Below are positions 1 to 64,000 of a DNA stretch of 64,000 bases, one piece after another. Source of the stretch: an uncultured beta proteobacterium (GTDB taxonomy: Bacteria > Pseudomonadota > Gammaproteobacteria > Burkholderiales > Rhodocyclaceae); contig OW818671.1 of NCBI GenBank assembly GCA_942493065.1, positions 766,104-830,103 on the forward strand, given 5' to 3'. The position numbers and the translations under genes were made by a program. Below the pieces are notes generated by a model. It was not told where the DNA came from. It did no database searches and was given only the letters and a program-made list of their open reading frames with translations. How positions within the stretch are numbered: the first letter of the stretch is position 1; every line of letters starts with the position of its first letter.

Positions 1-1
1 C

Positions 2-244
2 AGTACCTGGAGCAGCCCGAATGCCGGGCCGGTGATGGCGGCAGGCGCCGGCGCGCTAAAAGTCGGCGTTGGCGGGACAGCGATCTATCACGGCGCGATG
101 GAACAGCGTCCGCCGCTCGGCACAGGGGCCGCCCCGCAAGCTGCTGACATCGGCCGCGCAGTAGCGCTGGTCGAGCGTGGTCAGTGGCTGTGGATCGCAT
201 GCTTCGTGATCGGGACCGGGATATGGAGTATGGCCCTTGCTTGA
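2..244 (+). CDS. cbiB: Adenosylcobinamide-phosphate synthase CbiB/CobD family, C-terminal part (5' truncated by window)
   Basis: Frame from nt 2 reads [25 protein letters not shown]...RP.LG, the CbiB C-terminal signature; overlaps next gene. Confidence 0.85.
58..81 (+). repeat. Dispersed 24-bp motif copy 1 (in cbiB)
   Basis: AAAAGTCGGCGTTGGCGGGACAGC; encodes KVGVGGTA. Confidence 0.85.
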
Positions 245-1178
245 GCACGGCGGCAGACTGCGCGCGGCCGCACAGCGCTACGGCATCCCGCTGGCCGAAT
301 GGCTCGATCTATCCACCGGCATCGCCCCCTGGCCGTATCCCCTGCCCGCGCCGCCGGCCGAAGTCTGGCAACGCCTGCCGGAAGACGATGATGGTCTGCT
401 GGCCGCCGCACACGCCTATTACGGCGCCGCCAATCTCCTCGCGCTGCCCGGCAGCCAGGCGGCCATTCAGTTGCTGCCGCGCCTCCTGCCGCCTGCCCGC
501 GTCGCCATGCCCGTCCCGATCTACAACGAGCATCCGGCCGCATGGCAAGCCGCCGGCCATCAGCTTGTCGCATGGGGGGCTGCGGCCGACTATGCGCTGC
601 TATGCAACCCCAACAACCCGACCAGCGCGCGCTTCACGCGGGATGAATTGCTTGCACAGGCCCGCCGTGTCCGCTGGCTGATCGTCGATGAGGCGTTTAT
701 CGATGCCGACCCCGGTGAATCCATGATCGGCTGTGCGGCCGACAACGTGCTGGTGCTGCGCTCCCTCGGCAAGTTTTTCGGGCTGGCCGGCGCGCGCGTG
801 GGCTTCGTCAGCGCACCGCTGGCCATTCGGTCGGCACTCGCCGCACAGATCGGCCCCTGGGCGCTGGCCCACCCGGCGCGCTGGGCCGCGCAGCAGGCCC
901 TGGTCGATCACGACTGGCAGGCCGCACAGCGCCTGCGCAGCCATGCTGCCGCGCAACGCCTGGCCGAACTGCTGCGCACGACCGGTTTGGGTAACGCCAC
1001 TGGTACGGCCCTGTTTCAATACCTGCCCACCCCGCGTGCCAACGCATACCAGGAAGCGCTGGCCAGACAAGGCATTCTGGTGCGCGCCTTCGATCAACCC
1101 GCAGCGCTGCGCTTTGGCCTGCCGGGCAACGAAACCGCGTGGCAACGACTGGCAGCCGCGCTCAAGGAAATAACATGA
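237..1178 (+). CDS. cobD: L-threonine-O-3-phosphate decarboxylase (CobD/CobC), PLP-dependent
   Basis: MLEHGGRL start, NPNNPT, VDEAF and [16 protein letters not shown] class I/II aminotransferase motifs; cob context. TTG start. Confidence 0.9.
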
Positions 1179-2053
1179 AACGATTATTGTTGGGCCTGCT
1201 GGGACTGTTGGCCTTGCCGGCCAGCGCCGAGATCGCGGTAAAGGATGATACGGGCCAGATCGTCCGGCTCGCTGCGCCGGCACGCCGCATCGTCAGCCTG
1301 GCACCGCATGTCACCGAAACGCTGTTCGCCGCCGGGGCGGGCGAGCGCATGGTCAGTGCAGTCGAATACAGCGACTACCCCGACGCGGCAAAAAGACTGC
1401 CGCGCGTCGGCGGTTATTCGAAGCTCGATCTCGAAGCCATCGCCACCCTCAAGCCCGACCTCGCCGTCGGCTGGGCCAGTGGCAACAGCCCGGCACATAT
1501 CGAAAAACTGCGCGCGCTCGGCATCCCCGTCTATCTCGTACAACCCGAGCGCATCGACGATGTGGCGGCCAACCTCGAACGCTATGGCGAACTGGCCGGC
1601 ACCGGCACCGTCGCGCGCGTCGCCGCCGCGAATTTCCGCAACCGCCTTGCAGCGTTGCGCAAGAAGTACGGAGCGCAACCGAAAGTGCGCGTCTTCTACC
1701 AGATCTGGAAGCAGCCGCTGACGACCGTCGGGGGCGGGCAAGTCATCACCGATGCGATCCGCCTGTGCGGTGGCGAAAACGTCTTTGCCGACCTCAAACC
1801 GCTCGCGCCAAAAATCAGCATCGAAGCCGTCCTGGCCGCCGACCCGGAAGTCATCATCGCCAGCGGCATGGGCGAGTCGCGCCCCGAGTGGGTAGACGAC
1901 TGGCGCCATTGGGCGAACATCACGGCAGTCAAGCGCGACAACCTCTTCTTCATCCCGCCCGACCTGATCCAGCGCCACACGCCGCGCCTCGCCGAAGGCG
2001 CCGCGCGACTCTGCGAGCAACTCGAAACAGCACGCGGCAGGCGACCTCAATAA
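1175..2053 (+). CDS. btuF: Cobalamin-binding periplasmic protein (BtuF-like)
   Basis: Signal peptide, RIVSLAPHVTE.LFA.GAG, DYP..AK.LP.VGGY; ATG at 1175 overlaps cobD stop (ATGA). Confidence 0.8.
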   Translation: MKRLLLGLLGLLALPASAEIAVKDDTGQIVRLAAPARRIVSLAPHVTETLFAAGAGERMVSAVEYSDYPDAAKRLPRVGGYSKLDLEAIATLKPDLAVGWASGNSPAHIEKLRALGIPVYLVQPERIDDVAANLERYGELAGTGTVARVAAANFRNRLAALRKKYGAQPKVRVFYQIWKQPLTTVGGGQVITDAIRLCGGENVFADLKPLAPKISIEAVLAADPEVIIASGMGESRPEWVDDWRHWANITAVKRDNLFFIPPDLIQRHTPRLAEGAARLCEQLETARGRRPQ

Positions 2054-2147
2054 GCGGGTGCCGTTCCGCCCCAAAGCGGTGGCCGAGACTTATCGTAGAT
2101 AATCGCTCATGCAGCTTTAGTGCATTCCAAGTTTTATAGGGGGCAGT

Positions 2148-2510
2148 ATGAATTTCAGAGTCACCTCGCATGTCACCATCCTGGCATTGACAGTTGCTGG
2201 ATGTAGCAGTGTCAACCTTTGGCCTTTTAGCGACGATAAGGAGCGGACTGCAGGCAGCGCAGAACCGGCAAATGCAACTCGATACCATTGCGATGGCAAT
2301 AAGACTTTCTACGTCCGGCCGATGTATGAGGGTAAATCTGTGTGGCTAATTCTCCCCGACCGGCAGGTGCGGCTCGATCGCACTGATTCTGGCAAGTTCA
2401 GCAACGGCATATCGGTGCTAAGCATAGAGGGCACCAATGCATCGCTGACGGATGGCCCATCAATTACATACGCGAATTGCTCCACACAACCCAAAGCAAC
2501 TGCCAAGTAA
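2148..2510 (+). CDS. Lipoprotein, MliC-like lysozyme-inhibitor family (probable)
   Basis: Lipobox VAGC; ATRYHC...L.R..SG.FSNG...L...G..A pattern with two Cys as in MliC/PliC. Confidence 0.55.
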   Translation: MNFRVTSHVTILALTVAGCSSVNLWPFSDDKERTAGSAEPANATRYHCDGNKTFYVRPMYEGKSVWLILPDRQVRLDRTDSGKFSNGISVLSIEGTNASLTDGPSITYANCSTQPKATAK

Positions 2511-2698
2511 CAGGTCGCGACTGGCCGTTCCCGGCCCACCACAAGCAACCGATTCCATCGACAAACATAATCCACAGTTTTTGTGGATAAGTCTGAGCCC
2601 AAGTTGCTCGTGCAGCGCTACATCAGGGACTTAGGTGCGATGACCTCGGATGGACATCAAGGAAGGTACGTAACTTAACCGAGTGTGCTGGCGGTCAA

Positions 2699-3145
2699 TT
2701 ACTTTGCGGGTTCCCGTTGCTGCATGGAGACGCTGATCGAAATCGTCGATCCGCCCAGTTGCGAGGTTTCAATTTGAACCATGGCAATTCGCTCACCGCG
2801 CTGGAATGACAACAGGCTTGCCTTGGACTGCATGGCACTCATCAGTTTCCAGCCCAGCGATGGCATGCCCTTGAAAAAATGGTTGTAGGTCTGAACCGGG
2901 TTTTCGTCAGACTTGACGACAACGCGGCCAAACCAGCGATCGCCGGAACCGATGATCAGCGAGTTTTCTGCATCCAGTTTCGCGCTGCCAGGCAAGGAGA
3001 TATCCGTAATCTGGAGCGCATTGGATGGGCTTTGCGAAACCTCTTGATGCTGCGCCGATGTCGCTATCGGCTGATTCGTGACACACCCGCCGAGCAGGAT
3101 GTAAAAAGGCAGCCAGGTGAAACATGATGGTCTGATCATTTTCAT
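2699..3145 (-). CDS. Hypothetical lipoprotein
   Basis: 148-aa ORF with lipobox LGGC after a hydrophobic N-terminus. Confidence 0.65.
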   Translation of the reverse strand: MKMIRPSCFTWLPFYILLGGCVTNQPIATSAQHQEVSQSPSNALQITDISLPGSAKLDAENSLIIGSGDRWFGRVVVKSDENPVQTYNHFFKGMPSLGWKLMSAMQSKASLLSFQRGERIAMVQIETSQLGGSTISISVSMQQREPAK

Positions 3146-3265
3146 CGTTCAATTATGCGGTGGGTTGTCTGAATGCGAAGTGGCGGTGCCTGTTGAATCT
3201 TACCTGTTTAAGCGGATGCCATCATCCCGGCACCGGCATTTCAGCAGGCGGTGCATGCGCAAGCC

Positions 3266-3937
3266 TCAGTAGCTTGGTGCCGTCCCGCCAGCGCCGACTT
3301 TCCAGCGTTCATCGAACAGCACGTCTTCAAGCGGCAGGCGTTGGCCCCAGCCGGCATCTTCGAACATCGGCCTCGGATAGAAGGCCGGCACCTTGCCGAT
3401 GCAGAGGATGGCGAGCGGGCGGGCGCCGGCCGGCATCTCCAGCAGGTCGGCCAGCGCCTGCGGCTCGAAGAACGACACCCAGCCGATGCCGACGCCTTCG
3501 GCGCGTGCCAGCAGCCACATGTTCTGAATCGCGCAACCGACCGAGGCGATGTCCATCTCGGGCAGCGTGCGCCGGCCGATGAGGTGGCGTTCGCGCTCGG
3601 GCATCAGCGCGACGACCAGCAGTTCGGCGCAATCGCGGATGCCTTCGATCTTCACCTGCATGAATTCTTCGTTGCGACTGGGCAGCGCGGCGGCAGTGGC
3701 AAGGCGTTCCTGCTCGACAAGGGCATGGATGCGTGTGCGCCGCTCGGAGTCGCGCACGCGGATGAAGCGCCAGGGCTGCATGTAGCCAACCGAGGGGGCC
3801 AGATGCGCGGCTTCGACCAGACGTTCGATCAGACCTTCCGGCAGCGGGTCGGGCAGGAAGTGGCGCATGTCGCGGCGCTCGCGGATCGTGCGGTCGACAG
3901 CGGCAATTTCGGCGTCGGAATAACGGTGATCGCTCAT
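3266..3937 (-). CDS. bluB: 5,6-dimethylbenzimidazole synthase BluB
   Basis: RERRDMRHF, AAHLAPSVGYMQPWRFI, EGVGIGWVS nitroreductase-like BluB motifs; ATG at 3937 overlaps cobB stop. Confidence 0.92.
   Translation of the reverse strand: MSDHRYSDAEIAAVDRTIRERRDMRHFLPDPLPEGLIERLVEAAHLAPSVGYMQPWRFIRVRDSERRTRIHALVEQERLATAAALPSRNEEFMQVKIEGIRDCAELLVVALMPERERHLIGRRTLPEMDIASVGCAIQNMWLLARAEGVGIGWVSFFEPQALADLLEMPAGARPLAILCIGKVPAFYPRPMFEDAGWGQRLPLEDVLFDERWKVGAGGTAPSY
3279..3302 (-). repeat. Dispersed 24-bp motif copy 2 (bluB 3' end)
   Basis: + strand GCCGTCCCGCCAGCGCCGACTTTC; encodes KVGAGGTA. Confidence 0.9.
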
Positions 3938-5202
3938 GGTAGGAATAACCTTGCGGTGGCGGCCGGGTTCGAGGGAAAGTAGAAGTGCATGTAGCTCGCG
4001 GTGAGGCGGCCGCTGCGATAAATCGCCTCGCCGCCCTTGCCCGCCGTCTTGACGGCCTGTGCAATGGGTGCAAGCGTCGTGTTGGCCGTCGAGTAGTGGA
4101 AGGTGTGGCCGGCGAGGCTGCCCTCGGGCAGGTCGACCGACAGGATGCCGAGGCCAGCGAGCTTCGTTTGCATGCGCACTTGACCGGGCAGGAGGCCGAA
4201 CATCGGGTGGGCATCTAGGCTGTCGAAGCAGGTCATCATGCCGCCGCATTCGGCGAGCAGCGGCTTGCCAGCGGCGACATGGGCGGCAAGGGCGACGCGC
4301 ATCGCGCTGTTGGCGGCGATGGCCGGGCCGTGCAGTTCGGGATAGCCGCCGGGCAGCCAGACGGCGTCGCACGCCGGCAGCACGGCGTCGGCCAGCGGCG
4401 AGAAGAAGGCGAGCCGCGCACCGAGTTGCGCCAGGCATTCGAGATTGGCGGGATACAAAAAGCAGAAGGCCGCATCGCGCGCGACGGCGATGGTCTTGCC
4501 GGCGAGCAGCGGCGCAAATGTCGGCGCTGGCAGGACGGCGAATTCCACGGGCGGGGGCAGTTCGGCGGCAGCCGTGGCGCTGAGCAGGTCGGCCATGCGC
4601 TCGATGCGCGCGTCGAGGTCGGCGATCTCGGCGGCAGGCAAGAGGCCCAGATGGCGCTCGGGCAACGCGGCGTCGACATCGCGCGGCAAGGCGCCGGCCC
4701 AGGCGATGTCCTCAGGCAGCGTTTCGCGGCACAGCTCGGCGTGGTAATCGCTGCCGACGCGGTTGGCGAGCGCATGCGTGATCGGCGCACCATCGCGGTA
4801 ATGCTTCAGTCCCCATGCCACGGCGCCGAAACTGCCGGCCATCGCACTGGCGTCGATGACCAGCAATACCGGCAAGCCCAACCGACGCGCGAGTTCGGCC
4901 GAGTCCGGTGCGCCGTCGTTCAGGCCCATCACGCCCTCGACGAGGAGCAGCTCGGCATCCTGCGCGGCGCGCGCGAGCCGCCAGCGCGCGTCTTCCTCGC
5001 CACCCATGCGGAAGTCGATGTTCTCGCAGGGCTGGCCACTGGCGAGTACGTGAATCTGCGGATCGAGAAAATCCGGCCCGCACTTGAAGACGCGCACCTT
5101 GCGGCCCAGCCGCGTGTGCAGGCGCGTCAGCGCAGCGACCACGGTGGTCTTGCCGTGGCCGGAGGCCGGGGCGGCGACGAGGAGTGCGGGGGTGGCTACC
5201 AT
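3934..5202 (-). CDS. cobB: Cobyrinate a,c-diamide synthase
   Basis: P-loop ASGHGKTT, FKCGPDFLDP, LVEGVMGL, glutaminase GGYPELH and AECGG. Confidence 0.93.
   Translation of the reverse strand: MVATPALLVAAPASGHGKTTVVAALTRLHTRLGRKVRVFKCGPDFLDPQIHVLASGQPCENIDFRMGGEEDARWRLARAAQDAELLLVEGVMGLNDGAPDSAELARRLGLPVLLVIDASAMAGSFGAVAWGLKHYRDGAPITHALANRVGSDYHAELCRETLPEDIAWAGALPRDVDAALPERHLGLLPAAEIADLDARIERMADLLSATAAAELPPPVEFAVLPAPTFAPLLAGKTIAVARDAAFCFLYPANLECLAQLGARLAFFSPLADAVLPACDAVWLPGGYPELHGPAIAANSAMRVALAAHVAAGKPLLAECGGMMTCFDSLDAHPMFGLLPGQVRMQTKLAGLGILSVDLPEGSLAGHTFHYSTANTTLAPIAQAVKTAGKGGEAIYRSGRLTASYMHFYFPSNPAATARLFLP
4516..4539 (+). repeat. Dispersed 24-bp motif copy 3 (in cobB)
   Basis: AAATGTCGGCGCTGGCAGGACGGC; coding strand encodes AVLPAPTF. 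Confidence 0.9.
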
Positions 5203-5795
5203 TCGATCCCCGGCATCGCCTGCACGCCAGCCTGGAAAGCGTGCTTGACCAGCGTCATGTCGGTTACGGTATCGGCGGCCTCAACCAGTTCGGCCGGCGC
5301 GGCGCGCCCGGTAACGATCAGGTGCTGCATCGGCGGGCGGGCTGCGAAGGCGGCGAGCACTTCGGCCGTGTCGAGCCAGCGGTATTTGAGCGCATAAGTG
5401 AATTCGTCGAGAATGACAAGGTCGACGGCGGGATCGGCAAAAGCCTGTTGTGCCACGGCCCATGCCGCCTGTGCAGCAGCAGCATCCTTGGTGGCGTCCT
5501 GCGTCTCCCAGGTAAAACCCTCGCCCATCACATGCCAGCGCAGGTTTGGCTGTGCGCGGAAAAAAGCCTCTTCCCCGGTATCCGAACGGCTTTTGACGAA
5601 CTGGATCACGACCGCATTCAGGCCATGGCCCAACGCGCGCGCCAACACGCCGAAAGCGGCGGATGATTTGCCCTTGCCATTGCCGGTGTGGATCAGGAAG
5701 AGGCCGCGTGCCGTCTGCGCAGCGCCGACTTTTGCGTCGACCACTTCCTTCTTGCGTTGCATGCGCGCGCGATGGCGCTCATCCTTGGGTGTCAT
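5196..5795 (-). CDS. cobO: Cob(I)alamin adenosyltransferase CobO/BtuR
   Basis: HTGNGKGKSSAAFG, VIQFVKS, GEGFTW, LVILDEF, TGR.AP, KHAFQAG...GIEW. Confidence 0.95.
   Translation of the reverse strand: MTPKDERHRARMQRKKEVVDAKVGAAQTARGLFLIHTGNGKGKSSAAFGVLARALGHGLNAVVIQFVKSRSDTGEEAFFRAQPNLRWHVMGEGFTWETQDATKDAAAAQAAWAVAQQAFADPAVDLVILDEFTYALKYRWLDTAEVLAAFAARPPMQHLIVTGRAAPAELVEAADTVTDMTLVKHAFQAGVQAMPGIEW
5710..5733 (-). repeat. Dispersed 24-bp motif copy 4 (in cobO)
   Basis: + strand GCCGTCTGCGCAGCGCCGACTTTT; encodes KVGAAQTA. Confidence 0.85.
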
Positions 5796-6592
5796 GAATC
5801 GAGGTCCTTCATGGTCTGCTGCAGTTGTTCCAGACCCTTGAGCATCACAGGGCCGGGATGGGTGAATAAGGGGCCGTCGAGCGGCAGGATGGGAATGCCC
5901 GGCATGACGATGGCTACATTGCACATCTCGTCGCGACGATTTTTCAGCGCCAGGATGTAATCCGGCTTGCGCTCCTTTATCCAGGCAGCAACATCGCCAC
6001 CGGGTTTGCCGGGATGGAAGTTGCGGATGCTGTCGTGGTCGGCGACAACCTCGAAACCGGCGGCGGCCAGCAGTTCGTGCAGGGTGGTACCGCGGCCGAA
6101 GGAGTAGGGTGCCTCGCCGCAGGCAGAGAGCATCAGCACACGCCGCCCCTTGCCACCGACTCGTTGTGCCGCCGCCCGCCAGTCGGTGGCGAAGCGCTCC
6201 ACGCGGACGTCAATGTCCTTCACGCCGGCGGCACGGCCAATGTCGCGCAGCATGCCTTCCACGCCGACCATGCCGCGAAAGCCATCGACACGCAACGCTT
6301 TGGCGCCGGATGGGGCGGCAGCCTGCCAGACCTCGGCGTTGGTCCAACTTGAGGTGATCATCAGTTGCGGGTCAAGCAGGGCAATGGCATCGGCATCGGG
6401 ATCGATGACGCCACCGGTACGCGGTAGTTCACGCGGATCGTAGCGGCTGACGCCGACAATACAGTCGGCAAGGCCCAGCCAATCGAGCGCCTGCGTGATA
6501 TAGGGCGACTGACTGACGATGCGCGGGCAATCGGCGGCCCGTGCGCTGCCGGCAAGGAGAAGGAATGCAATCAGGAAGAAACGAAAATTCAT
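5792..6592 (-). CDS. ABC transporter substrate-binding protein, helical-backbone (BtuF-like)
   Basis: Signal peptide, RIVSQSPYITQ.L..LGL..CIVGVSRYD; in operon with permease and ATPase. Confidence 0.75.
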   Translation of the reverse strand: MNFRFFLIAFLLLAGSARAADCPRIVSQSPYITQALDWLGLADCIVGVSRYDPRELPRTGGVIDPDADAIALLDPQLMITSSWTNAEVWQAAAPSGAKALRVDGFRGMVGVEGMLRDIGRAAGVKDIDVRVERFATDWRAAAQRVGGKGRRVLMLSACGEAPYSFGRGTTLHELLAAAGFEVVADHDSIRNFHPGKPGGDVAAWIKERKPDYILALKNRRDEMCNVAIVMPGIPILPLDGPLFTHPGPVMLKGLEQLQQTMKDLDS

Positions 6593-6594
6593 AT

Positions 6595-7353
6595 TTACTC
6601 CGGAACAAAGAAATTCTCGACACGACGCAGCGGGTAGCCGTAGAGGTCGGACAGCGTCGCGGCATCGAGAATGTCCGCCGCCGGTCCGGCACGGTGCCGG
6701 CTGTCGCCATAGAGCAGTACGACCTGATCGCAGTAGCGCAAGGCCAGATTGGGGTCGTGCAGCACCATGGCAAATGCGCTGCCTTCGTCGCGAACGCGCT
6801 GCGACAACAGCTCAAGGGTGGCGATCTGGTGGTTGAGGTCGAGGTGCGCCAGCGGCTCATCGAGCAGATACAGGCGCGGTTCCTGCGCAAGTAGCGCGGC
6901 AATCGCCACACGCTGGCGTTCGCCCCCCGAAAGCGTGTGAATTTCGCGCGATTCCATACCTGCCAAACCCATTGCTGCCAGGGCGCGTCGCGCGATCTCC
7001 GTATCCGCATTCGATTCCCACGACCAGCGGTCGAGATGGGGATGGCGACCGGTCAGCGCCGCTTCCAGCACGGTGCTGGCGAACGGATCACTGCGATCCT
7101 GCCCAAGCCAGCCGCGCAGCTTCGCCGCATGGCGCAGCCCATGTTCGACATAGGATTTGCCGGCAAGCAACAGCGTGCCGGCATCGGCCGCCCGCAGGCC
7201 GGCGAGGGTGGCCAGCAGTGTCGACTTGCCCGCACCGTTGCGTCCGAGGATCGCCAGGCGCTTGCCCGGCGCAAGGTCGAGATCGAGATCAAGGCAGACC
7301 TTGTGCAGACCGATGCTGGCAGACAGTCCGCGCGTTGCAAGCATCGCACTCAC
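6595..7353 (-). CDS. ABC transporter ATP-binding protein (BtuD/FepC-like)
   Basis: Walker A GRNGAGKS, LSGGERQRV signature, LLDEP, H-loop VLHD. Confidence 0.9.
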   Translation of the reverse strand: MSAMLATRGLSASIGLHKVCLDLDLDLAPGKRLAILGRNGAGKSTLLATLAGLRAADAGTLLLAGKSYVEHGLRHAAKLRGWLGQDRSDPFASTVLEAALTGRHPHLDRWSWESNADTEIARRALAAMGLAGMESREIHTLSGGERQRVAIAALLAQEPRLYLLDEPLAHLDLNHQIATLELLSQRVRDEGSAFAMVLHDPNLALRYCDQVVLLYGDSRHRAGPAADILDAATLSDLYGYPLRRVENFFVPE

Positions 7354-8324
7354 GTCCTGCGCCCCAGCAGGTAGAGGAACACCGGTACGCCGATCAGCGC
7401 CGTCAGCACGCCGACCGGCAACTGAATCGGCGCAACAATCGTGCGCGCCAGCGTATCCGCCAACACCAGCAGGCTGCCGCCGGCCAGCACGGAAGCAGGG
7501 AGCAGCAAGCGCTGATCGTTACCAATGACGAGACGCACCAAATGCGGCACCACCAGGCCCACAAAGCCGATCGATCCGGCGGTGGTGACCGCGACGGCCG
7601 TCATCAGCGAGGCGATGACATAGACCAGGCGACGCAAGCGGGACACGGCCACGCCGAGCGCAGCAGCCTGCTCGGCACCCCGCGCAAGCAGGTTGAGTTC
7701 GCGCGCAACAGGCAGGATAGCCAGGATGCCCACCAACAGTACCGTCAGCGCTGTCCTTGGATCGGCGACCAGGGACAGATCGCCCATCAGCCAGAACAAC
7801 ATGCCGTGGATCTTCTGCTCGGGCGCCAGTGTCAGCATCAAGGCGATGACGGCACCACAACCGGCGGCAACGACCACACCGGTGAGTAGCAAGCGCGTCT
7901 GCGTCCAGCTGCCATCACCGTGGGCGAGACCAAACACGAGCACCATCGCCGCCAGGGCGCCGCCGAAAGACAGCCCCGCGATACCAAAGCCGGCAAGCCC
8001 CAGCAGCATGGCGGATAGCGCGCCGACACCGGCACCGCCGGAGATGCCGAGCACATAGGGATCGGCCAATGGGTTTCTCAGCAACACCTGCATCAGCGCT
8101 CCCGCCAGTGCCAGCAGGCCGCCACAGGCGAAGCCGGCCAGAGCGCGCGGCAAGCGCAAGTCGAGGACAATGGCACCGCTCGGCGTCGCTGCGCCAGTCA
8201 ATGCGGCCACGACGTCATGCAATGGCAATGCGATGCTGCCCACCGCGAGCGCCACGGCAAGACTCGCCACGCTCAGGCAAGCGAGTAGGGCGAGAACCAG
8301 TAAGGCGCGACGGCGGGTGGGCAT
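7350..8324 (-). CDS. FecCD/BtuC-family ABC permease
   Basis: LRLPRAL, LLRNPLADPYVLGIS.GA, GSIGFVGLVVPH, LPVGVLTALIGVP. Confidence 0.92.
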   Translation of the reverse strand: MPTRRRALLVLALLACLSVASLAVALAVGSIALPLHDVVAALTGAATPSGAIVLDLRLPRALAGFACGGLLALAGALMQVLLRNPLADPYVLGISGGAGVGALSAMLLGLAGFGIAGLSFGGALAAMVLVFGLAHGDGSWTQTRLLLTGVVVAAGCGAVIALMLTLAPEQKIHGMLFWLMGDLSLVADPRTALTVLLVGILAILPVARELNLLARGAEQAAALGVAVSRLRRLVYVIASLMTAVAVTTAGSIGFVGLVVPHLVRLVIGNDQRLLLPASVLAGGSLLVLADTLARTIVAPIQLPVGVLTALIGVPVFLYLLGRRT

Positions 8325-8327
8325 GCG

Positions 8328-10169
8328 CTATTTTGGCTGATAGCGCAGGCCAAGGAACAGATTGGCGCCAGGGGTTCCGAAATCGGCCGCCAATTCATAG
8401 CGCTTGTTAAACAGGTTGTTGATCCGCCCGAATAGCGACCAATCCTTCGCTATTGCGTAGCTGCCATGAAAGTTGGTCAGGGTATAACCACCGAGCCGCA
8501 CGGTATTACCGTTATCGTCATAACGGGCACCGACTACCTGCCATTCACCGCGCCACTCCCATGCACCAACGGATTTGCCCAGCGAGAGGTTCAGGCGTTC
8601 ATTCGCCCGACGTGCCAAGCGCTTGCCGGTTGAAGCATCTTTTGCGTCCAGTAGATCGAGATTACCTCCAACATCATAGCCGCCGAGATAACCAGCATAG
8701 GCCAGTGTCAGGCCCTCAATCCGCGCCCGGCCGACATTCACTGGCGACGTTAGCCCGGACCAGGAAATCAGGTTCTTTACATCGTTACGGTACCAGGTAG
8801 CCGAAACCTGGCCGATGGCGGACTTGTGATGCAATGCAAATTCGCGGTTACGCGCAGATTCCGGCTGAAGATTGGGATTGCCGACGTAGCCAAAATTAAG
8901 CGGGTAATACAGATCGTTGAAGGTCGGCGCACGAAACGCCGTACCGAAATTCATGCTGGCACGCCATGCCGGAGTAAATTGGTAGCCGTATGCCAAAGAG
9001 CCGGTATTGCGGCCGCCAAACTGGGAATTGTCATCTCGGCGCAGGTTGGCCTGGAATCGATGGGCATCATGTTCCGTTGTCCAGCCGGCCAGCCAGGAGC
9101 GAATAGTCCTCCCCTTCAGCGTATAGGCGGCAGTACCACTGATTGTCTGCTGCAAATCTTCCCATCCCAGTAACAATGTGCCCACGGGCAGGCGCACATC
9201 GTTCATCCAGGATGTCTGATTCTGTTCTGTGCGGGTGCTACTGCTGACTGCCCCATTGGTGTAGTTTGTCGAGTCATCCGTCGTCAAGCCGTAACGCAGT
9301 GTGCTCGACCAGCGATCCGTAATCGCATTCTTCAGGTAGCCGGCATAACTTTGCACGATCAGTGCATTCTCATAATCCTTGGCACCAGCCGCAACGGTCG
9401 TTCCGCTATCGTACTTATTGGTGCCATCGCTATGAAAGAGCGTTATCCCGATCTCGTGACCTTTCGTCGGTGCATAGGCAACATTCGCCGTCGCACTCTC
9501 CTGGTGAAAGCCATCTCGGTCCGGGTTAAACCCCTTGTTTGCGGGGTTGCGGATATTGCTGAAGCCGGCAGTCCTGATGCTGCCACCGCTTAGGCTGACA
9601 CGCCATCCATCCTTACCGCCCGTCAAACCGGCATTTGCACTGTACATATCATCACTGCCAACGCCGGCTTCGGCATGGAACCGCATACCGTCCTCACCTC
9701 GTCGGGTGAAAATCTGGACGACGCCACCAATCGCATCGGAGCCGTAAAGCGCAGACGCCGGGCCGCGCAGAATTTCGATACGTTCGATTTGAGAAAGCGG
9801 AATACGCGACCAGGAAAGCGCGCCCAAAGTTGCAGAACCAACACGCTGACCATCAATCAACACCAGCGCATGCCCACTTTCTGTTCCGCGAATGTAGAGG
9901 CTCGAACTGGCGCCCGCACTACCATTTGCCGCATATTCAACACCCGGTTGCCGCGCCAGCAACTGTTCCAGCGTGGACTGTCCGGCGAGCTCGATTTCCT
10001 CTCGATACAACACACTCACATCGGAAAGCAATTTGTCACTTCGTGTCGGAATGCGTGTGGCGGTGACGACGACGGCCGCTTCATCAACTGCAGCAGTTGT
10101 GGCAAAGACAGGTTGAAAAACAATGGAAAGTGCAACGGCGATCACCGTGCGTGAGTGGCGGATAAACAT
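8328..10169 (-). CDS. btuB: TonB-dependent cobalamin receptor BtuB
   Basis: TonB box VVVTATR, plug IERIEILRGPAS.LYGSDAIGGV, C-terminal aromatic end; downstream of B12 riboswitch; ATG at 10169 with GGGAGA RBS. Confidence 0.9.
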   Translation of the reverse strand: MFIRHSRTVIAVALSIVFQPVFATTAAVDEAAVVVTATRIPTRSDKLLSDVSVLYREEIELAGQSTLEQLLARQPGVEYAANGSAGASSSLYIRGTESGHALVLIDGQRVGSATLGALSWSRIPLSQIERIEILRGPASALYGSDAIGGVVQIFTRRGEDGMRFHAEAGVGSDDMYSANAGLTGGKDGWRVSLSGGSIRTAGFSNIRNPANKGFNPDRDGFHQESATANVAYAPTKGHEIGITLFHSDGTNKYDSGTTVAAGAKDYENALIVQSYAGYLKNAITDRWSSTLRYGLTTDDSTNYTNGAVSSSTRTEQNQTSWMNDVRLPVGTLLLGWEDLQQTISGTAAYTLKGRTIRSWLAGWTTEHDAHRFQANLRRDDNSQFGGRNTGSLAYGYQFTPAWRASMNFGTAFRAPTFNDLYYPLNFGYVGNPNLQPESARNREFALHHKSAIGQVSATWYRNDVKNLISWSGLTSPVNVGRARIEGLTLAYAGYLGGYDVGGNLDLLDAKDASTGKRLARRANERLNLSLGKSVGAWEWRGEWQVVGARYDDNGNTVRLGGYTLTNFHGSYAIAKDWSLFGRINNLFNKRYELAADFGTPGANLFLGLRYQPK

Positions 10170-10302
10170 GCGATTCTCCCTGAACGGCCAGCGTCCCCGC
10201 AGGCCGATTGACGGACACGAATGCACAGGGGGAGAAACGGCGGCGGCAGAGATGGAACCCACCGACGCACCGCACCCCGCAGCGCATTCAACTGGATCAT
10301 CC

Positions 10303-10470
10303 GTGGCCGGTCTCCGGGCTTGAAAGTTTTGAACCATCGCCTTCCCGGGAAGATTCCCAGTGGCATTTGGATGGTTCCGCACTTTCTTACCGTTGCGGGG
10401 GCAGCACAGGCATTGTTGTCGCCAACTCACCTGTTTCCCGTTTCACCCGATTTAACTCGGGCACCTCGAA
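10303..10470 (-). ncRNA. Cobalamin (AdoCbl) riboswitch
   Basis: Minus strand has AGGTGCCC..GGGTGAAACGGGAA.CAGGTG..TGCTGCCCCCGCAACGGTAA..GCCACTGGG..GGGAAGGC..AGCCCGGAGACCGGCC (B12 box and conserved core). Confidence 0.95.
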
Positions 10471-10483
10471 CGAAGCGGGGCGG

Positions 10484-10489
10484 ATTATA
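10484..10489 (-). promoter_or_regulatory. Putative sigma70 -10 box for the riboswitch/btuB transcript
   Basis: Perfect TATAAT on minus strand ~15 nt upstream of the riboswitch; -35 is weak. Confidence 0.5.
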
Positions 10490-10505
10490 GGGACGCCGCG
10501 CATGT

Positions 10506-10529
10506 GCTGTACGGCCAGCGCCGACTTTT
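10506..10529 (-). repeat. Dispersed 24-bp motif copy 5 (intergenic)
   Basis: + strand GCTGTACGGCCAGCGCCGACTTTT. Confidence 0.75.
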
Positions 10530-10611
10530 TTCTGCAACACACTCGAACGAACCTTCAAAACCGCTGCGAACTGCTTGACCGGAAACCAATTTTCAAACAA
10601 ACTGCGCGGCC

Positions 10612-10806
10612 ATGAACGAACATCTCGGACGTCTCGAAGGCAAAGTCGCACAGGTCATCGCCCTGTGCGATGCCCTGCGCGCCGAGAATCATCGCCTGCA
10701 TGATCGCGTCGCGGCGCTTGAGGATGAAAAGCAAATCCTCACCGAGCGCATGACGGAGGCCCGTGGTCGCCTCGAAGGCCTGATGGAAAAGCTCCCCGCC
10801 GAATGA
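10612..10806 (+). CDS. ZapB-like coiled-coil cell division protein
   Basis: 64-aa coiled coil (LEGKV..L...LRAEN..L) immediately upstream of and overlapping zapA. Confidence 0.65.
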   Translation: MNEHLGRLEGKVAQVIALCDALRAENHRLHDRVAALEDEKQILTERMTEARGRLEGLMEKLPAE

Positions 10807-11159
10807 GTACCACGCTCGACATCAAAATTCAGGGCCGCGAGTATCGCGTCGCCTGCCCGCCGGAAGAGGTGGAATCGCTCCAGTCAGCGGCCGAACTGCT
10901 GAATACGCGTCTGGATGAGATCGCCAAAGCCACGAAGAGTACCGGTGAGCGTCTGGCGATCATGACCGCGCTGAATCTGGCGCATGAGGTCGATGCGGGC
11001 AAAACCGCTGAGACCGGGGCCATTCCGCAATCGCACACCGCTTCGGCATCGGAAAATTCCATCGCCGCCTCCATTGACGACGCGGAGTCGCTGCGTAAAA
11101 TCGAAGCCATTGAAGCGCGTCTGGATGCAGCGCTCGCCCGGCAGAACGAGCTGTTCTAG
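10803..11159 (+). CDS. zapA: Cell division protein ZapA
   Basis: LDIKIQGREYRVACP.EE..SL..AA..L, ERLAIMTALNLAHE. Confidence 0.9.
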   Translation: MSTTLDIKIQGREYRVACPPEEVESLQSAAELLNTRLDEIAKATKSTGERLAIMTALNLAHEVDAGKTAETGAIPQSHTASASENSIAASIDDAESLRKIEAIEARLDAALARQNELF

Positions 11160-11207
11160 TTTCTCCAAACCCGCCGGGCTGGCCGCCTCCTGTCGCGCTG
11201 ACCCGAA

Positions 11208-11381
11208 TTCCCTGCGGTGTTCGCCTAGGCCATACATTCCTTGAACCAATGCTAATTGGCATCGGTCGCAGCCCATAGACGCCGCCGTTGTGATCGCTCC
11301 TTGCGAGCGAACCTGAAGCGGCAGGAAAGCGGCCACTCTGAACCCAGGTTCAGGATGCCGGCCAAACGACACAGCGGGGAA
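11208..11381 (+). ncRNA. ssrS: 6S RNA
   Basis: Terminal complementarity TTCCCTGCGGTGT/ACACAGCGGGGAA, CCTTGAACC and CTGAACCCAGGTTCAGG elements; conserved position after zapA. Confidence 0.85.
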
Positions 11382-11388
11382 CCTATCG

Positions 11389-11430
11389 AAGTAGCTGCCC
11401 GGCAGATTGCCCGGCAGCTACTTTTTTTTT
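11389..11430 (+). terminator. Rho-independent terminator after 6S RNA
   Basis: AAGTAGCTGCC-C-GGCA gat TGCC-C-GGCAGCTACTT stem followed by T9. Confidence 0.85.
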
Positions 11431-11449
11431 CTGCGCTAACATTCCAACC

Positions 11450-12721
11450 ATGAGCGCAAGCCACTCCTCGACAACCATCTTGGATCAACTGTTTCTCGGG
11501 CGACAGCCCATTCTCGACCCATCCGGCGCCTTGATCGGCTATGAACTGCTATTTCGCGATTCGCAGGTCAATCGCGCCGGTACCATCACCCCCGGTGTCG
11601 CTACGGCCGATGTCGTCTGCAAGGCGTTTGCCGAGTTGGGCCTGGCCGATGCGCTTGGCGGTAACAAGGCTTTCCTGATTGCCGATACCGCATTTCTTCA
11701 GCACGAAGCCATCGAAGCCCTGCCACCCGAGCAGGTGGTCTTCGAGGTGATTGCCGAGCAACTGCACGATGCCGTGCTGATGGAGCGCTGCCTGATGCTC
11801 AATGAGCGTGGCTATGTTTTCTGCCTGCGCGACCCGCTCGAACTCGACGAATCCGTCCTGCTGTTTCTGCGTCAGTCCACGTTCATGAAGCTGAACATCA
11901 AGGGGATGCCGGATGAAACACTGGCCCAGCTCCTCAATCTGCCCGCCGATTTCCGCCCGCTGGCGATCGCCAGCCATGTCGAAACGGCCGCCGATCATGC
12001 CCACGCGAAAGCACTTGGCTTCCAGTTTTTTCAGGGCTACTACTTTGCCGAGCCGACACTGATTGAAGGCAAGAAGCTCGACCCGGCCACGCAGGGCCTG
12101 ATTCGCATCATCAACCTGATTCATGCCGATGCCGACAGCGGCAAGATTGAGCAGGCCTTCAAGAGTGAAACGGCGCTCACCGTCAAACTGCTGCACCTGA
12201 CCAATTCGGTCGGCGTCGGCCTGCGCGTCCGCATCGGCTCGATCAAGCAGGCCATCAACGTGATCGGCCGACGCCACATCCAGCGCTGGTTACAACTATT
12301 GCTCTACAGCAGTCATGGCGCCAGCGATACTTTCGAGCGCAATCCGCTGATGCAGTTGGCTGCGCTCAAGGGCCGCTTCATGGAATCGCTGACCGGCTAT
12401 GCGCAGCCCCGCAACAAAGATCTCGCCGAACAGGCCTTTCTGGTCGGCATGATGTCCTTGATGCCCGCCGCGCTGGGTATGCGGATCGAGGCGATTCTGG
12501 AACAAATCGACATCGCCACCCCCTTGCGCGAAGCCCTGCTGACGCACGAGGGTGATCTCGGCCAACTGCTTTCGCTGACCGAATACTTCGATAACGAGGA
12601 TGTGGCCAACACACAGGCCATGCTGGGGCAAATTGGGCCATCGGTCTCACTGGAACTGATCAACCGCTGCCTCGCTGATTCGATTGCCTGGGTTCAGGCG
12701 CTCGCCACACAGGCCGAGTAA
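11450..12721 (+). CDS. EAL-like + HDOD domain protein (CdgJ/YuxH type)
   Basis: LGRQPILD...GYELLFR, FQFFQGYYFA.P, HDOD helical region KLLHLTNS..G....I.SI.QAI.VIG. Confidence 0.85.
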   Translation: MSASHSSTTILDQLFLGRQPILDPSGALIGYELLFRDSQVNRAGTITPGVATADVVCKAFAELGLADALGGNKAFLIADTAFLQHEAIEALPPEQVVFEVIAEQLHDAVLMERCLMLNERGYVFCLRDPLELDESVLLFLRQSTFMKLNIKGMPDETLAQLLNLPADFRPLAIASHVETAADHAHAKALGFQFFQGYYFAEPTLIEGKKLDPATQGLIRIINLIHADADSGKIEQAFKSETALTVKLLHLTNSVGVGLRVRIGSIKQAINVIGRRHIQRWLQLLLYSSHGASDTFERNPLMQLAALKGRFMESLTGYAQPRNKDLAEQAFLVGMMSLMPAALGMRIEAILEQIDIATPLREALLTHEGDLGQLLSLTEYFDNEDVANTQAMLGQIGPSVSLELINRCLADSIAWVQALATQAE

Positions 12722-12725
12722 AGCG

Positions 12726-13187
12726 ATGCGCTGCTGGTTGATGAAAAGCGAACCTGCCGTGGTCGGTATCGACCACGTGCTGGCGATGCCGAACCAGAGC
12801 GTCGACTGGTGGGGCGTGCGCAACTATCAGGCGCGCAACTTCATGCGCGACCAGATGAAGCTTGGCGATAGGGTGTTCTTCTACCACTCCAACTGCCCGG
12901 TGCCGGGCATCGCCGGACTGGCCGAGGTATGCAAGCTGGCCTATCCCGACCGCACCCAGTTCGACCCGAGCAGTCATTACTTCGACCCGAAGTCGACACC
13001 GGAGAATCCGCGCTGGGTCAATGTGGATGTGCGTATCGTCAGGAAGACCCGGCTGGTGAGTCTCGACGAGCTGCGCAGCCATGCGGAACTGGCCCAGATG
13101 CGCGTGCTGCAGCGTGGCAACCGCCTGTCGATCACCCCGGTTGATCCGGCCGAGTGGGATTTCATCGTCTGTGAATTGATGAAATGA
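12726..13187 (+). CDS. EVE domain-containing protein
   Basis: WLMKSEP, W.GVRNYQARNFMRD.MK.GD.VFFYHSNC, RGNRLSI.PV. Confidence 0.92.
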   Translation: MRCWLMKSEPAVVGIDHVLAMPNQSVDWWGVRNYQARNFMRDQMKLGDRVFFYHSNCPVPGIAGLAEVCKLAYPDRTQFDPSSHYFDPKSTPENPRWVNVDVRIVRKTRLVSLDELRSHAELAQMRVLQRGNRLSITPVDPAEWDFIVCELMK

Positions 13188-13984
13188 CGGTCTGGCTATT
13201 AGGTTATCTGGCCCTCGGTGCGGTCGCCGGCTTCTTCGCCGGCTTGCTCGGCGTGGGCGGTGGCGCCATCATGGTGCCGGTACTGGCGTTGATGTTCGCC
13301 GCCCAAGGGTTTCCCGACGCACATCTGATGCACTTGGCCCTCGGGACATCAATGGCAGCCATCGTGTTCACCTCGATTTCCTCCCTGCGCGCACACCATA
13401 GCCACGGCGCCGTGCTGTGGCCGATTGTCTGGGCCATCGCACCAGGCATCCTGATCGGCACTTTCGTCGGGGCGCAATTCGCCAGCCAGATCCCGACCCG
13501 TCCGCTGGCGATGTTTTTCACGCTGTTCATGAGTTACGTCGCGTTTCAGATGCTGGCGAACATCAAACCCAAGCCTTCGCGCCAACTCCCCGGATCATTG
13601 GGCATGTTCCTCGTCGGCAGCGGTATCGGCGCCCTCTCCGCGCTGGTCGCCATCGGCGGCGGCTCGCTTTCCGTGCCTTTCATGACCTGGTGCAACGTCA
13701 AGATGCACCATGCCATCGGCACCTCGGCCGCCATCGGCCTACCCATCGCCGCAGCCGGTACGCTGGGTTATTGGGTGGGCGGACAAGGCACTACCGATCT
13801 GCCCGCAGGCGGCTTTGGCTACATTTACCTGCCCGCCTTGGCGGCCTGCGTGGCAATGAGCATGCTCACGGCGCCGCTGGGCGCAAAAGCGGCGCACAAA
13901 CTCCCCGTCCCAACCCTGAAGAAAATATTTGCCGGCGTCATCCTGCTGCTGTTGGTCAAGATGGTGCATGGCCTGTTTCTGTAA
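13184..13984 (+). CDS. Sulfite exporter TauE/SafE family membrane protein
   Basis: AGFFAGLLGVGGGAIMVP, A.GTS.A, IGGG...VP multi-TM pattern. Confidence 0.9.
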   Translation: MTVWLLGYLALGAVAGFFAGLLGVGGGAIMVPVLALMFAAQGFPDAHLMHLALGTSMAAIVFTSISSLRAHHSHGAVLWPIVWAIAPGILIGTFVGAQFASQIPTRPLAMFFTLFMSYVAFQMLANIKPKPSRQLPGSLGMFLVGSGIGALSALVAIGGGSLSVPFMTWCNVKMHHAIGTSAAIGLPIAAAGTLGYWVGGQGTTDLPAGGFGYIYLPALAACVAMSMLTAPLGAKAAHKLPVPTLKKIFAGVILLLLVKMVHGLFL

Positions 13985-14007
13985 AAAGTCGGCGTTGGCG
14001 GGACGGC
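13984..14007 (+). repeat. Dispersed 24-bp motif copy 6 (abuts tauE TAA stop)
   Basis: AAAAGTCGGCGTTGGCGGGACGGC. Confidence 0.9.
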
Positions 14008-14023
14008 GCTATACTCTAAAAGC

Positions 14024-15085
14024 ATGACGCCCCTGTTTCAGCATCTCGACATCATCACCCGCAGTCGCAACCGCAGCGGGGTCGAGATCGCGGCAGTCAA
14101 GGCACTGCACGAACTGATCGGGGCCAGCCGAACCGAGTTGCACAAGGTTTTTCTGTCACCGGGCGACATTCTCGCCGGCCTGTCGGTCGCGGTATCCGGC
14201 ACCGACGCAAACACAGTCGCCCATGATGATGGCTTCTCCTGGCCAGAGCAAACAGGTTCAATCGAGAACCACCCCCTGCTGGCCGCCTGTCTTGCTGCCA
14301 AGGGGCCATGTCTCTCGTCACTGCCGAACGGTCAGCAACGCTGCATCGCACTCATTCGCAACCAGATGCACGAACCTTACGGCTTCCTCCAGATCGAACG
14401 CGATGGTACCCTTGATCAGACGGCTCTCGATTTGATTGAGGGATTTTCAGTCATCCTGAGCAACAGTCTGGGCATGCTGGAGTACAGCGAAACCGATACC
14501 CTCACGCGCCTGCTCAATCGCAAGACCTTCGATGAATACCTGATCAACATCCTCGCCAACATTCCCGATCAGGAAGACGATGCGCTGGCGCTGCTGCACC
14601 TGCCACATCGTCGCCAATCTCACCCCGAGGCGCGCAATCACTGGCTGGGTGTGATGGATATCGACAAGTTCAAGTCGATCAATGACCGTTTCGGTCACCT
14701 CATCGGTGATGAGGTATTGATCCTGGTCGCCAACCTGATGCGCGAAAGCTTTCGTGCGCAGGACAAGCTGTTCCGCTTTGGCGGCGAGGAGTTCGTCGCC
14801 CTGCTACGGCCAGCGGAGTTCGATCACGCCATCGGCACCTTCGAACGCTTTCGCAAGCGGGTAGAAGAGTTCGAGTTCCCTCAGGTTGGCCATGTCACTG
14901 TGAGTATCGGCTTTACGCAGATCAAGCTTGGCGACACCCCGTCAATGATTCTGGATGCCGCTGACGAAGCGCTTTACTGGGCCAAAGAGCATGGTCGTAA
15001 CCAGTGCCATGCTTACGAAGTGCTGATCGAGGAAGGCAAGCTGCAACGTCACGCGACACCCATCTCGGATATCGAATTGTTCTAG
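14024..15085 (+). CDS. Diguanylate cyclase (N-terminal GAF-like region + GGEEF)
   Basis: DTLTRLLNR, DIDKFKSIND.FGH.IGD, I-site RAQD, RFGGEEF. Confidence 0.9.
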   Translation: MTPLFQHLDIITRSRNRSGVEIAAVKALHELIGASRTELHKVFLSPGDILAGLSVAVSGTDANTVAHDDGFSWPEQTGSIENHPLLAACLAAKGPCLSSLPNGQQRCIALIRNQMHEPYGFLQIERDGTLDQTALDLIEGFSVILSNSLGMLEYSETDTLTRLLNRKTFDEYLINILANIPDQEDDALALLHLPHRRQSHPEARNHWLGVMDIDKFKSINDRFGHLIGDEVLILVANLMRESFRAQDKLFRFGGEEFVALLRPAEFDHAIGTFERFRKRVEEFEFPQVGHVTVSIGFTQIKLGDTPSMILDAADEALYWAKEHGRNQCHAYEVLIEEGKLQRHATPISDIELF

Positions 15086-15651
15086 CGGCGCAGGCGCATT
15101 TCCAAGGAGGAAAGCGCCGTATCAAGTTGGGCCAAATCAGCGCGAAACTGCTCAAATTCCTGCCAAGGCACCAGCCATGCGCTTTCCATGGTCAGATACT
15201 CGATCACATTGTCGGCCAAGTGACTGGCCGCCTGCCGTTGCCATTTGGCCGCGCCCGTTGCAACTTGTACCATGCGCTGCGCCGCCACATCACCGAAAAC
15301 CTGCGCGAGATCCTCAGTGGCGTCCCAGCGCAGGTTACGAAACACGAAAGAAAGTTCAGTCGCAAATTCGGCGTTGCCCTCGACACGGGCGCCCCCCATC
15401 AGACGCTCGAAGCCATCCAGCAACCGGAACGGCGAATCGGCCGGCAGGGTGATGGTGACATCGGGTGTTGCAGGTTCGGCAACCCGCGCCGCGCCACCCG
15501 CGCTGGTGACGACAAAACCGATCTGTAAGGGAGGCATGCCTATCACTGCCTCTCGGCCCGCATAGGGGGCAAGGCGCTGGCGTGCCCAATCGTTACCCTG
15601 CAACAGGTGATTGAGTGTCGCGATCAGGGCCGTTGCGGGGTGCGGCAGCAT
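15082..15651 (-). CDS. ubiJ: Ubiquinone biosynthesis accessory factor UbiJ (SCP2 domain)
   Basis: LNHLL..N.WA..RL..AG, LRWD..EDLA...GD; follows ubiE. Confidence 0.85.
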   Translation of the reverse strand: MLPHPATALIATLNHLLQGNDWARQRLAPYAGREAVIGMPPLQIGFVVTSAGGAARVAEPATPDVTITLPADSPFRLLDGFERLMGGARVEGNAEFATELSFVFRNLRWDATEDLAQVFGDVAAQRMVQVATGAAKWQRQAASHLADNVIEYLTMESAWLVPWQEFEQFRADLAQLDTALSSLEMRLRR

Positions 15652-15660
15652 GAGAAGCCG

Positions 15661-16392
15661 TCAGAGCTTGTAGCCGCGGTGCAAGGCGACCACGCCGGCC
15701 GTCAGATTGAAGAACTCGACGCGCGCGAGTCCGGCCTGTTCCATCATGCCTTTAAGGGTCGCCTGATCCGGATGCATGCGAATCGACTCCGCCAGATAGC
15801 GGTAACTGTCCGGATCGTTAACCACTTTCTGACCCAGCCAAGGCAGAACTTTGAAGGAATAGAAGTCATAGGCCGGCGTCAGAGGCTCCCAAACCTTGGA
15901 GAACTCAAGCACCAGAAGCCGTCCGCCCGGTCGCAGGACTCGGCGCATTTCTTCCAGCGCTTTATCCTTATGCGTCATGTTGCGCAGGCCAAAAGCAACG
16001 GTCACGATATCGAAATGATTGTCGGGGAAGGGCAGCTTTTCGGCATCGCACTGCGCCACCGGCCCCAACTGGCCTTCATCGAGCAGGCGATCGCGCCCGC
16101 GCGTCAGCATGGCATTGTTGATGTCAGTGAGCCAGACTTCACCGGTCGGGCCGACTTTCTTGCGGAAGGCCGAAGCCAGGTCGCCCGTACCGCCGGCAAT
16201 GTCGAGCACGCGCTCACCCGTGCGGGCACCCGCCACTTGCAGCGTGAACGCCTTCCACAGGCGATGCAGCCCGGCCGACATCAGGTCGTTCATCAAATCA
16301 TATTTATCGGCAACCGAGGAAAAAACGCCGCGAACGCGCTGCGCCTTCTCGTTTTCAGGGACGGTTTCAAAACCGAAATGGGTATCGGACAT
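15661..16392 (-). CDS. ubiE: Ubiquinone/menaquinone C-methyltransferase UbiE
   Basis: [46 protein letters not shown]. Confidence 0.96.
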
Positions 16393-16400
16393 AATAGTTC

Positions 16401-16823
16401 TCAGTGCTTTCCACAACCACCACCAGATTTTGGCGGCAAAGTGGTTGAATCAACGTCACGGTTTGCGCCGGCGGCTTCCAGTCGTGCCAGATACTCAGCC
16501 CAAAGGGCATCCTTGTCCTTGCCGTAACGGTAGAGCAGGTCCCAGGAATAAATCCCGCTGTCGTGTCCGTCGGAAAAGAAAGGTTGCACCGCATAGTTGC
16601 CCACGGGCTCCAGTGCCTTGATGTCGACGTTGCGCTTGCCGGTTTGCAGCGTTTCCTGGCCTGGACCATGGCCGCGCACCTCGGCAGATGGGGAAAATAC
16701 GCGCAGAAACTCGTAACTCAGGCGAAAATTGCTGCCATCGGCAAAACTAAGCTCCATTTCACGGGATTTCTGGTGCAGTTTGATCTCGGTAGGAATCGGA
16801 ATACTCTTGTCTAGTCCGGCCAT
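16401..16823 (-). CDS. DUF971 / gamma-butyrobetaine hydroxylase-like N-terminal domain protein
   Basis: [27 protein letters not shown]...[12 protein letters not shown]. Confidence 0.88.
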
Positions 16824-16905
16824 GGCAGTTTTACGCAGGAATGAAGGAAACCTTCAGATATGGGCCAGTTATCATAGCGCAAGCTGATCCTCCGTCTCGC
16901 GCCGA

Positions 16906-16934
16906 CTGTCACAAAAGCATCATCTGGCTGCAAT
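16906..16934 (+). promoter_or_regulatory. Putative Pho box upstream of phoB
   Basis: CTGTCAC-AAAA-GCATCAT-CTGG-CTGCAAT: three half-sites in 11-bp register versus consensus CTGTCAT. Confidence 0.55.
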
Positions 16935-16969
16935 AGACTTTATGCTGTCTCATCAAGAACCCTACCCTT

Positions 16970-17662
16970 ATGCCCGCTACTATTCTGGTGGTCGAAGACG
17001 AACCCGCCATTCAGGCGCTCATCGCGACCAACCTGCGCCGCCATGGCCATGATGTCGTCACCGCCATCGACACCGAAGCAGCAACACGCCAGATTAATGC
17101 AGCGCTGCCGGATCTGATCCTGCTCGACTGGATGTTGCCCGGCATGAGCGGCATCGACTTTGCCCGCCGCCTGCGGGCCGATCCACGTACCCGTGCAATC
17201 CCGATCATTATGCTGACGGCGCGTGGCGAGGAGCGCGACAAGGTAACCGGGCTCGAAACCGGCGCTGATGACTACATTACCAAACCCTTTTCTCCGCGCG
17301 AACTGCTGGCACGCATCCAGGCTGTCCTGCGCCGCGGCAAGCCGCAGGCAACTGAAGATATGGTTGAAGCCGGCGGCTTGAAGCTCGATCCAGCCTCCCA
17401 TCGCGTTACGGCGGACGGCAAGCCGGTGAATCTCGGGCCCACCGAATTCCGCCTGCTGCACTTTCTGATGACCCACCCGGAGCGGGTACACTCGCGCGAT
17501 CAACTGCTTGATCAGGTCTGGGGAGATCATGTGTTCGTTGAGGAACGTACCGTCGATGTCCATATCCGCCGTCTGCGTGCTGCGCTGGAGGCTTCCGGTC
17601 TGGATCGGTTTGTGCAAACGGTACGTGGTAGCGGTTACCGTTTCTCGCTTGATAACAATTAA
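16970..17662 (+). CDS. phoB: Phosphate regulon response regulator PhoB
   Basis: [55 protein letters not shown]. Confidence 0.95.
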
Positions 17663-17673
17663 CTGACCGCCTC

Positions 17674-18984
17674 ATGCCGATAAGGCTGCTGATTGCCAGT
17701 GTTTTTCTTGCTGGAAGTGGTGCGCTGATCAACCGGTTCTTTGGTGGATATCCCGCCATCGCCGCAGTGACCCTCCTCGCAATTTTGCTGCTTGCCCGCC
17801 ATGAACGGCAAATTACCCGCTTGACGGCTTGGGCAGAAAAGCCGCTGGGAACACCCGTGCCGGAAGCCTCGGGTATCTGGTCGCCGCCCTTTCTTGCCCT
17901 GCATCGACGCGCGCGTCAGGCCGCCACACAGCGTGAAGAACTGATCGAAATGGGCGAGCGCTTTCGCCTCGCGGCGGAGGCCCTGCCAGATGGCGTGGTC
18001 ATCCTCGACGAACAGCGGACCATCGAATGGCTGAACCCGCGTGCCGAGCGCCTGCTGGGGCTGGATAGCAATCGCGACATCGGCATGATGATCGGCCACC
18101 TGATGCGTGAGCCGGAATTCATCCAATTTCTGGACCAGCCGCCCGAGAAGCAACAGATTCCGCTGGTAGTCCGCCCGATGCGCAATCCCGGCCATATCCT
18201 GCATGTTCGCGGCACGCCCTTTTCGGCAGGGCGCACGTTGCTGCTGATCGAAGACCTGACCCAACTAGATCGTCTTGAAACCGTGCGTCGTGATTTCGTG
18301 GCCAATGTCTCGCACGAGCTTCGCACGCCACTCACTGTCGTCCAGGGTTTTCTGGAAACCGCCAGGGATGGCCTGACTGACGAGGTACACCCCACCCCGC
18401 CTGCAGAAATCGTCCAGTATCTCGACATGGCGTTTGATCATTCACGGCGCATGCACCGCTTGGTCGAAGACCTGCTGACGCTCTCCTCGCTTGAAACCGA
18501 CGCACCGCCGCAGGAGGAAGTCATTGAGGTCGCCCCCCTATTGGCCCTGGTGCGTGAAGAAATCATTGCGCTCTCAGCGGGGCGTCACGCGATCCACCTG
18601 GACAATACCGGCCCTGCCAAGCTACTCGGCAGCAGCCGCGAATTGCACAGCGCCTTCAGCAATCTGGCCAGCAATGCGGTGCGCTATACCCCCGATGGCG
18701 GCAAAATCACGCTCTCGTGGCAGGTGGATCGAAATGGCGCTGTGTTCTCCGTCACCGATAGCGGGATTGGCATTGAGGCACGTCATCTGCCCCGTCTGAC
18801 CGAACGTTTCTATCGCGTTGATCGTGGCCGCTCACGCGAAAGTGGGGGAACCGGATTGGGACTTGCCATCGTCAAGCATGTGCTCGAACGGCATGAGGCG
18901 ACACTAACGGTGGATAGCACGCCAGGAAAAGGCAGCCGTTTCGCGGCCAGCTTTACGGCGCGCAGCATCCTCGCTGAAAACTAA
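17674..18984 (+). CDS. phoR: Phosphate regulon sensor kinase PhoR
   Basis: PAS, RRDFVANVSHELRTPLT H-box, N-box SNAVRYT, FYRVDRGRSRESGGTGLGLAIVKH. Confidence 0.93.
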   Translation: MPIRLLIASVFLAGSGALINRFFGGYPAIAAVTLLAILLLARHERQITRLTAWAEKPLGTPVPEASGIWSPPFLALHRRARQAATQREELIEMGERFRLAAEALPDGVVILDEQRTIEWLNPRAERLLGLDSNRDIGMMIGHLMREPEFIQFLDQPPEKQQIPLVVRPMRNPGHILHVRGTPFSAGRTLLLIEDLTQLDRLETVRRDFVANVSHELRTPLTVVQGFLETARDGLTDEVHPTPPAEIVQYLDMAFDHSRRMHRLVEDLLTLSSLETDAPPQEEVIEVAPLLALVREEIIALSAGRHAIHLDNTGPAKLLGSSRELHSAFSNLASNAVRYTPDGGKITLSWQVDRNGAVFSVTDSGIGIEARHLPRLTERFYRVDRGRSRESGGTGLGLAIVKHVLERHEATLTVDSTPGKGSRFAASFTARSILAEN

Positions 18985-19931
18985 TCGCTGCTGTTTTCCA
19001 GCGCCTTTTGTTGGCGCTGCAGGAATTCATCCATGCTGTCGATGCCGCGCAGCAACAGGATAGTGGCCCGGACCGCAGCTTCCAGTAGCACCGCGAGGTT
19101 ACGGCCGGCAGCAACAGGCAGCACCACTTTGCGCACAGGAACGCCCAGGACGTTTTCGGTGAGAGCATCCAGCGGCAAACGTGCCATTTCCGGCACGCCG
19201 GGATTGGGGCGTTGCAGATGCACGATGAGTTTCAGGCGCATTTTGCGGCGACAGGCGGTTTCGCCGAAAACCGTGCGGATATTCAGCAGGCCAAGGCCGC
19301 GTACTTCGATAAAGTCCTTCAGCAACTCGGGGCAGCGTCCCTCAAGAGCGTCCGGGGCAATACGCGAAACCTCAACGACATCATCGGCAACCAAGCCATG
19401 GCCGCGCGTGATCAGCTCCAAACCGAGTTCGCTTTTGCCGACACCGGAATCACCGGTAATCAGTACGCCAATGCCCAGCACATCCATGAATACGCCATGC
19501 AACGTGACGGTCTCGGCCAGTTGGCGCGACACGTAGATGCGCAGGGCATCAATCACCTGCGCCGTCGGCACCGGCGTGGCGAACAGCGGCGTATCGGTCG
19601 CCTCACAGGCAGCGCGAATTTCTTCAAGGATGTCGCAGCCATCGGCCACGATCACCGCGGGTGGGTGGGCATCGATGACGCGCTGGAACAGATGGAGTTC
19701 CGCATCCTCACCTTCCTTGGCATGGCGTTTGTACCAGATGATCTCGGGGGTGCCGAGAACCTGGACGCGATCCGGGTGAATCAGGTTGAGGTGACCAATC
19801 AGGTCGGCCGGTGAAACGTCGTCGCGATTGACGGCGATCGGGCGGTTGAGGGTACCCCCTACCCAGGTCAGTTGCAGCCGTTCGCGATTACGCTCGAACA
19901 GCTGCGCGACGATCAGTTGGCCGACTGCCAC
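18981..19931 (-). CDS. hprK: HPr kinase/phosphorylase
   Basis: LHGVFMDVLGIGVLITGDSGVGKSELGLELITRGHGLVADD, PVAAGRNLAVL. Confidence 0.95.
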   Translation of the reverse strand: MAVGQLIVAQLFERNRERLQLTWVGGTLNRPIAVNRDDVSPADLIGHLNLIHPDRVQVLGTPEIIWYKRHAKEGEDAELHLFQRVIDAHPPAVIVADGCDILEEIRAACEATDTPLFATPVPTAQVIDALRIYVSRQLAETVTLHGVFMDVLGIGVLITGDSGVGKSELGLELITRGHGLVADDVVEVSRIAPDALEGRCPELLKDFIEVRGLGLLNIRTVFGETACRRKMRLKLIVHLQRPNPGVPEMARLPLDALTENVLGVPVRKVVLPVAAGRNLAVLLEAAVRATILLLRGIDSMDEFLQRQQKALENSSD

Positions 19932-20374
19932 TGCGCAAACAGCGCATGCACGGCTGCCGCATCGGGCGCAGCGGTGAGTTGCTCACGAAAACCCTTGTCG
20001 CTGAACATCTGTGCAAGTTCAGACAACATCTGCAGATGATGTTCGGTCGCCGCCTCGGGCACCAGCAGGACAAAGATCAGACTAACAGGTTGACCATCCG
20101 GGGCATCGAACTGGACCGGGCTGGCAAGCCGCAGGAAAGCGCCATGCGCTTCCTTGAGGCCCTTGATACGGCCATGCGGAATGGCGATACCCAGCCCAAG
20201 GCCGGTGGAGCCCATTTTCTCGCGGGCGAACAGGGCATCGTAAACGGTGCTTCTGGCAATGCCTTGCAGGTTTTCAAACAACAGGCCAGCTTGTTCGAAG
20301 ACGCGTTTCTTGCTGCTGGCATCGAGGTCGACAAGCACGTTCTCGACCTTGAGGAGTTTGGCAATCAGGTTCAT
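19913..20374 (-). CDS. ptsN: PTS IIA-like nitrogen regulatory protein PtsN
   Basis: SSKKRVFE, LFARE.MGSTGLGLGIAIPHGR. Confidence 0.93.
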   Translation of the reverse strand: MNLIAKLLKVENVLVDLDASSKKRVFEQAGLLFENLQGIARSTVYDALFAREKMGSTGLGLGIAIPHGRIKGLKEAHGAFLRLASPVQFDAPDGQPVSLIFVLLVPEAATEHHLQMLSELAQMFSDKGFREQLTAAPDAAAVHALFAQWQSAN

Positions 20375-20508
20375 TGTGGATCAGGGGTGTCCCATACACA
20401 GAAAAACATCATCGGCGGGGCAATGGTGGGCCGCCGCCGATGCGTGGCGAAGTATATACCTCGCCACATGATGAGAAAACCATGTAAACAGGACTGGGGG
20501 CGGATGCC

Positions 20509-20820
20509 TTACTCGACCGTGGGGCGACTATGGCCGTGGTCGTGGTTCTTGTCCTTGTACTTGATCACCTGGCGGTCGAGTTTGTCGACCAGCTTGTCGA
20601 TGGCTGCGTAGAGATCTGCATCGTTGCTGTCGGCGAAGATATCCTTGCCCTTGACGTGCAGCGTGATTTCGGCTTTCTGCACGAGCTTTTCCACAGTGAG
20701 AATCACATGGACGCTGGTGACATGATCAAAATGGCGAATGACCTTATCCACTTTTCCGGTGACATACTCACGCAGAGCGGGGGTGACTTCGATGTGGTGT
20801 CCCGTGATATTGAGGTTCAT
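20509..20820 (-). CDS. hpf: Ribosome hibernation promoting factor
   Basis: MNLNITGHHIEVTPALREYV..K, DLYAAID.LVDKLDRQV.KYK. Confidence 0.93.
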   Translation of the reverse strand: MNLNITGHHIEVTPALREYVTGKVDKVIRHFDHVTSVHVILTVEKLVQKAEITLHVKGKDIFADSNDADLYAAIDKLVDKLDRQVIKYKDKNHDHGHSRPTVE

Positions 20821-20831
20821 GATGGCTCCTC

Positions 20832-22310
20832 TTAGAGTGCTTTTCGTAGGTTAACCGGCGGAATGTTCAGGGATTCACGATACTTGGCAACGGTACGTCG
20901 CGCAACCACAATTCCCTGTTCGCCGAGGACTTCCGCGATTTTGGCGTCGGAAAGCGGCTTGTGACCGTCTTCGACGCTCACCAGCTGCTTGATCAGCGCC
21001 CGGATCGCGGTGGATGACGCCGCGCCGCCGGTATCGGTGGCGACGTGGCTGCCAAAAAAGTATTTGAGTTCGTAGACGCCGCGCGGACTCGCCAGATATT
21101 TCTGCGTTGTCACGCGCGAGATAGTCGATTCGTGCAGTTCAACTGTATCGGCAATTTCACGCAAAGTAAGTGGCCGCATCGCCACCTCGCCATGATCGAA
21201 GAAGGCGCGCTGCCGGTCGACAATCGCCTGCGAAACACGTGCGATGGTATCGAAACGCTGCTGCACGTTCTTGATCAGCCACTTGGCTTCCTGCAACTGA
21301 CCTGACAGATTGCCGCCACCATTGCTGCGCTGACGCCGTAGCAGATCGGCATACAGGCGGTTGATGCGCAGGCGCGGCATGGCTTCCTGATTGAGTTGCA
21401 CCGTCCAGCTACCGCGATGCTTCCTGACGAAGACATCGGGCACGATGTACCGCGTATCCATCGGCGAGAACTGCGCGCCCGGACGTGGATTGAGCGAACG
21501 AATCAGTTCCTGTGCCTGGCGCAGGGCCTCATCTTCGCAACCCAGCGCCTTGCGGATGCGCACGTAATCGCGATTGGCCAGTTGTTCGAGATGATCCTTG
21601 ACGATCGCCACGGCCAGCGCTTGCGTCGGGCTGGGCTGCAGGTTGAGCAGCTGCAGCAGCAGGCATTCGCGCGGATTGCGCGCGCCGATGCCGGGAGGGT
21701 CAAGGCTTTGCAGATGTTTCAGGGCGATCTGCAGGTCGTCGATGACCTCATCCGGTTCGCCGTAAAACTCTTCCGGCACCACCTCAACCAGCTCTTCCAG
21801 CGTCTGCGCCAGGTAGCCGTCGTCACTCAGTGCCTCGACCAGAAACGCCACCAGCATGCGCTCGCGGTGCGAAAGCTGCGTGAGCGCCAGTTGCTCGATC
21901 ATGTGGTCGCGCAGGCTAATGGCGGCGGCCTGCAACTCGCCGGCATCAGCCTCGCTTTCATCGTTGGGGTCGCGCGGCGTGCGCGTGCTACCGCTGCCCG
22001 ACCAGTCGTGTCCTTCATCCTGCGACCAGTCGTTGCCGGATTCCTGGCTGTCGCGCGACTCCTGTGCATCCCGTTGCTCAGAAGTGTTGTTGCCCTGTTC
22101 GTCGTTGCGATGCGACAGCGCATCGTTGGTCGTGGAAAACACCCCCACGTCGCCCGGCTCCTCGCGTTCCAGCAGCGGGTTTTCCTGCAGGGCCTGTTCG
22201 ATTTCCTGATTGAGTTCCAGCGACGAGAGTTGCAACAATCGAATCGACTGCTGCAACTGGGGCGTCAGGGCGAGATGCTGGGAAAGCCGGAGCTGGAGGG
22301 TGGGTTTCAC
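20832..22310 (-). CDS. rpoN: RNA polymerase sigma-54 factor
   Basis: [23 protein letters not shown], RpoN box [13 protein letters not shown] start. Confidence 0.97.
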
Positions 22311-22319
22311 TTCTTGTTC

Positions 22320-23054
22320 TTACATCCGGAAGTGTTCGCCGAGATACACGCGGCGGACACTTTCATTATCGATGATTTCGGCCGGATTGCCAGCCGCCAG
22401 CACTTCGCCTTCGTTGATGATCGTCGCGCGATCACAGATGCCCAGCGTTTCGCGTACGTTGTGGTCGGTGATCAGCACACCAATCTCGCGTTCTTTCAGG
22501 AACTTGATGATCTTCTGGATATCGATCACCGCAATCGGGTCGACACCCGCGAACGGTTCGTCGAGCAGGATGAATTTGGGGCGGGTTGCCAGCGCACGGG
22601 CAATTTCAACGCGGCGACGTTCGCCGCCGGACAAGGCGACCGCCTTCTGCTCACGCAAATGACTGATGTGCAACTCCTCCAGCAACTCATCAAGGCGGGT
22701 TGCAATAGTCGGCTCATCGTAATCCTGCAGTTCCAGCACGGCCCGCACGTTCTCGGCGACCGTCAGTTTGCGGAATACCGAATTTTCCTGCGGCAGATAG
22801 GACAACCCGAGACGCGCCCGCTTGTGGATCGGCAGGTGCGTCATGCGCTGCTCCGTGCCATCGGCGGAAATGCTGATTTCGCCGGCATCGGACGCCACCA
22901 GACCGACGATCATGTAGAAGCAGGTGGTCTTGCCGGCGCCATTTGGGCCGAGCAGGCCGACCACCTCACCGCCATCGACATGCAGGCTGACGTCCTTGAC
23001 GACAGTGCGTGCGCGGTATTTCTTGTGCAGGTTGTAGACGGAAAGACGACTCAT
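22320..23054 (-). CDS. lptB: LPS export ABC transporter ATPase LptB
   Basis: [64 protein letters not shown]. Confidence 0.95.
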
Positions 23055-23488
23055 ACGTCTATCTCTCCTGTCTCTTTGAGCAGCTTGCGGATGATCTCGC
23101 TGGAAAAGCCACGGCCCTGAAGAAAACGTGCCTGCTTGGCCCATTCCTTTGCATCCGCTGGCACTGCCGCGAATTTCTTCTGCCACACAACTCGGGCACG
23201 GGCCAACTCATCGGGCAGGTCCTCAACCTGTGCCTGGACCAGCTCAGCCCCAACCCCCTTCTGTCGCAAGGTCTGGCGCAAACGTGCGCCGCCGAGGCGG
23301 CCGGCTTGGCTGCGCAGGTAGCTTTCGGCAAAACGGGCATCCGACTGCAATCCACTTCTGGCAAGTTCGTTCAACACGGTGTCGATTTCTTCTTCGGTGC
23401 CATGCGGCGCGAGTTTGCGGGCCAGTTCGGCGCGGGTATGTTCGCGCCGGGCCAGCAGTCTCACTGCGCGGCTATAAAGTTCACTCAC
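23051..23488 (-). CDS. recX: Recombination regulator RecX
   Basis: [37 protein letters not shown]; GTG start overlaps recA stop. Confidence 0.92.
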
Positions 23489-24504
23489 TCGGCCTCGACG
23501 GGTGCCGCCATGGCTGTCACGCCCACGGCCTCGCGCACCCGGTTTTCGATCTCGCGCGCCACGTCGGCATGCTCACGCAGAAACTCACGCGCATTGTCCT
23601 TGCCCTGGCCGATCTTCTCGCCCTTGTAGGCATACCAGGCACCGGACTTCTCGACGATCTTGTGCTCGACACCGAGTTCAACCACTTCGCCCTGACGCGA
23701 AATGCCTTCCCCGTAGAGAATGTCGAAGTGCGCCTCGCGGAACGGTGGCGCCACCTTATTCTTGACGACCTTGACCTTGGTTTCGTTGCCGATCACTTCG
23801 TCGCCCTTCTTGATCGCGCCGGTACGGCGAATGTCCATGCGCACCGACGCATAGAACTTCAGCGCGTTGCCGCCGGTGGTGGTTTCCGGGTTGCCAAACA
23901 TCACGCCGATCTTCATGCGGATCTGGTTGATGAAGATGACCAAGGTATTGGTGCGCTTAATGTTGGCGGTGAGCTTGCGCAAGGCCTGTGACATCAGGCG
24001 GGCCTGCAGGCCGGGCAACTGGTCGCCCATCTCGCCTTCGATTTCGGCTTTCGGCGTCAACGCGGCAACCGAGTCGATGACGATCAGATCGACGCCGCCG
24101 GAACGCACCAGCATGTCGGTAATCTCAAGACCCTGCTCGCCGGTATCGGGTTGCGAGATCAGCAAATCGGGCACATTCACACCCAGCTTGGCGGCATAGC
24201 TCGGGTCGAGGGCGTTTTCCGCATCGATGTAGGCGGCGACACCGCCGGCCTTCTGGATTTCGGCGACAACGTGCAGACACAGCGTGGTTTTGCCGGAAGA
24301 CTCCGGGCCATAGATTTCCACGACACGGCCACGCGGCAGGCCGCCTATGCCCAAAGCGATATCGAGGCCGAGCGAGCCTGTCGAGACAGTCTGAATATCA
24401 TCGGTGGCAAGACCCTCGCCCATCTTCATGATGGAGCCCTTGCCGAACTGCTTTTCGATTTGTGCCAGTGCCGCTTGCAGGGCTTTGGTCTTATTTTCGT
24501 CCAT
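23485..24504 (-). CDS. recA: Recombinase RecA
   Basis: [51 protein letters not shown]. Confidence 0.99.
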
Positions 24505-24531
24505 GATGGTCCTTCCGAAATATTGATCCGA

Positions 24532-25026
24532 TTATGGCATGTTTCTTGCGCGATCTAGCAGACCGGAAAGCGCATGAAGTACCGATTGACGCCGGATACT
24601 CTCCCGATCACCGCTGAAAAGTCGGCGCTCGCAGGACGGCGTGCTATTTTTCCCTGACCACGCAAAGCAGACGGTGCCCACCGGCTTGTCCGGCGAGCCG
24701 CCGGCGGGGCCGGCGACTCCCGTAATTGACAATGAAATCAGCGCATTGGAGTGTTGCAATGCCCCTGCTGCCATGGCCATTGCAGTTTCCAGACTGACCG
24801 CACCGAAGGTTTCTATAGTGTTCATAGGAACACCGAGCATATCTGCTTTCGCGGCATTTGTATAGGTGACAAAGCCACGGTCGAACCAGGCCGAGCTGCC
24901 GGGCGTGTGCGTAATGACCTGCGCCGCCCAGCCGCCGGTGCAGGATTCGGCCGTGGCGATCATGAGGTTTCGGGCCAGACAGACTGCACCGATGGCCGCA
25001 GAGAGTTCGACCAGATCGCTATCCAT
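24532..25026 (-). CDS. cinA: CinA/PncC nicotinamide mononucleotide deamidase-like protein
   Basis: ATAESCTGG, GSSAWFDRGFVTYTN.AK, SITGVAGP.GGS..KPVGTV. Confidence 0.9.
   Translation of the reverse strand: MDSDLVELSAAIGAVCLARNLMIATAESCTGGWAAQVITHTPGSSAWFDRGFVTYTNAAKADMLGVPMNTIETFGAVSLETAMAMAAGALQHSNALISLSITGVAGPAGGSPDKPVGTVCFAWSGKNSTPSCERRLFSGDRESIRRQSVLHALSGLLDRARNMP
24617..24640 (+). repeat. Dispersed 24-bp motif copy 7 (in cinA)
   Basis: AAAAGTCGGCGCTCGCAGGACGGC; coding strand encodes PSCERRLF. Confidence 0.88.
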
Positions 25027-25035
25027 TGGCTTGCA

Positions 25036-25545
25036 TCAGAAAAAGCTCTCGACCAGCGTCTTGAAGAGCGCCAGCGTCAGCACGGTATAGCCGGCGGCCA
25101 CGAGGTCATCCATCATCACGCCGAGACCATTCTTGACTTCGTTATCGAAGTAATTGGCCGGTGGCGGCTTGACGATGTCGTAGAAGCGGAACCACAGAAA
25201 GGCCGCGAGTTGCCAGAGCAGCGTGTCCGGCGTCATCAGCAGGACGATCCAGAAAGGCACGATCTCGTCCCAGACGATGGCACCATGATCGACCACGCCG
25301 AGATTGCGGCCGGTGATGTGGCAGGCCGTTACCCCGAGCACGAAGGCCAGCGCCAGGAAAATGGCCAGCGCGAACTCATCAGGGAACAGGCTGCGTAGAA
25401 ACGGGTAGGTCAGCCAGGCGAACAGGGTACCGGCCGTGCCCGACGCCCACGGTGAAAGCCCGCTGCCAAAGCCGCAGGCGATCAGATGTGCCGGGTGGCG
25501 AAACAGGAAGGAAACAGGCGGGGATGGGGATTTTTTGATCTTCAT
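25036..25545 (-). CDS. pgpA: Phosphatidylglycerophosphatase A
   Basis: GFGSGL.P.A.GT.GT, DHGAIVWDEI, FRFYDIVKP.P, G.GVMMDDLVA. Confidence 0.93.
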   Translation of the reverse strand: MKIKKSPSPPVSFLFRHPAHLIACGFGSGLSPWASGTAGTLFAWLTYPFLRSLFPDEFALAIFLALAFVLGVTACHITGRNLGVVDHGAIVWDEIVPFWIVLLMTPDTLLWQLAAFLWFRFYDIVKPPPANYFDNEVKNGLGVMMDDLVAAGYTVLTLALFKTLVESFF

Positions 25546-26480
25546 GAGGCAAAGTGGTCGTAGCCGCGCCGGGCAATCGTCACCGGCGCACCGTCAAGGG
25601 TCAGCACCGTCAACGCGGCGGCGTTGCCGGCGGTAATCTGCCCCAGACAGCTCAGGGACAGGGAAAGTGTTTTCCCGAGCACGAGGACTTCTGCATGCCG
25701 GTCGGCCGGGGCAGTAAATATCAGTTCGTAGTCGTCACCGCCGGACAGGAAACACTGCTCTTCAAAAGTCGGCGCTGGCGAGACGGCAAGTTGCAGGGTG
25801 GCAGCCACACCCGACTGCTCAAGGATATGGCCCAGATCGGCAAGAAGGCCATCGGAAACATCAATAGCGGCAGTGGCCAGCCCGCGTAGAGCCAACCCCA
25901 GCGCCACACGCGGCTGGGGACGATGCAAGGCAGTCAGACAGTCAGTGAGCGCCGGCTCACTTAACAGCGCCTGCCCCTGCAGGTGCGCCAGTCCTTGCGC
26001 TGCCCGCCCCGGCGCGCCGGAGACCCAAATTTCATCGCCCGGCCGGGCACCTGAACGCAACAGCGCGGCGCCGGCGGGTACCTCGCCGAAGATCGTCACG
26101 CAGAAATTGCGCGGGCCCTGGGTGGTGTCGCCACCGATGACGTCGATACCAAAAGCTTCCGCACAGGCGAAAAAGCCGCTGGCAAATTTTTCAATCCAAG
26201 ACTCAGTGGCGGCCGGTAACGCCGCGGCCAACAAAGCCCACTTCGGCTGGGCACCCATGGCGGCCATATCCGAGACATTCACCGCCAGCACTTTCCAGCC
26301 AAGATCCGCCGGATCGGTATTTGGCAGGAAGTGAGTGCCTGCCACCAGCATGTCGGTCGACACCACCAGCTCGCAACCGGCCGCAGGCTGCAGGATGGCG
26401 CCGTCGTCACCGACGCCCAGTACGCTGTGAGGTGTCGGCCGCTTGAAGTACCGGTTGATCAGGGCAAACTCGGAGGGCAT
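25542..26480 (-). CDS. thiL: Thiamine-monophosphate kinase
   Basis: EFALI..YF, GVGDDGA, AVNVSDMAAMGA.P, IGGDTT, AIDVSDGLLADLGH, GGDDYEL.FT. Confidence 0.95.
   Translation of the reverse strand: MPSEFALINRYFKRPTPHSVLGVGDDGAILQPAAGCELVVSTDMLVAGTHFLPNTDPADLGWKVLAVNVSDMAAMGAQPKWALLAAALPAATESWIEKFASGFFACAEAFGIDVIGGDTTQGPRNFCVTIFGEVPAGAALLRSGARPGDEIWVSGAPGRAAQGLAHLQGQALLSEPALTDCLTALHRPQPRVALGLALRGLATAAIDVSDGLLADLGHILEQSGVAATLQLAVSPAPTFEEQCFLSGGDDYELIFTAPADRHAEVLVLGKTLSLSLSCLGQITAGNAAALTVLTLDGAPVTIARRGYDHFAS
25764..25787 (+). repeat. Dispersed 24-bp motif copy 8 (in thiL)
   Basis: AAAAGTCGGCGCTGGCGAGACGGC; coding strand encodes AVSPAPTF. Confidence 0.92.
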
Positions 26481-26489
26481 GCCCGACGC

Positions 26490-26945
26490 TTATTTGGCGC
26501 TGATTTCGTGGGGACGTAATTCCGGCCCGAGCTTGTCGAGGATGCCATTGACGAACTTGTGGCCGTCGGTGCCGCCGTAGGACTTGGTCAGTTCGATCGC
26601 CTCATTGAGCACGACACGGTAGGGCGTTTCCGGGTGATCGCGCAATTCGCAGGCGGCGATCAGCAGGATGCCGCGCTCAATGGGGGAAATCTCGGCCCAC
26701 GGGCGCTCAATATGCGGTTCGAGCAGGGCCTGCAAGGCCGCCGCGTTATTCAGCACGCCCTCAAGCAGCGCATCGTAAAGCGCGCGATTGGCCTTGTCGA
26801 AACCCGCCACGGATTCGGCCTGGACAATGATGGCCGCGGCATCCTGGCCGCCGACCAGATGCTGGTAAAGCCCCTGAACAACAAACTCGCGCGCACGATG
26901 GCGCGGGCTGGAGGGGTTCTTTTTCGGACTGACGTTGGTACTCAC
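26490..26945 (-). CDS. nusB: Transcription antitermination factor NusB
   Basis: [43 protein letters not shown]; GTG at 26945 overlaps ribH stop. Confidence 0.94.
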
Positions 26946-27454
26946 TTCACGGCTTTCAGCAGATTGGCCATTTCGACGGCACACTGTGCCGCCTCCGTAC
27001 CCTTCTGCAGCATGCGTACTTCAGCCTGGTCGTCGTTCTCGACCGTCAGCACGGCATTGGCAATCGGAATGCCGGTGTTGAGCTGGACATCGGTGACACC
27101 GCGCGCCGATTCGTTCGACACGATTTCGAAATGGTAGGTCTCGCCGCGGATCACGCAGCCGAGCGCGACCAGCGCCGCGTATTTGCCGGTTTGTGCCATG
27201 GCTTGCAGGGTCAGCGGGATTTCCAGCGCGCCGGGCACCGTCACCAACTGAACATCCGTCACGCCGAGGCGCCGCAGTTCATGGCAGCAGCCGGACAGCA
27301 AGCCCTCACCTACCACTTTGTTGAAACGCGCCATGACGATGCCGATCGAGAGGCCAGCGCCGGCAAGATTCGGTTCGATTTCCTTGAGGCCGTCGCAGCG
27401 TCCGGCGGGGGCGCCTGTACTTGCACTCATGTTGGCATTGGGGGTAAAGCTCAT
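26942..27454 (-). CDS. ribH: 6,7-dimethyl-8-ribityllumazine synthase
   Basis: [36 protein letters not shown]. Exact start uncertain. Confidence 0.94.
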
Positions 27455-28551
27455 TTCAGGGCCTCCTCGGGCGAAAGGTAGCCGGAGATTTCCAGACCGA
27501 AGCCGGCCATGCTCGGCATCTTGCGCGGGCTGGCCAGCAAGCGCATCTTGCCGACACCGAGTTCACGCAGAATTTGCGCACCGATGCCGTAGATGCGGGG
27601 GTCCCACTTGGTGGCGGGCTTGGCGCCGTCGGCCGTCAGTGCATTGACGAGGTCGCTGCCGGTTTCGTTCCGGTGCAGCAGCACAATCGCGCCGCGCCCC
27701 GCCTTGGCAATCGCCTGCATGGCCTGGTCGATACTGAAGCTGTGGCGCTGGCTCTTGCAGTCAAGGAAGTCGAGGACCGACACCGGTTCATGGACGCGCA
27801 CGAGCGCTTCCAGTTCAGGCTTGAGCTCGCCCTGCGTCAGGGTCAGATGCACGTCGCCGCTGGTCTGGTCGCGGAAGGCGCGCAGGCGGAAGCTGCCATG
27901 TGAGCAGATCACTTCCTTGTCGGCCACGCACTCGACCAGCTTTTCGTTTTCCGAGCGGTACTGGATCAGGTCGCGGATGGTGCCGATCCTGAGGCCGTGC
28001 TCCTTGGCGTATTCGATCAGATCGGGCAGACGCGCCATAGTGCCGTCGTCCTTGAGGATCTCGCAGATCACTGCGGCTGGTTCGCAACCCGCCATCTGGG
28101 CGAGGTCGCAACCGGCTTCGGTGTGGCCGGCACGCACCAGTACGCCGCCGCGTTGTGCCATCAGCGGGAAAATGTGGCCGGGCTGAACGATGTCGGCGGC
28201 CCGCGCGTTTTTGGCTACAGCCGCCTGCACGGTGCGCGCACGGTCATGTGCCGAGATGCCGGTGGTGACACCCTCGGCCGCCTCGATGGAAACGGTAAAG
28301 GCGGTGCCGTGCGGCGTCTTGTTGTCGCGCACCATCAGCGGCAATTCGAGTTGGCGGCAGCGGCCCTCGGTCAGCGTCAGACAGATCAGTCCGCGGCCGA
28401 ACTTGGCCATGAAGTTGATCGCCTCGGGCGTGACGTGTTCGGCGGCGAGGACAAGATCGCCCTCGTTCTCGCGGTCTTCCTCATCGACGAGGATGACCAT
28501 TTTGCCGGCACGCATGTCGGCGACGATGTCCTGAACTGAACTGATGCTCAC
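27451..28551 (-). CDS. ribB: DHBP synthase RibB fused to a degenerate GTP cyclohydrolase II-like domain (RibBX type)
   Basis: [23 protein letters not shown]; C-domain reads [11 protein letters not shown] and lacks the HSEC..GD...RCDC zinc motif; GTG start with AAGGAG RBS. Confidence 0.9.
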
Positions 28552-28624
28552 AATAGATCGCTCCTTGGGGAAGGAGTGCATTTTACGCCGGGCCGCAGTT
28601 AATCCGCAGGCTTGGCAAATGATG

Positions 28625-28640
28625 TGGCGCACAAATTGCT
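28625..28640 (+). promoter_or_regulatory. Putative sigma54 promoter
   Basis: TGGCGC-ACAAA-TTGCT, exact GG-N10-GC spacing, 36 nt upstream of ATG 28677. Confidence 0.6.
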
Positions 28641-28676
28641 CAGTGAAGGGCAAACAAGTTTTCTGTGGAGCCCGCC

Positions 28677-28955
28677 ATGCACGCCAATGACCAACAACAA
28701 TTTCTCGAAAAGAAACTCAGCTTCCTGAAAATGCGCGTCGAAATGATCGCTTGGCGCGTTGATGAACTGGGCATGTCGCCGGCCATCCGCCAGGCACTGC
28801 CTGAAGCCACGCTGGGTGTGATCGAATCGCTGCTCTACGAAACCCAGCCTGACCCGGACCGGCTCTCTCTCTACGAACAGACTGTCTGCCGCACCGAGGA
28901 AACCCTCGCCCAGAATCCTGAATTCTGGCGCAGCGGCAACGAAACCCTGCACTAA
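28677..28955 (+). CDS. Hypothetical protein (92 aa)
   Basis: GGAG RBS before ATG 28677; helical ORF in a gap between genes. Confidence 0.65.
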   Translation: MHANDQQQFLEKKLSFLKMRVEMIAWRVDELGMSPAIRQALPEATLGVIESLLYETQPDPDRLSLYEQTVCRTEETLAQNPEFWRSGNETLH

Positions 28956-28968
28956 GCTCAGTCCATCA

Positions 28969-28995
28969 TCAATATTCCGCCAGCGCTGCCGTTAA
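28969..28995 (+). promoter_or_regulatory. Putative sigma28 (FliA) promoter
   Basis: TCAA-N15-GCCGTTAA versus consensus TAAA-N15-GCCGATAA, upstream of yjfB. Confidence 0.55.
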
Positions 28996-29017
28996 GGCAG
29001 TCAGGAGGGATATTTTC

Positions 29018-29221
29018 ATGGACGTTTCCAGTATTGCCGCCGTTGCCTCGGAGATGAGTCAGGCGCGTACCGCCGAGGCGGTGCAACTGACCGTGCTCAA
29101 AAAGGCGATGGATATCGAAGCCCAAGGCGCCATGCAGCTGGTGGCTGCGGCCGCATCGGTCGTTTCTGCTTCGGCCAACAATCCACCCCACCTCGGTCAG
29201 CAGATCGATACGTTCGCCTAG
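29018..29221 (+). CDS. YjfB family (putative motility) protein
   Basis: MDVSSIA..AS.MSQ......V...VLKKAMD.EAQ.AMQL...HLGQ.IDTFA. Confidence 0.85.
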   Translation: MDVSSIAAVASEMSQARTAEAVQLTVLKKAMDIEAQGAMQLVAAAASVVSASANNPPHLGQQIDTFA

Positions 29222-29250
29222 GGCCACTGAGGGCAATTTTGCCCAGTCAG

Positions 29251-29302
29251 GCATCGGCAAGCCCTGCGTCTTTGCCGATGCGCCGGCATATCTTGCCGAT
29301 GC
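29251..29302. repeat. Three copies of TTGCCGATGC (one inverted, two direct)
   Basis: GCATCGGCAA 29251-29260; TTGCCGATGC 29272-29281 and 29293-29302. Confidence 0.75.
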
Positions 29303-29349
29303 ACCTTCAAGCCAACCAGTAACATCATGATCTAAATAGCTTTAATTAG

Positions 29350-29366
29350 CTGGCACATGCCATGCA
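29350..29366 (+). promoter_or_regulatory. Putative sigma54 promoter
   Basis: CTGGCAC-ATGCC-ATGCA, GG-N10-GC, preceded by an AT-rich tract. Confidence 0.55.
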
Positions 29367-29399
29367 TTGAGTTCCGTCGTCGTCTCACGCCGGAACACC

Positions 29400-29870
29400 A
29401 TGCAAATCGCTTCAGTCAATCCAGGAATCGCCGCCGCCCTGACCAGCATCACTGCCGGGTTGGAGAAAAACAGTCCGGCTGCCGATGCCGCTCAGGAAGC
29501 CATCAAGGAATCCTCTGCCCCTTCAGAGCGCGCTGTTGCGCCGGTCGAGAACGAGCGCAGCGACTCTGCCAACGTCTCCATTTCGGCCAACGCGCAAACC
29601 CAGGCGGCCAAAGGCTTGCCGGCGCCGGTCTATGCCGAGATCTGGCAGGGCGACATCAAGGTGGCCCAGGTAGACATCCATGGTCATGTCACCTCCTATT
29701 CCGCCATGCTCGCCTCCGGTGGCGGTGGACTGGCCGGGCCGCTGGTTGCCGCACAACGCGCCGTACAGGTGGCGCAACTGCTCGGTGGAGAAATTCGCAG
29801 CGCCGGACAATCGCTCGACAAGCAGACCTTGTTGATGCGCGCAAAATTGGCCAACACCTATTCAGTCTGA
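29400..29870 (+). CDS. Hypothetical protein (156 aa)
   Basis: Low-complexity N-half with DSANVSISANA motif and globular C-half; host-like codon usage. Confidence 0.7.
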   Translation: MQIASVNPGIAAALTSITAGLEKNSPAADAAQEAIKESSAPSERAVAPVENERSDSANVSISANAQTQAAKGLPAPVYAEIWQGDIKVAQVDIHGHVTSYSAMLASGGGGLAGPLVAAQRAVQVAQLLGGEIRSAGQSLDKQTLLMRAKLANTYSV

Positions 29871-29907
29871 GCGAAATTGGCCGATAAAAATACTTCAGTT
29901 CATGGAA

Positions 29908-29924
29908 TTGGCACGAAGCCTGCC
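29908..29924 (+). promoter_or_regulatory. Putative sigma54 promoter
   Basis: TTGGCACG-AAGC-CTGCC, GG-N10-GC with perfect -24 element. Confidence 0.5.
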
Positions 29925-30038
29925 TATGTGTCGGCAAGCCCGCAGAAATAGAGGGTGAAACTGCTTCTAAACCCGCTTTAAGGAAAAAACTTGCCGCCCA
30001 TGATGACCATCAGGCGGCACGGTTTGCCGGAGACCACG

Positions 30039-30404
30039 ATGCGTAAGAACCGTTCGAAACAAACTGTATTGCCACTGGGCATCAAAAACAAACTCAAGAC
30101 CGAGTTGCCCGCGCTGGTGGCACTCACGGCGATTGGCCAGTCATGGTTCACCGCCCAGCATCAGTCCGACCTGCTGGCAGTTGCGCTGGTGGTGCGCGAG
30201 ATGGCGCTGCCGGGTAGCCTGCAGGCCGAATGCGCTGCCGAATTGCAGCGCCTGTGCGAGCAGGAAATCACCATGGACAATAAAACCGATATCGCGCTCA
30301 ATCTCGCCGAATGCCTGCCCTGGCTACAGGTTCAGCAAAATCATCTGGTCGCCAAGGCCATCCAGGCCCTGTCGGAAAAAGCCAACCTCGCCATGGCGGC
30401 CTAG
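30039..30404 (+). CDS. Hypothetical protein (121 aa)
   Basis: GGAGA RBS before ATG 30039; basic N-terminus; ends ANLAMAA. Confidence 0.7.
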   Translation: MRKNRSKQTVLPLGIKNKLKTELPALVALTAIGQSWFTAQHQSDLLAVALVVREMALPGSLQAECAAELQRLCEQEITMDNKTDIALNLAECLPWLQVQQNHLVAKAIQALSEKANLAMAA

Positions 30405-30408
30405 TATT

Positions 30409-30432
30409 GCCGTCTTATCAGCGCCGACATTT
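30409..30432 (-). repeat. Dispersed 24-bp motif copy 9 (abuts FAH TAA stop)
   Basis: + strand GCCGTCTTATCAGCGCCGACATTT. Confidence 0.88.
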
Positions 30433-31198
30433 ACTCGTAACGATTGACGAGCCGCCCAATCCCGTCAATCACCACTTCGACCGTATCGCCTGCCGCGAGC
30501 GGCCCGGCGCCGACCGAGGTGCCGCAGGCAATCACGTCGCCTGCTTCCAGTGTCATGTCCTGGGAAATGCGGCTGACGATTTCGGCCGGCGAAAAGAACA
30601 TGTCGCTGACCGGATAGTCTTGGCGCACCTCGCCCGAGATGACTGCACCGACCCGCAGGCTGGCGGGATCAAGACCGGTGGCAATCACCGGGCCGAACAC
30701 GCCGAAGGTGTCAAAGCTCTTGGCGCGCGTCCAATGCACGAAGGCCGGATCGAGGCGCATCACATCGCGGGCCGTCACGTCATTCACGCAGGTATAGCCG
30801 AAGATGGCTGCCGGTGCCTCGGCGACTGACACCGCCTTGGAGCGCCGGCCGATCACAATACCCAGCTCCGCCTCGAACACCACCGCGCCGTGATAACCGG
30901 CCGGGCGGCGAATCGTGTCGCCATGCGCCGCAAAACAGTTGCTGCTCTTGAGAAAGTAGAGCGGATGCTCGGGGCGATGCAGCCCCTCCTTCGTTGCTCG
31001 CTCATGGAAGTTGTTCCACAGACCGATCATCTTGCCCGGCCGGCAGGGCATCAGCACGCGCACGTCCGCCAGCGCAAACTGCTGTGACGTGGGCTGCGGG
31101 TCGGCAAACAGGTCGCCAGTCCAGACGGTGACGATTTCGTTGTCGAGGGTGCCGAAATGTTCAGCCCCTGCCGCTTCAAAGCGCAGCCAGTGGGTCAT
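30431..31198 (-). CDS. Fumarylacetoacetate hydrolase family protein
   Basis: P.YFLKSSN, FEAELGIVIG, GYTCVNDVTARD, RAKSFDTFG..GP, GDVIACGT. Confidence 0.92.
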   Translation of the reverse strand: MTHWLRFEAAGAEHFGTLDNEIVTVWTGDLFADPQPTSQQFALADVRVLMPCRPGKMIGLWNNFHERATKEGLHRPEHPLYFLKSSNCFAAHGDTIRRPAGYHGAVVFEAELGIVIGRRSKAVSVAEAPAAIFGYTCVNDVTARDVMRLDPAFVHWTRAKSFDTFGVFGPVIATGLDPASLRVGAVISGEVRQDYPVSDMFFSPAEIVSRISQDMTLEAGDVIACGTSVGAGPLAAGDTVEVVIDGIGRLVNRYE

Positions 31199-31209
31199 GC
31201 CTTTAATCC

Positions 31210-33813
31210 TCAGTCCGTGGCTTTCGAGTGTAGCAGCCGCGCGAACAGCTTGCGCGCTTCCTCTAGCAGCAGCGTGCTCGATGCCACCAGCACGGCCACG
31301 CCCCACTCCTGCGCGCTCAAATCCACCGTATCGAAGATCGCCTGTGCCGGTGCCCAATGCACGGCCACGACTTGCAGAATAACGACGGCGGCGAGGGCCA
31401 GCCACAGTTTGCCGTTGCTGAAGAACTGGCGATTGAAGGCGCTGCCATGTTCGGCGCGGGCGTTGAAGATATTGAAGAATTGGAACAGCACGAAGGTGGT
31501 GAAGGCCAGCGTCATTGCTTTTGCGACATTGCCGCTCTGCATTGCCCAGCTATAGACGGCCAGTGTGCCGACGGCCATCGTCGCGCCATAAAGTCCGATA
31601 CGCCACAGGCGCTGCCACGACAGGATCGACGCATCTGCGGCGCGCGGCTTGTCCTGCATGATACCGGGGCGCGCGGGTTCAACGCCCAAGGTCATCGCGG
31701 GCGGGCCATCCATGATGATGTTGACCCAAAGAATCTGGATCGCCGTAAAGGGCGTGGCGAAACCGAGGAAAGGCGCGCCGAGCACGGTGAGGATGGCGCC
31801 GATGTTGGTCGACAACTGGAAGCGCACAAACTTGACGATGTTGTCGTAAATGGTGCGCCCCTCCTCGACGGCATGCACAATCGAGACGAAGTTGTCGTCG
31901 GTGAGCACCATGGTGGCGGCTTCCTTGGTCACCTCGGTGCCGGTAATGCCCATCGCTACGCCGATGTCGGCGGTCTTGAGGGCTGGCGCATCGTTGACAC
32001 CATCGCCGGTCATCGCCACCACATGGCCCTGTGACTGCAGAGCTTCGACAATCTGCATCTTGTGTTCAGGCGCCACGCGCGCGAACACCGCGCTTCTTTC
32101 CACCAGCGCGGCGATTTCTGCCTGACTCAAGCCGTCGAGATCGCGCCCCTCGTGGGCCTCGCCTTCGAGGCCGAGTTCGCGCGCGATGGCGGCTGCGGTG
32201 ATGCGGTGATCACCGGTAATCACCTTAACCTGCACACCGGCCACGCGGCAGGTGGCAATCGCCTCCTTCGCCTCTGCGCGTGGCGGATCGATGATGCCGA
32301 CCAGGGCATCGATGGTCAGCCCCTCCACCCACGGCATCAAGTCGACACCGGGGTAAAAGTCGGCGCTGGGAAGACGGCGACTGGCTAGCGCCAGCACGCG
32401 CATGGCTTCGCCGGCCAGCGCTTCGTTTTCATCCGCAAACCGTTGGCGCGTGGCATCGTCCAGTACGGCACGCCCCAGCAGTACATCGGGCGCACCCTTG
32501 ACGCAGACCAGTATGTCGTCGCCATCGCGATGGAAGGTCGCCATGAACTTGTGCGCCGAGTCAAAGGGAATTTCGGCGATGCGCGGTCGGGCCGCAGCGG
32601 CGCTGTCCGGGTCGAGACCGGCCAATGCCGCCAGTCCGAGCAGCGCGCCCTCGGTTGGGTCGCCGATCAACACGCCATCGCGCAGGCGCGCATCGACGCA
32701 CAACGCGGCGGGCAGCAGGCGTTCGGACAAGGACTCGGGCAGCGGCTCGGCCTCAAGCCGGTAACGTTGGCCCTCGCAGAAAAGCGCGCGCGCGGTCATC
32801 TGATTCAAGGTCAGCGTGCCGGTCTTGTCGGAGCAGATCACTGTGGTGCACCCCAGCGTTTCGACAGCGGCAAGTTTCTTCACAATGGCATGGCGTTTGG
32901 CCATGCGGTGCATGCCGAGCGCCAGTGTGACGGTGACCACCGCCGGCAGACCTTCGGGAATCGCGGCAACCGCCAACGCAATCGCCGTCATCGCGGTCTT
33001 GACCAGATCGTCGCCGCGCATCAATCCAAACACGAACATCAGACCGACCACCACGCTGGCGATTAGCGCGAGGCGCTTGCCGAGCGCATCGAGCTGGATT
33101 TGCAGCGGCGTCGCGCCATCCGCCGTTTCCGCGAGCAGATCGGCCAGTCGGCCCATCTCGGTCTGCATGCCGGTGGCGGTGACGATGGCTTCGATGCGCC
33201 CGCGCGTGACCACCGTGTTCATGAACACCATGTTGTGCCGTTCCGCCAGCGCCGACTTTTCATCGACTGCCTCCGGCAGCTTCGTCACCGCCTGCGATTC
33301 GCCGGTCAGTGCTGCCTCAGCCACTTCGGCACTGTGGGCCGAGAGCACGCGCGCATCGGCAGGGATGCGGTCGCCGGCTTCAAGCAACAGGATGTCGCCG
33401 GGCACCAGTTCGCCGGCTTCGATGAGATGCACCGTGCCATCACGTCGCACGCGCGCCGTGGGGGCGAGCATGTTCTTCAGTGCGGCAAGCGCCGCCTCGG
33501 CACGGTGTTCCTGGAAGAAACCGAGCGTGGCGTTGAGCAGCACCACGACGACGATGACCATCGAATCCTTGATCTCGCCGATCGCACCGGCCAGCACGGC
33601 CGCCCCGAGCAGGATCAACACCAGCAGGCTTTTGAACTGGTCGAGGAATTTCAGCCAGACCGGCCGTGGTACCTTCTCGGCGAGACGGTTGGGGCCGTAC
33701 TGGATGAGGCGGCTGGCTGCCACCTCGCTTTGCAAACCCGTTGCCGGCGCGGACTCCAGTTGCTCGGTCACGACAGTGACCGACAAGGCGTGCCACGCCG
33801 GCATGGGGTTCAT
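31210..33813 (-). CDS. Type II cation-transporting P-type ATPase (Ca2+/Mn2+, SPCA/PacL-like)
   Basis: LTGES, AIPEGLP, DKTGTLT, KGAPD, TGDGVNDAPALK, WVNIIMDGPPA. Confidence 0.92.
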   Translation of the reverse strand: MNPMPAWHALSVTVVTEQLESAPATGLQSEVAASRLIQYGPNRLAEKVPRPVWLKFLDQFKSLLVLILLGAAVLAGAIGEIKDSMVIVVVVLLNATLGFFQEHRAEAALAALKNMLAPTARVRRDGTVHLIEAGELVPGDILLLEAGDRIPADARVLSAHSAEVAEAALTGESQAVTKLPEAVDEKSALAERHNMVFMNTVVTRGRIEAIVTATGMQTEMGRLADLLAETADGATPLQIQLDALGKRLALIASVVVGLMFVFGLMRGDDLVKTAMTAIALAVAAIPEGLPAVVTVTLALGMHRMAKRHAIVKKLAAVETLGCTTVICSDKTGTLTLNQMTARALFCEGQRYRLEAEPLPESLSERLLPAALCVDARLRDGVLIGDPTEGALLGLAALAGLDPDSAAAARPRIAEIPFDSAHKFMATFHRDGDDILVCVKGAPDVLLGRAVLDDATRQRFADENEALAGEAMRVLALASRRLPSADFYPGVDLMPWVEGLTIDALVGIIDPPRAEAKEAIATCRVAGVQVKVITGDHRITAAAIARELGLEGEAHEGRDLDGLSQAEIAALVERSAVFARVAPEHKMQIVEALQSQGHVVAMTGDGVNDAPALKTADIGVAMGITGTEVTKEAATMVLTDDNFVSIVHAVEEGRTIYDNIVKFVRFQLSTNIGAILTVLGAPFLGFATPFTAIQILWVNIIMDGPPAMTLGVEPARPGIMQDKPRAADASILSWQRLWRIGLYGATMAVGTLAVYSWAMQSGNVAKAMTLAFTTFVLFQFFNIFNARAEHGSAFNRQFFSNGKLWLALAAVVILQVVAVHWAPAQAIFDTVDLSAQEWGVAVLVASSTLLLEEARKLFARLLHSKATD
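32355..32378 (+). repeat. Dispersed 24-bp motif copy 10 (in P-type ATPase)
   Basis: AAAAGTCGGCGCTGGGAAGACGGC; coding strand encodes RLPSADF. Confidence 0.9.
33237..33260 (-). repeat. Dispersed 24-bp motif copy 11 (in P-type ATPase)
   Basis: + strand GCCGTTCCGCCAGCGCCGACTTTT; encodes KSALAERH. Confidence 0.88.
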
Positions 33814-33826
33814 TTCATCAGCTCAC

Positions 33827-34507
33827 TCAGTCGTCGCCACCGAAGACGCCGAGCAACTGCAGCAGGCTGGTGAAGAGGTTGAAGATCGAGACGAAGAGGC
33901 TGACGGTGGCCATCACGTAGTTGGTCTCGCCACCGTGGATGATGTTGCTGGTCTCAAACAGAATCAGGCCGGACATCAGCAGCACGAAGGCGGCCGACAC
34001 GGTCAGCGACAGCGCGGGGATCTCGAAGAAGATCGCGGCTAGGCCGGCGACGAAGGCGACGAGCATGCCGACCATCAGGAAGCCGCTCATGAAGCTGAAG
34101 TCCTTCTTCGTCGTCAGCGCGTAGGCAGACAGACCGACAAAGATTACTGCCGTGCCAGCCATCGCCTGCATGACGATTTCGGCGCCGTTGGGCATGCCGA
34201 GATAGCGGTTGATGATCGGGCCGAGCGTATAGCCCATGAAGCCGGTCAGCGCAAACACCAGCGCCACGCCGGCGCCGCTGTTCTGAAATTTGGTAATGGC
34301 GAACAACAGGCCGAAGTAGCCGACCAGCGTGATGATGATGCCCGGATGCGGCAGGTTCAACGCCACCGACGCACCAGCGGTCACCGCAGCAAACAGCAGC
34401 GTCATGGATAGCAGCATGTAGGTGTTGCGGATCACCCGGTTGCTGGCGAGGACCGATTCGGCGCCGCCGTGCGGAAAGGCAATGGCTTGGTTTCTCGGTT
34501 GGTTCAT
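33827..34507 (-). CDS. yccA: Bax inhibitor-1/YccA family membrane protein
   Basis: NRVIRNTYMLLSMTL, GYTLGPIIN.YL, GGETNYVMATVSL.VSIFNLF.SLL; AAGGAG RBS. Confidence 0.92.
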   Translation of the reverse strand: MNQPRNQAIAFPHGGAESVLASNRVIRNTYMLLSMTLLFAAVTAGASVALNLPHPGIIITLVGYFGLLFAITKFQNSGAGVALVFALTGFMGYTLGPIINRYLGMPNGAEIVMQAMAGTAVIFVGLSAYALTTKKDFSFMSGFLMVGMLVAFVAGLAAIFFEIPALSLTVSAAFVLLMSGLILFETSNIIHGGETNYVMATVSLFVSIFNLFTSLLQLLGVFGGDD

Positions 34508-34635
34508 GTGTGTCTCCTTGGGTTGAAGCGTGACAGTCATACGCAGGATTTTCGATGCCTTAACAGGATAAGGGCAAGCACCCATCAAATAAAGTCGAAT
34601 ATTCCTGAGTTAAAGCTCGACTTATTCGAGCTTTA

Positions 34636-34659
34636 AAAAGTCGGTGCTGGCCGGACGGC
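34636..34659 (+). repeat. Dispersed 24-bp motif copy 12 (intergenic)
   Basis: AAAAGTCGGTGCTGGCCGGACGGC. Confidence 0.85.
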
Positions 34660-34767
34660 ATAAACGCGCCCCATCCCGGGGCAAATATCGCCGTTCTGCG
34701 CGGATTTTGCCGACCTGATTTTCTTGCCATTATCGCCAATGGCCTGTTTTGCGGTAGAAACCACGAA

Positions 34768-34784
34768 CTGGCCCGGGTTTTGCA
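34768..34784 (+). promoter_or_regulatory. Putative sigma54 promoter
   Basis: CTGGCCCG-GGTT-TTGCA, GG-N10-GC. Confidence 0.55.
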
Positions 34785-34846
34785 TTTAGATCGGCGTGCA
34801 AGCGCACGCAACTTCGAATGCAATAGAGGACTTCAAGGAGACTGTC

Positions 34847-35005
34847 ATGATCGTACGTCGTCGCACCTGGTTTTATCGCCTGGCCGGTCAGAAGTTTGCA
34901 CAGGTCATCACCTTCACCATGCCCGTGACGGCCGCCAAGGTTCGTGATGCGCTGAGCCGTAGCGTCGGCGCACCGCTCGAACTCTGGGGCCGCTCAGCGC
35001 ACTAA
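34847..35005 (+). CDS. Small hypothetical protein (52 aa)
   Basis: AAGGAG RBS; MIVRRRTWFYRLAGQ..; host-like codons. Confidence 0.65.
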   Translation: MIVRRRTWFYRLAGQKFAQVITFTMPVTAAKVRDALSRSVGAPLELWGRSAH

Positions 35006-35062
35006 TCGGCTCATCTTCCCCCCCCCGGCTTGTCGTTACTAGAGACAAGCAAGGAGATGATC

Positions 35063-35386
35063 ATGAGCGCTTCACTTCGACTGGTTGCCAGCAATCCCCA
35101 TCCGACAGGCCATCGCCGCGTCGATGCGGCGACCTTGCATCGTCTCGCCGACCATCTGACCGCACAGATTCAGGCCGGCAATGACCGGCTGGCCCACGCG
35201 CTGGTGGTCAATGAACATCTCAATCCCCTTGGTGTTGCAGCGGTGGCTACCTGGATGTCGCGCGCAGGCTTGAGCGAGTCGCAGATCCTCGCGGTAATGG
35301 TTGGCCAAAGCGATCCAGCAACCGCGCCCAGAAACCAGACACCGGCTGCACCTGAACTTGCGCCTTGCCGTGGAGCGCATCAATAA
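35063..35386 (+). CDS. Hypothetical protein (107 aa)
   Basis: AAGGAG RBS upstream; 3' end overlaps the DUF2917 ORF. Confidence 0.55.
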   Translation: MSASLRLVASNPHPTGHRRVDAATLHRLADHLTAQIQAGNDRLAHALVVNEHLNPLGVAAVATWMSRAGLSESQILAVMVGQSDPATAPRNQTPAAPELAPCRGAHQ

Positions 35387-35564
35387 GGATGCGCCCGTTG
35401 ATCGGGATCTGATACACCGCACCGGCTTGCAGAAACACGTCCTCGGGAATGCCGCTGGCGGTGATCCAGACCGTGCCGGAGACCACTTGCAGCAAACGGG
35501 CGCGTGCCGCCTCAAGTGCGATCGGGCGATCGGCTTCCAGCAGGTACTCATCCGGGTTGTCCAT
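35247..35564 (-). CDS. DUF2917 domain protein
   Basis: LQVVSGTVWITASG.PEDVFLQAG; divergent from a MocR regulator, a typical context. Confidence 0.7.
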   Translation of the reverse strand: MDNPDEYLLEADRPIALEAARARLLQVVSGTVWITASGIPEDVFLQAGAVYQIPINGRILIDALHGKAQVQVQPVSGFWARLLDRFGQPLPRGSATRSSLRATSR

Positions 35565-35652
35565 GGCGTTCTCCCAAGCAGGTGACGATGGCTCCATGCT
35601 AGGGCGCAAGACAGCAGCGATACAGATTCACCACGCCAGAATTGTGACCATG

Positions 35653-35703
35653 ACAGTCTGTTTGAATTAAAACTGTGCTGATCGATAATGGTGGCAACTG
35701 TGC
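35653..35703. promoter_or_regulatory. Candidate MocR operator repeats
   Basis: AACTGTGC direct repeats at 35671 and 35696, plus inverted ACAGT at 35653. Confidence 0.45.
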
Positions 35704-35739
35704 AGGTCATCCGCCCCCTGTCCGCGCCACAATGCCGCC

Positions 35740-37152
35740 ATGCTGCTCTACGAAAATCTTGCCAATGAATTCGCCACGCTGATCGGTGACGGACAGATGC
35801 GTCCCGGCGACCGCCTGCCCTCGGTGCGCCACTTGGCGCAGCAGCGCCAGCTTTCCATCTCCACCGTCGTGCAGGCGCTGCGCACGCTGGAAAGCCGCGG
35901 CATCGTCGAAGCCCGGCCACAATCCGGCTACTACGTGCGCGGCCGCACCGCGCGCTGCGTCGACGCACCAGCGCCCACTACGGCCGCCCTCCCCGTTGAA
36001 GTGGGCGTCAGTCGCCGTTTGGTCGATGTGCTGCGTGCCAACGAGGCGCCCGGCATGGTGCCGCTCGGTTCCGCCCTGCCCGCCCCGGAACTGCTGCTGG
36101 CACCACGACTGAATCGCCTGTACGCCAGCATCGCGCGGTGCCAGCCCAAACTGCTGGCCGGTAGCAGCCACGGCGAACTCAGTGAAGCGCCGCTGGTGCG
36201 CGCCCTGATGCGCCGCGCGCTTGAGTGGGGCTACCCGCTGGCTGCTGACGAAATCATCGTGACCAACTCCTGCACCGAGGCGATGACGCTGTGTCTGCGT
36301 GCCGTCACCAAGCCCGGCGATACCGTCGCCGTCGAATCGCCGACCTATTACGTCATGCTCCAACTGCTTGAGGCGATGGGCCTGCGTGCGCTGGAAATCC
36401 CGACGCATCCTGATACCGGCGTGTCGCTCGACGCCCTCGAACTGGCCACGCGCAACGGCCAGGTGGCCGCCTGCCTGTTCATCCCGAATGGCGCCAATCC
36501 GCTCGGCAGCGTGATTCCCGACGCGACCAAGCAGGCCATCGCCAGCCTGCTGGCGGCGCGCAATGTGCCGCTGATCGAGGACGACATCTACGGTGACGTC
36601 TGCTTTACCCCCGTGCGTCCACGACCGATCCATGCCTTCGACCCGAGCGGCAACACTATGCTGTGCTCCTCGTTCTCGAAAACGGTCAGTCCGGCGCTGC
36701 GCGTCGGTTTCGTCGCGGCTGGCAGGCGCATCGGCGACATCGTGCTGCAGAAGACGCTGACCAGCGGCAAGACCAATCCGCTGACTCAACGCGTGATTGC
36801 CGAATTGCTCGAAACACGTGGCTTCGACGTGCATCTGCGCACCCTGCGGCGGCGCTTCGCCGACCAGATCGGGCGTGTGCGCGATGGCGTGGCGCGTTAC
36901 TTCCCGGCCGACACGCGTGTCACCGATCCGCAGGGCGGCTTTGTGCTGTGGCTCGAACTGCCGGCCGATATCGACGCCACGGCGCTCCATCGCAAGGCGG
37001 TGGCGGCGGGCATTGCCTTCGTACCGGGCGAGATGTTTTCGGCCAGCGGCCAGTACCGCAACTACCTGCGGCTGGCCTGCGGGCATCCGTGGAGCGAGCG
37101 CATCGACGACGGGCTGCGGCAGCTGGGACTGTTGATCGCCCAGCTTAAATAG
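35740..37152 (+). CDS. MocR/GabR family regulator (GntR wHTH + PLP aminotransferase domain)
   Basis: GDRLPSVR.LA...SISTV.QA...LE..G.VEARPQSGYYV; IEDDIY; SSFSKT..P.LRVG. Confidence 0.93.
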   Translation: MLLYENLANEFATLIGDGQMRPGDRLPSVRHLAQQRQLSISTVVQALRTLESRGIVEARPQSGYYVRGRTARCVDAPAPTTAALPVEVGVSRRLVDVLRANEAPGMVPLGSALPAPELLLAPRLNRLYASIARCQPKLLAGSSHGELSEAPLVRALMRRALEWGYPLAADEIIVTNSCTEAMTLCLRAVTKPGDTVAVESPTYYVMLQLLEAMGLRALEIPTHPDTGVSLDALELATRNGQVAACLFIPNGANPLGSVIPDATKQAIASLLAARNVPLIEDDIYGDVCFTPVRPRPIHAFDPSGNTMLCSSFSKTVSPALRVGFVAAGRRIGDIVLQKTLTSGKTNPLTQRVIAELLETRGFDVHLRTLRRRFADQIGRVRDGVARYFPADTRVTDPQGGFVLWLELPADIDATALHRKAVAAGIAFVPGEMFSASGQYRNYLRLACGHPWSERIDDGLRQLGLLIAQLK

Positions 37153-37216
37153 CACAACACTTTTATATATCTTTAGCATAAGATGCCACCTCGATTCTCA
37201 TCCACAGGCGGCAAGT

Positions 37217-38044
37217 TTGAAAACACTGATTGCGCTGGTGAGTTGCATGTGGCTGGCCGGCGCGGTCAGCGCCAAAGACACGCTGGTCTGGATGCGACTC
37301 GACTTCCCGCCCTCCTTCGTCGCCAACGGCCCGGATCAGGGCATGGGCTATTCGGACGTGGCAATGCAGATTGCCATCCAGTCGCTGCCGGACTACACCC
37401 ACGAGACAACGTTTGTGAATCCGTCCAAGGCCATCCAGAACCTGAGAACCCAGAGCAATTTCTGCGGTTCCGGCCTGAATCGGAACGCCGAGCGCGAGAC
37501 CTTCATGGAATTTTCCGTGCCGTTCATCAAGCGCCTGCCGAACCAGCTCGTCATCCTGAAAGAAACCCTGCCACGTCTGCGGCCCTACATCGAAACCAAT
37601 GGGCGCGTGGATTTCGCCCGCCTGATCAATGACGAAGCCTTGAAGATGGGTTTTCACAAGGAGCGCTCCTACGGTGCGAGCATCGACCCGCATATCACCG
37701 AAAAGCCTCGGGCACACCTGATTCACCGACCCGCCAACGATCTGACGCTGGGCTTCCTGCACATGCTCAAGGCGCAAGAGATCGACTACATCATCGAATC
37801 GCCCGACAGCCTGCGCTATTTCCAGCGACGGGGCAATTACCAGGGCGCCTTCTGGTCGCTGCCCATCAAGGAAGCGGAAGGCCTGCTACCGGTATATTTC
37901 GCCTGCCCCAAATCGGCACTGGGCAAACAGGTCATCCGTAAAATCGACGCCATCATTCAGGCGCGCCAGAGCGAATTCGAAGCGGCTTATCTCTATTGGG
38001 TTTCCGACGAGTCCCGTACGCCGCCGCAGGTGGAGAAATACTAG
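37217..38044 (+). CDS. Periplasmic binding protein type 2, TIGR02285-like (orphan)
   Basis: Signal peptide, W...DFPP, ERE.F.EFS.P, RSYG..ID; TTG start. Confidence 0.6.
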   Translation: MKTLIALVSCMWLAGAVSAKDTLVWMRLDFPPSFVANGPDQGMGYSDVAMQIAIQSLPDYTHETTFVNPSKAIQNLRTQSNFCGSGLNRNAERETFMEFSVPFIKRLPNQLVILKETLPRLRPYIETNGRVDFARLINDEALKMGFHKERSYGASIDPHITEKPRAHLIHRPANDLTLGFLHMLKAQEIDYIIESPDSLRYFQRRGNYQGAFWSLPIKEAEGLLPVYFACPKSALGKQVIRKIDAIIQARQSEFEAAYLYWVSDESRTPPQVEKY

Positions 38045-38046
38045 TC

Positions 38047-38346
38047 ATGAAAATTCATCTCCTGCCCATGGGCGCCCGCTTCGAATACGAAGGCGGCGAA
38101 TACGTCAAAACCGGCCCGCAACTGGCCTCCGGTAAAAACGGTCAGCGCCTGATTCCGAAATACGCGGTACTGCAGGTACTCGATAACACCACCGTGCCCG
38201 TTGAAAAGAAAACGGATGCGCTCCCGCGCGCCGCCGTGCTGGCTGCCTTCGAGACGTGCTACGCCAAGTGCGTCGCACTGATTCCCGCAGAACAGCAAGC
38301 GGAAGCAGCAGCAGCGCGGGATGCTTTCCTGAAGTCGCTGGGATAA
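38047..38346 (+). CDS. Hypothetical protein (99 aa)
   Basis: Fills the gap between flanking + strand genes; host-like codons. Confidence 0.65.
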   Translation: MKIHLLPMGARFEYEGGEYVKTGPQLASGKNGQRLIPKYAVLQVLDNTTVPVEKKTDALPRAAVLAAFETCYAKCVALIPAEQQAEAAAARDAFLKSLG

Positions 38347-38370
38347 AGTCGGCGTAATCAGGGGGAAGCC

Positions 38371-38991
38371 ATGGCGCACAAAGATCACTGGGAACAGGTC
38401 TACACGACGAAACCAACCACGGGGGTGAGCTGGTTTCAGGCGCATGCCGAGCAGTCGCTGCGGCTGATTCAGGACACTGGCGCGCCCCTGTCGGCCGCCA
38501 TCATTGATGTTGGCGGCGGTGCCTCGACGTTGGTCGATGACCTGCTGGCCGGTGGCTATTGTGCACTCAGCGTGCTCGATATCTCTGCTACGGCGCTCAA
38601 GACCACACAGACTCGCCTTGGCACCGCCGCCGATCAGGTGCGCTGGTTGGTCGGCGACATCACCACCCTGGATTTGCCGACACAGGCATTTGATGTCTGG
38701 CATGACCGGGCAGTATTTCATTTTCTGACCTCACCCGAACAGCGGGCAGCCTATGTGCGTCAGGTGCTGCACGCCGTCAAGCCGGGCGGGCATGTGATTG
38801 TGTCTACCTTCGCCGAGGATGGCCCGCTGCAATGCAGCGGCCTGCCGGTGATGCGTTACAGCGCCGATGGCCTGCATGCCGAATTCGGTGCCCCGTTCGA
38901 ACTGGTCCGGCACGAACAAGAAGAACATCGCACGCCAGCCGGCGGCATCCAGAAGTTCGTTTATTGCTACTGCCGCATGCACAATAGCTGA
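38371..38991 (+). CDS. Class I SAM-dependent methyltransferase
   Basis: HWE.VY, IIDVGGGAS.LVD.LL, LDIS, FDVWHDRAVFHFL. Confidence 0.9.
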   Translation: MAHKDHWEQVYTTKPTTGVSWFQAHAEQSLRLIQDTGAPLSAAIIDVGGGASTLVDDLLAGGYCALSVLDISATALKTTQTRLGTAADQVRWLVGDITTLDLPTQAFDVWHDRAVFHFLTSPEQRAAYVRQVLHAVKPGGHVIVSTFAEDGPLQCSGLPVMRYSADGLHAEFGAPFELVRHEQEEHRTPAGGIQKFVYCYCRMHNS

Positions 38992-38996
38992 CGCCA

Positions 38997-39020
38997 AAAT
39001 GTCGGCGCTGGCAGGACGGC
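38997..39020 (+). repeat. Dispersed 24-bp motif copy 13 (intergenic, after methyltransferase stop)
   Basis: AAATGTCGGCGCTGGCAGGACGGC, identical to copy 3. Confidence 0.9.
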
Positions 39021-39068
39021 ATGGCACGGGTATCATTTCGTTTCAATCCCGTCCGTTTAGGAGGTCGT

Positions 39069-39668
39069 ATGCGTCAGTTCATGCTCTGGTTTTCCCTGCT
39101 GGTCATCACCACCCTGTCCGGCTGCGGCTACAACACCTTCCAGTCTCAGGACGAACAGATCAAGGCAAGCTGGGCCGAAGTGCTCAACCAGTACCAGCGC
39201 CGTGCCGACCTGATCCCCAACCTCGTCAGCACCGTGAAGGGCTACGCCGCTCATGAGAAGGACGTGCTGACCCAGGTCACCGAGGCGCGCGCGCAAGTCG
39301 GCTCGATCCAGGCCACCCCCGAACTACTCAACGACCCGGCCGCCTTCGCCAAGTTCCAGCAGGCGCAGGCGCAGATGACCTCAGCCCTTTCCCGTCTGCT
39401 CGTCGTCGCCGAAAACTATCCGCAGCTCAAGGCCGACCAGAACTTCCGCGACCTGCAGGCCCAACTCGAAGGCACGGAGAACCGCATCACCGTCGCGCGC
39501 AACCGCTACATCAAGGCGGTGCAGGACTACAACGTCACGGTGCGCTCTTTCCCCTCGAACCTGACGGCGATGCTCTTCAGCTACCAAACCAAACCGGGCT
39601 TCGAAGTGCAGGACGAAAAAGCCATCAGCACCGCACCGAAGGTCGACTTCAACGCACCGGCGAAGTAA
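39069..39668 (+). CDS. lemA: LemA family protein
   Basis: LSGCGYN, W.EV.NQYQRRADLIPNLV.TVKGYA.HE, ENYPQLKA, LEGTENRI.VAR..Y. Confidence 0.93.
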   Translation: MRQFMLWFSLLVITTLSGCGYNTFQSQDEQIKASWAEVLNQYQRRADLIPNLVSTVKGYAAHEKDVLTQVTEARAQVGSIQATPELLNDPAAFAKFQQAQAQMTSALSRLLVVAENYPQLKADQNFRDLQAQLEGTENRITVARNRYIKAVQDYNVTVRSFPSNLTAMLFSYQTKPGFEVQDEKAISTAPKVDFNAPAK

Positions 39669-39671
39669 GTG

Positions 39672-40508
39672 ATGGCCCTGCCGCGCCTGGCGTGGCTGTT
39701 TCTCTGTCTTGCGCTCTGGGTCACGGGAGCGTGGGCCGAAGTTCCGGTACCGCCGCTGACGGCGCGCGTCACCGACCTCACCGCCACGCTTGCCACTGCC
39801 GACAAGACCGCGCTCGAAAATGATCTGCAAGCATTAGAGGCGCGCAGCGGTGCACAAGTCGCCATGCTGCTGGTGTCGACCACGCAACCGGAAAGCATCG
39901 AGCAGTATTCGATCCGCGTCGTCGAGGCATGGCAGCTCGGCCGCAAGGAGCATGACGACGGCGTCCTGCTACTGGTGGCGAAGGACGACCGCAAGCTGCG
40001 CATCGAAGTCGGCTACGGCCTCGAAGGCAGGATTCCCGACGTCGTCGCCTTCCGCATCATCGACCAGGTCATCACGCCGCACTTCAAGCAGGGCGATTTC
40101 GCTGGCGGCCTCGCGGCGGGTATCGAGCGTCTCGCTGCCCTGATCGAAGGCCAGGAAATACCGGCCGACGTCACACCGGCCGATGCCGACCCTGATCCTT
40201 TCGAAGACATTCCTGCCTGGCTGCTGCTGGTCCTCGTCGTGGTCGGCAGCATCGTGCGCTGGGTGATCGGCCCTCTGCTCGGTGGATTAACCATGGGCGG
40301 CCTCGTCGGTGCCGGTATCTGGTTCCTCACCGGCGTGCTGCCGGCAGCGCTGTTCGCCGGCATCTTTGCTTTCGTCTTTTTCCTCGTCGGACTGGCCAAC
40401 TGGATTTCCGTCATCGGCAGCGGATCGTCCGGTGGTGGGGGAAGAGGAGGCGGATTTTCGGGCGGCGGCGGCAGCTTTGGCGGCGGCGGCGCCTCGGGGA
40501 GTTGGTGA
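39672..40508 (+). CDS. TPM domain (YgcG-like) membrane protein with Gly-rich tail
   Basis: RVTDLT, DDGVLLLVAKDDR..RIEVGYGLEG.IPD, GGGGSFGGGGASGSW. Confidence 0.9.
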   Translation: MALPRLAWLFLCLALWVTGAWAEVPVPPLTARVTDLTATLATADKTALENDLQALEARSGAQVAMLLVSTTQPESIEQYSIRVVEAWQLGRKEHDDGVLLLVAKDDRKLRIEVGYGLEGRIPDVVAFRIIDQVITPHFKQGDFAGGLAAGIERLAALIEGQEIPADVTPADADPDPFEDIPAWLLLVLVVVGSIVRWVIGPLLGGLTMGGLVGAGIWFLTGVLPAALFAGIFAFVFFLVGLANWISVIGSGSSGGGGRGGGFSGGGGSFGGGGASGSW

Positions 40509-41005
40509 TGAATCTGAAACGCGTATTCCGACATCTGTTGTATTCACGCTGGCGCAGCAGGCAGGCATTTCCTCCGGCCACACAGCGCGCCATCGCGGCC
40601 GCCGTCGCCACCTCGGAAAACGCCCACCGCGGCGAACTGCGCTTCGTCGTCGAGGGCGGCCTCGATCTGCCGTTCCTGTTGCGCGGCGTCGATGCCCACA
40701 CCCGGGCCATCGACCTGTTCGCACAACTGCGCGTCTGGGACACCGAGGAAAACAGTGGCGTGCTGATCTACGTGCAGCTTGCCGACCGGCGTGTCGAGAT
40801 CGTCGCCGATCGTGGCATCCACGCCCGTGTCGGCAACGCCGGCTGGCAGGCCATCTGCCGCGACATGGAGCAAGCCTTCGCCGCCGGGCAGTTCGAGGCG
40901 GGTGCGCTCACTGGCCTCGACGCCATCAGCTGCCTGCTCGCGGCACACTTCCCCGCCGGCACGGACAATCCCGACGAACTGGCGAACGCGCCGACACTCC
41001 TGTAG
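40508..41005 (+). CDS. TPM domain protein (lemA operon partner)
   Basis: SE..HRGELRFVVE, W.TEENSGVLIYVQLADRRVEIVADRGI, NPDEL...P.LL. Confidence 0.88.
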   Translation: MNLKRVFRHLLYSRWRSRQAFPPATQRAIAAAVATSENAHRGELRFVVEGGLDLPFLLRGVDAHTRAIDLFAQLRVWDTEENSGVLIYVQLADRRVEIVADRGIHARVGNAGWQAICRDMEQAFAAGQFEAGALTGLDAISCLLAAHFPAGTDNPDELANAPTLL

Positions 41006-41007
41006 GG

Positions 41008-41031
41008 AAATGTCGGCGCTGGTGAGACGGC
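41008..41031 (+). repeat. Dispersed 24-bp motif copy 14 (fills 27-bp gap between convergent genes)
   Basis: AAATGTCGGCGCTGGTGAGACGGC. Confidence 0.9.
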
Positions 41032-41032
41032 A

Positions 41033-44000
41033 CTACCGCCTGCGCAAATCCAGCGTACTCGGATACTCGGGGTTGATTTCCTCTTCCACCGGCGCCATCG
41101 GCCCGATGGTCGTGCCTTCGGGCAGGAAGGTGTCCAGCGCGCCGACCCACGGCGGTGGCGTGTAGCTGCCAATGGTGTGGCCCTCGCCCTGAAAACGGAT
41201 GTGGCGACGCGCCTCGGCTTCGTAGGCGTTGACCGGGAAGCTGTCGTAGTTGCGGCCACCCGGGTGCATGACCTGGTAGGTGCAGCCGCCGATGGCCTTG
41301 TTGTTCCACAGGTCGACGATGTCGAAGACCAGTGGCGACTGCACACCGATGGTCGGGTGCATCGCCGAAGGCGGTTGCCAGGCGCGGTAGCGCACGCTGG
41401 CGATGTATTCGCCGTGCGTGCCGGTATTGGCGAGCGGCACGCGGCGGCCGTTGCAGGTCAGCGCATGGCGGCCATCGGTCAGGCCGTTGACCTTGACCTG
41501 CACGCGCTCGATGGATGAATCGACATAGCGCGCCGTGCCGAGGCCGGTCGCTTCCTCGCCGAGCACATGCCAGGGCTCGATGGCGGCACGTACTTCGAGG
41601 GCGATGTCGCCGAGCTGGATGCCGCCGTAGCGCGGAAAACGGAATTCGAGGAAGGGGGCGAACCAGTCGAGCTGGAAGGGATAGCCGGCCTCGTTAAGCT
41701 CGGTCACCACTTGCTTGAGATCAGCCCACAGGTGATGCGGCATCATCCAGCGGTCATGCAGCGCTGTGCCCCAATGCACCAGCGGCTTGGCATAGGGCTT
41801 GGCCCAGAAGCGTGCGACGAGCGCGCGCACCAAGAGCATCTGGGCAAGGCTCATGTGCGCATGCGGCGGCATTTCGAAGCCACGAAACTCGACCAGCCCC
41901 TGCCGACCGGCGGCGGAATCCGGCGAATAGAGCTTGTCGATGCAGAACTCGGTGCGATGCGTATTGCCGGTCAGGTCGGTGAGCATGTGGCGGAACAGGC
42001 GGTCGACCAGCCAGGGCTGCGGCGTTTCCTCGCCCGCCTTGGGTAACTGCTGGAAGGCGATTTCCAGCTCGTAGAGAATTTCCGGGCGACCTTCATCGAC
42101 GCGCGGCGCCTGACTGGTTGGGCCGATGAACAGGCCGCTAAACAGATAGGACAGGCTCGGGTGGTGCTGCCAGTAGGTCAGCAGGCTGCGCAGCAGATCG
42201 GGGCGACGCAGGAATGGGCTGTCGGCCGGTGTGGCACCGCCGAGGGTGACATGGTTGCCGCCGCCCGTGCCGCTGTGGCGGCCGTCGAGCATGAACTTCT
42301 CGGTGCCGAGGCGCGACTGGCGCGCTTCTTCGTAGAGCGTCAGCGTGGTGGCTTCGAGTTCTTCCCAGTTCTTTGCCGGATGGATGTTGACCTCGATGAC
42401 GCCGGGGTCGGGCGTGACCAGCAGTTTTTCGAGGCGGCCATCGGAAGGCGGCGCATAGCCTTCGATCACCACCGGTAACCTGAGGGCCGCACAGGTGCAT
42501 TCGATGGCGGCGATCAGGTCGAGCGCCTGATCGAGGCGCGGCGTGGGCGGCAGGAAGACGTAGAGACAGCCGTCGCGCGGTTCGATACACAGGGCGGTGC
42601 GTGGCACCTCGGCCGCCTTGGCGCTGCTGATGGCCTTGGCACGTGCAGCGGCTTCTTCATGAAAATCGGCCAGTGGCTCGGTGGGGGCAAAAGGATCAAC
42701 TTCCGTGGCGATCTCCAGCTTGTCCTCATCGACCGCCGCGACTGAATTGAGCGGCAGGCGTAGGCCGAGCGGCGAATCACCCTGAATGAGATAGAGACGT
42801 TCGCGACGGAATTTCCACGGCGCGCTATGCCAGCCTTCCTTCCATGCCAGCGGGAGGACGAAACCGGTGGGCGTATCAAGTCCGCGCGAGAGGATCTCGG
42901 CGAGGTTGCGTCGTCCGAGCAGGTCGAGCGGATCGGCCCGCAGCGCCGCTTCGGCAAGATCGAGATTCTCCGGCACCGTGGCTTCACGCAGCAAGGCGGC
43001 GAGGGCATCCTCGTAGGCAGGCTGCACGCATTGCGCGGCCAGACCGAGATGGCGCGCCAGGGTTTCGGCAAAACGCTGCGCCTCGGCCACGCCATGGCCG
43101 TAGTCCTGGCCCGGATCGGCGAGCCACTGCTCGTCTTTCCACACCGGCACGCCGTCCTTGCGCCAGAAGATGCCGAGTGCCCAGCGCGGCAGCGGCTCGC
43201 CCGGATACCATTTGCCCTGCGCATTGTGCAGCAGCGCGCCGGTGGCAAAGCGGTCTTTCAGGCGGCGCGCCAGCACTTCGGCGCGTTCGCGCTTGTGCTT
43301 GCCGAGCGCAGCGATGGTCCATTCCGGCGCCTCCATGTCGTCAATCGAGACGAAGGTCGGCTCGCCGCCCTGCGTCAGGCGCACGTCCATTGCTTGCAGC
43401 CTGGTGTCGACCATGCGGCCGAGCGCACGGATGTGTGCCCACTGTTCGTCGGTGTAGGGCTTGGTGACGCGCGGGTCTTCCTTGAAGCGCGTGACGGTGT
43501 TGCTGAAGGCAAAGTCGACCTCGCATGGATCAGTGAGGCCGGCAATCGGCGCGGCCGAGGACGGATGCGGCGTGCAGGCGAGCGGAATATGACCTTCGCC
43601 GGCGAAGAGACCCGAGGTCGGGTCGAGGCCGACCCAGCCGGCGCCGGGTATGAAAACTTCGGTCCACGCATGCAGGTCAGTGAAGTCGGCTTCCGGGCCG
43701 GAGGGGCCGTCGAGCGATTTTTCGTCGGCGGTGAGCTGGACGAGGTAGCCGGAGACGAAGCGCGCGGCCAAGCCCAGATGCCGCAGGATCTGCACCAGCA
43801 GCCAAGCCGAATCGCGACAGGAACCGAGCTTGCGTTGCAGCGTTTCCTCGCAGCTTTGCACGCCGGGTTCGAGGCGAATGGTGTAGCCGATGTGCTGTTG
43901 CAGATTGCGGTTGATGTCGACAAGGAAATCGACGATCTGTTGCGGCTTGCGTTCAATGCTGGCCAGATAGGCACCCAGCAACGGCTCAGGCGTTTCCTTT

Positions 44001-44356
44001 TCGAGGTAGGGCGTGAGTTCCTTGGCGAGCGCTTCGGGATAGGCGAAAGGCCACTGGTCGGCATATTCCTCGACGAAGAAGTCGAAGGGGTTGATGACGG
44101 TGAGATCGGCGATCACCTCGACATCGATCAACAGCTCGGTCGCGCGTTCGGGGAAGACCAGCCGCGCCAGATAGTTGCCGAACGGATCCTGCTGCCAGTT
44201 GATGAAATGCTTTTCCGGCCGGATCTTCAGGCTGTAGGACAGGATCGGCGTGCGGCTGTGGGCGGCGGGCTTCAACCGCACCACATGCGGACTCAGGCTG
44301 ACCGGGCGATCAAACTTGTAATGCGTGGTGTGGCGAATGGCAACGTGGATGGACAT
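41033..44356 (-). CDS. Transglutaminase-like + DUF2126 (amidoligase-like) fusion protein
   Basis: Triad GSCRDSAWLLV / DLHAWTEV / WVGLDPT; DUF2126 motifs LTQGGEPTF, VTPDPGVIEVN, GTGGGNH, GPTSQAPRVDE. Confidence 0.88.
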   Translation of the reverse strand: MSIHVAIRHTTHYKFDRPVSLSPHVVRLKPAAHSRTPILSYSLKIRPEKHFINWQQDPFGNYLARLVFPERATELLIDVEVIADLTVINPFDFFVEEYADQWPFAYPEALAKELTPYLEKETPEPLLGAYLASIERKPQQIVDFLVDINRNLQQHIGYTIRLEPGVQSCEETLQRKLGSCRDSAWLLVQILRHLGLAARFVSGYLVQLTADEKSLDGPSGPEADFTDLHAWTEVFIPGAGWVGLDPTSGLFAGEGHIPLACTPHPSSAAPIAGLTDPCEVDFAFSNTVTRFKEDPRVTKPYTDEQWAHIRALGRMVDTRLQAMDVRLTQGGEPTFVSIDDMEAPEWTIAALGKHKRERAEVLARRLKDRFATGALLHNAQGKWYPGEPLPRWALGIFWRKDGVPVWKDEQWLADPGQDYGHGVAEAQRFAETLARHLGLAAQCVQPAYEDALAALLREATVPENLDLAEAALRADPLDLLGRRNLAEILSRGLDTPTGFVLPLAWKEGWHSAPWKFRRERLYLIQGDSPLGLRLPLNSVAAVDEDKLEIATEVDPFAPTEPLADFHEEAAARAKAISSAKAAEVPRTALCIEPRDGCLYVFLPPTPRLDQALDLIAAIECTCAALRLPVVIEGYAPPSDGRLEKLLVTPDPGVIEVNIHPAKNWEELEATTLTLYEEARQSRLGTEKFMLDGRHSGTGGGNHVTLGGATPADSPFLRRPDLLRSLLTYWQHHPSLSYLFSGLFIGPTSQAPRVDEGRPEILYELEIAFQQLPKAGEETPQPWLVDRLFRHMLTDLTGNTHRTEFCIDKLYSPDSAAGRQGLVEFRGFEMPPHAHMSLAQMLLVRALVARFWAKPYAKPLVHWGTALHDRWMMPHHLWADLKQVVTELNEAGYPFQLDWFAPFLEFRFPRYGGIQLGDIALEVRAAIEPWHVLGEEATGLGTARYVDSSIERVQVKVNGLTDGRHALTCNGRRVPLANTGTHGEYIASVRYRAWQPPSAMHPTIGVQSPLVFDIVDLWNNKAIGGCTYQVMHPGGRNYDSFPVNAYEAEARRHIRFQGEGHTIGSYTPPPWVGALDTFLPEGTTIGPMAPVEEEINPEYPSTLDLRRR

Positions 44357-44390
44357 GCAGTTCTCGCAGCGGTGTGGACGCTACGAGCAC

Positions 44391-44404
44391 GCAAGCATCG
44401 TGCC
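44391..44404 (-). promoter_or_regulatory. Putative sigma54 promoter for the transglutaminase-DUF2126 gene
   Basis: Minus strand GGCACG-ATGC-TTGC, GG-N10-GC, 34 nt upstream of ATG. Confidence 0.6.
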
Positions 44405-44416
44405 TTGCCAGCGTGC

Positions 44417-45148
44417 TTACTGGTATTCCCAGTCGAAATGGGGCAATTGCTCCAGCGCCTGAAACAGGCCTTGGCTCCATTTCTCGGATAGTTCACGTGC
44501 AAACGGGTCGTCTTCGCGGAAATACAGGTGCTTGCCTTCCTCGAAGCTATCGCGGCGATAGATCAGGAGTTCCACCGGCGGGCCGACGGTGAGGTTGGAG
44601 CGAATCGTCGAGTTCATCGATACCAGCGCGCAGCGCGCAGCCGGCTCTAGCGTCACATCGCGCTTGATCACGCGATCAAGGATCGGCTTGCCATACTTGA
44701 TCTCGCCGATCTGCAGGAAGGGGTGCTCGGACGATTCATGGATGTAATTGCCCTGCGGATAGATCATGAAGATCTCGGGCGCCTGGCCAATAATCTGGCC
44801 GGCGAGGATGAAAGTGGCTTCGAAGTTGGTGGTGGCCGTATCGCGGCTGGCATGCAGCTTCTGCACCTGCGTGCTGACGATGCCCAGATAGTCGGCAGCC
44901 TCCTGCATGGTCGCCACCGTGGTCAGATTAGGCACCATGCCGGCGACGATATCGCTATTGATTTTTTTGACCACCGCCTGTGTCGTGGCCAGGTTGCCCG
45001 CTGACAGCAGCGTAAAAAAGCGCACGCCCGGCCAGACAAAGGGGAACATCTTCGAATAGATGCTGACGTTGTCCGTGCCCGCATTCGTGCGCGAATCGGA
45101 ACACAGGACGAGGCCGTCATTGACGTGGATAGCGAGGCAATAAGTCAT
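44417..45148 (-). CDS. Anbu proteasome-beta-like (Ntn hydrolase) protein
   Basis: MTYC with N-terminal Thr, SDSRTNAG.DN.S.YSKM, AGNLATTQ, QIGE.KYGKPILDR, NLTVGPP. Confidence 0.88.
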   Translation of the reverse strand: MTYCLAIHVNDGLVLCSDSRTNAGTDNVSIYSKMFPFVWPGVRFFTLLSAGNLATTQAVVKKINSDIVAGMVPNLTTVATMQEAADYLGIVSTQVQKLHASRDTATTNFEATFILAGQIIGQAPEIFMIYPQGNYIHESSEHPFLQIGEIKYGKPILDRVIKRDVTLEPAARCALVSMNSTIRSNLTVGPPVELLIYRRDSFEEGKHLYFREDDPFARELSEKWSQGLFQALEQLPHFDWEYQ

Positions 45149-45257
45149 GGAGGCGTGGCGCAGGACAATTTGGATCGAGGGCGAATTGTATGCGCTAGGA
45201 ACGGCAGCGCGGCTACCGGAGGCGATCGAACAATGAGCGAATACACCGATTTGATGG

Positions 45258-45274
45258 CTGGCGCGTTTGTTGCA
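45258..45274 (+). promoter_or_regulatory. Putative sigma54 promoter for ATP-grasp/alpha-E genes
   Basis: CTGGCGCG-TTTG-TTGCA, GG-N10-GC. Confidence 0.6.
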
Positions 45275-45285
45275 GAGCAACAGGT

Positions 45286-46746
45286 ATGACCCTCGAACTG
45301 CACAACTATCCCCAGCCCAACACCTATGATGAGCTGCTCGATGAGTGTCAGCAGCCGCGGCCTGCCGCGCGCGTCCTCTTCGATTACGTCAATCGCCTCG
45401 GCGCCAAGGAACTCGCCGCCCGCCGCGAGAGCGTCGACGCCGCCATCATGGCCATGGGCATTACCTTTACCGTTTATAGCGACGCCGGAAACATCGACCG
45501 CGCATGGCCTTTCGACATCATCCCGCGCACCTTGTCGAGCAAGGAATGGGCACGTATCGATGCCGGCCTCAAGCAGCGCCTGACCGCCCTCAACCTGTTC
45601 ATCAACGATCTTTACAACGAGCAGAAAATCGTCAGGGACGGCATTTTCCCGATCGAGGTACTGGAAGGTTCGAAGAACTTTCGTGCTCAATGCAAGGGCA
45701 TGACGCCCCGTTTTGGGGTGTGGGCGCATGTGTGCGGCACCGATCTGGTGCGCGACAAGGATGGCACTGTCTATGTGCTTGAGGACAATCTGCGCGTGCC
45801 TTCCGGCGTTTCCTACATGCTGGAAAACCGCCAGCTGATGAAGCGGCTGTTCCCCGAACTGTTCAAGTCGAGTGACATCCTGCCGGTCGACGATTACCCG
45901 ACGCAGTTGTACGACACCCTCGCCGCCCTGTCACCGCGCGACAGTGAGCGCCCGGTGATTGCGGTGCTCACGCCCGGCATCTACAACTCGGCCTATTTCG
46001 AGCACAGCTATCTGGCGCAGAAGATGGGTGCCATCCTCGTCGAAGGTTCCGATCTGGTCGTCAAGGATGACGACTGTGTCTACATGAAGACGATTTCCGG
46101 CCTGAGTCGTGTTGATGTCATCTACCGCCGCATCGACGACGACTTTCTCGACCCCGAGGCCTTCCGGCCCGATTCCGCGCTCGGCGTACCCGGCCTGATG
46201 CGCGCCTGGCGTGCCGGCAATGTCGGTATCGCCAATGCGCCCGGCGCCGGTGTGGCGGACGACAAGGTGGTGTATACCTTCGTGCCGCAGATCATCAAGT
46301 ACTACCTCGACGAAGAGCCGATCCTGCCCAACGTACCGAGCTGGATGTGTATGTACGAGGACCAGCGCGAGCACGTCCTCGCCAACCTCGACAAGCTGGT
46401 GGTCAAGCCGGCCAACGAGTCGGGCGGCTACGGCATGCTGATCGGCCCGCGCGCCAGTCCCGAGGAGCGCGCGCAGTTCGCCGACCTGATTCGCGAAAAT
46501 CCACGCAACTACATGGCCCAGCCGACGCTGTCGATTTCCACCGCGCCGACGCTGATCGGCGACAAGCTGGCGCCGCGCCATCTCGACCTGCGCCCCTTCG
46601 TGCTGCAGTCGGACAGGCTCTACGCCACCACTGGCGGCCTGACGCGCGTCGCCCTGCGCGAAGGCTCGCTGATCGTCAATTCCTCGCAGGGAGGCGGCAG
46701 CAAGGACACCTGGATCATCAACACCGATGACGGGGAGGCCACCTGA
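45286..46746 (+). CDS. Circularly permuted type 2 ATP-grasp protein (DUF404)
   Basis: [63 protein letters not shown]. Confidence 0.92.
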
Positions 46747-47720
46747 TGCTCTCGCGTGTCGCCGAAAATCTCTACTGGCTGGGCCGCTATCTCGAACGTG
46801 CCGAGAACACCGCCCGCTTCATCAACTCCACCACGCAGGTGTTGCTCGACCTGCCGAAGGATTCCGCCTTCGGCTGGGACGTGCTGCTCAAGGTCGCCGG
46901 TCTCGACGAGATTTTCAGCGAACACCATCCACATTTGGCGCAAGCCGATGAAGACAGCATCGTGCGCTTCCTCGTCGAGGACGAAAAGAACCCGAGTTCG
47001 ATCCTCTCCGGCATCCACAACGCCCGCGAAAATGCGCGCACGGTGCGTGAAGTGCTGCCGATGGAGCTATGGGAGCGCATCAACAGCCTCTACCTGTATG
47101 CGCGCGACAATGCGGCGCGTGCCAGCGAAGGACGTGGCCCGCGTATCGAGGTGCTACAGGGCGTAATCGGCCGGCGTGAATCGATCATCGGCCTGCTCAC
47201 CGGCTCGATGAGTCAGGATGTTGCCTACCAGTTCATCAAGCTCGGCCGCAACATCGAGCGTGCCGACATGACGACGCGCATTATCGACGTCAATTCCGCC
47301 GTGCGCCTGCCGCGCGATCCAGCGCTAGCAGCGGTCGCCACCGAACGCATGTGGATGAGCACGCTCAACGGCCTCTCCGCCTACCAGATGTATCGCCGCC
47401 ATGTCAGCGTGCATGTACGCGCCAACGAGGTGGTTAACTACCTGCTGAAGAATTCGCACTTCCCGCGCACGGTGCTGCATTGCCTCGCCGAGGTCGAAGG
47501 CTGCCTATCCGTGCTGCCCGAGCACAAGGACGCCATGAAGAAAGTGCGCCAGGCCTGGCGGCGTGTCGAGAGCATGCAGTTGAACGATCTCAAGCCGACG
47601 GTATTGCACGAGTATCTCGATCAGGTGCAAAGCGACCTCGGCGAAGTCCATACCGCCGTGGCCCGGCAGTATTTCCACTTGCACCACGAAAATGTCGGCG
47701 CTGGCGGGATGGCACAGTAA
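46746..47720 (+). CDS. Alpha-E domain protein (DUF403)
   Basis: [23 protein letters not shown]; LGR.IERADMT.R; overlaps ATP-grasp stop. Confidence 0.92.
   Translation: MLSRVAENLYWLGRYLERAENTARFINSTTQVLLDLPKDSAFGWDVLLKVAGLDEIFSEHHPHLAQADEDSIVRFLVEDEKNPSSILSGIHNARENARTVREVLPMELWERINSLYLYARDNAARASEGRGPRIEVLQGVIGRRESIIGLLTGSMSQDVAYQFIKLGRNIERADMTTRIIDVNSAVRLPRDPALAAVATERMWMSTLNGLSAYQMYRRHVSVHVRANEVVNYLLKNSHFPRTVLHCLAEVEGCLSVLPEHKDAMKKVRQAWRRVESMQLNDLKPTVLHEYLDQVQSDLGEVHTAVARQYFHLHHENVGAGGMAQ
47690..47713 (+). repeat. Dispersed 24-bp motif copy 15 (alpha-E 3' end)
   Basis: AAATGTCGGCGCTGGCGGGATGGC; encodes NVGAGGMA. Confidence 0.88.
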
Positions 47721-48308
47721 TCAGGCGTTCAGCATGCGCTCCACGTAGCGCGCGATCAGGTCGACTTCAAGATTCACCAACGCGCCGGGCTTCAGGCGCT
47801 TGAGCGTCGTCACCTGCACGGTGTGCGGGATCAGGTTGATCGCGAACTCGCGGCCTTTCACTTTATTCGTCGTCAGCGAGACGCCATCAATGGTGATCGA
47901 TCCCTTGCGGGCGATGTATTTCGCCAGCTTCTTCGGCGCCCGGATAATCAGCAAATGCGATTCGCCGATCGGTTCGAAAGTAATCACCTCGCCGACGCCA
48001 TCGACATGCCCGGAGACCAGATGGCCGCCGATGAAATCAGACAGGCGCATCGCCTTTTCCAGATTCACTTCGCCGCCCGGCACATCCAGGCCGACGGTGC
48101 AGTCGAGCGTCTCCTTCGAGACATCGATCTGGTAGCTGGTTCTTTTCTTGGCGATGACCGTCAGGCAGACGCCATTGTGGGCGATCGAATCGCCGAGCGC
48201 GACATCCTTGAGATTCAGGCCGGGTGCCTCGACGGTCAGGCGCACGCCTTGTTCGAGGGGCTGCAACTGGGTGATCTTGCCGGTGGTGGCGACGATGCCG
48301 GTAAACAT
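47721..48308 (-). CDS. ribC: Riboflavin synthase (alpha chain)
   Basis: MFTGIV, GDSIAHNGVCLTV, GGHLVSGHVDG, KGSITIDGVSLT, VNLEVD.IARYVER. Confidence 0.95.
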   Translation of the reverse strand: MFTGIVATTGKITQLQPLEQGVRLTVEAPGLNLKDVALGDSIAHNGVCLTVIAKKRTSYQIDVSKETLDCTVGLDVPGGEVNLEKAMRLSDFIGGHLVSGHVDGVGEVITFEPIGESHLLIIRAPKKLAKYIARKGSITIDGVSLTTNKVKGREFAINLIPHTVQVTTLKRLKPGALVNLEVDLIARYVERMLNA

Positions 48309-48328
48309 GGTGGGGACTCCGATCGGGG

Positions 48329-50128
48329 TTAATTGGGTTTCTGCGCTTTTTCGAGGACGCCGAGAAACTGTGAAGCCGGCTGATAACCGACCACGCGCAG
48401 ATCGGTATTTTCCTTGCCATCCTTGAAGAAGATGATACCTGGCGGGCCGAACAGGCCGAAGCGCTTGAGCAGCGCCTTGTCGTCGTCGTTATTGGCCGTG
48501 ACATCCGCCTTGAGCAGGGTGAATTCCTTCATCTTCGCAGCCACCTGCGGATCGGCGAAGGTGAATTTCTCCATCTCCTTGCAGCTCACGCACCAGTCGG
48601 CATAGAAATCGAGCATCACGGGTTTGGTCGCACCGGCAATACGTGCATCGAGTTCGGCAACCGTCTTCACTTTTTCAAAAGTCGGCGCTGGCGAGACGGC
48701 ATTGCCTGCCGTTCTCAGAAATGCGAGGGGCTGCAATGGATCGCGGCTGCCGCCCATCAGTCCGAGCAGCATGGCTGCACCAGCCAGCAGCAAGGTAATG
48801 CCAATGCCTTTCCAGAACCGCGCCCAGCCGCCCGAATGGGCCGGCAGCGGTTCAAGCGCGCGCAGGTAGATGGCCGGCACAATCAGCAACATGGCCCAGC
48901 CGGCCATCACCAGCCAACTCGGCAACACCGGTGAGACCAGCCACAAGGCCGTGGCGAGCAGCACAACGCCGAAGAATTTCTTGACGGCTTCCATCCACGG
49001 GCCGGTCTTGGGCAGGAAGGAACGCGAGAACACGCCGACGGCCAAGAGCGGCGCGCCCATGCCGAGGCCCATGGAGAACAGCGCCGCGCCACCGAGCACG
49101 GCATCCTTCGTCTGTGCGATGTAGAGCAGCGCGCCGGCCAGTGGCGCGGCAACGCAGGGGCCGACGATCAGGGCCGAGAGGGCGCCCATGAGGGCAATTG
49201 CCGGCAGCGAGCCGCCCTGGTGATTGGCGGTGTCCGACAGTTTCGACTGCAAGGCGGCCGGCAGTTGCAATTCATAGAAACCGAACATCGAGAAGGACAG
49301 CACGACGAAAACCAGCGCGAAACTGCCGAGCACCCAGGCGTTTTGCAGGGCGGCCGACAGCAGCGTGCCGCTGAAGCCGGCCGCGACGCCGATTAGCGCA
49401 TAGGTCACGGCCATGCCGAGCACATAGGCCAGCGAGAGCGTGAATGCGCGCAGATGGGTCACCGCGTGCCCATGATTGACGATGATGCCGGAGAGGATCG
49501 GGATCATCGGGAAGACGCAGGGCGTCAGCGATAACAACAGGCCGAAGCCAAAGAAGGTGATGACGGCCATCCAGAAGCCGCTGCCCTTGAGCAATTTGGC
49601 GATCTGGCCGCTCTCGTCGCCTGCGTCGCCACTGGCGGGTGCGGCCGATGCCGTCTCGCCAGCGCCGACATTTGCAGGCAGCGGCACACTGGCCGTTGCG
49701 GGCGCACCGCTCATCGCAGCCAGCGTGATTCTGGCGTCCTGCGTCATTGGCGGATAGCACACGCCGCCATCCCAGCAGCCCTGCGATGTGGCTTTGAGGA
49801 TGACTTGCCCGCTGCCGCTGGCGACGGGAATGCGCGCAACCGCTTCGTTGTCGCGGAAGATATGCACCTTGCCGAAGAACTCGTCGTCCTTTTCCTTGCC
49901 CTTGGGCATCTCGGGTGTGCCGAGCTTGACGCTGGCCGGTTCGACGGCGAATTCGATTTTTTCCTTGTAAAGGTAGTACTCGGGGGTGATGGTCCAGCGT
50001 GCTTCGATGGTCTTGTCGTCCAGCGCACGGGCAGAAAATCGGAAAGCCTGCTCCGGGTCGAGCGGCTCGGCAGCCATAGTAAGGAAGCTGGCAAGCAGCA
50101 GGCTGAACAGGGCAAGAAATCGTGTCAT
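48329..50128 (-). CDS. dsbD: Thiol:disulfide interchange protein DsbD
   Basis: N-domain SQGCWDGGVCYPP, TM SLTPCVFPMIPIL and GPCVAAPL, thioredoxin DFYADWCVSCK. Confidence 0.95.
   Translation of the reverse strand: MTRFLALFSLLLASFLTMAAEPLDPEQAFRFSARALDDKTIEARWTITPEYYLYKEKIEFAVEPASVKLGTPEMPKGKEKDDEFFGKVHIFRDNEAVARIPVASGSGQVILKATSQGCWDGGVCYPPMTQDARITLAAMSGAPATASVPLPANVGAGETASAAPASGDAGDESGQIAKLLKGSGFWMAVITFFGFGLLLSLTPCVFPMIPILSGIIVNHGHAVTHLRAFTLSLAYVLGMAVTYALIGVAAGFSGTLLSAALQNAWVLGSFALVFVVLSFSMFGFYELQLPAALQSKLSDTANHQGGSLPAIALMGALSALIVGPCVAAPLAGALLYIAQTKDAVLGGAALFSMGLGMGAPLLAVGVFSRSFLPKTGPWMEAVKKFFGVVLLATALWLVSPVLPSWLVMAGWAMLLIVPAIYLRALEPLPAHSGGWARFWKGIGITLLLAGAAMLLGLMGGSRDPLQPLAFLRTAGNAVSPAPTFEKVKTVAELDARIAGATKPVMLDFYADWCVSCKEMEKFTFADPQVAAKMKEFTLLKADVTANNDDDKALLKRFGLFGPPGIIFFKDGKENTDLRVVGYQPASQFLGVLEKAQKPN
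48677..48700 (+). repeat. Dispersed 24-bp motif copy 16 (in dsbD linker)
   Basis: AAAAGTCGGCGCTGGCGAGACGGC, identical to copy 8; encodes AVSPAPTF. Confidence 0.92.
49650..49673 (-). repeat. Dispersed 24-bp motif copy 17 (in dsbD linker)
   Basis: + strand GCCGTCTCGCCAGCGCCGACATTT; encodes NVGAGETA. Confidence 0.92.
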
Positions 50129-50451
50129 GGCGATGGCGGCGTAGTTTCGAAAACGACCCAGTCCAGATAGGCGGGCAGGCCGTGTTGAAGTGGGACTGCA
50201 ATAATCTCGGGAAGTTCGTACGGGTGCTGCTTTTGGATGGCGGCTTGCAGTTCGGCATAGCGCGCGGTGGTGGTCTTGATCAGCAGCGGCACCTCGCTGG
50301 TCACCTCGGTCTTACCCGCCCAGCGATAAACCGAATGACACGGTGCCAGGATATTCACGCAGGCCGCCAGCCGCGCCTCGACAAGCTGTGCCGCAAGCGC
50401 GTGCGCGCTTGCGGCGTCGGGCAGGTTGGTAAGCACCAGCAGGGCATCCAT
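50125..50451 (-). CDS. cutA: Divalent-cation tolerance protein CutA
   Basis: RLAACVNI, SVYRW.G, LLIKT, HPYELPEIIA. Confidence 0.92.
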   Translation of the reverse strand: MDALLVLTNLPDAASAHALAAQLVEARLAACVNILAPCHSVYRWAGKTEVTSEVPLLIKTTTARYAELQAAIQKQHPYELPEIIAVPLQHGLPAYLDWVVFETTPPSP

Positions 50452-50469
50452 GCTGTTATTCTAGCGGCC

Positions 50470-51477
50470 ATGAAGCTCACCCCCAGCCAGATCGTCAAAT
50501 TCCTCGACCAGCATGTCATCGGCCAGGACGAGGCCAAGAAACAGTTGGCCGTGGCCGTTTATACCCATTACCAGAAGATCGCGCTGGCCCAGCAGGGTCG
50601 CCACGAGATCATCAAGAGCAACGTGCTGCTGGTCGGCCCGACCGGCACCGGCAAGACGCTCTTGTGCGAAACCCTGTCGCGCGCACTTGAAGTGCCCTTC
50701 GTCACCGCCAATGCCACCTCACTGGCGCAAAGCGAGTTCGTCAATGAGGAAATTGACGCGATCCTGCAGCGCCTGATCGAGAAGGCCGACGGCGATCTTG
50801 AACGCGCCGGGCGCGGTATCGTTTTCATCGACGAGATCGACAAGTTGAAGAAGCGGGAAGGCGCTGAAAGTGCAGTACGTGGTGGCGAGCATGTACAACA
50901 TGCCCTGCTCAAGATCATGGAAGGTGCACCGGTCAAACTCAAATCCGGGACGTATCTCGACACCACGCAGATTCTCTTCATCTGTGGCGGCGCCTTTGTC
51001 GGCCTCGACGAGATTCTCGCCAACACCCATACCTTCGGTTTCATCTCTACAGATGAGGGCGATAACCAGAAAGTGCTGGACCGTCTCAACTCGCGCGTCA
51101 AGCCGACCGACCTGTTCCAGTTCGGCCTGATCCCGGAATTCACCGGTCGTCTGCCGATTGTCGCGCGCCTTGCGCCGCTCTCACGCGACATGCTGGTGCA
51201 TATCATGACCGACCCGCAAAATGCGCTCTACAAGCAGTTTCAGGCCATCCTGCGCCAGCAGGGTGTCGAACTGGACATCGCGTCCGCCGTGTTTGAACAG
51301 ATCGCCGATCTGGCGATCGAATATCGGGCCGGCGCACGCAGCTTGCGCGGCATCTTCGAGGAACTGCTGACGCCGGTGCTTTATCTGCTACCCGATCATC
51401 CCGAGGTCAGAAAGGTCGTCATCGGCTCGCTGTTCGACACACCGCGCTACATCGGCTCGCCGCCTGTCGACCGCTAG
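50470..51477 (+). CDS. ClpX-like AAA+ ATPase paralog lacking the N-terminal zinc-binding domain
   Basis: LDQHVIGQDEAKK.LAVAVY.HY, KSNVLLVGPTGTGKT, VFIDEIDK, PEF.GRLP, GARSLR; pore-1 region diverged. Confidence 0.85.
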   Translation: MKLTPSQIVKFLDQHVIGQDEAKKQLAVAVYTHYQKIALAQQGRHEIIKSNVLLVGPTGTGKTLLCETLSRALEVPFVTANATSLAQSEFVNEEIDAILQRLIEKADGDLERAGRGIVFIDEIDKLKKREGAESAVRGGEHVQHALLKIMEGAPVKLKSGTYLDTTQILFICGGAFVGLDEILANTHTFGFISTDEGDNQKVLDRLNSRVKPTDLFQFGLIPEFTGRLPIVARLAPLSRDMLVHIMTDPQNALYKQFQAILRQQGVELDIASAVFEQIADLAIEYRAGARSLRGIFEELLTPVLYLLPDHPEVRKVVIGSLFDTPRYIGSPPVDR

Positions 51478-51484
51478 GGCTGCA

Positions 51485-52627
51485 ATGATCGCCCAGCACC
51501 TCAATCAGGCATTTGCCGCATTCAAGCTGTCCCGCCCGTTGCTAATGGCGGTGGTTGAGGCCGGCTACGAAGCGCCCTCACAGCTCCAGCAGGCCTGTAT
51601 TCCGCCGATCCTGTCCGGCCAGGATCTCGTGGTTGAAACGCATGCGGGCAGCGGGAAAACTCTCGCCTTCGTGTTGCCCTTGCTGGAGGGGCTTGATCTG
51701 TCGGATCGGCTACCGCAAGTGCTGGTCCTGACCCCTTCGGGTGAGGAAGCGATTCGTATCGCCGAAGCATTCCAGCATCTGGCGCGTTACCTGCCGGGAT
51801 TCCACGTCATGCCGCTCTGTGGCGGAGACGGTCAGGTCGTGCAGCTGCGTCAGCTTGAACGTGGCGTACATGTGGTCATCGGCACCCCACGCTGGATGCT
51901 CGGCCATGTCGAAAAGAATCGATTGACCCTGACCGACCTGCGCACTCTGGTACTCGACGATGCCGACGAATTGCTGCGGGCGGGCTTTCAGGAAGACCTT
52001 GACGCCCTTTTTAGGCTTATGCCCGCCAAGCGGCAAACGCTGGTGTTTGCCAGTGGTCGCACGCGAGCGCTGACATCGTTTGTCGAGCAACACCTCGTCG
52101 ACCCAGTGACAATTACATTGCCGCAAGTCCCCCTCGACATTCCAGCCTTGCGCCAGCGCTACTGGCAAGTGGATGCCGGTCACAAACTTGAGGCGCTGAT
52201 TCGTCTGATCGAGATTGAATCCCGCTTCGAAGCAGCGCTGATCTTCGTGCACACGCCAAGTGAGGCCGAATCACTGACGGAAAAAATGAGCGCACGCGGC
52301 TACGCGGTCGCCACCATTCATAGCCACACCCCCGGCCGTCAGTGCGACCTGGTCTCTGCCCAGTTGGTCAGGCGGCACATCGATATCATCATCGCGACCG
52401 ATGCGGCCTGTCAGCAAATTGATCTTGAGCGCATCTCCCACGTCATTCACTATGACCTACCCTGCGATACGAGTGTCTATCAGGTACGGATTGCCCGTGC
52501 GCCAGCCGCTCACACGATATTGCTGCTCGTCACGCCCCACGAGATGAGCATGTTGCACGACATCGAGCATGGCATCGGTAGCGCCATCGATCCGCTGGCG
52601 CTACCCGAACGCTCCCGAGAGCACTGA
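51485..52627 (+). CDS. DEAD-box helicase-like protein with degenerate motifs (DeaD-related)
   Basis: Q-motif and GSGKT present; motif II DDAD, motif III ASG, motif VI VRIARAP. Confidence 0.75.
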   Translation: MIAQHLNQAFAAFKLSRPLLMAVVEAGYEAPSQLQQACIPPILSGQDLVVETHAGSGKTLAFVLPLLEGLDLSDRLPQVLVLTPSGEEAIRIAEAFQHLARYLPGFHVMPLCGGDGQVVQLRQLERGVHVVIGTPRWMLGHVEKNRLTLTDLRTLVLDDADELLRAGFQEDLDALFRLMPAKRQTLVFASGRTRALTSFVEQHLVDPVTITLPQVPLDIPALRQRYWQVDAGHKLEALIRLIEIESRFEAALIFVHTPSEAESLTEKMSARGYAVATIHSHTPGRQCDLVSAQLVRRHIDIIIATDAACQQIDLERISHVIHYDLPCDTSVYQVRIARAPAAHTILLLVTPHEMSMLHDIEHGIGSAIDPLALPERSREH

Positions 52628-54534
52628 TGAATCGCTTGCGCGTGCTGTCGACACGTGTGTTGTCCATCGTGCCGCCGATGACGCAGCTCAACACGCCCTA
52701 TCCCGCCACCGCCTATCTGACCGGCTTTCTGCGGTCGCATGGTGTTGAAGCCGTACAGGAAGATCTGGCGCTGGCGCTGGTGTTACGCCTGTTTTCATCT
52801 GCAGGACTCAAAGCCATTCACGCTGCCCTGCCGGCCAAACGTACACCCGCAATGGACTGCTTCGACCAGGAGTTGCCGCGCTACCTGGCCGCCATCGAAC
52901 CGGCCATCGCCTTTCTGCAGGGACGCGACACCAGCTTGGCTTGGCGCATCGCCGGCCGTGACTTTCTGCCTGAAGGGCCGCGCTTTGCAGCGCTCGACGA
53001 GTATGTCGACCCCGATGGCGGCGATCAAGGTGACCCATTGGCGTGGGCCTTCGGCGCGCTGGGCATTCAGGATCGCGCGCGCCACTTTGCCACCCTCTTC
53101 CTCAACGACATCGCCGACGTCTTGCGCGACGCGGTCGATCCGCGCTTCGAGTTCGTGCGCTACGCCGAATCGCTAGCGCAAAGTCAGGCCAGCTTCGAGC
53201 CGCTGGCCACGGCACTCGCTGCCCCACCCACCCTCGTCGACACCTGTTTGCATGAACTGACGCTGGCCGCGCTCACGCGCCACAAACCAACCGTGGTACT
53301 GATCTCTGCACCCTTTCCCGGCAACGTCTATGGTGCCTTCCGCATCGCGCAGACGATCAAGGCGCAGAGTGGAAATATCGTCACCGTACTCGGTGGCGGC
53401 TTCGCCAATACCGAACTGCGCGAACTGGCCGAACCGCGCGTCTTCGACTATTTCGACTACGTCTGTCTCGACGATGGCGAACGTCCCCTGCTCACCCTGC
53501 TGGAACATCTGGACGGTCAGCGCCCGCAGGAACAACTGGTGCGCACCTTCCTGCGCAATACCGGCAAGGTGGTCTACATCACTGGCGAAGAAGCAGACAT
53601 TCCCTTCGACGCCGTTGGGACGCCGACTTGGGATGGCCTGCCGCTCGACCGCTATCTCTCGGTACTGGACATGCTCAATCCCATGCACCGCCTCTGGTCG
53701 GACGGGCGCTGGAACAAGCTGACCGTCGCGCATGGCTGCTACTGGAAAAAATGCAGCTTCTGCGATGTCTCGCTCGACTACATTGGCCGCTACGATGCGG
53801 CCAATGCCAAAACACTGGTCGACCGCATCGAGACCGTCATCGCTGAGACCGGGCAGACCGGCTTTCACTTTGTCGACGAAGCCGCGCCACCCAAGGCACT
53901 TGCCGCCATGGCAGTCGAACTCCAGCAGCGCAATCGCGCCATCTCATGGTGGGGCAACATCCGCTTCGAGAAATCCTTCACGCATGAACTGTGTCAGCAA
54001 CTCGCCACCAGTGGCTGCATCGCCGTCTCGGGCGGGCTGGAGGTCGCCTCCGATCGCCTGCTGGCGCTGATGAAGAAGGGCGTGTCGGTCGAACAAGTCG
54101 CACGCGTCACCCACGCCTTCAGCGAGGCAGGCATTCTCGTCCACGCCTACCTGATGTACGGCTTTCCAACCCAGACCGTTCAGGACACCGTCGATGCCCT
54201 GGACTATGTACGCCAGTTGTTTGCCGCCGGCTGCATCCAGTCCGGCTTCTGGCATCGCTTTGCCTGCTCGGTACATTCGCCGGTCGGCTTGCGCCCAGAC
54301 GAGTACGGCATCACGCTCAAGCCCTTGCCACACACCACCTTCGCCAAGAATGACGTGCGCTTTATCGATCCGACCAACGTTGATCATGACACCCTCGGTC
54401 AGGCGCTCAACAAGGCGCTCTACAACTACATGCACGGCATCGGGCTGGACGAGGATGTGCGCCAGTGGTTCGATCAGCGCGTACCGAAGACCCGAGTACC
54501 GCGCCATTTCATCGAACGGGCCCTTGCAAAATAA
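52627..54534 (+). CDS. B12-binding domain radical SAM protein
   Basis: PPMTQLNTPYPATAYL N-terminus, GGGFANTEL, CYWKKCSFC (CxxxCxxC), FVDEA, GGLE.ASD. Confidence 0.88.
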   Translation: MNRLRVLSTRVLSIVPPMTQLNTPYPATAYLTGFLRSHGVEAVQEDLALALVLRLFSSAGLKAIHAALPAKRTPAMDCFDQELPRYLAAIEPAIAFLQGRDTSLAWRIAGRDFLPEGPRFAALDEYVDPDGGDQGDPLAWAFGALGIQDRARHFATLFLNDIADVLRDAVDPRFEFVRYAESLAQSQASFEPLATALAAPPTLVDTCLHELTLAALTRHKPTVVLISAPFPGNVYGAFRIAQTIKAQSGNIVTVLGGGFANTELRELAEPRVFDYFDYVCLDDGERPLLTLLEHLDGQRPQEQLVRTFLRNTGKVVYITGEEADIPFDAVGTPTWDGLPLDRYLSVLDMLNPMHRLWSDGRWNKLTVAHGCYWKKCSFCDVSLDYIGRYDAANAKTLVDRIETVIAETGQTGFHFVDEAAPPKALAAMAVELQQRNRAISWWGNIRFEKSFTHELCQQLATSGCIAVSGGLEVASDRLLALMKKGVSVEQVARVTHAFSEAGILVHAYLMYGFPTQTVQDTVDALDYVRQLFAAGCIQSGFWHRFACSVHSPVGLRPDEYGITLKPLPHTTFAKNDVRFIDPTNVDHDTLGQALNKALYNYMHGIGLDEDVRQWFDQRVPKTRVPRHFIERALAK

Positions 54535-54722
54535 TCGCTTGCTATTGGCACGGAATGAGTCCATAGTGCACGGCGCGATCTTCAAGAGTAGTGCTTAGTT
54601 GTTGTTCGGCTCTTCCGTTTAGCCATTTGTCAAAGCGGACGTTTCCCTTCATCACCCCGCCGTCTTGAGTTTCGCCCCATCCGAGGGGCATTCCCCTTTT
54701 TAATTTTTAGGAGATTCAAGAC

Positions 54723-54929
54723 ATGGCAGCAGGTACCGTCAAGTGGTTCAACGATTCCAAGGGCTTCGGCTTCATCACCCCCGAAAACGGCGGTGACGAT
54801 CTGTTCGCTCACTTTTCCGCCATCCAGTCGGGCGGCTTCAAGACTCTGAAGGAAGGTCAGCGCGTCAACTTCGACGTCACCACCGGCCCCAAGGGTCAGC
54901 AGGCATCGAACATCCGCACCATCGACTAA
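54723..54929 (+). CDS. Cold-shock protein (CspA family)
   Basis: [34 protein letters not shown]. Confidence 0.96.
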
Positions 54930-54989
54930 GCAAGCGCCTGATTCGGCATGCACCGTGGTTTCGCGGTCATGCCTTCAGCGCGTTCCGCT

Positions 54990-55017
54990 AGGCCCGGACT
55001 CCGGGCCTTTTTTATTT
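54990..55017 (+). terminator. Rho-independent terminator between csp and infA
   Basis: AGGCCCGG-ACT-CCGGGCCT followed by TTTTTATTT. Confidence 0.8.
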
Positions 55018-55039
55018 CCTAAACCAACGAGGTGATTCT

Positions 55040-55300
55040 ATGGCCAAGGAAGAGTTGCTTGAAATGAACGGTGTCGTGGACGAAGTGCTGCCTGACTCGC
55101 GTTATCGCGTCACGCTGGAAAACGGTCATGCGCTCGTCGCCTACAGTGCTGGCAAGATGCGCAAGCACCACATCCGCATTCTCGCGGGCGACAAGGTTTC
55201 GCTCGAGTTGTCGCCTTACGACCTGAGCAAGGGTCGTATTACGTTCCGTCATATCGAGGGACGCACGCCCCCCAGCAGCCCGGTACGGCGCAAGTTCTGA
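55040..55300 (+). CDS. infA: Translation initiation factor IF-1 (probably a paralog)
   Basis: [47 protein letters not shown]. Confidence 0.93.
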
Positions 55301-55316
55301 GAGCAATCGCACAGCA

Positions 55317-57830
55317 TCACTGGTGCTGTTGCAGGAAGACAAGCGCTTCGCTGGCGGGCAGGGGTTTGCTGTAGTAGTAGCCCTGCAGATAGTCGCATTG
55401 ATGCGCCACCAGGAACTTGCGTTGTTCCTCGGTTTCGACCCCCTCGGCGACCACCTTCAGGCCGAGATTGTGGGCCAGCGCCAGTGTGGCCGCGCTGATT
55501 TCCGCATCGTTTTGATCGGTTTCGATATCGCGCACAAAGGCCCGGTCCAGCTTCAGCACATTGATCGGCAGCCGCTTCAGGTAGGCGAGTGACGAATAGC
55601 CGGTGCCAAAGTCGTCGATGGCCAGATGCACACCCAGATTGCGCAGCGCCTGCAAGGTGCGGATGGCGCGATTGGGGTTCTCCATGGCCGCCGACTCGGT
55701 AATTTCCAGTTCCAGATCCCGTCCCTCGAGTCCGTGTTTTTTCAGGATCTCGGCAACGCTGGTCACAAGGTCAGGTGAGCGCAACTGCTTCGCGGACAAA
55801 TTCACAGCCATGCGAATCCCATGGATTCCCTCGGTCTTCCACTGCGCCATCTGGCGGCAGGCTTCATTGAGTACCCAGCGGCCCAGTTCCTCAATCAGGC
55901 CCGATTCCTCGGCAATCGCAATGAACTTGAGTGGCGGGATATGGCCGCGCTTGGGATGGTGCCAGCGTGCCAGCGCCTCAACACCACACGCATGCTCATC
56001 GATGGCACAGACTTGGGGCTGATAGTGCAGTGCCAGCTTGCCTGTCTGTAGTGCCTCGCGCAGGTCGCCTTCCAGCTCCAGTCGCTCGCTGGCGGCAACA
56101 TTCATGGAAGAGGTGAAGTACTGCACGTTGTTGCGGCCACGTTCCTTGGCGTGGTACATCGCCGTGTCTGCATTCTTCATCAGCGCTTGCCCATCATTCC
56201 CGTCACTCGGGAAAATTGCGACCCCGATGCTCGGGCTGGAGTGCAACTGATTGTTTTCGATCTGGTAAGTCTCACCCAGAATACGCAGGATCTTTTCGGC
56301 AACCGGCACTGCCTCGAGATCCGACGTCAGCCCCGGCAGCACGACGACAAACTCGTCACCGCCAAGGCGGGCCACAATGTCGCTGTCACGCACGCATTCC
56401 TTCAGTCGACGCGCAATCTCGATCAACAGCAGGTCACCCACGTGATGACCGAGGGTATCGTTGATGTTCTTGAAGCGATCCATGTCGATGAACAGCACGG
56501 CCACGCCGAGGCTTTCACGATTGGCCGTCAACAGCGCCTGGTCAAGGCGATTTTCCAGGTTGTAGCGATTGATCAGGCCGGTCAGCGCATCGTGGTGGGC
56601 CAGATAATCGATGCGTGCTTCGTTGGCCTTGCGTTCGCTGATATCCGAGAAGCTGGCGACATAGAACAGTGCCTTGCCGTGCGCATCGCGAATGGCGGAG
56701 ATCGACGTCCATTTCGGATAAATCTCACCGCTCTTTTTCCGATCCCAGAGTTCGCCATGCCAGAAACCATCCGTGCGAATGCATTGCCACATGGCGTCAT
56801 AAACCGCACGCGGCGTGTTACCGCTCGACAGCATGCCCGGATCCTTGCCGCGCACTTCATCAAGCGTGTAGCCGGTTTGCGCGGTAAAGGACGCGTTGAC
56901 GTTGATGATGCGGTTGCGGTCATCGGTGATCAGCATCGATTCACCGCTGTTGTCAAAGGCATTGGCGTACAACTGCAATTCTTCCGCGACGGCTTCGGCA
57001 TTCTGCTTGGCGCGCTCCAGCGCCTCACGACCCTGCTCAATGTGCTCCGCCATGCTGCGCATGGCACTCGTCAGCTGCCCGACCTCATCGTACGAATCAG
57101 GCACCAGGCGGTTGCTCATGTCGCCAAGGGCAATGCGCTTCGACCAAGCCAGCAGACCATGAATGCGCCGACTGGCACGGCGCGTCACAAAAAACGCCAT
57201 GCCCAGCAAAAAGATACCGCCCAGGATCGCCATGGCGATGGTGATCCAGACATTCCGGCCAGAGGCCTGGGTCAGGCTCTCACGCGTCACCGAAATTTCC
57301 TCGAACGCGTGGCGCGTGAGATGTTGCATGGTGTTCTGAATCACCGCGAGTTGTTCGCCCTCGGTGCGCGCCAACAATTCAAAGGCGGTTTCCTTTTCAA
57401 AGTCGCTGCTCAGTTGCATCGCTTCATTCGCGCCGGCGAAGTAGGCGGCCACCGCCGCCATCATCGTATGGACTTGTCCAATCGCTTCCTGATGCCCGTT
57501 TTTCTGCTCATCTGCTGCAAGCAGGTGCAGATACGCCTCAATGCGGCTGCGCGACAGGCCCAGTTCATCGGCCAGCGTCCGCATGGTGTCGGCGCCTTCG
57601 CTGGCCTGATGACGCAAGGTCAGGGCGCGATGCACCGCCAGATCGCGCTCCAGTCCCTGCAGAATCTTGAGCCGCTCACTGCTCGCGGCATACATGTCGC
57701 CGAGCTCGGTGACTGAACGCTCAAGAATGAAGGCGGAACTGATAATGGCGCCGACGGCAAGGACACCGAGGACGACCATCGGCACCAGCAGTTGCTGGAA
57801 CAGGGTCAAGTTCTTGTAGCGATTCAGCAT
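55317..57830 (-). CDS. Membrane-anchored HAMP-PAS-GGDEF-EAL c-di-GMP signalling protein
   Basis: Two TM segments around a helical periplasmic domain, HAMP (DEVGQL), PAS, RLGGDEF, VEALARW, DDFGTGYSSL.YLK. Confidence 0.92.
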   Translation of the reverse strand: MLNRYKNLTLFQQLLVPMVVLGVLAVGAIISSAFILERSVTELGDMYAASSERLKILQGLERDLAVHRALTLRHQASEGADTMRTLADELGLSRSRIEAYLHLLAADEQKNGHQEAIGQVHTMMAAVAAYFAGANEAMQLSSDFEKETAFELLARTEGEQLAVIQNTMQHLTRHAFEEISVTRESLTQASGRNVWITIAMAILGGIFLLGMAFFVTRRASRRIHGLLAWSKRIALGDMSNRLVPDSYDEVGQLTSAMRSMAEHIEQGREALERAKQNAEAVAEELQLYANAFDNSGESMLITDDRNRIINVNASFTAQTGYTLDEVRGKDPGMLSSGNTPRAVYDAMWQCIRTDGFWHGELWDRKKSGEIYPKWTSISAIRDAHGKALFYVASFSDISERKANEARIDYLAHHDALTGLINRYNLENRLDQALLTANRESLGVAVLFIDMDRFKNINDTLGHHVGDLLLIEIARRLKECVRDSDIVARLGGDEFVVVLPGLTSDLEAVPVAEKILRILGETYQIENNQLHSSPSIGVAIFPSDGNDGQALMKNADTAMYHAKERGRNNVQYFTSSMNVAASERLELEGDLREALQTGKLALHYQPQVCAIDEHACGVEALARWHHPKRGHIPPLKFIAIAEESGLIEELGRWVLNEACRQMAQWKTEGIHGIRMAVNLSAKQLRSPDLVTSVAEILKKHGLEGRDLELEITESAAMENPNRAIRTLQALRNLGVHLAIDDFGTGYSSLAYLKRLPINVLKLDRAFVRDIETDQNDAEISAATLALAHNLGLKVVAEGVETEEQRKFLVAHQCDYLQGYYYSKPLPASEALVFLQQHQ

Positions 57831-57847
57831 CTGCGCGCTGGAAGCGT

Positions 57848-58633
57848 TCAGTGACCCGTGGGTTCGAAACGCTCGGCCAGAAAGATCTGCCGGGCAGTTT
57901 GACTCTGCAGGAACTTCAGGAAATCACGCACCTCCTCCTTGTTGGCGGACGACTTGAGGGGTGCAAGAAAGTAGCGAATCGGCTTGTGCAAGCGGGTGTC
58001 GATGGCAAAACTTTCTTTCAGATGCTGGTTGAGATTGGTGCGAAACAGGATGCCCGCCGTCCCCGTCTTTTTCTCGGCCAGGGATTCGGCCAGCAGGGTG
58101 ATGTTCTTTCGGGTCGCAATCTTGTCCTTGATCCGCCCCCACAAACCGGCGCTTTCCAGTGCTTCCTTGGCGTAACGACCAAACGGTGCCGTACTCGGAT
58201 CGCCGATCAGGATATCCGTCACTTGTTCGCTGGCCAGATCCTGCAGGTTGTTGAGCTGAAGCGGATTGACGCTCGCCACCGCAACCACGAGACGATTGCC
58301 CCACGGGCTGCTTACCTGCTCGCGGGCTACCAGGGTGTTTTCGACCGCAAAGTCCATCCACTCCTGATCGGCCGAAACGAAAATGTCGGCATGCAGCGCA
58401 CCGCCTCGCAAACCCTTGGCGAGCAGGCCGGACGATTTGCAGTTGTAGTCGATCTCGACCGGGGTGCTGGCCTGATAGGCCGCGCCGATCTTTTTCATGA
58501 CCTCGCAGGTGGAGTTCGCCAATGCCAGCCGGAGATGCTCAGCCAGCGCGGGTGGTGTAAGCACCAGGAACAGGAATAGTGTAGACAGCAGCCCGCGCCA
58601 GAAACGCGATGGCAATGGCGATAGCATTGGCAT
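57848..58633 (-). CDS. ModA-like (molybdate/oxyanion) periplasmic binding protein, orphan
   Basis: Signal peptide, SSGLLAK.L..GA..ADIFVSAD..WMD, GNRLVV, IGDP.TAPFGRYAKEAL. Confidence 0.8.
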   Translation of the reverse strand: MPMLSPLPSRFWRGLLSTLFLFLVLTPPALAEHLRLALANSTCEVMKKIGAAYQASTPVEIDYNCKSSGLLAKGLRGGALHADIFVSADQEWMDFAVENTLVAREQVSSPWGNRLVVAVASVNPLQLNNLQDLASEQVTDILIGDPSTAPFGRYAKEALESAGLWGRIKDKIATRKNITLLAESLAEKKTGTAGILFRTNLNQHLKESFAIDTRLHKPIRYFLAPLKSSANKEEVRDFLKFLQSQTARQIFLAERFEPTGH

Positions 58634-58706
58634 CTTGATCCCCCGATTATTTTTCTCGGGTGTCATGATGGCACATCTGCGCCCCAAGTTGGGGCGTCAT
58701 TTTCTT

Positions 58707-58730
58707 GCCGTCCTACCAGCGCCGACTTTT
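58707..58730 (-). repeat. Dispersed 24-bp motif copy 18 (abuts pgm TAA stop)
   Basis: + strand GCCGTCCTACCAGCGCCGACTTTT. Confidence 0.9.
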
Positions 58731-60348
58731 ACGTCAGCGCTGCCCCAACCATCTGCTGCGCTTCCATCACAATTTGCTGCAAATGCTCGGCACTCCTGAA
58801 ACTCTCGGCGTAGAGCTTGTAGATATCCTCAGTACCTGAGGGGCGGGCGGCGAACCAGCCATTTTCCGTGGTCACCTTCAGGCCGCCAATCGGTGCATCA
58901 TTGCCCGGTGCCCGAGTCAGCCGCGCCGTGATCGGCTCTCCGGCCAGCGTAGCGGCTGCCACCCGCTCGGGAGACAGTTTCTTGAAAGCAGCCTTCTGCG
59001 CCGCGCTCACCGGCGTATCGATGCGCAGGTAGTAGGGCGTGCCGTACTGGGCGGCCAGTTCCTGATAGTGCTGACCGGGGTCCTTGCCGGTGACGGCGGT
59101 GATCTCGGCGGCCAGCAGGGCGAGGATGATGCCGTCCTTGTCGGTCGTCCAGGCCTCGCCATCCCGGCGCAGGAAACTCGCGCCGGCGCTTTCCTCGCCG
59201 CCAAAGCAAACATCGCCATCAAGCAGGCCCTGTGAGAACCACTTGAAGCCCACCGGCACTTCATAGAGGCGCCTGCCCAAACTGTTCACCACCCGGTCAA
59301 TCAAGTCGGAAGAAACCAGCGTTTTGCCAATCGCCGCGCTTTCCGGCCACTGTGGCCGATGCGTTAGCAGGTAGCGAATCGCGACGGCCAGATAGTGATT
59401 CGGATTCATCAGGCCGACCGACGGCGTGACGATGCCATGACGATCCACGTCGGCATCGTTGCCCCAGGCGATGTCGAACTCGTCCTTGAGGCCGACCAGA
59501 CTGGCCATGGCATACGGGCTTGAGCAATCCATGCGGATCTTGCCATCGTGATCGAGCGTCATGAAGCCGAAAGCCGGATCGACCGTGGCATTCACCACCG
59601 CAATATCCAGCCCGTAGTGCGCGGCAATTGGCCGCCAGTAATGCACAGCCGCACCGCCCATTGGATCGACGCCGATGCGCACATTGGCGCGACGGATCGC
59701 CTCCATGTCGATGACCTCGCCCAGCGCGTTGATGTAAGGCGTCATCAGATCGACTGCATGCGTCGTCGGCGCGGTCAGTGCCTGATCGTACGGCAGGCGC
59801 TTGACGGCACGATTGCCCTCGGCCATCAGGGCATTGGCGCGCTGTTCTATCCAGCCGGTGACATCGGTATCGGCCGGGCCGCCATGCGGCGGGTTGTACT
59901 TGATCCCGCCATCCTGCGGCGGATTATGCGAAGGCGTAATCACCAGGCCATCGGCACGTGCCGCCGCCTGATCGGCATTGTGGGCAAGGATCGCTCGCGA
60001 AATCGTTGGCGTCGGCGTATAGCCATCATTGGCCTGCAGACGCACATCAACCTGATGGGCGGCCAGCACTTCCAACACACTTTGCTGCGCCGGGGCGGAC
60101 AAGGCGTGGGTGTCCTTGCCGAGGAACAGCGGGCCGGTAATCCCAGCCTGCGTCCGATACTCGCAAACGGCCTGGGCGATGGCGAGGATATGCGCTTCGT
60201 TGAAGCTGCCGTTGAGGGCCGAACCACGGTGGCCGCTGGTGCCAAAGGCAACAGGGTGCATCGCCGGCTGATGATAGGCGGCCAACAGGGCAGGAATGTC
60301 CGTCAGACAGTCAGCAGGAGCCGGCTGGCCGGCGAGTGGGTGAGCCAT
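58729..60348 (-). CDS. pgm: Phosphoglucomutase (alpha-D-glucose-1,6-bisphosphate-dependent)
   Basis: [54 protein letters not shown]. Confidence 0.95.
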
Positions 60349-60444
60349 GGTAATCCTCCTTGATTGTCTGTTGCCTGAACAGGCAGACTTTATTGGTCAC
60401 TATTCTAGTCCTCGCCCTCACCGCAGTCAGGCTAGTCTAATGGG

Positions 60445-61320
60445 ATGAATGAAGGCACCTCCCTCGACGAGCAGCGTACGGCACAGGCCGAGGCACTGGC
60501 GCGCGCGGGTGCCGACGAACGCGCCAATCACGCCGCGCTGCAGCGCGAGGCGGCGCTTGAAGTCTTGCTGGCCGCAGCCGAAGAACGCACCCAGTCGGAA
60601 CGGCTGGCGGCCGAACAAGCGGCAGCACGCGCGGCCAACGAAGCGCAGGTGCGGCGTCTCGCCATCGACAAGGCGCGTGCCGAACAAACCGCCGAAGCGG
60701 CCCTGAAGGCACGGCTGGAAGCCGAGCAACATGCCTGTGCCGAGGCGCAGCGCAAGGAACAGGCACTGGCCGATCTGGCGGCAGCCTCGGCAGCACGCGC
60801 CAAACGCGAAGCCGACATCGTTGCACTGGAAAAGGAAAAGGCCGCCGCCGAGCGGGCCGCCATCCTTGCGGCACAGGAGCGCGTGCAGTCGGAGCAGGCG
60901 GCCGAAACGCTCGCCCTCACCAAGATCGCCATGGAAGAGGAAACCGCACGCCTGCTGGCGCATCGCCTCGTTGTCGAAAGAGAGGCGGCCGCTGCAGCTG
61001 CAGCACGCCAGCAGACCGAGGCCGAGCTTGAAACCGCCCGTCAGGCGCGCATGGACCTGGAGGGCGAACTGGATGCGCTGGCCACCCAGCGGCCAGAACC
61101 GGCCACGGTACCGACAGCCCCTCCCGCCATGATGACACCTGCCGCCCCGTCATCGCCGACTTTTGCCAAAGTCGGCTGGGGCAAGCTGGCCACCGGCGTA
61201 GCGCTGTGCACTGCGCTCGGACTCATCGTTGGCCTCTGGGTCAACGAAACACCGGCCCGCAAAAGGGCCGGCGTGGAACAGTTCAAACTCGACACGCGGC
61301 TGGCATCGCTGCGGCCCTGA
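60445..61320 (+). CDS. Ala/Glu-rich coiled-coil protein with C-terminal transmembrane helix
   Basis: ~230 aa of A/E/R-rich degenerate repeats, Pro-rich linker, then LATGVALCTALGLIVGLWV. Confidence 0.7.
   Translation: MNEGTSLDEQRTAQAEALARAGADERANHAALQREAALEVLLAAAEERTQSERLAAEQAAARAANEAQVRRLAIDKARAEQTAEAALKARLEAEQHACAEAQRKEQALADLAAASAARAKREADIVALEKEKAAAERAAILAAQERVQSEQAAETLALTKIAMEEETARLLAHRLVVEREAAAAAAARQQTEAELETARQARMDLEGELDALATQRPEPATVPTAPPAMMTPAAPSSPTFAKVGWGKLATGVALCTALGLIVGLWVNETPARKRAGVEQFKLDTRLASLRP
61141..61164 (-). repeat. Dispersed 24-bp motif copy 19 (degenerate, in coiled-coil gene)
   Basis: + strand GCCGCCCCGTCATCGCCGACTTTT; followed by an inverted core AAAGTCGGC. Confidence 0.65.
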
Positions 61321-61323
61321 GCT

Positions 61324-61518
61324 TTACGACTTATCCTTGATCGGGCAGGTATTCATGCCCAGCAGCGGGTAGAACGGGCAGAAGCCGAGCGCGCCGGTAG
61401 CCAGGGGAACGATGCCAATCCAGGCCCAGACGGGGCCGCCCATCAATGCCCAGGCGATCAGGGCCAGACCAGCGACGATGCGCAGAATTTTGTCGATACC
61501 GCCAACGTTTGCTTTCAT
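61324..61518 (-). CDS. DUF2892 (YgaP-like) small membrane protein
   Basis: MKANVGGIDK.LRIVAG, GIVPLATG...FCP.Y.LLG.NTCP. Confidence 0.9.
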   Translation of the reverse strand: MKANVGGIDKILRIVAGLALIAWALMGGPVWAWIGIVPLATGALGFCPFYPLLGMNTCPIKDKS

Positions 61519-61581
61519 GAGAATCTCCAAGGGTGGTTTGTGGAAGTGGCGCCATTTCAACACCTGCACCCCGGCACCGTC

Positions 61582-61597
61582 AGTAACCAAAGTCACA
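61582..61597. promoter_or_regulatory. Candidate Crp/Fnr-type operator upstream of DUF2892 gene
   Basis: AGTAA-CCAAAG-TCACA resembles TGTGA-N6-TCACA; adjacent to a Crp/Fnr gene. Confidence 0.45.
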
Positions 61598-61605
61598 TAG
61601 GGTGA

Positions 61606-62247
61606 TCAGGCTGAAAGTTTGCGCAGCCCCGCCGGATCAAGAATTTCGACTTGCTCCCGACCAAGCCGCACCAGACCCTGCTCGGCAAAACCCTTCAACA
61701 GGCGGCTGACCATCTCGCGCACACTGCCCAGCTCATCGGCGAGTTGCTGGTGTGTGGTCTGGAGCAGCTTGCCGCGCCCGAGCAACAGGTTGGCCAGGCG
61801 CTGGTCAAGCTTCTGGAAGGCCACCTCTTCCACCAGTTGCATCAATTCACTGATGCGTTCGGCAAACAACTGAAAGACGAAGATGCGGAATGGCACATGC
61901 GCCAACAGTTGATCGAAAGCCGGCTTGGGCAGGAAAACAAGCTCGGTGTCGCTCTCGGTAATGCCGCAGGCCCTGTAGTCGACTTGGCCGAGCAGGCAGC
62001 TTGAGGTCATGATGCAACTGTCGCCGGGCAGCACGCGATAGAGTGGCAGTTCACGGCCGTTGGCGCTACGCTTGACGACGCGGATGCCGCCGGCCAGCAC
62101 GAAAGGAAAACCCTGGCAGGGCTGGTGCTCGTCGAAGAGCAACGTACCCGCCGGCACAATCATGGTCTGCGCACCAGACAGCAGGCGCTGCGCCTCGCTG
62201 GATAAACCAGACAGTACCGGATAGAGCGCGTTCAGTTGAGTTGTCAT
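61606..62247 (-). CDS. Crp/Fnr family transcriptional regulator
   Basis: cNMP-like domain (LYRV.PGDSC), HTH THQQLADELGSVREMVSRLLK.F. Confidence 0.9.
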   Translation of the reverse strand: MTTQLNALYPVLSGLSSEAQRLLSGAQTMIVPAGTLLFDEHQPCQGFPFVLAGGIRVVKRSANGRELPLYRVLPGDSCIMTSSCLLGQVDYRACGITESDTELVFLPKPAFDQLLAHVPFRIFVFQLFAERISELMQLVEEVAFQKLDQRLANLLLGRGKLLQTTHQQLADELGSVREMVSRLLKGFAEQGLVRLGREQVEILDPAGLRKLSA

Positions 62248-62272
62248 GGCGCAGGACTATACCGCCCTGCAT

Positions 62273-62296
62273 GCCGTCCCGCGAGCGCCGACTTTC
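62273..62296 (-). repeat. Dispersed 24-bp motif copy 20 (intergenic)
   Basis: + strand (AT)GCCGTCCCGCGAGCGCCGACTTTC. Confidence 0.85.
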
Positions 62297-62425
62297 ACGG
62301 TGGCTTCATCCGCCGATCCGGCGCATCAGTCACCCTTCCCACTTGAGCGATTGATCAGGCTACTACTTTAGCTCTATCATTTGCCGTGCCGACTCACTTA
62401 ACACGACAATACGGACACCCAGCAT

Positions 62426-62869
62426 ATGGACAACGATAAAACAAGAAAACTGGCGCTGTCCATCCTGGATGACGGACAGGACAAATTTAATGCCATGCTT
62501 GGCATTGTCAGTCGAATCCGGGATGGCACCTACGAGATATTTGCTGTCTCTTCGGATACCGGGATTCCTGAGGTGGGAGACATCTATCCACTCAAGGCCG
62601 TCTATTGCAGGGAGGTTGCCCAAAGCAAGCGTACGGTTGCGATTACGGAGATAGACGGGATACCCGGTCTGCGCTTACACCCCCTGTATGACACCATTCC
62701 CTGCGAGTTCTACCTCAGCTCACCCATTCTCGTTGATGGCCAAGTATGGGGCACCTTGAACTATACGAGTCTTGAAAAGCGCTCGGCCCCGTTCTCGGCT
62801 GATGAGATTCGCTATAACGAAGTCAAAGCAATGATGATTGCCACGGCAATTGCAGAAAGTATCGGTTGA
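62426..62869 (+). CDS. Stand-alone GAF domain protein, atypically low GC
   Basis: GIVSRI....YEI, YC..V, YL..PILVDGQVWGTLNY.S..KR..PFS..E; GC near 50% in the lines counted. Confidence 0.75.
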   Translation: MDNDKTRKLALSILDDGQDKFNAMLGIVSRIRDGTYEIFAVSSDTGIPEVGDIYPLKAVYCREVAQSKRTVAITEIDGIPGLRLHPLYDTIPCEFYLSSPILVDGQVWGTLNYTSLEKRSAPFSADEIRYNEVKAMMIATAIAESIG

Positions 62870-62897
62870 GCTGAACAACCATTGAGGGCGGCCTGTC

Positions 62898-62921
62898 GCC
62901 GTCCTACCAGCGCCGATTTTT
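62898..62921 (-). repeat. Dispersed 24-bp motif copy 21 (abuts ferritin-like gene TAA stop)
   Basis: + strand GCCGTCCTACCAGCGCCGATTTTT. Confidence 0.88.
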
Positions 62922-63420
62922 ATACGCCGCCGCCGCGGTGCACCGTCTCGTAGTAGAGCTTTTCCAGTTCGAGTTTATGTTTCGTCTCTTCGCTGGCGAG
63001 GAAGACGAACAGGTCCTTGATTGGGCCCGCCGGTGCGGTTTGTGCCAGTTCGCCGTAATGCGACATGGCCGCGTGCTCACGGCCCATGGCGTATTGCAGC
63101 ACCGCCTGGTCGTCGGGGTTGTCGCCGAGGTCGGGCAGGTGCAAACAATCGGAAAACTTGCTGTCGGCCGCCGTGCGCTGGATTTCTTCCTTGACCTGTG
63201 CGGCAATGTCGGCGCGTTGCGCCAGCGCGCCGAACATATCGTAGTGGCGCTGTTCCTCGGCCGCCAGTTCTTCAACCAGGTAGCGAATGCGCTTGCTGAC
63301 CTTGGGAATCAGCGCCGTGTAGAAATCGCGCGCAACTTCCTCGAAATGCGTGGCCACCTCGAGAATTTCTTTCAGCGAGGTCTTGCCGCGCAAGCGATCG
63401 ATGCCGTGGCCTTCGGTCAT
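62920..63420 (-). CDS. Ferritin-like / rubrerythrin-family di-iron protein
   Basis: E..A.DFY..L, LAAEEQRH, AMGREH.A..HY..L, LASEE.KH duplicated ExxH motifs; start overlaps upstream stop. Confidence 0.85.
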   Translation of the reverse strand: MTEGHGIDRLRGKTSLKEILEVATHFEEVARDFYTALIPKVSKRIRYLVEELAAEEQRHYDMFGALAQRADIAAQVKEEIQRTAADSKFSDCLHLPDLGDNPDDQAVLQYAMGREHAAMSHYGELAQTAPAGPIKDLFVFLASEETKHKLELEKLYYETVHRGGGV

Positions 63421-64000
63421 TTCTGCACTCCTTGCGAAATGGCGGTGTGGATGCTCGCCGCAACACGATGGCCGTCCGCCACGGCCGACACCACATCCGG
63501 GCCACGCACCATGTCGCCGGCCGACCACAGCCAGGGTTCGCTGGTGCGCCCACCGGCATCCACCTGCAGGCGGCCGCGCTGCCAGACCAGCTGCTCGGTG
63601 AGCGCGTCGCCGAGGAGCGAGGTATCGGCCATCTGGCCGATCGCCTCGACCACCATCGTGCCCGGATGGAACTGCTCGTCCGTTTCGTCGTAGGTCGGCG
63701 CAAAGCGTCCCTGCTCGTCGAAGATGGCCTTCACTTTCCAGGTTTTCAGGCCCGCCACCGCGCCGTTCTCGATGACGACTTGTTGCGGACCGCGCGAATC
63801 GAGGATGACGACATTCTCCTCCCCCGATTCCTTGATTTCGTCTGCATCGGCGAGGAAGTGCGGCAGGTCTTCGAGCGCCGTCAGGATGACTTTCACTTCG
63901 CCATACTGTTTTTTCTGCAGGCGCGCCAGCGTGCGGGCGATGTCCATGGCGACGTTGCCGCCGCCGATCACCACGGCCTGACGCGGCGTGCCGATGTCTT
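63417..64000 (-). CDS. GltD/SudA-like FAD/NAD(P)-dependent oxidoreductase, C-terminal part (5' beyond window)
   Basis: AVVIGGGNVAMD.ARTL.R, VVEAIGQ, AGD.VRGP.VV.AVADG..VA..I. Confidence 0.82.
   Translation of the reverse strand, partial: DIGTPRQAVVIGGGNVAMDIARTLARLQKKQYGEVKVILTALEDLPHFLADADEIKESGEENVVILDSRGPQQVVIENGAVAGLKTWKVKAIFDEQGRFAPTYDETDEQFHPGTMVVEAIGQMADTSLLGDALTEQLVWQRGRLQVDAGGRTSEPWLWSAGDMVRGPDVVSAVADGHRVAASIHTAISQGVQK

Follow-up and report, generated by a model that had tools for sequence, protein, structure and literature searches.

The whole stretch of DNA analysed here, 64,000 nucleotides of a contig from an uncultured Rhodocyclaceae bacterium (the window), carries a dispersed 25-bp word that was first noticed in an earlier note on this sequence, and we confirm that the word is real. 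What might it be for? In our judgement it is most likely, at about an even chance, a new DNA-uptake-enhancing sequence of a clade within the Rhodocyclaceae. The motif arises by point substitution, within genes and outside them, in the manner of the uptake signals known from Neisseria and Haemophilus, and so might represent a third system of that kind.

Copies in the window

Twenty-one matches to AAAWGTCGGCGCTGGNNNGACGGCR at three or fewer mismatches were found in the window, against 0.03 expected from 100 dinucleotide shuffles, bearing out the 21 near-complete copies first counted. The mismatch spectrum is bimodal (8, 9, 3, 1, 1 and 0 copies at 0 to 5 mismatches); background matches begin at six mismatches and decayed copies are almost missing. 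At up to four mismatches the expectation is likewise 0.03, the basis for accepting a probable 22nd copy. Here and in the related species described below, the density is about one copy per 3 kb (range 0.2–0.5 per kb). Of the start coordinates given earlier those on the plus strand are right, while those on the minus strand are 1 nt high (3279 for 3278, etc.). The copies are:

58..82, plus: copy, 2 mismatches; within the C-terminus of CobD/CbiB, sense (LKVGVGGTA)
3217..3241, minus: probable degenerate 22nd copy, 4 mismatches; some 25 nt beyond the bluB stop
3278..3302, minus: copy, 1 mismatch; last 12 codons of a BluB-like nitroreductase, after its Pfam domain, sense (KVGAGGTA)
4516..4540, plus: copy, exact; in CobB, in the linker that joins the CbiA and GATase_3 domains, antisense (AVLPAPTF)
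5709..5733, minus: copy, 1 mismatch; CobO between the Co_AT_N and CobA domains, sense (KVGAAQTA)
10505..10529, minus: copy, 2 mismatches; intergenic, adjoining a TATAAT, with the cobalamin riboswitch of a btuB-like receptor 22 nt downstream
13984..14008, plus: copy, 1 mismatch; intergenic, by a TauE-family gene, its first A being the final base of that gene's TAA stop
24617..24641, plus: copy, 1 mismatch; in a CinA-domain gene (24532–25026, minus), antisense, rare frame
25764..25788, plus: copy, exact; in ThiL, antisense frame (AVSPAPTF)
30408..30432, minus: copy, 1 mismatch; intergenic, 2-nt overlap with the TAA stop of an FAA-hydrolase gene
32355..32379, plus: copy, exact; P-type ATPase, antisense frame (RRLPSADF)
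33236..33260, minus: copy, 1 mismatch; P-type ATPase, sense frame (EKSALAER)
34636..34660, plus: copy, 1 mismatch; intergenic, divergent region upstream of a Bax1-I family gene
38997..39021, plus: copy, exact; intergenic, 5 nt past a methyltransferase stop, upstream of lemA
41008..41032, plus: copy, exact; occupies the gap between two convergent stop codons, of a TPM-domain gene and a transglutaminase-like gene
47690..47714, plus: copy, 1 mismatch; last codons of an Alpha-E domain gene (NVGAGGMA)
48677..48701, plus: copy, exact; in DsbD, in the linker that precedes the thioredoxin domain, antisense (AVSPAPTF)
49649..49673, minus: copy, exact; in DsbD, in the linker that follows the N-terminal domain, sense (NVGAGETA)
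58706..58730, minus: copy, exact; intergenic, overlapping the phosphoglucomutase TAA stop
61140..61164, minus: copy, 3 mismatches; coiled-coil protein without a Pfam family, antisense (AAPSSPTF)
62272..62296, minus: copy, 2 mismatches; intergenic, with a Crp/Fnr-like gene about 25 nt downstream
62897..62921, minus: copy, 1 mismatch; intergenic, 2-nt overlap with the TAA stop of a rubrerythrin-like gene

The division into 12 genic copies (among them those at 58 in CobD/CbiB and 24617 in the CinA-domain gene) and nine intergenic ones agrees with the earlier note, and so does the strand split. The 11 copies on the plus strand and 10 on the minus strand are interleaved under a GC skew that keeps one sign across most of the window, and show no strand polarity. 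The ‘partial cores’ reported at 38344, 58381 and 63205 are merely matches of 9–12 nt; every left arm in the window is accompanied by the right arm when two or fewer mismatches are allowed. Nor are there inverted pairs of the motif, the smallest spacing between window copies being 625 bp.

Anatomy of the motif

The motif is exactly 25 bp long with sharp edges, and its consensus is AAAAGTCGGCGCTGG-NNN-GACGGCR, with some 22 specified positions. Among 224 copies from other genomes the majority of these positions carry about 1.6–2 bits, and conservation in the flanks outside the 25 bp does not exceed 0.12 bit per position. Within the motif lie two direct half-sites GWCGGCR, 14 bp apart. We found no hairpin in it, and no terminal inverted repeats or target duplications around its copies, in keeping with the original description of a word lacking an internal palindrome and flanking duplications. 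Near the copies in the window there is no transposase, as had been stated, and no RAYT; no MITE-like structure was found, and core genes hold copies. On the reverse strand five copies do read ATGCCGTC, as claimed, but its extra base is unconserved: T occupies that position in only 12% of the 224 copies.

Where the copies lie

Coding sequences hold 60% of 246 copies, against a coding share of 82%. Copies within genes are located in inter-domain linkers or protein termini, and their reading frames are strongly unequal: a single frame accounts for 68 of the 85 sense copies, and two frames take 37 and 20 of the 62 antisense ones. Of the 99 intergenic copies 40 are no more than 15 nt from a stop codon (23 sense, 17 antisense) and 10 are near gene starts. 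The distance from intergenic copies to –10-like hexamers varies from 0 to 16 nt, so that there is no fixed promoter geometry.

Origin and evolution of the sites

How did the copies enter genes? Orthologous sequences show that the in-gene copies are not insertions and that they originate by point substitution. In CobB the site is equally long in orthologues that carry the motif and in those that do not. The ATPase copy 33236..33260 aligns without gaps with NGDLASRS of human SPCA1, and the ThiL copy 25764..25788 shows no insertion relative to solved ThiL homologues. At the second DsbD site motif-less orthologues are of equal length. The DsbD linker before the thioredoxin domain (48677..48701) has the peptide in 62 of 120 orthologues; the linker after the N-terminal domain (49649..49673) carries the motif in the opposite orientation in most orthologues.

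Sites are retained across species as their flanks diverge. One relative (L196) keeps the copies 38997..39021, 41008..41032 and 58706..58730; its synteny breaks right at the first of these, and the downstream flank of the last has diverged. At the site of 47690..47714 the same relative has the left half-motif only. Conservation at third-codon positions in motif-bearing lineages is 0.85 in motif codons versus 0.75 in the flanks, a comparison that is partly circular because this group was chosen by the presence of the motif; in motif-less lineages the codons at the motif site are the least conserved (0.44).

Distribution among relatives

The motif is not confined to this region. An identical consensus occurs in at least 116 8-kb blocks from at least 54 species-level Rhodocyclaceae assemblies of GC content 0.51–0.67, on many contigs per MAG. 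The clade that bears it is the Sulfuritalea, Sulfurisoma, Sulfuricystis and Rugosibacter group, and the isolates carrying it include Sulfurisoma sediminicola and Sulfuricystis multivorans, the latter with six copies in 21.8 kb of its complete genome. Presence among relatives is all-or-none: sister lineages have no copies in 21 kb. Two of these motif-less lineages retain six-mismatch remnants at the orthologous CobB and CobO sites, as would be expected if a driving system had been lost.

Copies also occur in mobile DNA, namely in an accessory island (L198) and in genuine phage contigs, one of which, Mu-like, has three; those in the island and the Mu-like contig count against an uptake signal, as they lend no support to a depletion in mobile DNA. 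Genes for prepilins, an MshE/PilB-type ATPase and DprA are present in motif-bearing genomes, which is weak evidence for uptake because such genes are widespread. In the literature searched we found no data on DNA uptake or transformation by any of the clade's members.

A possible mechanism, and its rivals

Placement, reading-frame bias, substitution origin, site conservation and clade-specific presence with decay in sister lineages together match the way in which DUS and USS uptake sequences accumulate. Every in-silico refutation test named in the earlier note proved favourable to its uptake-signal reading, which we regard as partly supported. Uptake bias, competence and the receptor are our inference. 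Double-stranded DNA bearing the motif would be bound by some component of the natural-transformation machinery at the cell surface; most plausibly this putative receptor is a minor type IV pilin or another pilus-associated protein, and it may read both direct half-sites. The 22 or so specified positions go well beyond the known DUS (10–12 nt) and the USS core (9 nt), so its reading would need to span over two turns of the helix. DNA fragments from clade members would be preferentially taken up and then recombined, and point mutations nearing the motif would be over-transmitted, a molecular drive of the kind modelled for USS. Purifying selection would leave copies only where they do little harm: in genes, at linkers and termini in the two frames that give bland Gly/Ala/Pro peptides, and between genes, in the few bases just past stop codons.

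If the word is not an uptake signal, what else might maintain it? The main rival, possible though we are doubtful of it, is that an abundant chromosomal protein of high sequence specificity binds the word and acts in cis; it might, for instance, help to structure the chromosome, block transcription where genes end, or mark the DNA as ‘self’ for a nuclease or defence system. Ordinary natural selection would then maintain each site, which would demand an unusually large benefit from each of about a thousand near-perfect 25-bp sites. The sharp edges and direct half-sites do resemble a protein footprint, and sites are conserved across species despite diverging flanks; known genome-wide cis words such as Chi and KOPS, however, are polar 8-mers. 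Gene 3′ ends are enriched in intergenic copies of both orientations, which would suit such a protein; several intergenic copies adjoin –10-like hexamers, but at no constant distance. Some 57–60% of copies lie in genes, in either orientation, and the orientation flips in the DsbD linkers fit the rule that any copy nearby will do better than they fit a positional function. Less probable again is recognition by another horizontal-transfer route producing molecular drive, such as a packaging or initiation site of a GTA-like particle or phage, or a relaxase nick site mobilising chromosomal segments. Any transfer bias predicts substitution origin, clade specificity and decay after loss, and both the copies in phage contigs and the synteny break in L196 exactly at one motif could be read in this way. 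But no known packaging or nick site recurs in both orientations at intervals of ~3 kb, an inverted repeat normally adjoins the nick region of an oriT and is lacking at the motif, a thousand nick sites would be a hazard to the chromosome, and the window contains no relaxase, terminase or GTA genes.

Two further readings are largely refuted. It is very improbable that a MITE, a REP/REPIN or an enzyme-made short insertion spread the motif: the high number of near-identical copies and the exact 25-bp unit in many genomes would suit such an element, but terminal inverted repeats, target duplications, conserved flanks, a palindrome and a nearby transposase or RAYT are all wanting, and genes hold most copies. 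Orthologues at CobB, ATPase, ThiL and DsbD are equally long with and without the motif, and a half-motif at an orthologous site and the six-mismatch remnants likewise oppose insertion. Hardly credible, finally, is selection on a peptide (AVSPAPTF or KVGAGxTA) or an RNA element rather than on DNA. Two dominant frames do yield recurring peptides in unrelated proteins, and some intergenic copies have a 3′ UTR position in sense orientation; against this, nine of the 21 copies are intergenic, one DNA word serves both orientations and at least five frames, motif peptides lie outside Pfam domains, at linkers and termini, no RNA structure or Rfam family was found, and antisense copies are well represented among those abutting stops.

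Comparison with known systems

MITE/REP-type and Chi/KOPS-type elements were ruled out, because there is no insertion, sites persist as flanks diverge and orientations flip. The motif shares with REP/REPIN and MITE families a short, abundant, dispersed, lineage-specific consensus; those elements, unlike it, are palindromic or have terminal inverted repeats, are intergenic and insertion-born, and are linked to a RAYT or transposase. Chi (RecBCD) and KOPS (FtsK) are also genome-wide, substitution-born words tolerated in genes, but they are 8-mers with a strong one-strand skew per replichore and are far less information-rich.

The closest known systems also include the uptake signals of the Neisseriaceae and Pasteurellaceae. 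We reject the motif as a dialect of either, because it lacks the CTG core of the one and a GCGG core in the context of the other. It is much longer and more information-rich than known DUS or the USS core, which counts against an uptake signal. Uptake-signal densities in Neisseria and Haemophilus are two to four times higher than that of the motif; its lower density and want of terminator-forming inverted pairs also tell against that reading.

The Hin-type USS has the core AAGTGCGGT and T-rich flanks. In its extended form (about 29 bp) it too is a long asymmetric signal, molecular drive being the explanation given for its build-up through point mutations, and the left arm of the motif, AAAAGTCGG, loosely resembles AAAGTGCGG. 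A published account (PMC2817400) describes many USS copies within coding regions, where they favour certain reading frames and protein segments under weaker constraint, and the motif behaves alike. The critical inner core of the USS is GCGG (PMC3458573), which is missing at the corresponding place in the motif; it appears in about half the copies only by chance, in the variable triplet and out of USS context, and the kinship proposed earlier is not supported. Whereas the USS has a 9-bp core and weak flanks, all 22 specified motif positions are strongly conserved, and the hosts belong to different classes.

The DUS of the Neisseriaceae (AT-DUS ATGCCGTCTGAA and its dialects) is read by the minor pilin ComP. 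All eight dialects keep a CTG core (+6 to +8) and an A at +10, which transformation requires (PMC3630211); the motif has C/T at +7, C at +8 and C at +10, so the suggested kinship with Neisseria is not upheld. The DUS is 10–12 bp long rather than 25 and forms inverted pairs acting as terminators, and the motif's host is a member of the Rhodocyclaceae. The likenesses are nevertheless several. The reverse strand of the motif begins YGCCGTC, comparable with DUS positions +1 to +6; both signals are non-palindromic and occur in both orientations, in genes and between them, with intergenic copies just downstream of genes; and each keeps one consensus across many species of one betaproteobacterial lineage while being absent from its neighbours.

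Abundance and anatomy of the motif

How far does the motif exceed chance expectation? With at most three mismatches, AAAWGTCGGCGCTGGNNNGACGGCR occurs at 21 sites in the 64-kb window, against 0.03 expected from dinucleotide shuffles. The mismatch spectrum is bimodal, with 8, 9, 3, 1, 1 and 0 copies at zero to five mismatches and background from six upward, and it yields one probable extra copy:

3217–3241, minus strand, probable degenerate copy of the motif

The coordinates in the earlier note were correct except that its minus-strand copies were off by 1 nt; its additional ‘partial cores’ are matches of 9–12 nt only. The mean spacing of the copies is 3.1 kb and the minimum 625 bp. By extrapolation, the 3.05-Mb contig of the organism would carry about 1000 copies. 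Eleven copies lie on the plus strand and 10 on the minus strand, interleaved. The sign of the GC skew is uniform across most of the window, so the window probably lies on a single replichore. Given the even division of the copies and the absence of replication-strand skew in the window, a polar word of the Chi or KOPS type was rejected.

A frequency matrix built from 224 copies of other genomes shows about 1.6–2 bits at most specified positions, 0.6–1.3 bits at the central three and at most 0.12 bit at each flanking position. No common flanks were found within ±50 nt of the 21 window copies, nor within ±15 nt of the 224 foreign copies. A longer element is thereby rejected, and the length of the unit is set at exactly 25 bp. 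Within it, an A-tract precedes two direct half-sites, GTCGGCG and GACGGCR, which start 14 bp apart. The left arm was never found without the right arm in the window, and there are no inverted pairs among the window copies. Neither strand of the motif folds into a hairpin better than shuffled controls (z-scores 0.1 to 1.2). Hairpins beside the intergenic copies are inconsistent; those at 58706 and 41008 are not kept in L196, a syntenic locus of another genome. Several intergenic copies are followed by –10-like hexamers, but the distance varies, and a promoter role was set aside on that ground.

No Rfam family was found at the motif sites, the only families detected being a cobalamin riboswitch and 6S RNA. 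The riboswitch (RF00174, 119.8 bits, 10288–10483, minus strand) precedes the gene for the TonB-dependent receptor in the cob/btu cluster, so the open reading frame called at 8328–10430 over-extends into the leader. A motif copy stands 22 nt upstream of it, next to a TATAAT. The 6S RNA (RF00013, 56.7 bits, 11206–11384, plus strand) follows just 3′ of a ZapA-like gene (10803–11159), the classic zapA–ssrS arrangement.

Placement of the copies

Gene calls in the window came from codon scoring, with Pfam, PDB and precomputed annotations as a check. The division proposed earlier, 12 copies within genes and 9 between them, was borne out. The genes that carry copies are as follows.

Genes of the window that contain the motif, by start of the copy
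58, CobD/CbiB gene
3278, BluB-like nitroreductase gene, in the last codons
4516, CobB gene, between the CbiA and GATase_3 domains
5709, CobO gene, between Co_AT_N and the CobA domain
24617, CinA-domain gene
25764, ThiL gene
32355 and 33236, P-type ATPase gene, two copies
47690, Alpha-E domain gene, in the last codons
48677 and 49649, DsbD gene, one copy in each inter-domain linker
61140, gene 60445–61320 (plus strand), coiled-coil protein with no Pfam family

In CobB, CobO, BluB, Alpha-E and DsbD the copies avoid the domains. The dominant sense frame in the window reads K/N-V-G-A-G-x-T-A and the dominant antisense frame A-V-x-P-A-P-T-F. Between genes, four copies overlap a TAA stop, and one is exactly as long as the gap that it occupies, between two convergent stop codons.

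Two neighbourhoods deserve description. The coiled-coil protein (291 residues) is rich in alanine and glutamate, with a hydrophobic C-terminal segment, and its gene contains the most degenerate of the copies (three mismatches). A conserved cluster at 41033–47720, syntenic in L196, has motif copies at either end; it encodes a transglutaminase-like/DUF2126 protein of 1107 residues, a proteasome-type subunit, a circularly permuted ATP-grasp protein and the Alpha-E domain protein.

Does the same placement hold more widely? In a sample of 246 copies, comprising the window and 116 8-kb blocks of other genomes, 60% of copies lie in coding sequence (57–60% over samples) against 82% of the DNA. One frame accounts for 68 of the 85 sense copies within genes, and two frames for 37 and 20 of the 62 antisense copies. 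Among the 99 intergenic copies, 40 are no more than 15 nt from the 3′ end of a gene (23 sense, 17 antisense); only 10 lie near a 5′ end. From the coding deficit, the frame bias and the clustering at gene 3′ ends, we conclude that the motif, whichever way it faces, occupies the places where it is least harmful.

Origin of the copies

If the copies lie in core genes, how did they get there? In the CobB linker, motif-bearing and motif-less orthologues (the latter, for example, VSFDDVKRPEV) are of equal length over a 37-residue aligned slice, in nearly all of 81 sequences. The ATPase copy that encodes EKSALAER aligns without gaps with NGDLASRS of human SPCA1, and with a bacterial paralogue as well. 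A paralogue-level match in the locus L108 had given an early hint that no indel was involved; two further loci from the first 116 genome blocks, L130 and L188, gave no information, since synteny is broken there at the compared site. ThiL is, if anything, shorter at the motif site than its solved homologues. At the second DsbD site the motif-less AAPEHVVFERI has the same length as AVSPAPTFEKV. In L196, whose DsbD is 88% identical, the Alpha-E C-terminus bears the left half-motif only.

An insertional origin is rejected because orthologues are of equal length and because inverted repeats and target duplications are missing. A MITE in particular would not account for the absence of terminal inverted repeats and target duplications, the unconserved flanks and the unchanged length at orthologous sites. 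REP or REPIN elements were likewise rejected: there is no hairpin, there are no inverted pairs, and more than half of the copies lie in coding sequence. Judged from these alignments, the copies arise in place by substitution, core genes included, with a bias of frame and position.

Conservation and turnover of sites

Comparison of the window with L196 shows four copies, intergenic or in a linker, to be conserved: one follows the pgm stop, one separates the TPM and transglutaminase genes, one precedes lemA and one is that of DsbD site 2. The intergenic DNA next to the conserved copies has diverged or carries a 70-bp indel. Upstream of lemA, synteny breaks at the outer edge of the conserved copy (38997–39021 in the window, 21204–21228 in L196), with a methyltransferase gene in the flank of one genome and a PilZN-domain gene in that of the other.

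Of 120 DsbD orthologues, 62 have the site-2 peptide, the most distant of them at about 70% identity. The antisense version occupies the first linker of 56 orthologues; the window and three others have the sense version there, at a slightly shifted place. Since orientation and place vary, the recurring feature is the presence of some copy in this tolerant linker, with neither its position nor its orientation fixed. Some orthologues (P0073, P0095) encode two motif peptides there or a tandem AVPINPAxRAD duplication, which makes the linker a hotspot of copy gain and loss. For CobB, third-codon conservation in motif-bearing lineages was highest in the motif codons, at 0.85 against 0.75 in the flanks; in motif-less lineages it was lowest there, at 0.44 against 0.61. 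The motif itself defined the two groups, which makes the test partly circular. We conclude that sites are maintained at the DNA level, with turnover.

Distribution among relatives

Which organisms carry the motif? The window is identical to part of the Rhodocyclaceae metagenome-assembled genome GCA_030824115.1 (JAVBYI010000009.1), and its DsbD is found on a 3.05-Mb contig as well. When one genome per species was scanned for the exact pattern, at least 116 8-kb blocks matched. The carriers comprise at least 54 assemblies (GC 0.51–0.67), several contigs each, with the same consensus. Nearly all of the carriers listed are labelled Rhodocyclaceae, Sulfuritalea, Sulfurisoma, Rugosibacter, Sterolibacteriaceae, ‘Methyloversatilis’ or ‘Propionivibrio’. 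Differences in consensus are small: position 25 is A or G, and T at position 4 is frequent only in the window's group. The cultured carriers include Sulfurisoma sediminicola BSN1 (L181) and Sulfuricystis multivorans; the complete genome of the latter (AP018718.1) has six copies, at up to four mismatches, in 21.8 kb around dsbD.

We compared 80 metagenomic loci that encode relatives of CobB. The motif abounds in some of them, for example L209 with 12 copies in 21 kb, L200 with 5 in 9.6 kb and L253 with 5 in 10.9 kb. Sister lineages at 67–77% CobB identity have no copies in 21 kb. L207, L214 and L219 (76–77%), whose CobB identity and GC are similar to those of the motif-rich loci, lack the motif over as much as 21 kb, as do nearly all loci at or below 71%. 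Presence among relatives is all-or-none. K-mer counts in the 21-kb loci of motif-less relatives revealed no substitute abundant word, and an alternative dialect was rejected on that ground. One motif-less locus, L230 (Ga0316613_10000109), contains another word, GGGCACGGCGAACAC, with related 11-mers, five to six times in 21 kb; this could be a dispersed repeat of its lineage, unrelated to the motif.

Two of the sister lineages retain remnants. In L207 (10663–10687, minus strand) and L214, a six-mismatch version coincides exactly with the orthologous CobB site; L214 has another at the orthologous CobO site.

Positions of remnants in L214
10663–10687, minus strand
9464–9488, plus strand
2764–2788, minus strand

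L214 also carries a perfect left arm whose right arm is destroyed. The remnants look like decay after loss of the system that maintained the motif.

Mobile DNA of the clade was found to carry copies as well. The 7.3-kb phage contig L059 (IMG/VR 3300036987_000060), which encodes MuA-like and MuB-like transposition proteins (PHROGs 310 and 296), has three, at 276–300 (minus), 423–447 (minus) and 1901–1925 (plus), and the phage contig L060, with a DNA polymerase and a helicase, has one. Phages of the clade are thus not motif-free. Relative to the gene order of the window, the locus L198 has an accessory island at 2500–8534, between pgm and the AAA+ gene, with Fic, Bro-N, a Gp49/HI1420-like toxin–antitoxin pair, a Ser/Thr kinase and three motif copies. 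Three of the five copies in L198 have the variant GAAACTCGG...; in one, its leading GA completes a TGA stop.

Possible functions of the motif

What might keep such a word in place? We rank first, at roughly even probability, its reading as a candidate uptake-type signal, because its features in combination match those described for DNA uptake sequences: it is non-palindromic and without polarity, born by substitution, placed by tolerance with a frame bias, conserved across a clade and absent from sister clades, where decaying remnants occur. Such features are described in PMC3630211 and PMC2817400. Uptake bias together with recombination would then lead the motif to accumulate, the molecular drive that explains the accumulation of known uptake sequences (PMC3458573 and Maughan et al., cited there). 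Its length, its lower density, the want of terminator-forming inverted pairs and the copies in island and phage DNA weigh against an uptake function. In about 0.9 Mb of clade DNA screened with regular expressions, the only finds were one pilin cluster, of prepilins with an MshE/PilB-type ATPase (L116), and one DprA (L171); these genes are too widespread to discriminate between readings.

The main rival, which we consider possible though well short of probable, is that the motif is the cis-acting site of a very specific chromosomal protein. Its footprint-like shape and enrichment at gene ends would then be explained, but most copies lie inside genes and orientations flip, both of which fit poorly, and selection would have to act site by site to hold some 1000 near-perfect 25-mers. 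It is unlikely, too, that the motif is the non-uptake footprint of an undescribed system that writes a word by substitution and keeps it near-perfect at about 1000 sites: for example, a mark of ‘self’ read by a nuclease, defence or repair machine, or a repair bias that converts near-matches to the consensus. Whole lineages would acquire or lose such a system, and decaying remnants would be left behind. Another transfer-linked drive, through recognition by a GTA, a phage or a relaxase, we regard as improbable. Selection at the level of peptide or RNA fails, contradicted by the intergenic and antisense copies.

To our knowledge, sequence-specific DNA uptake occurs in just two families, Neisseriaceae and Pasteurellaceae, both of them host-associated; a 2025 survey still assigns uptake-enhancing sequences to these two. 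A full-text literature search for the motif and its reverse complement gave no matches, and for Rhodocyclaceae, Sulfuritalea, Sulfurisoma or Sulfuricystis it brought up nothing relevant to uptake sequences or competence. If the uptake reading is true, this would be a third, unrelated signal, in free-living sulfur-oxidizing and denitrifying Rhodocyclaceae. Self-preferring transformation would then have evolved repeatedly, also outside animal hosts, and a much longer, bipartite signal would be available for studying how a receptor reads DNA. Since the motif-less sister lineages bear decaying remnants, the clade would also offer a natural experiment, with discovery of the receptor by co-distribution of genes and motif. 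The uptake hypothesis is directly testable because cultured carriers exist, including one with a complete genome, and the 25-mer placed on constructs might render hard-to-engineer environmental bacteria transformable. Even without an uptake function, a 25-bp word that substitution keeps near-perfect in at least 54 species demands a new explanation.

Comparison with known uptake sequences

Is the motif a dialect of a known signal? The DUS dialects are 10–12-mers with CTG at +6 to +8 and A at +10; the CTG core is common to all and needed for transformation (PMC3630211). The reverse strand of the motif reads GCCGTC-[C/T]-C-G-C, with C at +8 (77%) and at +10 in the 224 foreign copies. Positions +6 to +8 are thus C-[C/T]-C rather than CTG and +10 is not A, and a DUS dialect is rejected. 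The USS has a core, AAGTGCGGT or ACAAGCGGT, with a critical GCGG and T-rich flanking tracts; uptake depends on that GCGG inner core (PMC3458573). The left arm of the motif, AAAAGTCGGCG, has no GCGG in a USS context and its flanks carry no information, so membership of the USS is rejected too. The likeness in sequence that the earlier note drew to both signals therefore falls: the defining cores are missing, and the GCCGTC and AAGT-CGG strings are short enough for coincidence. The ‘AT’ extension that it reported is indeed seen in five copies but is not conserved.

Uptake sequences as a class have their own receptor in the competence pilus (ComP; predicted ComN), and competent cells preferentially bind and take up DNA that bears them. 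Those of Neisseria and Haemophilus are denser than the present motif, which has double the length of any known uptake signal, with nearly every specified position conserved. DUS and USS frequently form inverted pairs or lie within intrinsic terminators; the motif has no inverted pairs in the window, and hairpins beside its intergenic copies are inconsistent. Like them, it is strongly over-represented, on many contigs of each of the assemblies that carry it, and stands in both orientations without strand polarity. Like them, it originates by substitution, in core genes, with a bias of frame and a preference for linkers and termini, and its consensus is common to one clade and missing in the neighbours. 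We conclude that the motif behaves as DUS and USS do, but in a new lineage and with an unrelated, much longer, bipartite word.

Follow-up and report, generated by a model that had tools for sequence, protein, structure and literature searches.

A dispersed 25-base word in Rhodocyclaceae genomes is maintained as DNA and resembles uptake sequences

INTRODUCTION

Two genes encoding unrelated proteins, thiL and dsbD, share an identical run of 28 nucleotides in the 64-kb stretch of a Rhodocyclaceae genome analyzed here (the window). An initial annotation, made from the sequence alone, had noted related strings in several other genes and attributed them to a process acting on the DNA rather than to protein function or codon bias. 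What is the repeated unit, does the constraint act on DNA or on protein, and what kind of process could spread such a word? Gene identities in the window were checked by Pfam, and copies of the motif were scored in bits with a weight matrix. The further sample consisted of pieces of 8 to 21 kb, most of which were chosen for containing the motif.

RESULTS

The repeated unit is a sharply bounded 25-mer

The 28-mer TTCAAAAGTCGGCGCTGGCGAGACGGCA was found exactly as the initial annotation had stated, at 25761-25788 (thiL) and 48674-48701 (dsbD), both on the + strand, and had no match in 100 dinucleotide shuffles of the window. A third copy, with 2 mismatches, was present at 49649-49676 (- strand). 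The conserved unit is a 25-mer, AAAWGTCGGCGCTGGCRGGACGGCR, of about 34 bits. Information content fell to about zero directly outside positions 1-25, and TTC, the three bases by which the 28-mer exceeds the 25-mer (they read Glu on the gene strand), belong to the unconserved flank and agree by chance. The 25-mer is composed of two blocks, positions 1-16 and 20-25, with variable positions 17-19 between them.

The window contained 21 copies, each scoring at least 32 bits, as compared to none in the shuffles. Scores were bimodal, the next best site reaching 12.6 bits. Motif density was approximately 1 per 3 kb in the window and 1 per 4-10 kb elsewhere, and loci that had been selected via thiL, and not via the motif, contained 4-7 copies per 21 kb. 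The copies are listed below with their coordinates, strand, and, for coding copies, the encoded peptide.

58..82, +: sense, C-terminal part of cbiB (LKVGVGGTA); 36 bits; Pfam CobD_Cbib on the partial ORF 2-241
3278..3302, -: sense, C-terminal tail of bluB (WKVGAGGTA); the nitroreductase domain stops 30 residues earlier
4516..4540, +: antisense, cobB linker between CbiA and GATase_3 (FAVLPAPTF); weight matrix, Pfam
5709..5733, -: sense, cobO between the Co_AT_N and CobA domains (AKVGAAQTA); weight matrix, Pfam
10505..10529, -: intergenic, 22 nt upstream of the cobalamin riboswitch of a TonB-dependent receptor gene
13984..14008, +: intergenic, between tauE and a GGDEF gene; the tauE TAA stop ends in the first A of the motif
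24617..24641, +: antisense, within the CinA domain (TPSCERRLF); DNA conserved in orthologues
25764..25788, +: antisense, variable loop of thiL AIRS_C (LAVSPAPTF); DNA conserved in orthologues, peptide tracks dialect
30408..30432, -: intergenic, between convergent genes; 2-nt overlap with the TAA stop of an FAA-hydrolase gene
32355..32379, +: antisense, loop of the nucleotide-binding (N) domain of a P-type ATPase (RRLPSADFY)
33236..33260, -: sense, actuator (A) domain of the P-type ATPase (EKSALAERH), over semi-conserved LAxRxN
34636..34660, +: intergenic, upstream of a Bax1-I family gene
38997..39021, +: intergenic, between a methyltransferase gene and lemA
41008..41032, +: intergenic, occupying all but 2 nt of the 27-nt stop-to-stop gap between convergent TPM and DUF2126 genes
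47690..47714, +: sense, C-terminal tail of an alpha-E protein (ENVGAGGMA); the ribE stop is 7 nt away
48677..48701, +: antisense, dsbD linker joining the transmembrane domain to the thioredoxin domain (NAVSPAPTF); same sequence as in thiL
49649..49673, -: sense, dsbD linker between DsbD_N and transmembrane domain (ANVGAGETA)
58706..58730, -: intergenic, 2-nt overlap with the phosphoglucomutase TAA stop; its 5' half is complementary to a partial, inverted copy immediately upstream
61140..61164, -: antisense, in an unannotated 291-aa ORF (PAAPSSPTF); weakest copy, 32 bits
62272..62296, -: intergenic, upstream of a Crp/Fnr-family regulator gene
62897..62921, -: intergenic, 2-nt overlap with the TAA stop of a rubrerythrin-like gene

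All peptides that the initial annotation had quoted, from CbiB, BluB, CobO, alpha-E, DsbD, CobB, ThiL, the P-type ATPase, and CinA, were present. Its list of coding copies was correct but incomplete, lacking the twelfth, antisense copy in the unannotated ORF at 61140-61164, and the nine intergenic copies had been left out. The proposal that coding copies mostly occupy linkers or tails applied to about 7 of the 12, whereas those in CinA, ThiL, and CbiB and both in the ATPase lie inside Pfam domains.

Copies occur in either orientation, in any frame, and preferentially between genes

Intergenic copies accounted for 43% of the total in 6.4% of the window sequence (P = 3e-6), an enrichment of about 10-fold, and in a 942-kb sample 95 of 235 copies lay in the 10% of the DNA that is non-coding. 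The strands were used about equally in the window (11 copies on + and 10 on -). Neighboring copies were co-oriented in 57 of 114 pairs, and those between tandem genes were sense in 29 and antisense in 26 cases. There was thus no orientation bias relative to transcription or to neighboring copies, nor a strong strand skew of the Chi/KOPS type. The initial annotation had spoken of several reading frames; all six were used, with a preference for those encoding KVGAGxTA (53 copies) and AVxPAPTF (44 copies). In-frame copies within genes made up 60% of the larger sample, and antisense copies half of those in coding sequence.

The closest opposite-strand pairs were at least 104 nt apart, and the close inverted-repeat pairs that are typical of the terminators of the uptake sequences DUS and USS were not seen. 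Inverted partial copies accompanied 5-9% of sites, intergenic and coding alike, with no intergenic excess. The motif alone folded no better than shuffles (z = 0.1 and 1.2) and had no match in Rfam, and no conserved flanks, terminal inverted repeats, target duplications, or hairpin were associated with it. Being present in either orientation, in any frame, and between genes as well, the motif is read as double-stranded DNA.

The motif is conserved beyond what the proteins require

The orthologous thiL and cinA sites were compared in relatives whose ThiL is 72-81% identical. Of the 16 third codon positions in the motif, 13 were invariant there, as compared to 27-28% gene-wide (P = 1e-5). The motif imposes codons that are rare in the genome, namely, CCA (10%), ACT (8%), CGA (4%), CTT (8%), and GCT (6%). 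In more distant proteins the peptides were missing: none of approximately 130 ThiL representatives (42-62% identity) contained PAPTF, the site being a hypervariable loop there, and solved CinA structures shared only the final Phe with the motif peptide. One of the ATPase copies fits a semi-conserved LAxRxN stretch, and the other falls in a variable loop. The coding copies in CinA and the ATPase were in frame and caused no length change with respect to homologues; insertions and a second copy were observed at the thiL site in some relatives.

The motif is hence conserved where protein-level selection would permit change, and it is maintained as DNA, not as protein, strongly enough to dictate amino acids. 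The DNA-level origin proposed by the initial annotation is borne out by frozen rare codons, the use of six frames, and peptides that follow the dialect described below. It withstood both checks suggested there as well as several further ones.

Sister lineages have mutually exclusive dialects

The motif matched more than 117 stretches, nearly all from Rhodocyclaceae, Sulfuritalea, or 'Methyloversatilis' assemblies, and is common to many Rhodocyclaceae assemblies (Sulfuritalea group). Sister lineages possess mutually exclusive variants, or dialects, of it. Canonical loci contained 185 canonical copies and none of dialects B and C, whereas dialect-B loci contained 9 canonical, 143 B, and no C copies. 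The dialect of locus L245 is GAAACTCGGCGCCGGCGGGGCGGCG, present in 7 copies in 21 kb, and that of L246 is AAAAGTCAGTCCCGGCGGGACGGCG, a form found in more than 120 metagenome stretches.

The dialects were converted in place, as seen at three orthologous sites (thiL, cinA, and FAA-hydrolase 3'): the change consisted of substitutions at the same nucleotide positions, not of re-insertion, and the amino acids changed to match. This is illustrated by the thiL site, which encodes AVSPAPTF, AVSPGLTF, or AALPAPGF depending on the dialect. Dispersed copies therefore change in concert when a lineage switches dialect. The FAA-hydrolase 3' site (30408..30432) was also occupied in locus L121, and in L245 by the dialect of that locus. 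Locus L244 carried a canonical copy within an insert.

Many contigs called viral carried the canonical form. Its residual density there, about 1 per 15 kb as compared to 1 per 10 kb in genomic loci, amounts to only a weak depletion. One viral contig contained a 316-bp tandem array with one motif copy per unit.

DISCUSSION

What process could maintain the motif

The motif is probably a lineage-specific signal in the DNA, distributed genome-wide and comparable in kind to the DUS of Neisseriaceae and the USS of Pasteurellaceae, a reading that we favor with some reservation. It shares with them an abundance far above chance, orientation neutrality, permissive coding positions in several frames, intergenic enrichment, and occurrence in related genera with mutually exclusive lineage dialects. 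Biased uptake followed by recombination fits all observations on these sequences. In this model, the DNA-uptake machinery would carry a sequence-specific receptor, probably one associated with type IV pili, that favors fragments bearing the word, and RecA-dependent recombination would exchange resident alleles for those taken up. Since word-bearing fragments would be preferred in uptake and then recombined in, mutations improving the match of a site would be over-transmitted (molecular drive). Copies would build up where they are tolerated, that is, just after stop codons and in inter-domain linkers, C-terminal tails, and variable loops, and also on protein stretches that already fit one of the six translations. 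We propose that drift in receptor preference would convert existing sites in place, giving rise to the dialects, and that the encoded amino acids would follow. The length of the motif, the missing inverted pairs, and its presence on viral-called contigs count against an uptake function. We found no report in the literature of natural competence in the motif-bearing Rhodocyclaceae clade or of an uptake-sequence-like motif in Rhodocyclaceae. In the sources consulted, uptake sequences with such properties are described for Neisseriaceae and Pasteurellaceae only (bioRxiv 10.1101/2025.10.24.684340; PMC3630211, PMC2817400).

Explanations at the protein or RNA level fare poorly. KVGAG and PAPTF-like strings do consist of common small residues suited to linkers, and repeated peptides could in principle reflect protein function or codon or amino-acid bias, with DNA identity being secondary. 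However, 9 of the 21 copies are non-coding, one DNA word appears in six translations, rare codons stay fixed at synonymous positions, the peptides are missing from distant orthologues, and the peptide changes with the DNA dialect; this origin is refuted, and its probability is negligible. It is also very improbable that the motif acts as RNA, be it a 3'-UTR or terminator element or the site of an RNA-binding protein. Every copy at a gene 3' end in the window is sense oriented, and at 58693-58743 a copy and its upstream flank fold into a good hairpin (z = -4.4), but the larger sample contradicts this orientation between tandem genes, half of the coding copies are antisense, and neither the folding of the motif alone, nor Rfam, nor the frequency of inverted partners between genes points to such a role. 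We rejected a structured or cis-acting RNA, finding neither a transcribed strand common to the copies nor conserved pairing nor any match among curated families.

Among DNA-level alternatives, the motif might be the binding site of an abundant chromosomal protein, such as a nucleoid organizer or the reader of a 'self' mark for a repair or defense nuclease, with copies kept by selection on that function and dialects arising by co-evolution with the protein. The 25-bp two-block word resembles a protein footprint, copies persist at orthologous positions across genera, and they are present on viral or prophage contigs. Nevertheless, we consider this unlikely: selection on any single site among a thousand or so is expected to be insufficient to impose non-synonymous changes and rare codons on housekeeping enzymes or to convert dispersed sites jointly to a new consensus, and the known polar words (Chi and KOPS) are 8-mers with strong strand skew, of which the motif has none. 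We know of no chromosomal-protein system with a 25-bp site at such density. Decidedly unlikely is a selfish word spread without transformation, either as a miniature mobile element or through motif-directed conversion by a site-specific nuclease or recombinase. High copy number, sharp boundaries, the insertions and second copy at the thiL site in some relatives, and the viral tandem array would agree with it. Yet the hallmarks of insertion listed above are missing, the CinA and ATPase copies left protein length unaltered, dialects change by substitution, and a 25-bp insert, not being a multiple of 3, would break reading frames. A possible, though not probable, reading is that the motif represents the footprint of an undescribed sequence-specific intracellular drive, such as gene conversion directed by the motif or a chromosomal 'self' mark that a repair or defense system reads; such a drive would rewrite about a thousand dispersed sites, coding ones included, upon a change in specificity.

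Significance

Sequence-specific DNA uptake is textbook biology that rests on two host-associated families. If the uptake reading is correct, the Rhodocyclaceae would provide a third and independent case, this time among free-living environmental bacteria: these Betaproteobacteria abound in groundwater, lakes, and wastewater. Self-preferring transformation would then be more widespread and would have arisen, or been kept, outside animal-associated bacteria. The 25-bp word and its clear dialects would be distinctive of this case. Receptor and dialect are expected to vary together, and pairs of dialects allow a prediction of the DNA accepted by each lineage. At the thiL site, DNA-level drive can be followed base by base as it overrides protein-level selection. 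Furthermore, word and dialects form a taxonomic watermark that could serve the binning of metagenomic contigs, link prophages to hosts, and flag horizontally acquired segments such as the insert with a canonical copy in L244.

Comparison with known systems

REP/BIME and miniature transposable elements such as Correia are, like the motif, short, repeated hundreds of times, and often located right after genes. They are palindromes or are bounded by terminal inverted repeats, occur only between genes, and are inserted, whereas the motif is unfolded, lies in frame in genes, and changes by substitution. The fold z-scores (0.1 and 1.2), the 60% of copies in frame, the constant protein length, and in-place substitution led us to reject this class. 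Chi (RecBCD/AddAB) and KOPS (FtsK) are likewise over-represented lineage-specific words that co-evolve with a protein, but they measure 5-8 nt and are strongly skewed to one replication strand, unlike the 25-nt motif. HIP1 (GCGATCGC) of cyanobacteria is a highly iterated word too, one that occurs within genes' coding sequence and is conserved as DNA; it is an 8-bp palindrome linked to methylation, whereas the motif is a long asymmetric word.

The USS of Pasteurellaceae has a 9-bp core embedded in about 30 bp of sequence and occurs as Hin and Apl types; its predicted receptor is ComN/PpdA, and the accepted model is molecular drive by uptake and recombination. The overall length of the recognized segment is similar to that of the motif, and both have subtypes between lineages. 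Most USS copies are in coding DNA, at permissive positions and in preferred frames (PMC2817400), and the motif behaves alike. It differs in its unrelated, G+C-rich sequence without AT-rich, helically phased flanks, in the lack of inverted terminator pairs, and in its hosts, which belong to another bacterial class and are free-living and environmental.

The DUS of Neisseriaceae is a 12-mer, ATGCCGTCTGAA, with dialects, and is bound by the minor pilin ComP (sequence taken from PDB entry 2M3K). The motif, a two-block word of 25 bp, has twice the length of DUS (10-12 bp), does not conserve the CTG core common to all DUS dialects, and is sparser (about 1 per 3 kb in the window and 1 per 4-10 kb elsewhere, as compared to about 1 per kb). 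About half of the copies in Neisseriaceae and Pasteurellaceae are in terminators (bioRxiv 10.1101/2025.10.24.684340), and inverted-repeat pairs of this kind are not formed by the motif. The reverse complement of the motif starts with TGCCGTC, 7 bases that the DUS contains too, an agreement reached in only 0.4-2% of shuffles and thus no more than a lead. The two also have features in common: both form many dispersed copies in both orientations, genic and intergenic with intergenic enrichment, both show biased reading-frame use and leave an imprint on peptides, and both are spread over one family of Betaproteobacteria in mutually exclusive lineage dialects.

The motif unit and its copies in the window

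The initial annotation had reported an identical 28-mer in thiL and dsbD, and we found TTCAAAAGTCGGCGCTGGCGAGACGGCA as an exact match at 25761-25788 and 48674-48701. A copy of TTCAAAAGTCGGCGCTGGCGAGACGGCA with two mismatches is located on the opposite strand at 49649-49676, and shuffled versions of the window contained no match to the 28-mer. According to k-mer counts and mismatch scans, it is a member of a family with 21 copies in the 64-kb window. The alignment of these copies revealed a conserved unit, AAAWGTCGGCGCTGGCRGGACGGCR, of exactly 25 nt and approximately 34 bits, in which positions 17 to 19 are variable. Weight-matrix scores in the window were bimodal, with 21 sites of at least 32 bits and a next best score of 12.6. 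The flanks of the window copies carry no information, and in other genomes the flanks of a further 94 intergenic and 140 coding copies are also uninformative to 30 nt on each side, for which reason a larger mobile element was rejected. The three extra bases common to the thiL and dsbD copies are flanking sequence that agrees by chance. A literature search with the motif string and its complement matched unrelated primers only.

Genes in the window were called with a codon log-odds caller trained on Pfam-supported genes, which recovers those genes and assigns 93.6% of the window as coding. Pfam confirmed the gene names assigned initially (CbiB, BluB, CobB, CobO, CinA, ThiL, P-type ATPase, alpha-E, and DsbD) and identified further genes; all peptides quoted for them are present in the translations. 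The 21 copies comprise 12 coding and 9 intergenic ones, corresponding to a 10-fold intergenic enrichment (P = 3e-6). The statement that coding copies are found mostly in linkers and tails applies to about 7 of the 12, the others being in variable loops inside domains. One intergenic copy takes up 25 of the 27 nt that separate two convergent genes. The TAA stops of the tauE, FAA-hydrolase, phosphoglucomutase, and rubrerythrin-like genes overlap the leading A run of the motif, which at these four sites directly abuts or defines the gene end.

TAA stops sharing A bases with the motif start
13982-13984
30431-30433
58729-58731
62920-62922

Motif copies are also present at both ends of a cluster (41033-47720) encoding a transglutaminase-DUF2126 protein, a proteasome-type subunit, a circularly permuted ATP-grasp protein, and an alpha-E protein.

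Reading frames and orientation in a larger sample

The window and the loci from other assemblies amount to 942 kb with 235 copies, of which 140 are coding and 95 fall within the 10% that is non-coding. Outside the window, genes were called with a purpose-built gene caller. The sequence examined comprises the window and fragments 8-21 kb long, most of which were chosen for containing the motif. Their logos therefore overstate the signal at the searched positions, and density estimates elsewhere are approximate, with a residual ~1 copy per 10 kb for genome loci and 1 per 4-5 kb for loci selected through thiL.

Reading frames of coding copies (orientation, frame, peptide, copies)
sense, frame 2: KVGAGxTA, 53
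antisense, frame 2: AVxPAPTF, 44
antisense, frame 0: RRxASADF, 19
sense, frame 1: KSALAGR, 16
antisense, frame 1: PSxERRLF, 7
sense, frame 0: KSRRWRDG-like, 1

Motif orientation is neutral: 11 window copies are on the plus and 10 on the minus strand, 57 of 114 pairs of neighbouring copies share the same orientation, and copies between tandem genes are sense in 29 cases versus antisense in 26. A sense-only rule at 3' ends, apparent in the window, was not borne out by the 84 intergenic copies of other genomes; given the neutral counts in the larger sample, it was a sampling effect.

Conservation at the DNA and protein levels

AV(S/P/L)PxPTF is present at the same ThiL site in nearly all of the 120 close homologues listed (at least 71% identity) and in none of ~130 distant representatives (42-62% identity), in which the corresponding position falls in a hypervariable loop. 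Of PSCERRLF, only the final Phe recurs in solved CinA structures. In the ATPase, RRLPSADF lies in a variable loop and KSALAERH on a semi-conserved LAxRxN stretch, which this translation happens to fit. These alignments showed no length change. In the orthologous ribBA-ribH-nusB-thiL-pgpA-cinA-recA loci of three relatives, both copies are kept as DNA. Among the third codon positions covered by the motif, 13 of 16 do not vary, compared with a gene-wide level of 27-28% (P = 1e-5), and the motif draws on codons that this genome seldom uses (CCA, 10%; ACT, 8%; CGA, 4%; CTT, 8%).

Some thiL orthologues carry insertions exactly at the motif site. The gene encoding homologue P0053 (L122:10693-10813) contains a 32-codon insert with a motif copy at each boundary, and homologues P0072, P0077, P0097, P0104, and P0105 contain inserts of 11-30 residues that repeat part of AV..PAPTF. 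Duplication or ectopic recombination may occur preferentially at the word.

Lineage-specific dialects

Four further thiL loci (L244 to L247), picked for a deviating peptide, revealed coordinated motif variants. The form in L245 (dialect C) is GAAACTCGGCGCCGGCGGGGCGGCG, with 7 copies in 21 kb, and that in L246 (dialect B) is AAAAGTCAGTCCCGGCGGGACGGCG; L244 and L247 show shifts at single positions. Dialect B was detected in more than 120 stretches of metagenome contigs, and the forms are mutually exclusive (Fisher P = 4e-85).

Copies of each form by locus set
canonical genome loci, 815 kb: canonical 185, B 0, C 0
dialect-B loci, 798 kb: canonical 9, B 143, C 0

thiL codons and peptide at the motif site
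canonical: GCC GTC YCG CCA GCG CCG ACT TTT, AV(S/P)PAPTF
B (L246): GCC GTC TCG CCG GGA CTG ACT TTT, AVSPGLTF
C (L245): GCC GCC CTG CCA GCG CCG GGT TTC, AALPAPGF

As the thiL codons differ by dialect at the same nucleotides, the amino acids of ThiL follow the version of the word used in the genome. The dialect change at thiL is an in-place conversion and not a re-insertion, and selection on individual sites does not readily account for it. The frozen third codon positions, the rare codons, and the peptides that follow the dialect thus bear out the initial proposal of a drive at the DNA level, and a protein-level reading of the repeated peptides is contradicted. The word is almost certainly a DNA-level, genome-wide, lineage-specific signal under sequence-specific drive.

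In a genome with AAAACTCGG-type copies, pgpA and cinA are separated by an inserted segment (L244:11480-13765) that encodes a SLFN/AlbA_2-HATPase_c_4 protein and has a perfect canonical copy at 13519. This segment appears to have been acquired from a canonical-dialect donor.

Distribution among bacteria, viral contigs, and plasmids

When one genome per species was scanned for the exact pattern, at least 117 stretches with the motif were retrieved. Among the matches listed, nearly all are Rhodocyclaceae assemblies, labelled by their depositors as Sulfuritalea, 'Methyloversatilis', Azonexus, Propionivibrio, Rugosibacter, Sulfurisoma, or Sterolibacteriaceae; a few fall outside this set, including Tepidicella xavieri DSM 19605. 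This strain, whose genus differs from the Rhodocyclaceae labels, is the only cultured isolate among the genome matches listed. One near-perfect canonical copy lies in an extended intergenic stretch of its sequence (L028:4590-4614) and may represent transferred DNA.

Many contigs called viral also carry the canonical motif, and dialects B and C gave no matches there; the motif is absent from sequenced plasmids and isolated phages, which contained only partial, chance-level matches. One of the contigs called viral (IMGVR_UViG_3300009945_000063; L141:629-2300) harbors a non-coding 316-bp tandem repeat of ~5 units with 91% identity and stop codons in all frames.

Canonical copies in this array, one per unit
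883, +
1199, +
1515, +
1831, +
2216, +

Folding and RNA elements

We looked for close inverted motif pairs and for terminator-type pairs and found neither; inverted partial copies showed no excess in intergenic over coding sequence, and the motif folded no better than shuffles. Rfam matched only two elements in the window.

Rfam matches
10288-10483, -, cobalamin riboswitch, 120 bits, ahead of a TonB-dependent receptor gene
11206-11384, +, 6S RNA gene, 57 bits

An RNA element was ruled out by orientation counts, folding, and Rfam, and an RNA-level reading of the motif is contradicted. The riboswitch adjoins the cob/btu gene cluster, and a motif copy is located 22 nt upstream of it. Just after the phosphoglucomutase stop (58693-58743, -), an inverted partial copy, CAGCGCTGAC, directly precedes the motif and base-pairs with its 5' half, forming a hairpin with a stem of 10 bp (-13.6 kcal/mol, z = -4.4); this isolated case is the only window copy with such a partner. 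A Sulfuritalea assembly contains three copies (-, +, +) within ~260 nt of one intergenic region (L097:6058-6314); a separate hairpin lies between the last two.

Possible origins and comparison with uptake sequences

The main rival to an uptake-signal-like word is a cytoplasmic DNA-binding or self-marking system, which is, in our assessment, improbable. Selfish spread of the motif without transformation is less likely still, because there are no indels or conserved flanks and dialects change by in-place substitution. The motif is probably an uptake-signal-like word, the copies of which would be kept by biased uptake and recombination; we infer uptake, a receptor, and competence in its carriers. 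The reverse complement of the motif starts with TGCCGTC, as does the Neisseria DNA uptake sequence (DUS), an overlap reached by 0.4-2% of shuffles, which is a lead towards a receptor like ComP, the DUS-binding minor pilin, and not evidence for one.

A late-2025 comparison of 177 genomes still considers uptake sequences to be confined to Neisseriaceae and Pasteurellaceae (bioRxiv 10.1101/2025.10.24.684340). Our search, with most subscription journals outside its reach, retrieved no literature on the motif or on uptake specificity in Rhodocyclaceae, nor any linking uptake sequences or natural transformation to the clade of the motif. Apart from two differences, a longer word and the lack of inverted-repeat terminator pairs, the motif matches DUS and the uptake sequences of Pasteurellaceae (USS) in every genomic feature open to testing here, which makes an uptake-signal-like word the best explanation.

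Follow-up and report, generated by a model that had tools for sequence, protein, structure and literature searches.

The proteasome-like protein Anbu, together with ATP-grasp, alpha-E and transglutaminase (TGase) proteins, forms a widespread system whose role has been unsolved since 2008–2009, and we know of no substrate or product for any of its members; the locus described here does not solve that role. Iyer et al. reportedly described, in 2009, a widespread potential peptide-tagging system consisting of a circularly permuted (CP) ATP-grasp, a CP GS-like ligase, an NTN-hydrolase peptidase and a new helical domain, and DUF2126 is said, both by these authors and in its Pfam description, to have a glutamine-synthetase-like (COOH-NH2) amidoligase fold. 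To our knowledge, the open-ring (lock-washer) dodecamer has been described for no Anbu other than Pa, Yb, Hy and the consensus protein. The canonical Anbu operon combines genes for an ATP-grasp (COG2308), an alpha-E protein (COG2307), a short TGase-like protein (COG1305) and Anbu, in this order, as in the PA1733 region of P. aeruginosa, PP_2685-2688 of P. putida and Y. bercovieri (Valas & Bourne 2008, PMC3235984; Fuchs 2017, PMC5666114; Piasecka 2018, PMC6376114), a composition that an earlier note on the present DNA had given correctly (PMC3235984; PMC6376114). No peptidase activity was seen in purified Anbu proteins, nor did these bind the other operon proteins in a stable complex; an Anbu-operon ATP-grasp was found to free Pi from ATP (PMC6376114). 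A plain protease role for Anbu was favored by Fuchs et al. (PMC5666114), and the TGL domains that accompany ATP-grasp and alpha-E have been predicted to undo peptide tagging (PMC3495828). In P. putida, the operon is induced when nitrogen is limiting (PMC3235984, note added in proof; PMC8050072, Table 2), and this is the only organism for which RpoN/NtrC-dependent induction under this condition is known (PMC8050072; PMC3235984, note added in proof).

We analyzed a stretch of 64,000 nucleotides from an uncultured betaproteobacterium of the Rhodocyclaceae, referred to here as the window, in which the same four protein families occur in another arrangement. Common to both are an Anbu of the Anbu-1 type with Thr1/Asp17/Lys32 and a likely link to nitrogen limitation (sigma54); whereas the canonical operon is collinear and has a short TGase, the window is divergent, with the ligase pair on the opposite strand and with a TGase, encoded downstream of Anbu, that carries an 830-aa DUF2126 domain as a fusion. 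On these grounds, we did not identify the locus with the canonical operon and treat it as a variant arrangement. The best explanation, which we consider likely, is that of an intact module of an old co-travelling lineage, rearranged in this genus and predicted to act through an amide-ligation mechanism.

Gene content and conserved residues

Four intact genes lie within positions 41033-47720, as the earlier note had described them and as Pfam assignments to all four open reading frames (ORFs) confirmed: a TGase-DUF2126 fusion (41033..44356, 1107 aa) and Anbu (44417..45148, 243 aa) on the minus strand, and a CP ATP-grasp (45286..46746, 486 aa) and Alpha-E (46746..47720, 324 aa) on the plus strand. 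The Anbu-to-TGase gap measures 60 bp and the divergent intergenic region 137 bp, while the start of Alpha-E overlaps the stop of the ATP-grasp gene by 1 nt. For each window protein, we checked the columns that are at least 95% conserved among its relatives; Anbu, ATP-grasp, Alpha-E and the TGase part match all of them, and DUF2126 matches 226/228.

The Anbu ORF (44417-45280, minus strand) extends to a TTG at 45280, and its match to the Pfam Proteasome family is weak, as is usual for Anbu. The true start is the ATG at 45148 (MTYCLAIHV..., 243 aa), from which homologs and PDB Anbu chains all align. With this start, the protein would carry an N-terminal Thr after Met removal, in agreement with the earlier note; a propeptide is absent, the catalytic Thr following directly after the start Met. 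All 35/35 conserved columns are kept (including Thr1, Asp17 and Lys32), and T2, D18 and K33 (Met1 numbering) are conserved across 69 aligned Anbu sequences. The PDB matches are Anbu structures only, with no HslV or 20S subunits, the best being the Anbu-1 consensus protein 5LOY (5e-71), followed by 5NYJ, 5LOX, 5NYF and 5NYW. The S1 pocket of Anbu-1 is hydrophobic/amphiphilic (T20, F30, T48, L52 and S55 in Pa-Anbu) and that of Anbu-2 is basic (PMC5666114); the window Anbu has T20, Y30, S48, L52 and T55, three Anbu-2-like sequences in our sample have I/A/R/R at the pocket, and we assign the window protein to the Anbu-1 subtype by its sequence.

The ATP-grasp protein is matched over its full length by PF14403 (CP_ATPgrasp_2) and PF04174 (1.8e-166 and 4.8e-140) and keeps 43/43 conserved columns. 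A close homolog, similar in sequence, is the structural genomics entry 3N6X (3e-156), whose function annotation, "putative glutathionylspermidine synthase", is itself putative. Alpha-E (PF04168, 1.6e-83) keeps 12/12 conserved columns and has two invariant ER motifs, E17-R18 and E171-R172; its AF2 model is all-alpha (pLDDT 93.7), and no PDB relative was found by fold or by sequence. In the fusion, Pfam recognizes Bact_transglu_N (2.4e-27), Transglut_core (8.7e-18) and DUF2126 (E=0, 1292 bits, full length), with no further Pfam family at E<=10. The N-terminal ~275 aa form a TGase-like cysteine enzyme domain that keeps 23/23 conserved columns, among them Cys180, His229 and Asp245, so that the Cys-His-Asp triad is intact, as had been claimed; by Foldseek, this part matches the fold of 3ISR (8e-7), a putative cysteine protease from Cytophaga hutchinsonii. 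Residues 276-1105 make up the putative amidoligase domain DUF2126, for which AF2 gave a poor model (pLDDT 61) and no solved structural relative was found, the glutamine synthetases 4S17 and 9N4X appearing only at E 0.16-0.6 and probability 0.35-0.6. More than 8000 homologs of the fusion exist, and the best 120 all have the same three-domain architecture.

The genome is a single contig of 3.05 Mb (99.6% complete) with one gene each for Alpha-E, DUF2126, CP_ATPgrasp_2 and Anbu, all at 41033-47720. The sole further TGase core belongs to a 649-aa TgpA-like membrane protein, and neither a short TGase nor a second ligase pair was found at the locus or elsewhere in the genome. Because each gene is single-copy in a complete genome, no second operon supplies partners; the separate canonical operon that the earlier note had named as grounds for abandoning its reading is absent, and its description of a minimal complete set is fair. 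In other words, the four genes are one intact single-copy module, in which the ligase pair is divergent from Anbu and TGase-DUF2126. With module-free sister species available for comparison, four single-copy genes in a genome of 3 Mb are a clean and minimal background for genetics.

Lineages and gene orders in the genus, the order and beyond

The ATP-grasp tree has three lineages (A, B and C), and the window gene belongs to lineage A, sharing ~52% identity with the lineage-B ATP-grasp found in the canonical operons of the order. The Anbu tree separates into clades X and Y (support 100/100); the window Anbu lies in the sister clade X and has Tyr at S1-pocket position 30, where the Anbu of the canonical operon has Phe. 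All 16 X-type Anbu genes are near an A-type pair or TGase-DUF2126. These ligase lineages and Anbu clades could guide the choice of homologs for biochemical comparison.

We surveyed gene neighborhoods in 301 genomes of the same order, with layouts read by tblastn (order sample), and at 80 TGase-DUF2126 loci from many phyla (wide sample). DUF2126 occurs in 111/301 and Anbu in 153/301 genomes of the order sample; the two lie within 15 kb of each other in 63/301, and in 38 of these Anbu immediately precedes DUF2126 on the same strand. In the wide sample, Anbu is within 10 kb of 28/80 loci and directly upstream in 14/80. One collinear betaproteobacterial form, ATP-grasp(B) -> Alpha-E -> Anbu(Y) -> TGase-DUF2126 (e.g., L025, L035-L037, L095, L114 and L119), has the same four components as the window and likewise places Anbu directly upstream of TGase-DUF2126, and in many copies the ATP-grasp gene is preceded by a sigma54-like motif, as in the window; however, it is transcribed in one direction and combines lineages B and Y, whereas the window is divergent and combines A and X. 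The majority of the 80 loci are DUF2126-type clusters, [ATP-grasp(A)-Alpha-E]-TGase-DUF2126-ATP-grasp(C)-Alpha-E-short TGase, presumably the system of Iyer et al. 2009. The statement that DUF2126 loci usually have their own ATP-grasp and alpha-E genes therefore holds for most of the 80 loci, which have a short TGase as well. This cluster shares the A-type ligase pair and the fusion with the window, but the window lacks both the C-type pair and the short TGase, and its Anbu stands between the two units.

The earlier note had read the locus as a special hybrid, in which a canonical Anbu operon merged with a DUF2126 cluster, giving the pathway an unusual minimal form. Both cluster types do occur apart and in tandem (genus g20 has the row G-E-tD-G-E-t-Anbu, L040), tD-G-E-t is the majority form in the wide sample, and the window lacks the short TGase and second ligase pair, which the genome does not hold elsewhere. 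Against a merger, four-gene sets with Anbu and TGase-DUF2126 are common, as the 38 order-sample genomes and the 14/80 wide-sample loci attest, and Anbu beside TGase-DUF2126 is among the commonest arrangements in the order. Moreover, the window ligase pair is not of the canonical lineage B but of lineage A, which elsewhere heads TGase-DUF2126 clusters, and its Anbu belongs to the separate clade X; these two placements argue for an old co-travelling lineage rather than a recent merger. The hybrid reading thus appears largely refuted by the survey, and we consider it very unlikely. Anbu beside TGase-DUF2126 is common in the order and across phyla; the exact divergent layout was seen again in L060 of the wide sample, and in the whole survey it appeared only in the five module-bearing genus members and one uncultured betaproteobacterium.

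A-type ATP-grasp and X-type Anbu co-occur through many gene orders. The A-type pair, X-type Anbu and TGase-DUF2126 hence appear to be an old, widespread lineage that stays linked while order and orientation vary, and the trees and layouts indicate that the back-to-back order arose by rearrangement in this genus lineage alone and does not reflect the recent joining of two systems. The locus is an ordinary member of a widespread gene set, with the back-to-back order as its sole unusual feature. Within the genus, the divergent layout and the ribE-dsbD flank also occur in G017, G011, G005 and G014, and five genus mates with genome completeness of 99% or more have neither Alpha-E nor Anbu; three of these five, included in the order-level draw, are also without DUF2126 and A-type ATP-grasp. 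The module is therefore all-or-none within the genus.

Candidate promoters and possible function

Using the pattern TGGCACG-N4-TTGCW, we identified sigma54-like -24/-12 elements before both ligase units. The element AGGCACGATGCTTGCG (44390..44405, minus strand) lies ~35 nt upstream of the TGase-DUF2126 ATG; GGCACG..TTGC is kept in 5/5 genus members, while the surrounding intergenic region is diverged and variable in length. The element TGGCGCGTTTGTTGCA (45259..45274, plus strand; one mismatch) ends 11 nt before the ATP-grasp ATG, and its GG and GTTTGTTGC do not vary among 5 genus members. The same motif class occurs upstream of ATP-grasp genes at 19 loci of the order; in the wide sample, it precedes 12/39 A/B-type ATP-grasp genes (vs 0.014 expected per 200 nt), and it is also enriched before TGase-DUF2126 genes elsewhere. 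The genome contains rpoN. As conserved -24/-12 motifs precede both the ATP-grasp and the TGase-DUF2126 gene, the in silico prediction suggests nitrogen-type (sigma54) control of the ligase genes, and the two motifs point to a concrete inducing condition, nitrogen limitation.

Upstream of Anbu, neither a sigma54 motif nor a Shine-Dalgarno sequence was found, so Anbu may be separately regulated. The co-regulation on which the earlier note depended is thus suggested for the ATP-grasp and TGase-DUF2126 units but not for Anbu. One could read Anbu as an independent nitrogen-starvation or housekeeping protease, a mere neighbor of the ligase genes kept there by history: its promoter region lacks the motif that both flanking units have, no physical complex with operon partners was found (PMC6376114), and some genomes have TGase-DUF2126 without Anbu (e.g., G095, G142, G022 and G052), so that Anbu is not obligatory for the ligase core. 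Its linkage to ATP-grasp, Alpha-E and TGase nevertheless survives many rearrangements in several phyla, a classic sign of functional coupling, and all four genes are jointly present or absent within the genus, which makes mere neighborhood quite improbable.

For the co-travelling module, we infer a function in ATP-dependent amide ligation and hydrolysis, serving either to tag peptides or to turn them over. When nitrogen is limiting, sigma54 and an NtrC-type activator would switch on the ligase genes; the ATP-grasp with Alpha-E would form an amide bond via an acyl-phosphate intermediate, attaching an amino acid or a short peptide to an acceptor protein or peptide; DUF2126 would perform a second ATP-dependent amidoligase step; the Cys-His-Asp domain fused to it would trim or transfer the adduct; and Anbu, as an N-terminal-threonine hydrolase, would remove the adduct or degrade the marked substrate. 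The tagging version of this mechanism is a serious possibility, if somewhat short of an even one. In its favor are the Pi release by an operon ATP-grasp (PMC6376114) and the untagging role predicted for TGL domains (PMC3495828); against it count the inactivity of purified Anbu as a peptidase and its failure to form stable complexes (PMC6376114), the preference of Fuchs et al. for a plain protease (PMC5666114) and the faint glutamine-synthetase similarity of DUF2126. The locus has no small tag gene, and its intergenic gaps are just 60 and 137 bp, which would also suit a non-ribosomal peptide or polymer that serves to store or salvage nitrogen, comparable to cyanophycin or poly-glutamate and with no protein tagging, built by the ligases and degraded by TGase and Anbu. 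Two predicted ATP-dependent amide ligases beside two hydrolase-type enzymes, the nitrogen-type motifs on the ligase genes and the induction of the P. putida operon under nitrogen limitation (PMC8050072; PMC3235984, note added in proof) fit such a polymer. However, induction by nitrogen starvation is more in keeping with breakdown or salvage than with the synthesis of a store, Anbu's ring of proteasome-like sites favors polypeptide substrates (PMC5666114), and no polymer is known to be linked to Anbu-system genes; we regard such a peptide or polymer as unlikely.

A further, rather doubtful reading is that the A-type pair, the Tyr30 X-type Anbu and TGase-DUF2126 are a co-evolving subsystem with a substrate unlike that of the canonical operon, expressed in this genus as three transcription units. 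If so, there would be two sigma54 ligase units, one of them nearly leaderless, and a non-sigma54 Anbu unit, with ligation turned on at nitrogen starvation and the hydrolase constitutive. The alignment of the divergent intergenic region also revealed a block, ATTGTATGCGCT (45185..45196, no strand assigned), that is conserved in 4-5 genus members against a mean column identity of 56%; read on the minus strand it gives TACAAT, and it may be the -10 of an Anbu promoter or a regulator site.

Identity, integrity and copy number of the four genes

The presence of four genes at 41033-47720, as described in the earlier note, was confirmed by an ORF listing and Pfam scans. On the minus strand lie a 1107-aa fusion at 41033-44356, in which Pfam finds Bact_transglu_N, Transglut_core and a full-length DUF2126 (E=0; TGase-DUF2126), and, 60 bp upstream of it, the proteasome-family gene Anbu (243 aa from an ATG at 45148). 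On the plus strand, 137 bp from the Anbu ATG, a circularly permuted ATP-grasp of 486 aa (Pfam, 1.8e-166) is followed directly by an Alpha-E gene of 324 aa (Pfam, 1.6e-83), whose ATG shares one base with the ATP-grasp stop. The Anbu ORF extends open to a TTG at 45280, and the ATG at 45148 (MTYCLAIHV) is where Anbu homologues and solved Anbu structures begin to align; the mature protein therefore starts with the catalytic Thr. All PDB matches of the window Anbu are Anbu proteins, the top one being the Anbu-1 consensus design 5LOY (5e-71).

For the integrity of these genes, we compared the window proteins with 69-176 relatives and scored the columns that were at least 95% conserved. All such columns are kept in Anbu (including Thr1, Asp17 and Lys32), in the TGase part of the fusion (including Cys180, His229 and Asp245) and in Alpha-E (including both ER motifs), as are 43 of 43 in the ATP-grasp and 226 of 228 in DUF2126. 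Judged from these alignments, no gene of the four looks degenerate. The genome is a single contig of 3.05 Mb that is 99.6% complete, and six-frame searches found one copy each of Alpha-E, DUF2126, CP_ATPgrasp_2 and Anbu, all within 41033-47720. The sole other transglutaminase core in the genome belongs to an unrelated 649-aa TgpA-type protein that spans the membrane several times. The earlier note had considered that a separate canonical operon might supply the partners; these searches found none elsewhere in the genome, each family occurring once, at the locus. Its description of a minimal complete set was upheld by the conserved residues and the genome search, with the set being intact, minimal and single-copy.

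The module is packed tightly between convergent neighbours at both ends. The stop codons of Alpha-E and ribE directly adjoin each other (47718-47723), and at the other end 7 bp separate the TGase-DUF2126 stop from the end of a 238-aa ORF without a Pfam match (41025-41033). A search of both junctions for terminator-like hairpins found none.

Recurrence and rearrangement of the gene set

The earlier note had also proposed that the locus is a special hybrid, in which a canonical Anbu operon was merged with a DUF2126 cluster. DUF2126, the window Anbu and the window ATP-grasp served as queries against 301 genomes from the window's order, all of them 90% complete or more. DUF2126 was found in 111 genomes and Anbu in 153, and crossing their coordinates placed Anbu within 15 kb of DUF2126 in at least 63, which is a lower bound, since the crossing took in 150 of the 172 Anbu matches. 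In at least 38 of these genomes Anbu has the position that it has in the window, directly upstream of TGase-DUF2126 and on its strand; the order is reversed in at least four, the two genes are divergent in at least six, they are joined by a seven-gene row in at least six (from one genus), and they are more loosely spaced (2.6-10.6 kb) in at least nine. In 41 fetched regions that we mapped by tblastn, the most frequent local layout is a collinear operon of four genes, in the order ATP-grasp, Alpha-E, Anbu and TGase-DUF2126.

The fusion family is very large (more than 8000 proteins at E<=1e-20), and a scan of species-representative genomes yielded 80 DUF2126 loci from Proteobacteria, Bacteroidota, Acidobacteriota, Verrucomicrobiota, Planctomycetota and other phyla (the wide sample). 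In the majority of these, a dedicated ATP-grasp, Alpha-E and short TGase come after TGase-DUF2126, in agreement with the earlier statement that DUF2126 fusions usually have their own ATP-grasp/Alpha-E cluster. Anbu lies within 10 kb in 28 of the 80 loci, and directly upstream in 14. Considering how frequent the pairing is in both samples, Anbu beside TGase-DUF2126 is a recurrent, known arrangement; the earlier interpretation thus holds for the intact, minimal, single-copy set, but not for the special hybrid. Anbu-2-like genes (26-28% identical to the window Anbu; pocket I20/A30/R52/R55) adjoin TGase-DUF2126 clusters in a deltaproteobacterial MAG and two Bacteroidota (L062, L094, L123), so that the linkage reaches a second Anbu subtype.

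In maximum-likelihood trees, the Anbu genes of the sample form two clades with 100/100 support (here X and Y), and the ATP-grasp genes form three lineages (A, B and C). The window Anbu is a member of clade X, the smaller of the two (16 of 41 sequences), which has Tyr in place of Phe at S1-pocket position 30 and is otherwise Anbu-1-like. Lineage A, to which the window ATP-grasp belongs (at least 65% identity), occurs in 21 of the 301 genomes and in the window's own; lineage B (about 51%) is found in canonical and collinear Anbu operons, and lineage C (about 37%) occurs downstream of DUF2126, in a pair with short TGases. In 16 of 16 cases, X-type Anbu lies near an A-type pair or TGase-DUF2126, in varied gene orders: divergent from the A-type pair, with TGase-DUF2126 after Alpha-E or not (G059, G072, G049, G036, G283 and G270); followed by TGase-DUF2126, where the A-type pair is either convergent or at a distance of 26 kb (L061, L078 and G273); or convergent with an A-type pair that is itself divergent from TGase-DUF2126 (L093, L108 and L111). 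The window's exact order, with TGase-DUF2126 and Anbu on one strand and ATP-grasp and Alpha-E diverging from them, was found only in five members of its genus and in an uncultured betaproteobacterium (L060). As the linkage of X-type Anbu, A-type ATP-grasp and TGase-DUF2126 recurs in many orders while this exact order is nearly confined to one genus, the locus is an old set of co-travelling genes whose order was rearranged in this lineage specifically. Linkage that survives such reshuffling is, on comparative grounds, good evidence that the four gene products would work together; that Anbu acts independently we regard as improbable.

Some clusters carry two Anbu genes. Three loci (L028/G159, L029/G256 and L034/G233) have Anbu-X, B-type ATP-grasp, Alpha-E, Anbu-Y and TGase-DUF2126 on a single strand, and L043 (G234) has two Y-type genes in tandem. 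In L050 (G151, 7429-10200), a 510-bp gap without Anbu separates TGase-DUF2126 from a divergent A-type ATP-grasp. An Anbu remnant sought in this gap gave no match; the gap holds TGGCACAAAGGCTGCT and two TGCACCA motifs resembling NtrC half-sites.

The module within the genus

The module adjoins ribE-dsbD in all five genus carriers. In five genus mates (at least 99% complete), no Alpha-E and no Anbu were found, and in the three of these that were in the order-level draw no DUF2126 either. With carriers having the full set and mates being without it, the module looks all-or-none within the genus. In the module-free mates, 237-282 kb separate the TPM genes of the left flank from ribE-dsbD of the right flank, and an empty-site test gave no clean insertion boundary; the module is located at a synteny break.

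The DUF2126 part of two genus mates, G005 and G014, is only 61-62% identical to that of the window (L020 4794-8096; L021 6096-9422; window 41033-44356), with the neighbouring ATP-grasp and Anbu being 87-89% and 78-80% identical. Those of G273, from another family (70%), and L060 (77%) are closer to the window. This looks like a replacement of TGase-DUF2126 in situ, at a conserved position; the sigma54 motif is kept.

Predicted nitrogen control and possible function

A sigma54-like element with one mismatch to the consensus, TGGCGCGTTTGTTGCA (45259-45274, plus strand), precedes the ATP-grasp. Its GG and GTTTGTTGC are invariant in five of five genus members, within intergenic DNA of 56% mean column identity in the genus alignment. 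A second element, AGGCACGATGCTTGCG, is found on the minus strand at 44405-44390, about 35 nt upstream of the TGase-DUF2126 start codon; it is conserved in five of five members, within a spacer of variable length. Such patterns occur in the whole window at chance level (18 found, 16.7 expected), and the two sites are therefore judged by position and conservation alone. Within the order, 19 loci have a motif of this class upstream of an ATP-grasp gene. In the wide sample, counting up to 200 nt upstream (background expectation 0.014 per 200 nt), they precede 5 of 18 A-type, 7 of 21 B-type and 0 of 49 C-type ATP-grasp genes, 8 of 77 TGase-DUF2126, 0 of 87 Alpha-E and 0 of 29 Anbu genes. The window itself contains rpoN (Sigma54_DBD, 1.2e-65) on the minus strand at about 20841-21302 (G000:C1:786944-787405), some 20 kb away from the module, and in P. 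putida expression of the canonical operon rises strongly when nitrogen is limiting (PMC3235984, note added in proof; PMC8050072, Table 2). Taken together, the conserved motifs, their enrichment elsewhere, the rpoN gene and the P. putida induction make sigma54-dependent, nitrogen-type regulation of the window's ligase genes probable.

A structural-genomics entry, 3N6X, is a close homologue of the ATP-grasp (3e-156), and the match of the TGase part is the putative cysteine protease 3ISR. The AF2 model of the 1107-aa fusion is poor (pLDDT 61; 32 homologues, 70-93% identity), and from this model DUF2126 gave sub-threshold matches only to glutamine synthetases (E 0.16-0.6); a putative second ligase in DUF2126 is thus no more than compatible with these results. 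Pfam at E<=10 found no second family on the DUF2126 part. The Alpha-E model is confident and all-helical (pLDDT 93.7); no Alpha-E relatives in the PDB were found by Foldseek (best E 0.21) or by a profile search of PDB sequences, and no mechanistic clue was gained from the model.

On the best reading, the module would be an amide ligation and hydrolysis system that is induced by nitrogen limitation. Iyer et al. in 2009 reportedly described a widespread potential peptide-tagging system, said to consist of an ATP-grasp and a glutamine-synthetase-like ligase, both permuted, together with a peptidase of the NTN-hydrolase type and a novel helical domain. The gist of that proposal is echoed in later papers (PMC3495828, PMC5666114, PMC6376114). 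For an ATP-grasp of an Anbu operon, ATPase activity was found, and neither peptidase activity of purified Anbu nor a stable complex among the Anbu-operon proteins was found (PMC6376114). The literature that we searched contained no mention of DUF2126, and the part of it from 2018 onwards assigns no function to Anbu. Ligation and hydrolysis could serve protein or peptide tagging, with removal or degradation, which we hold tentatively, at somewhat less than even chances; turnover of a free peptide or polymer appears unlikely.

Upstream of the window Anbu no sigma54 motif was seen, only a conserved TACAAT-containing block. Its ATG is preceded by CGCCTCC, and no Shine-Dalgarno-like sequence was found before it in five of five genus members (45149-45180 in the window, and the equivalents in the mates' regions L018-L021). 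The -12 element of the motif at 45259-45274 ends 11 nt before the ATP-grasp ATG (45259-45288), and the predicted transcript would therefore be leaderless or nearly so; the sole purine run before this ATG is AGG, 1 nt away. In the genus mate G014, the alignment places a 48-nt insertion with AGGAAAC between the promoter and the ATP-grasp ATG.
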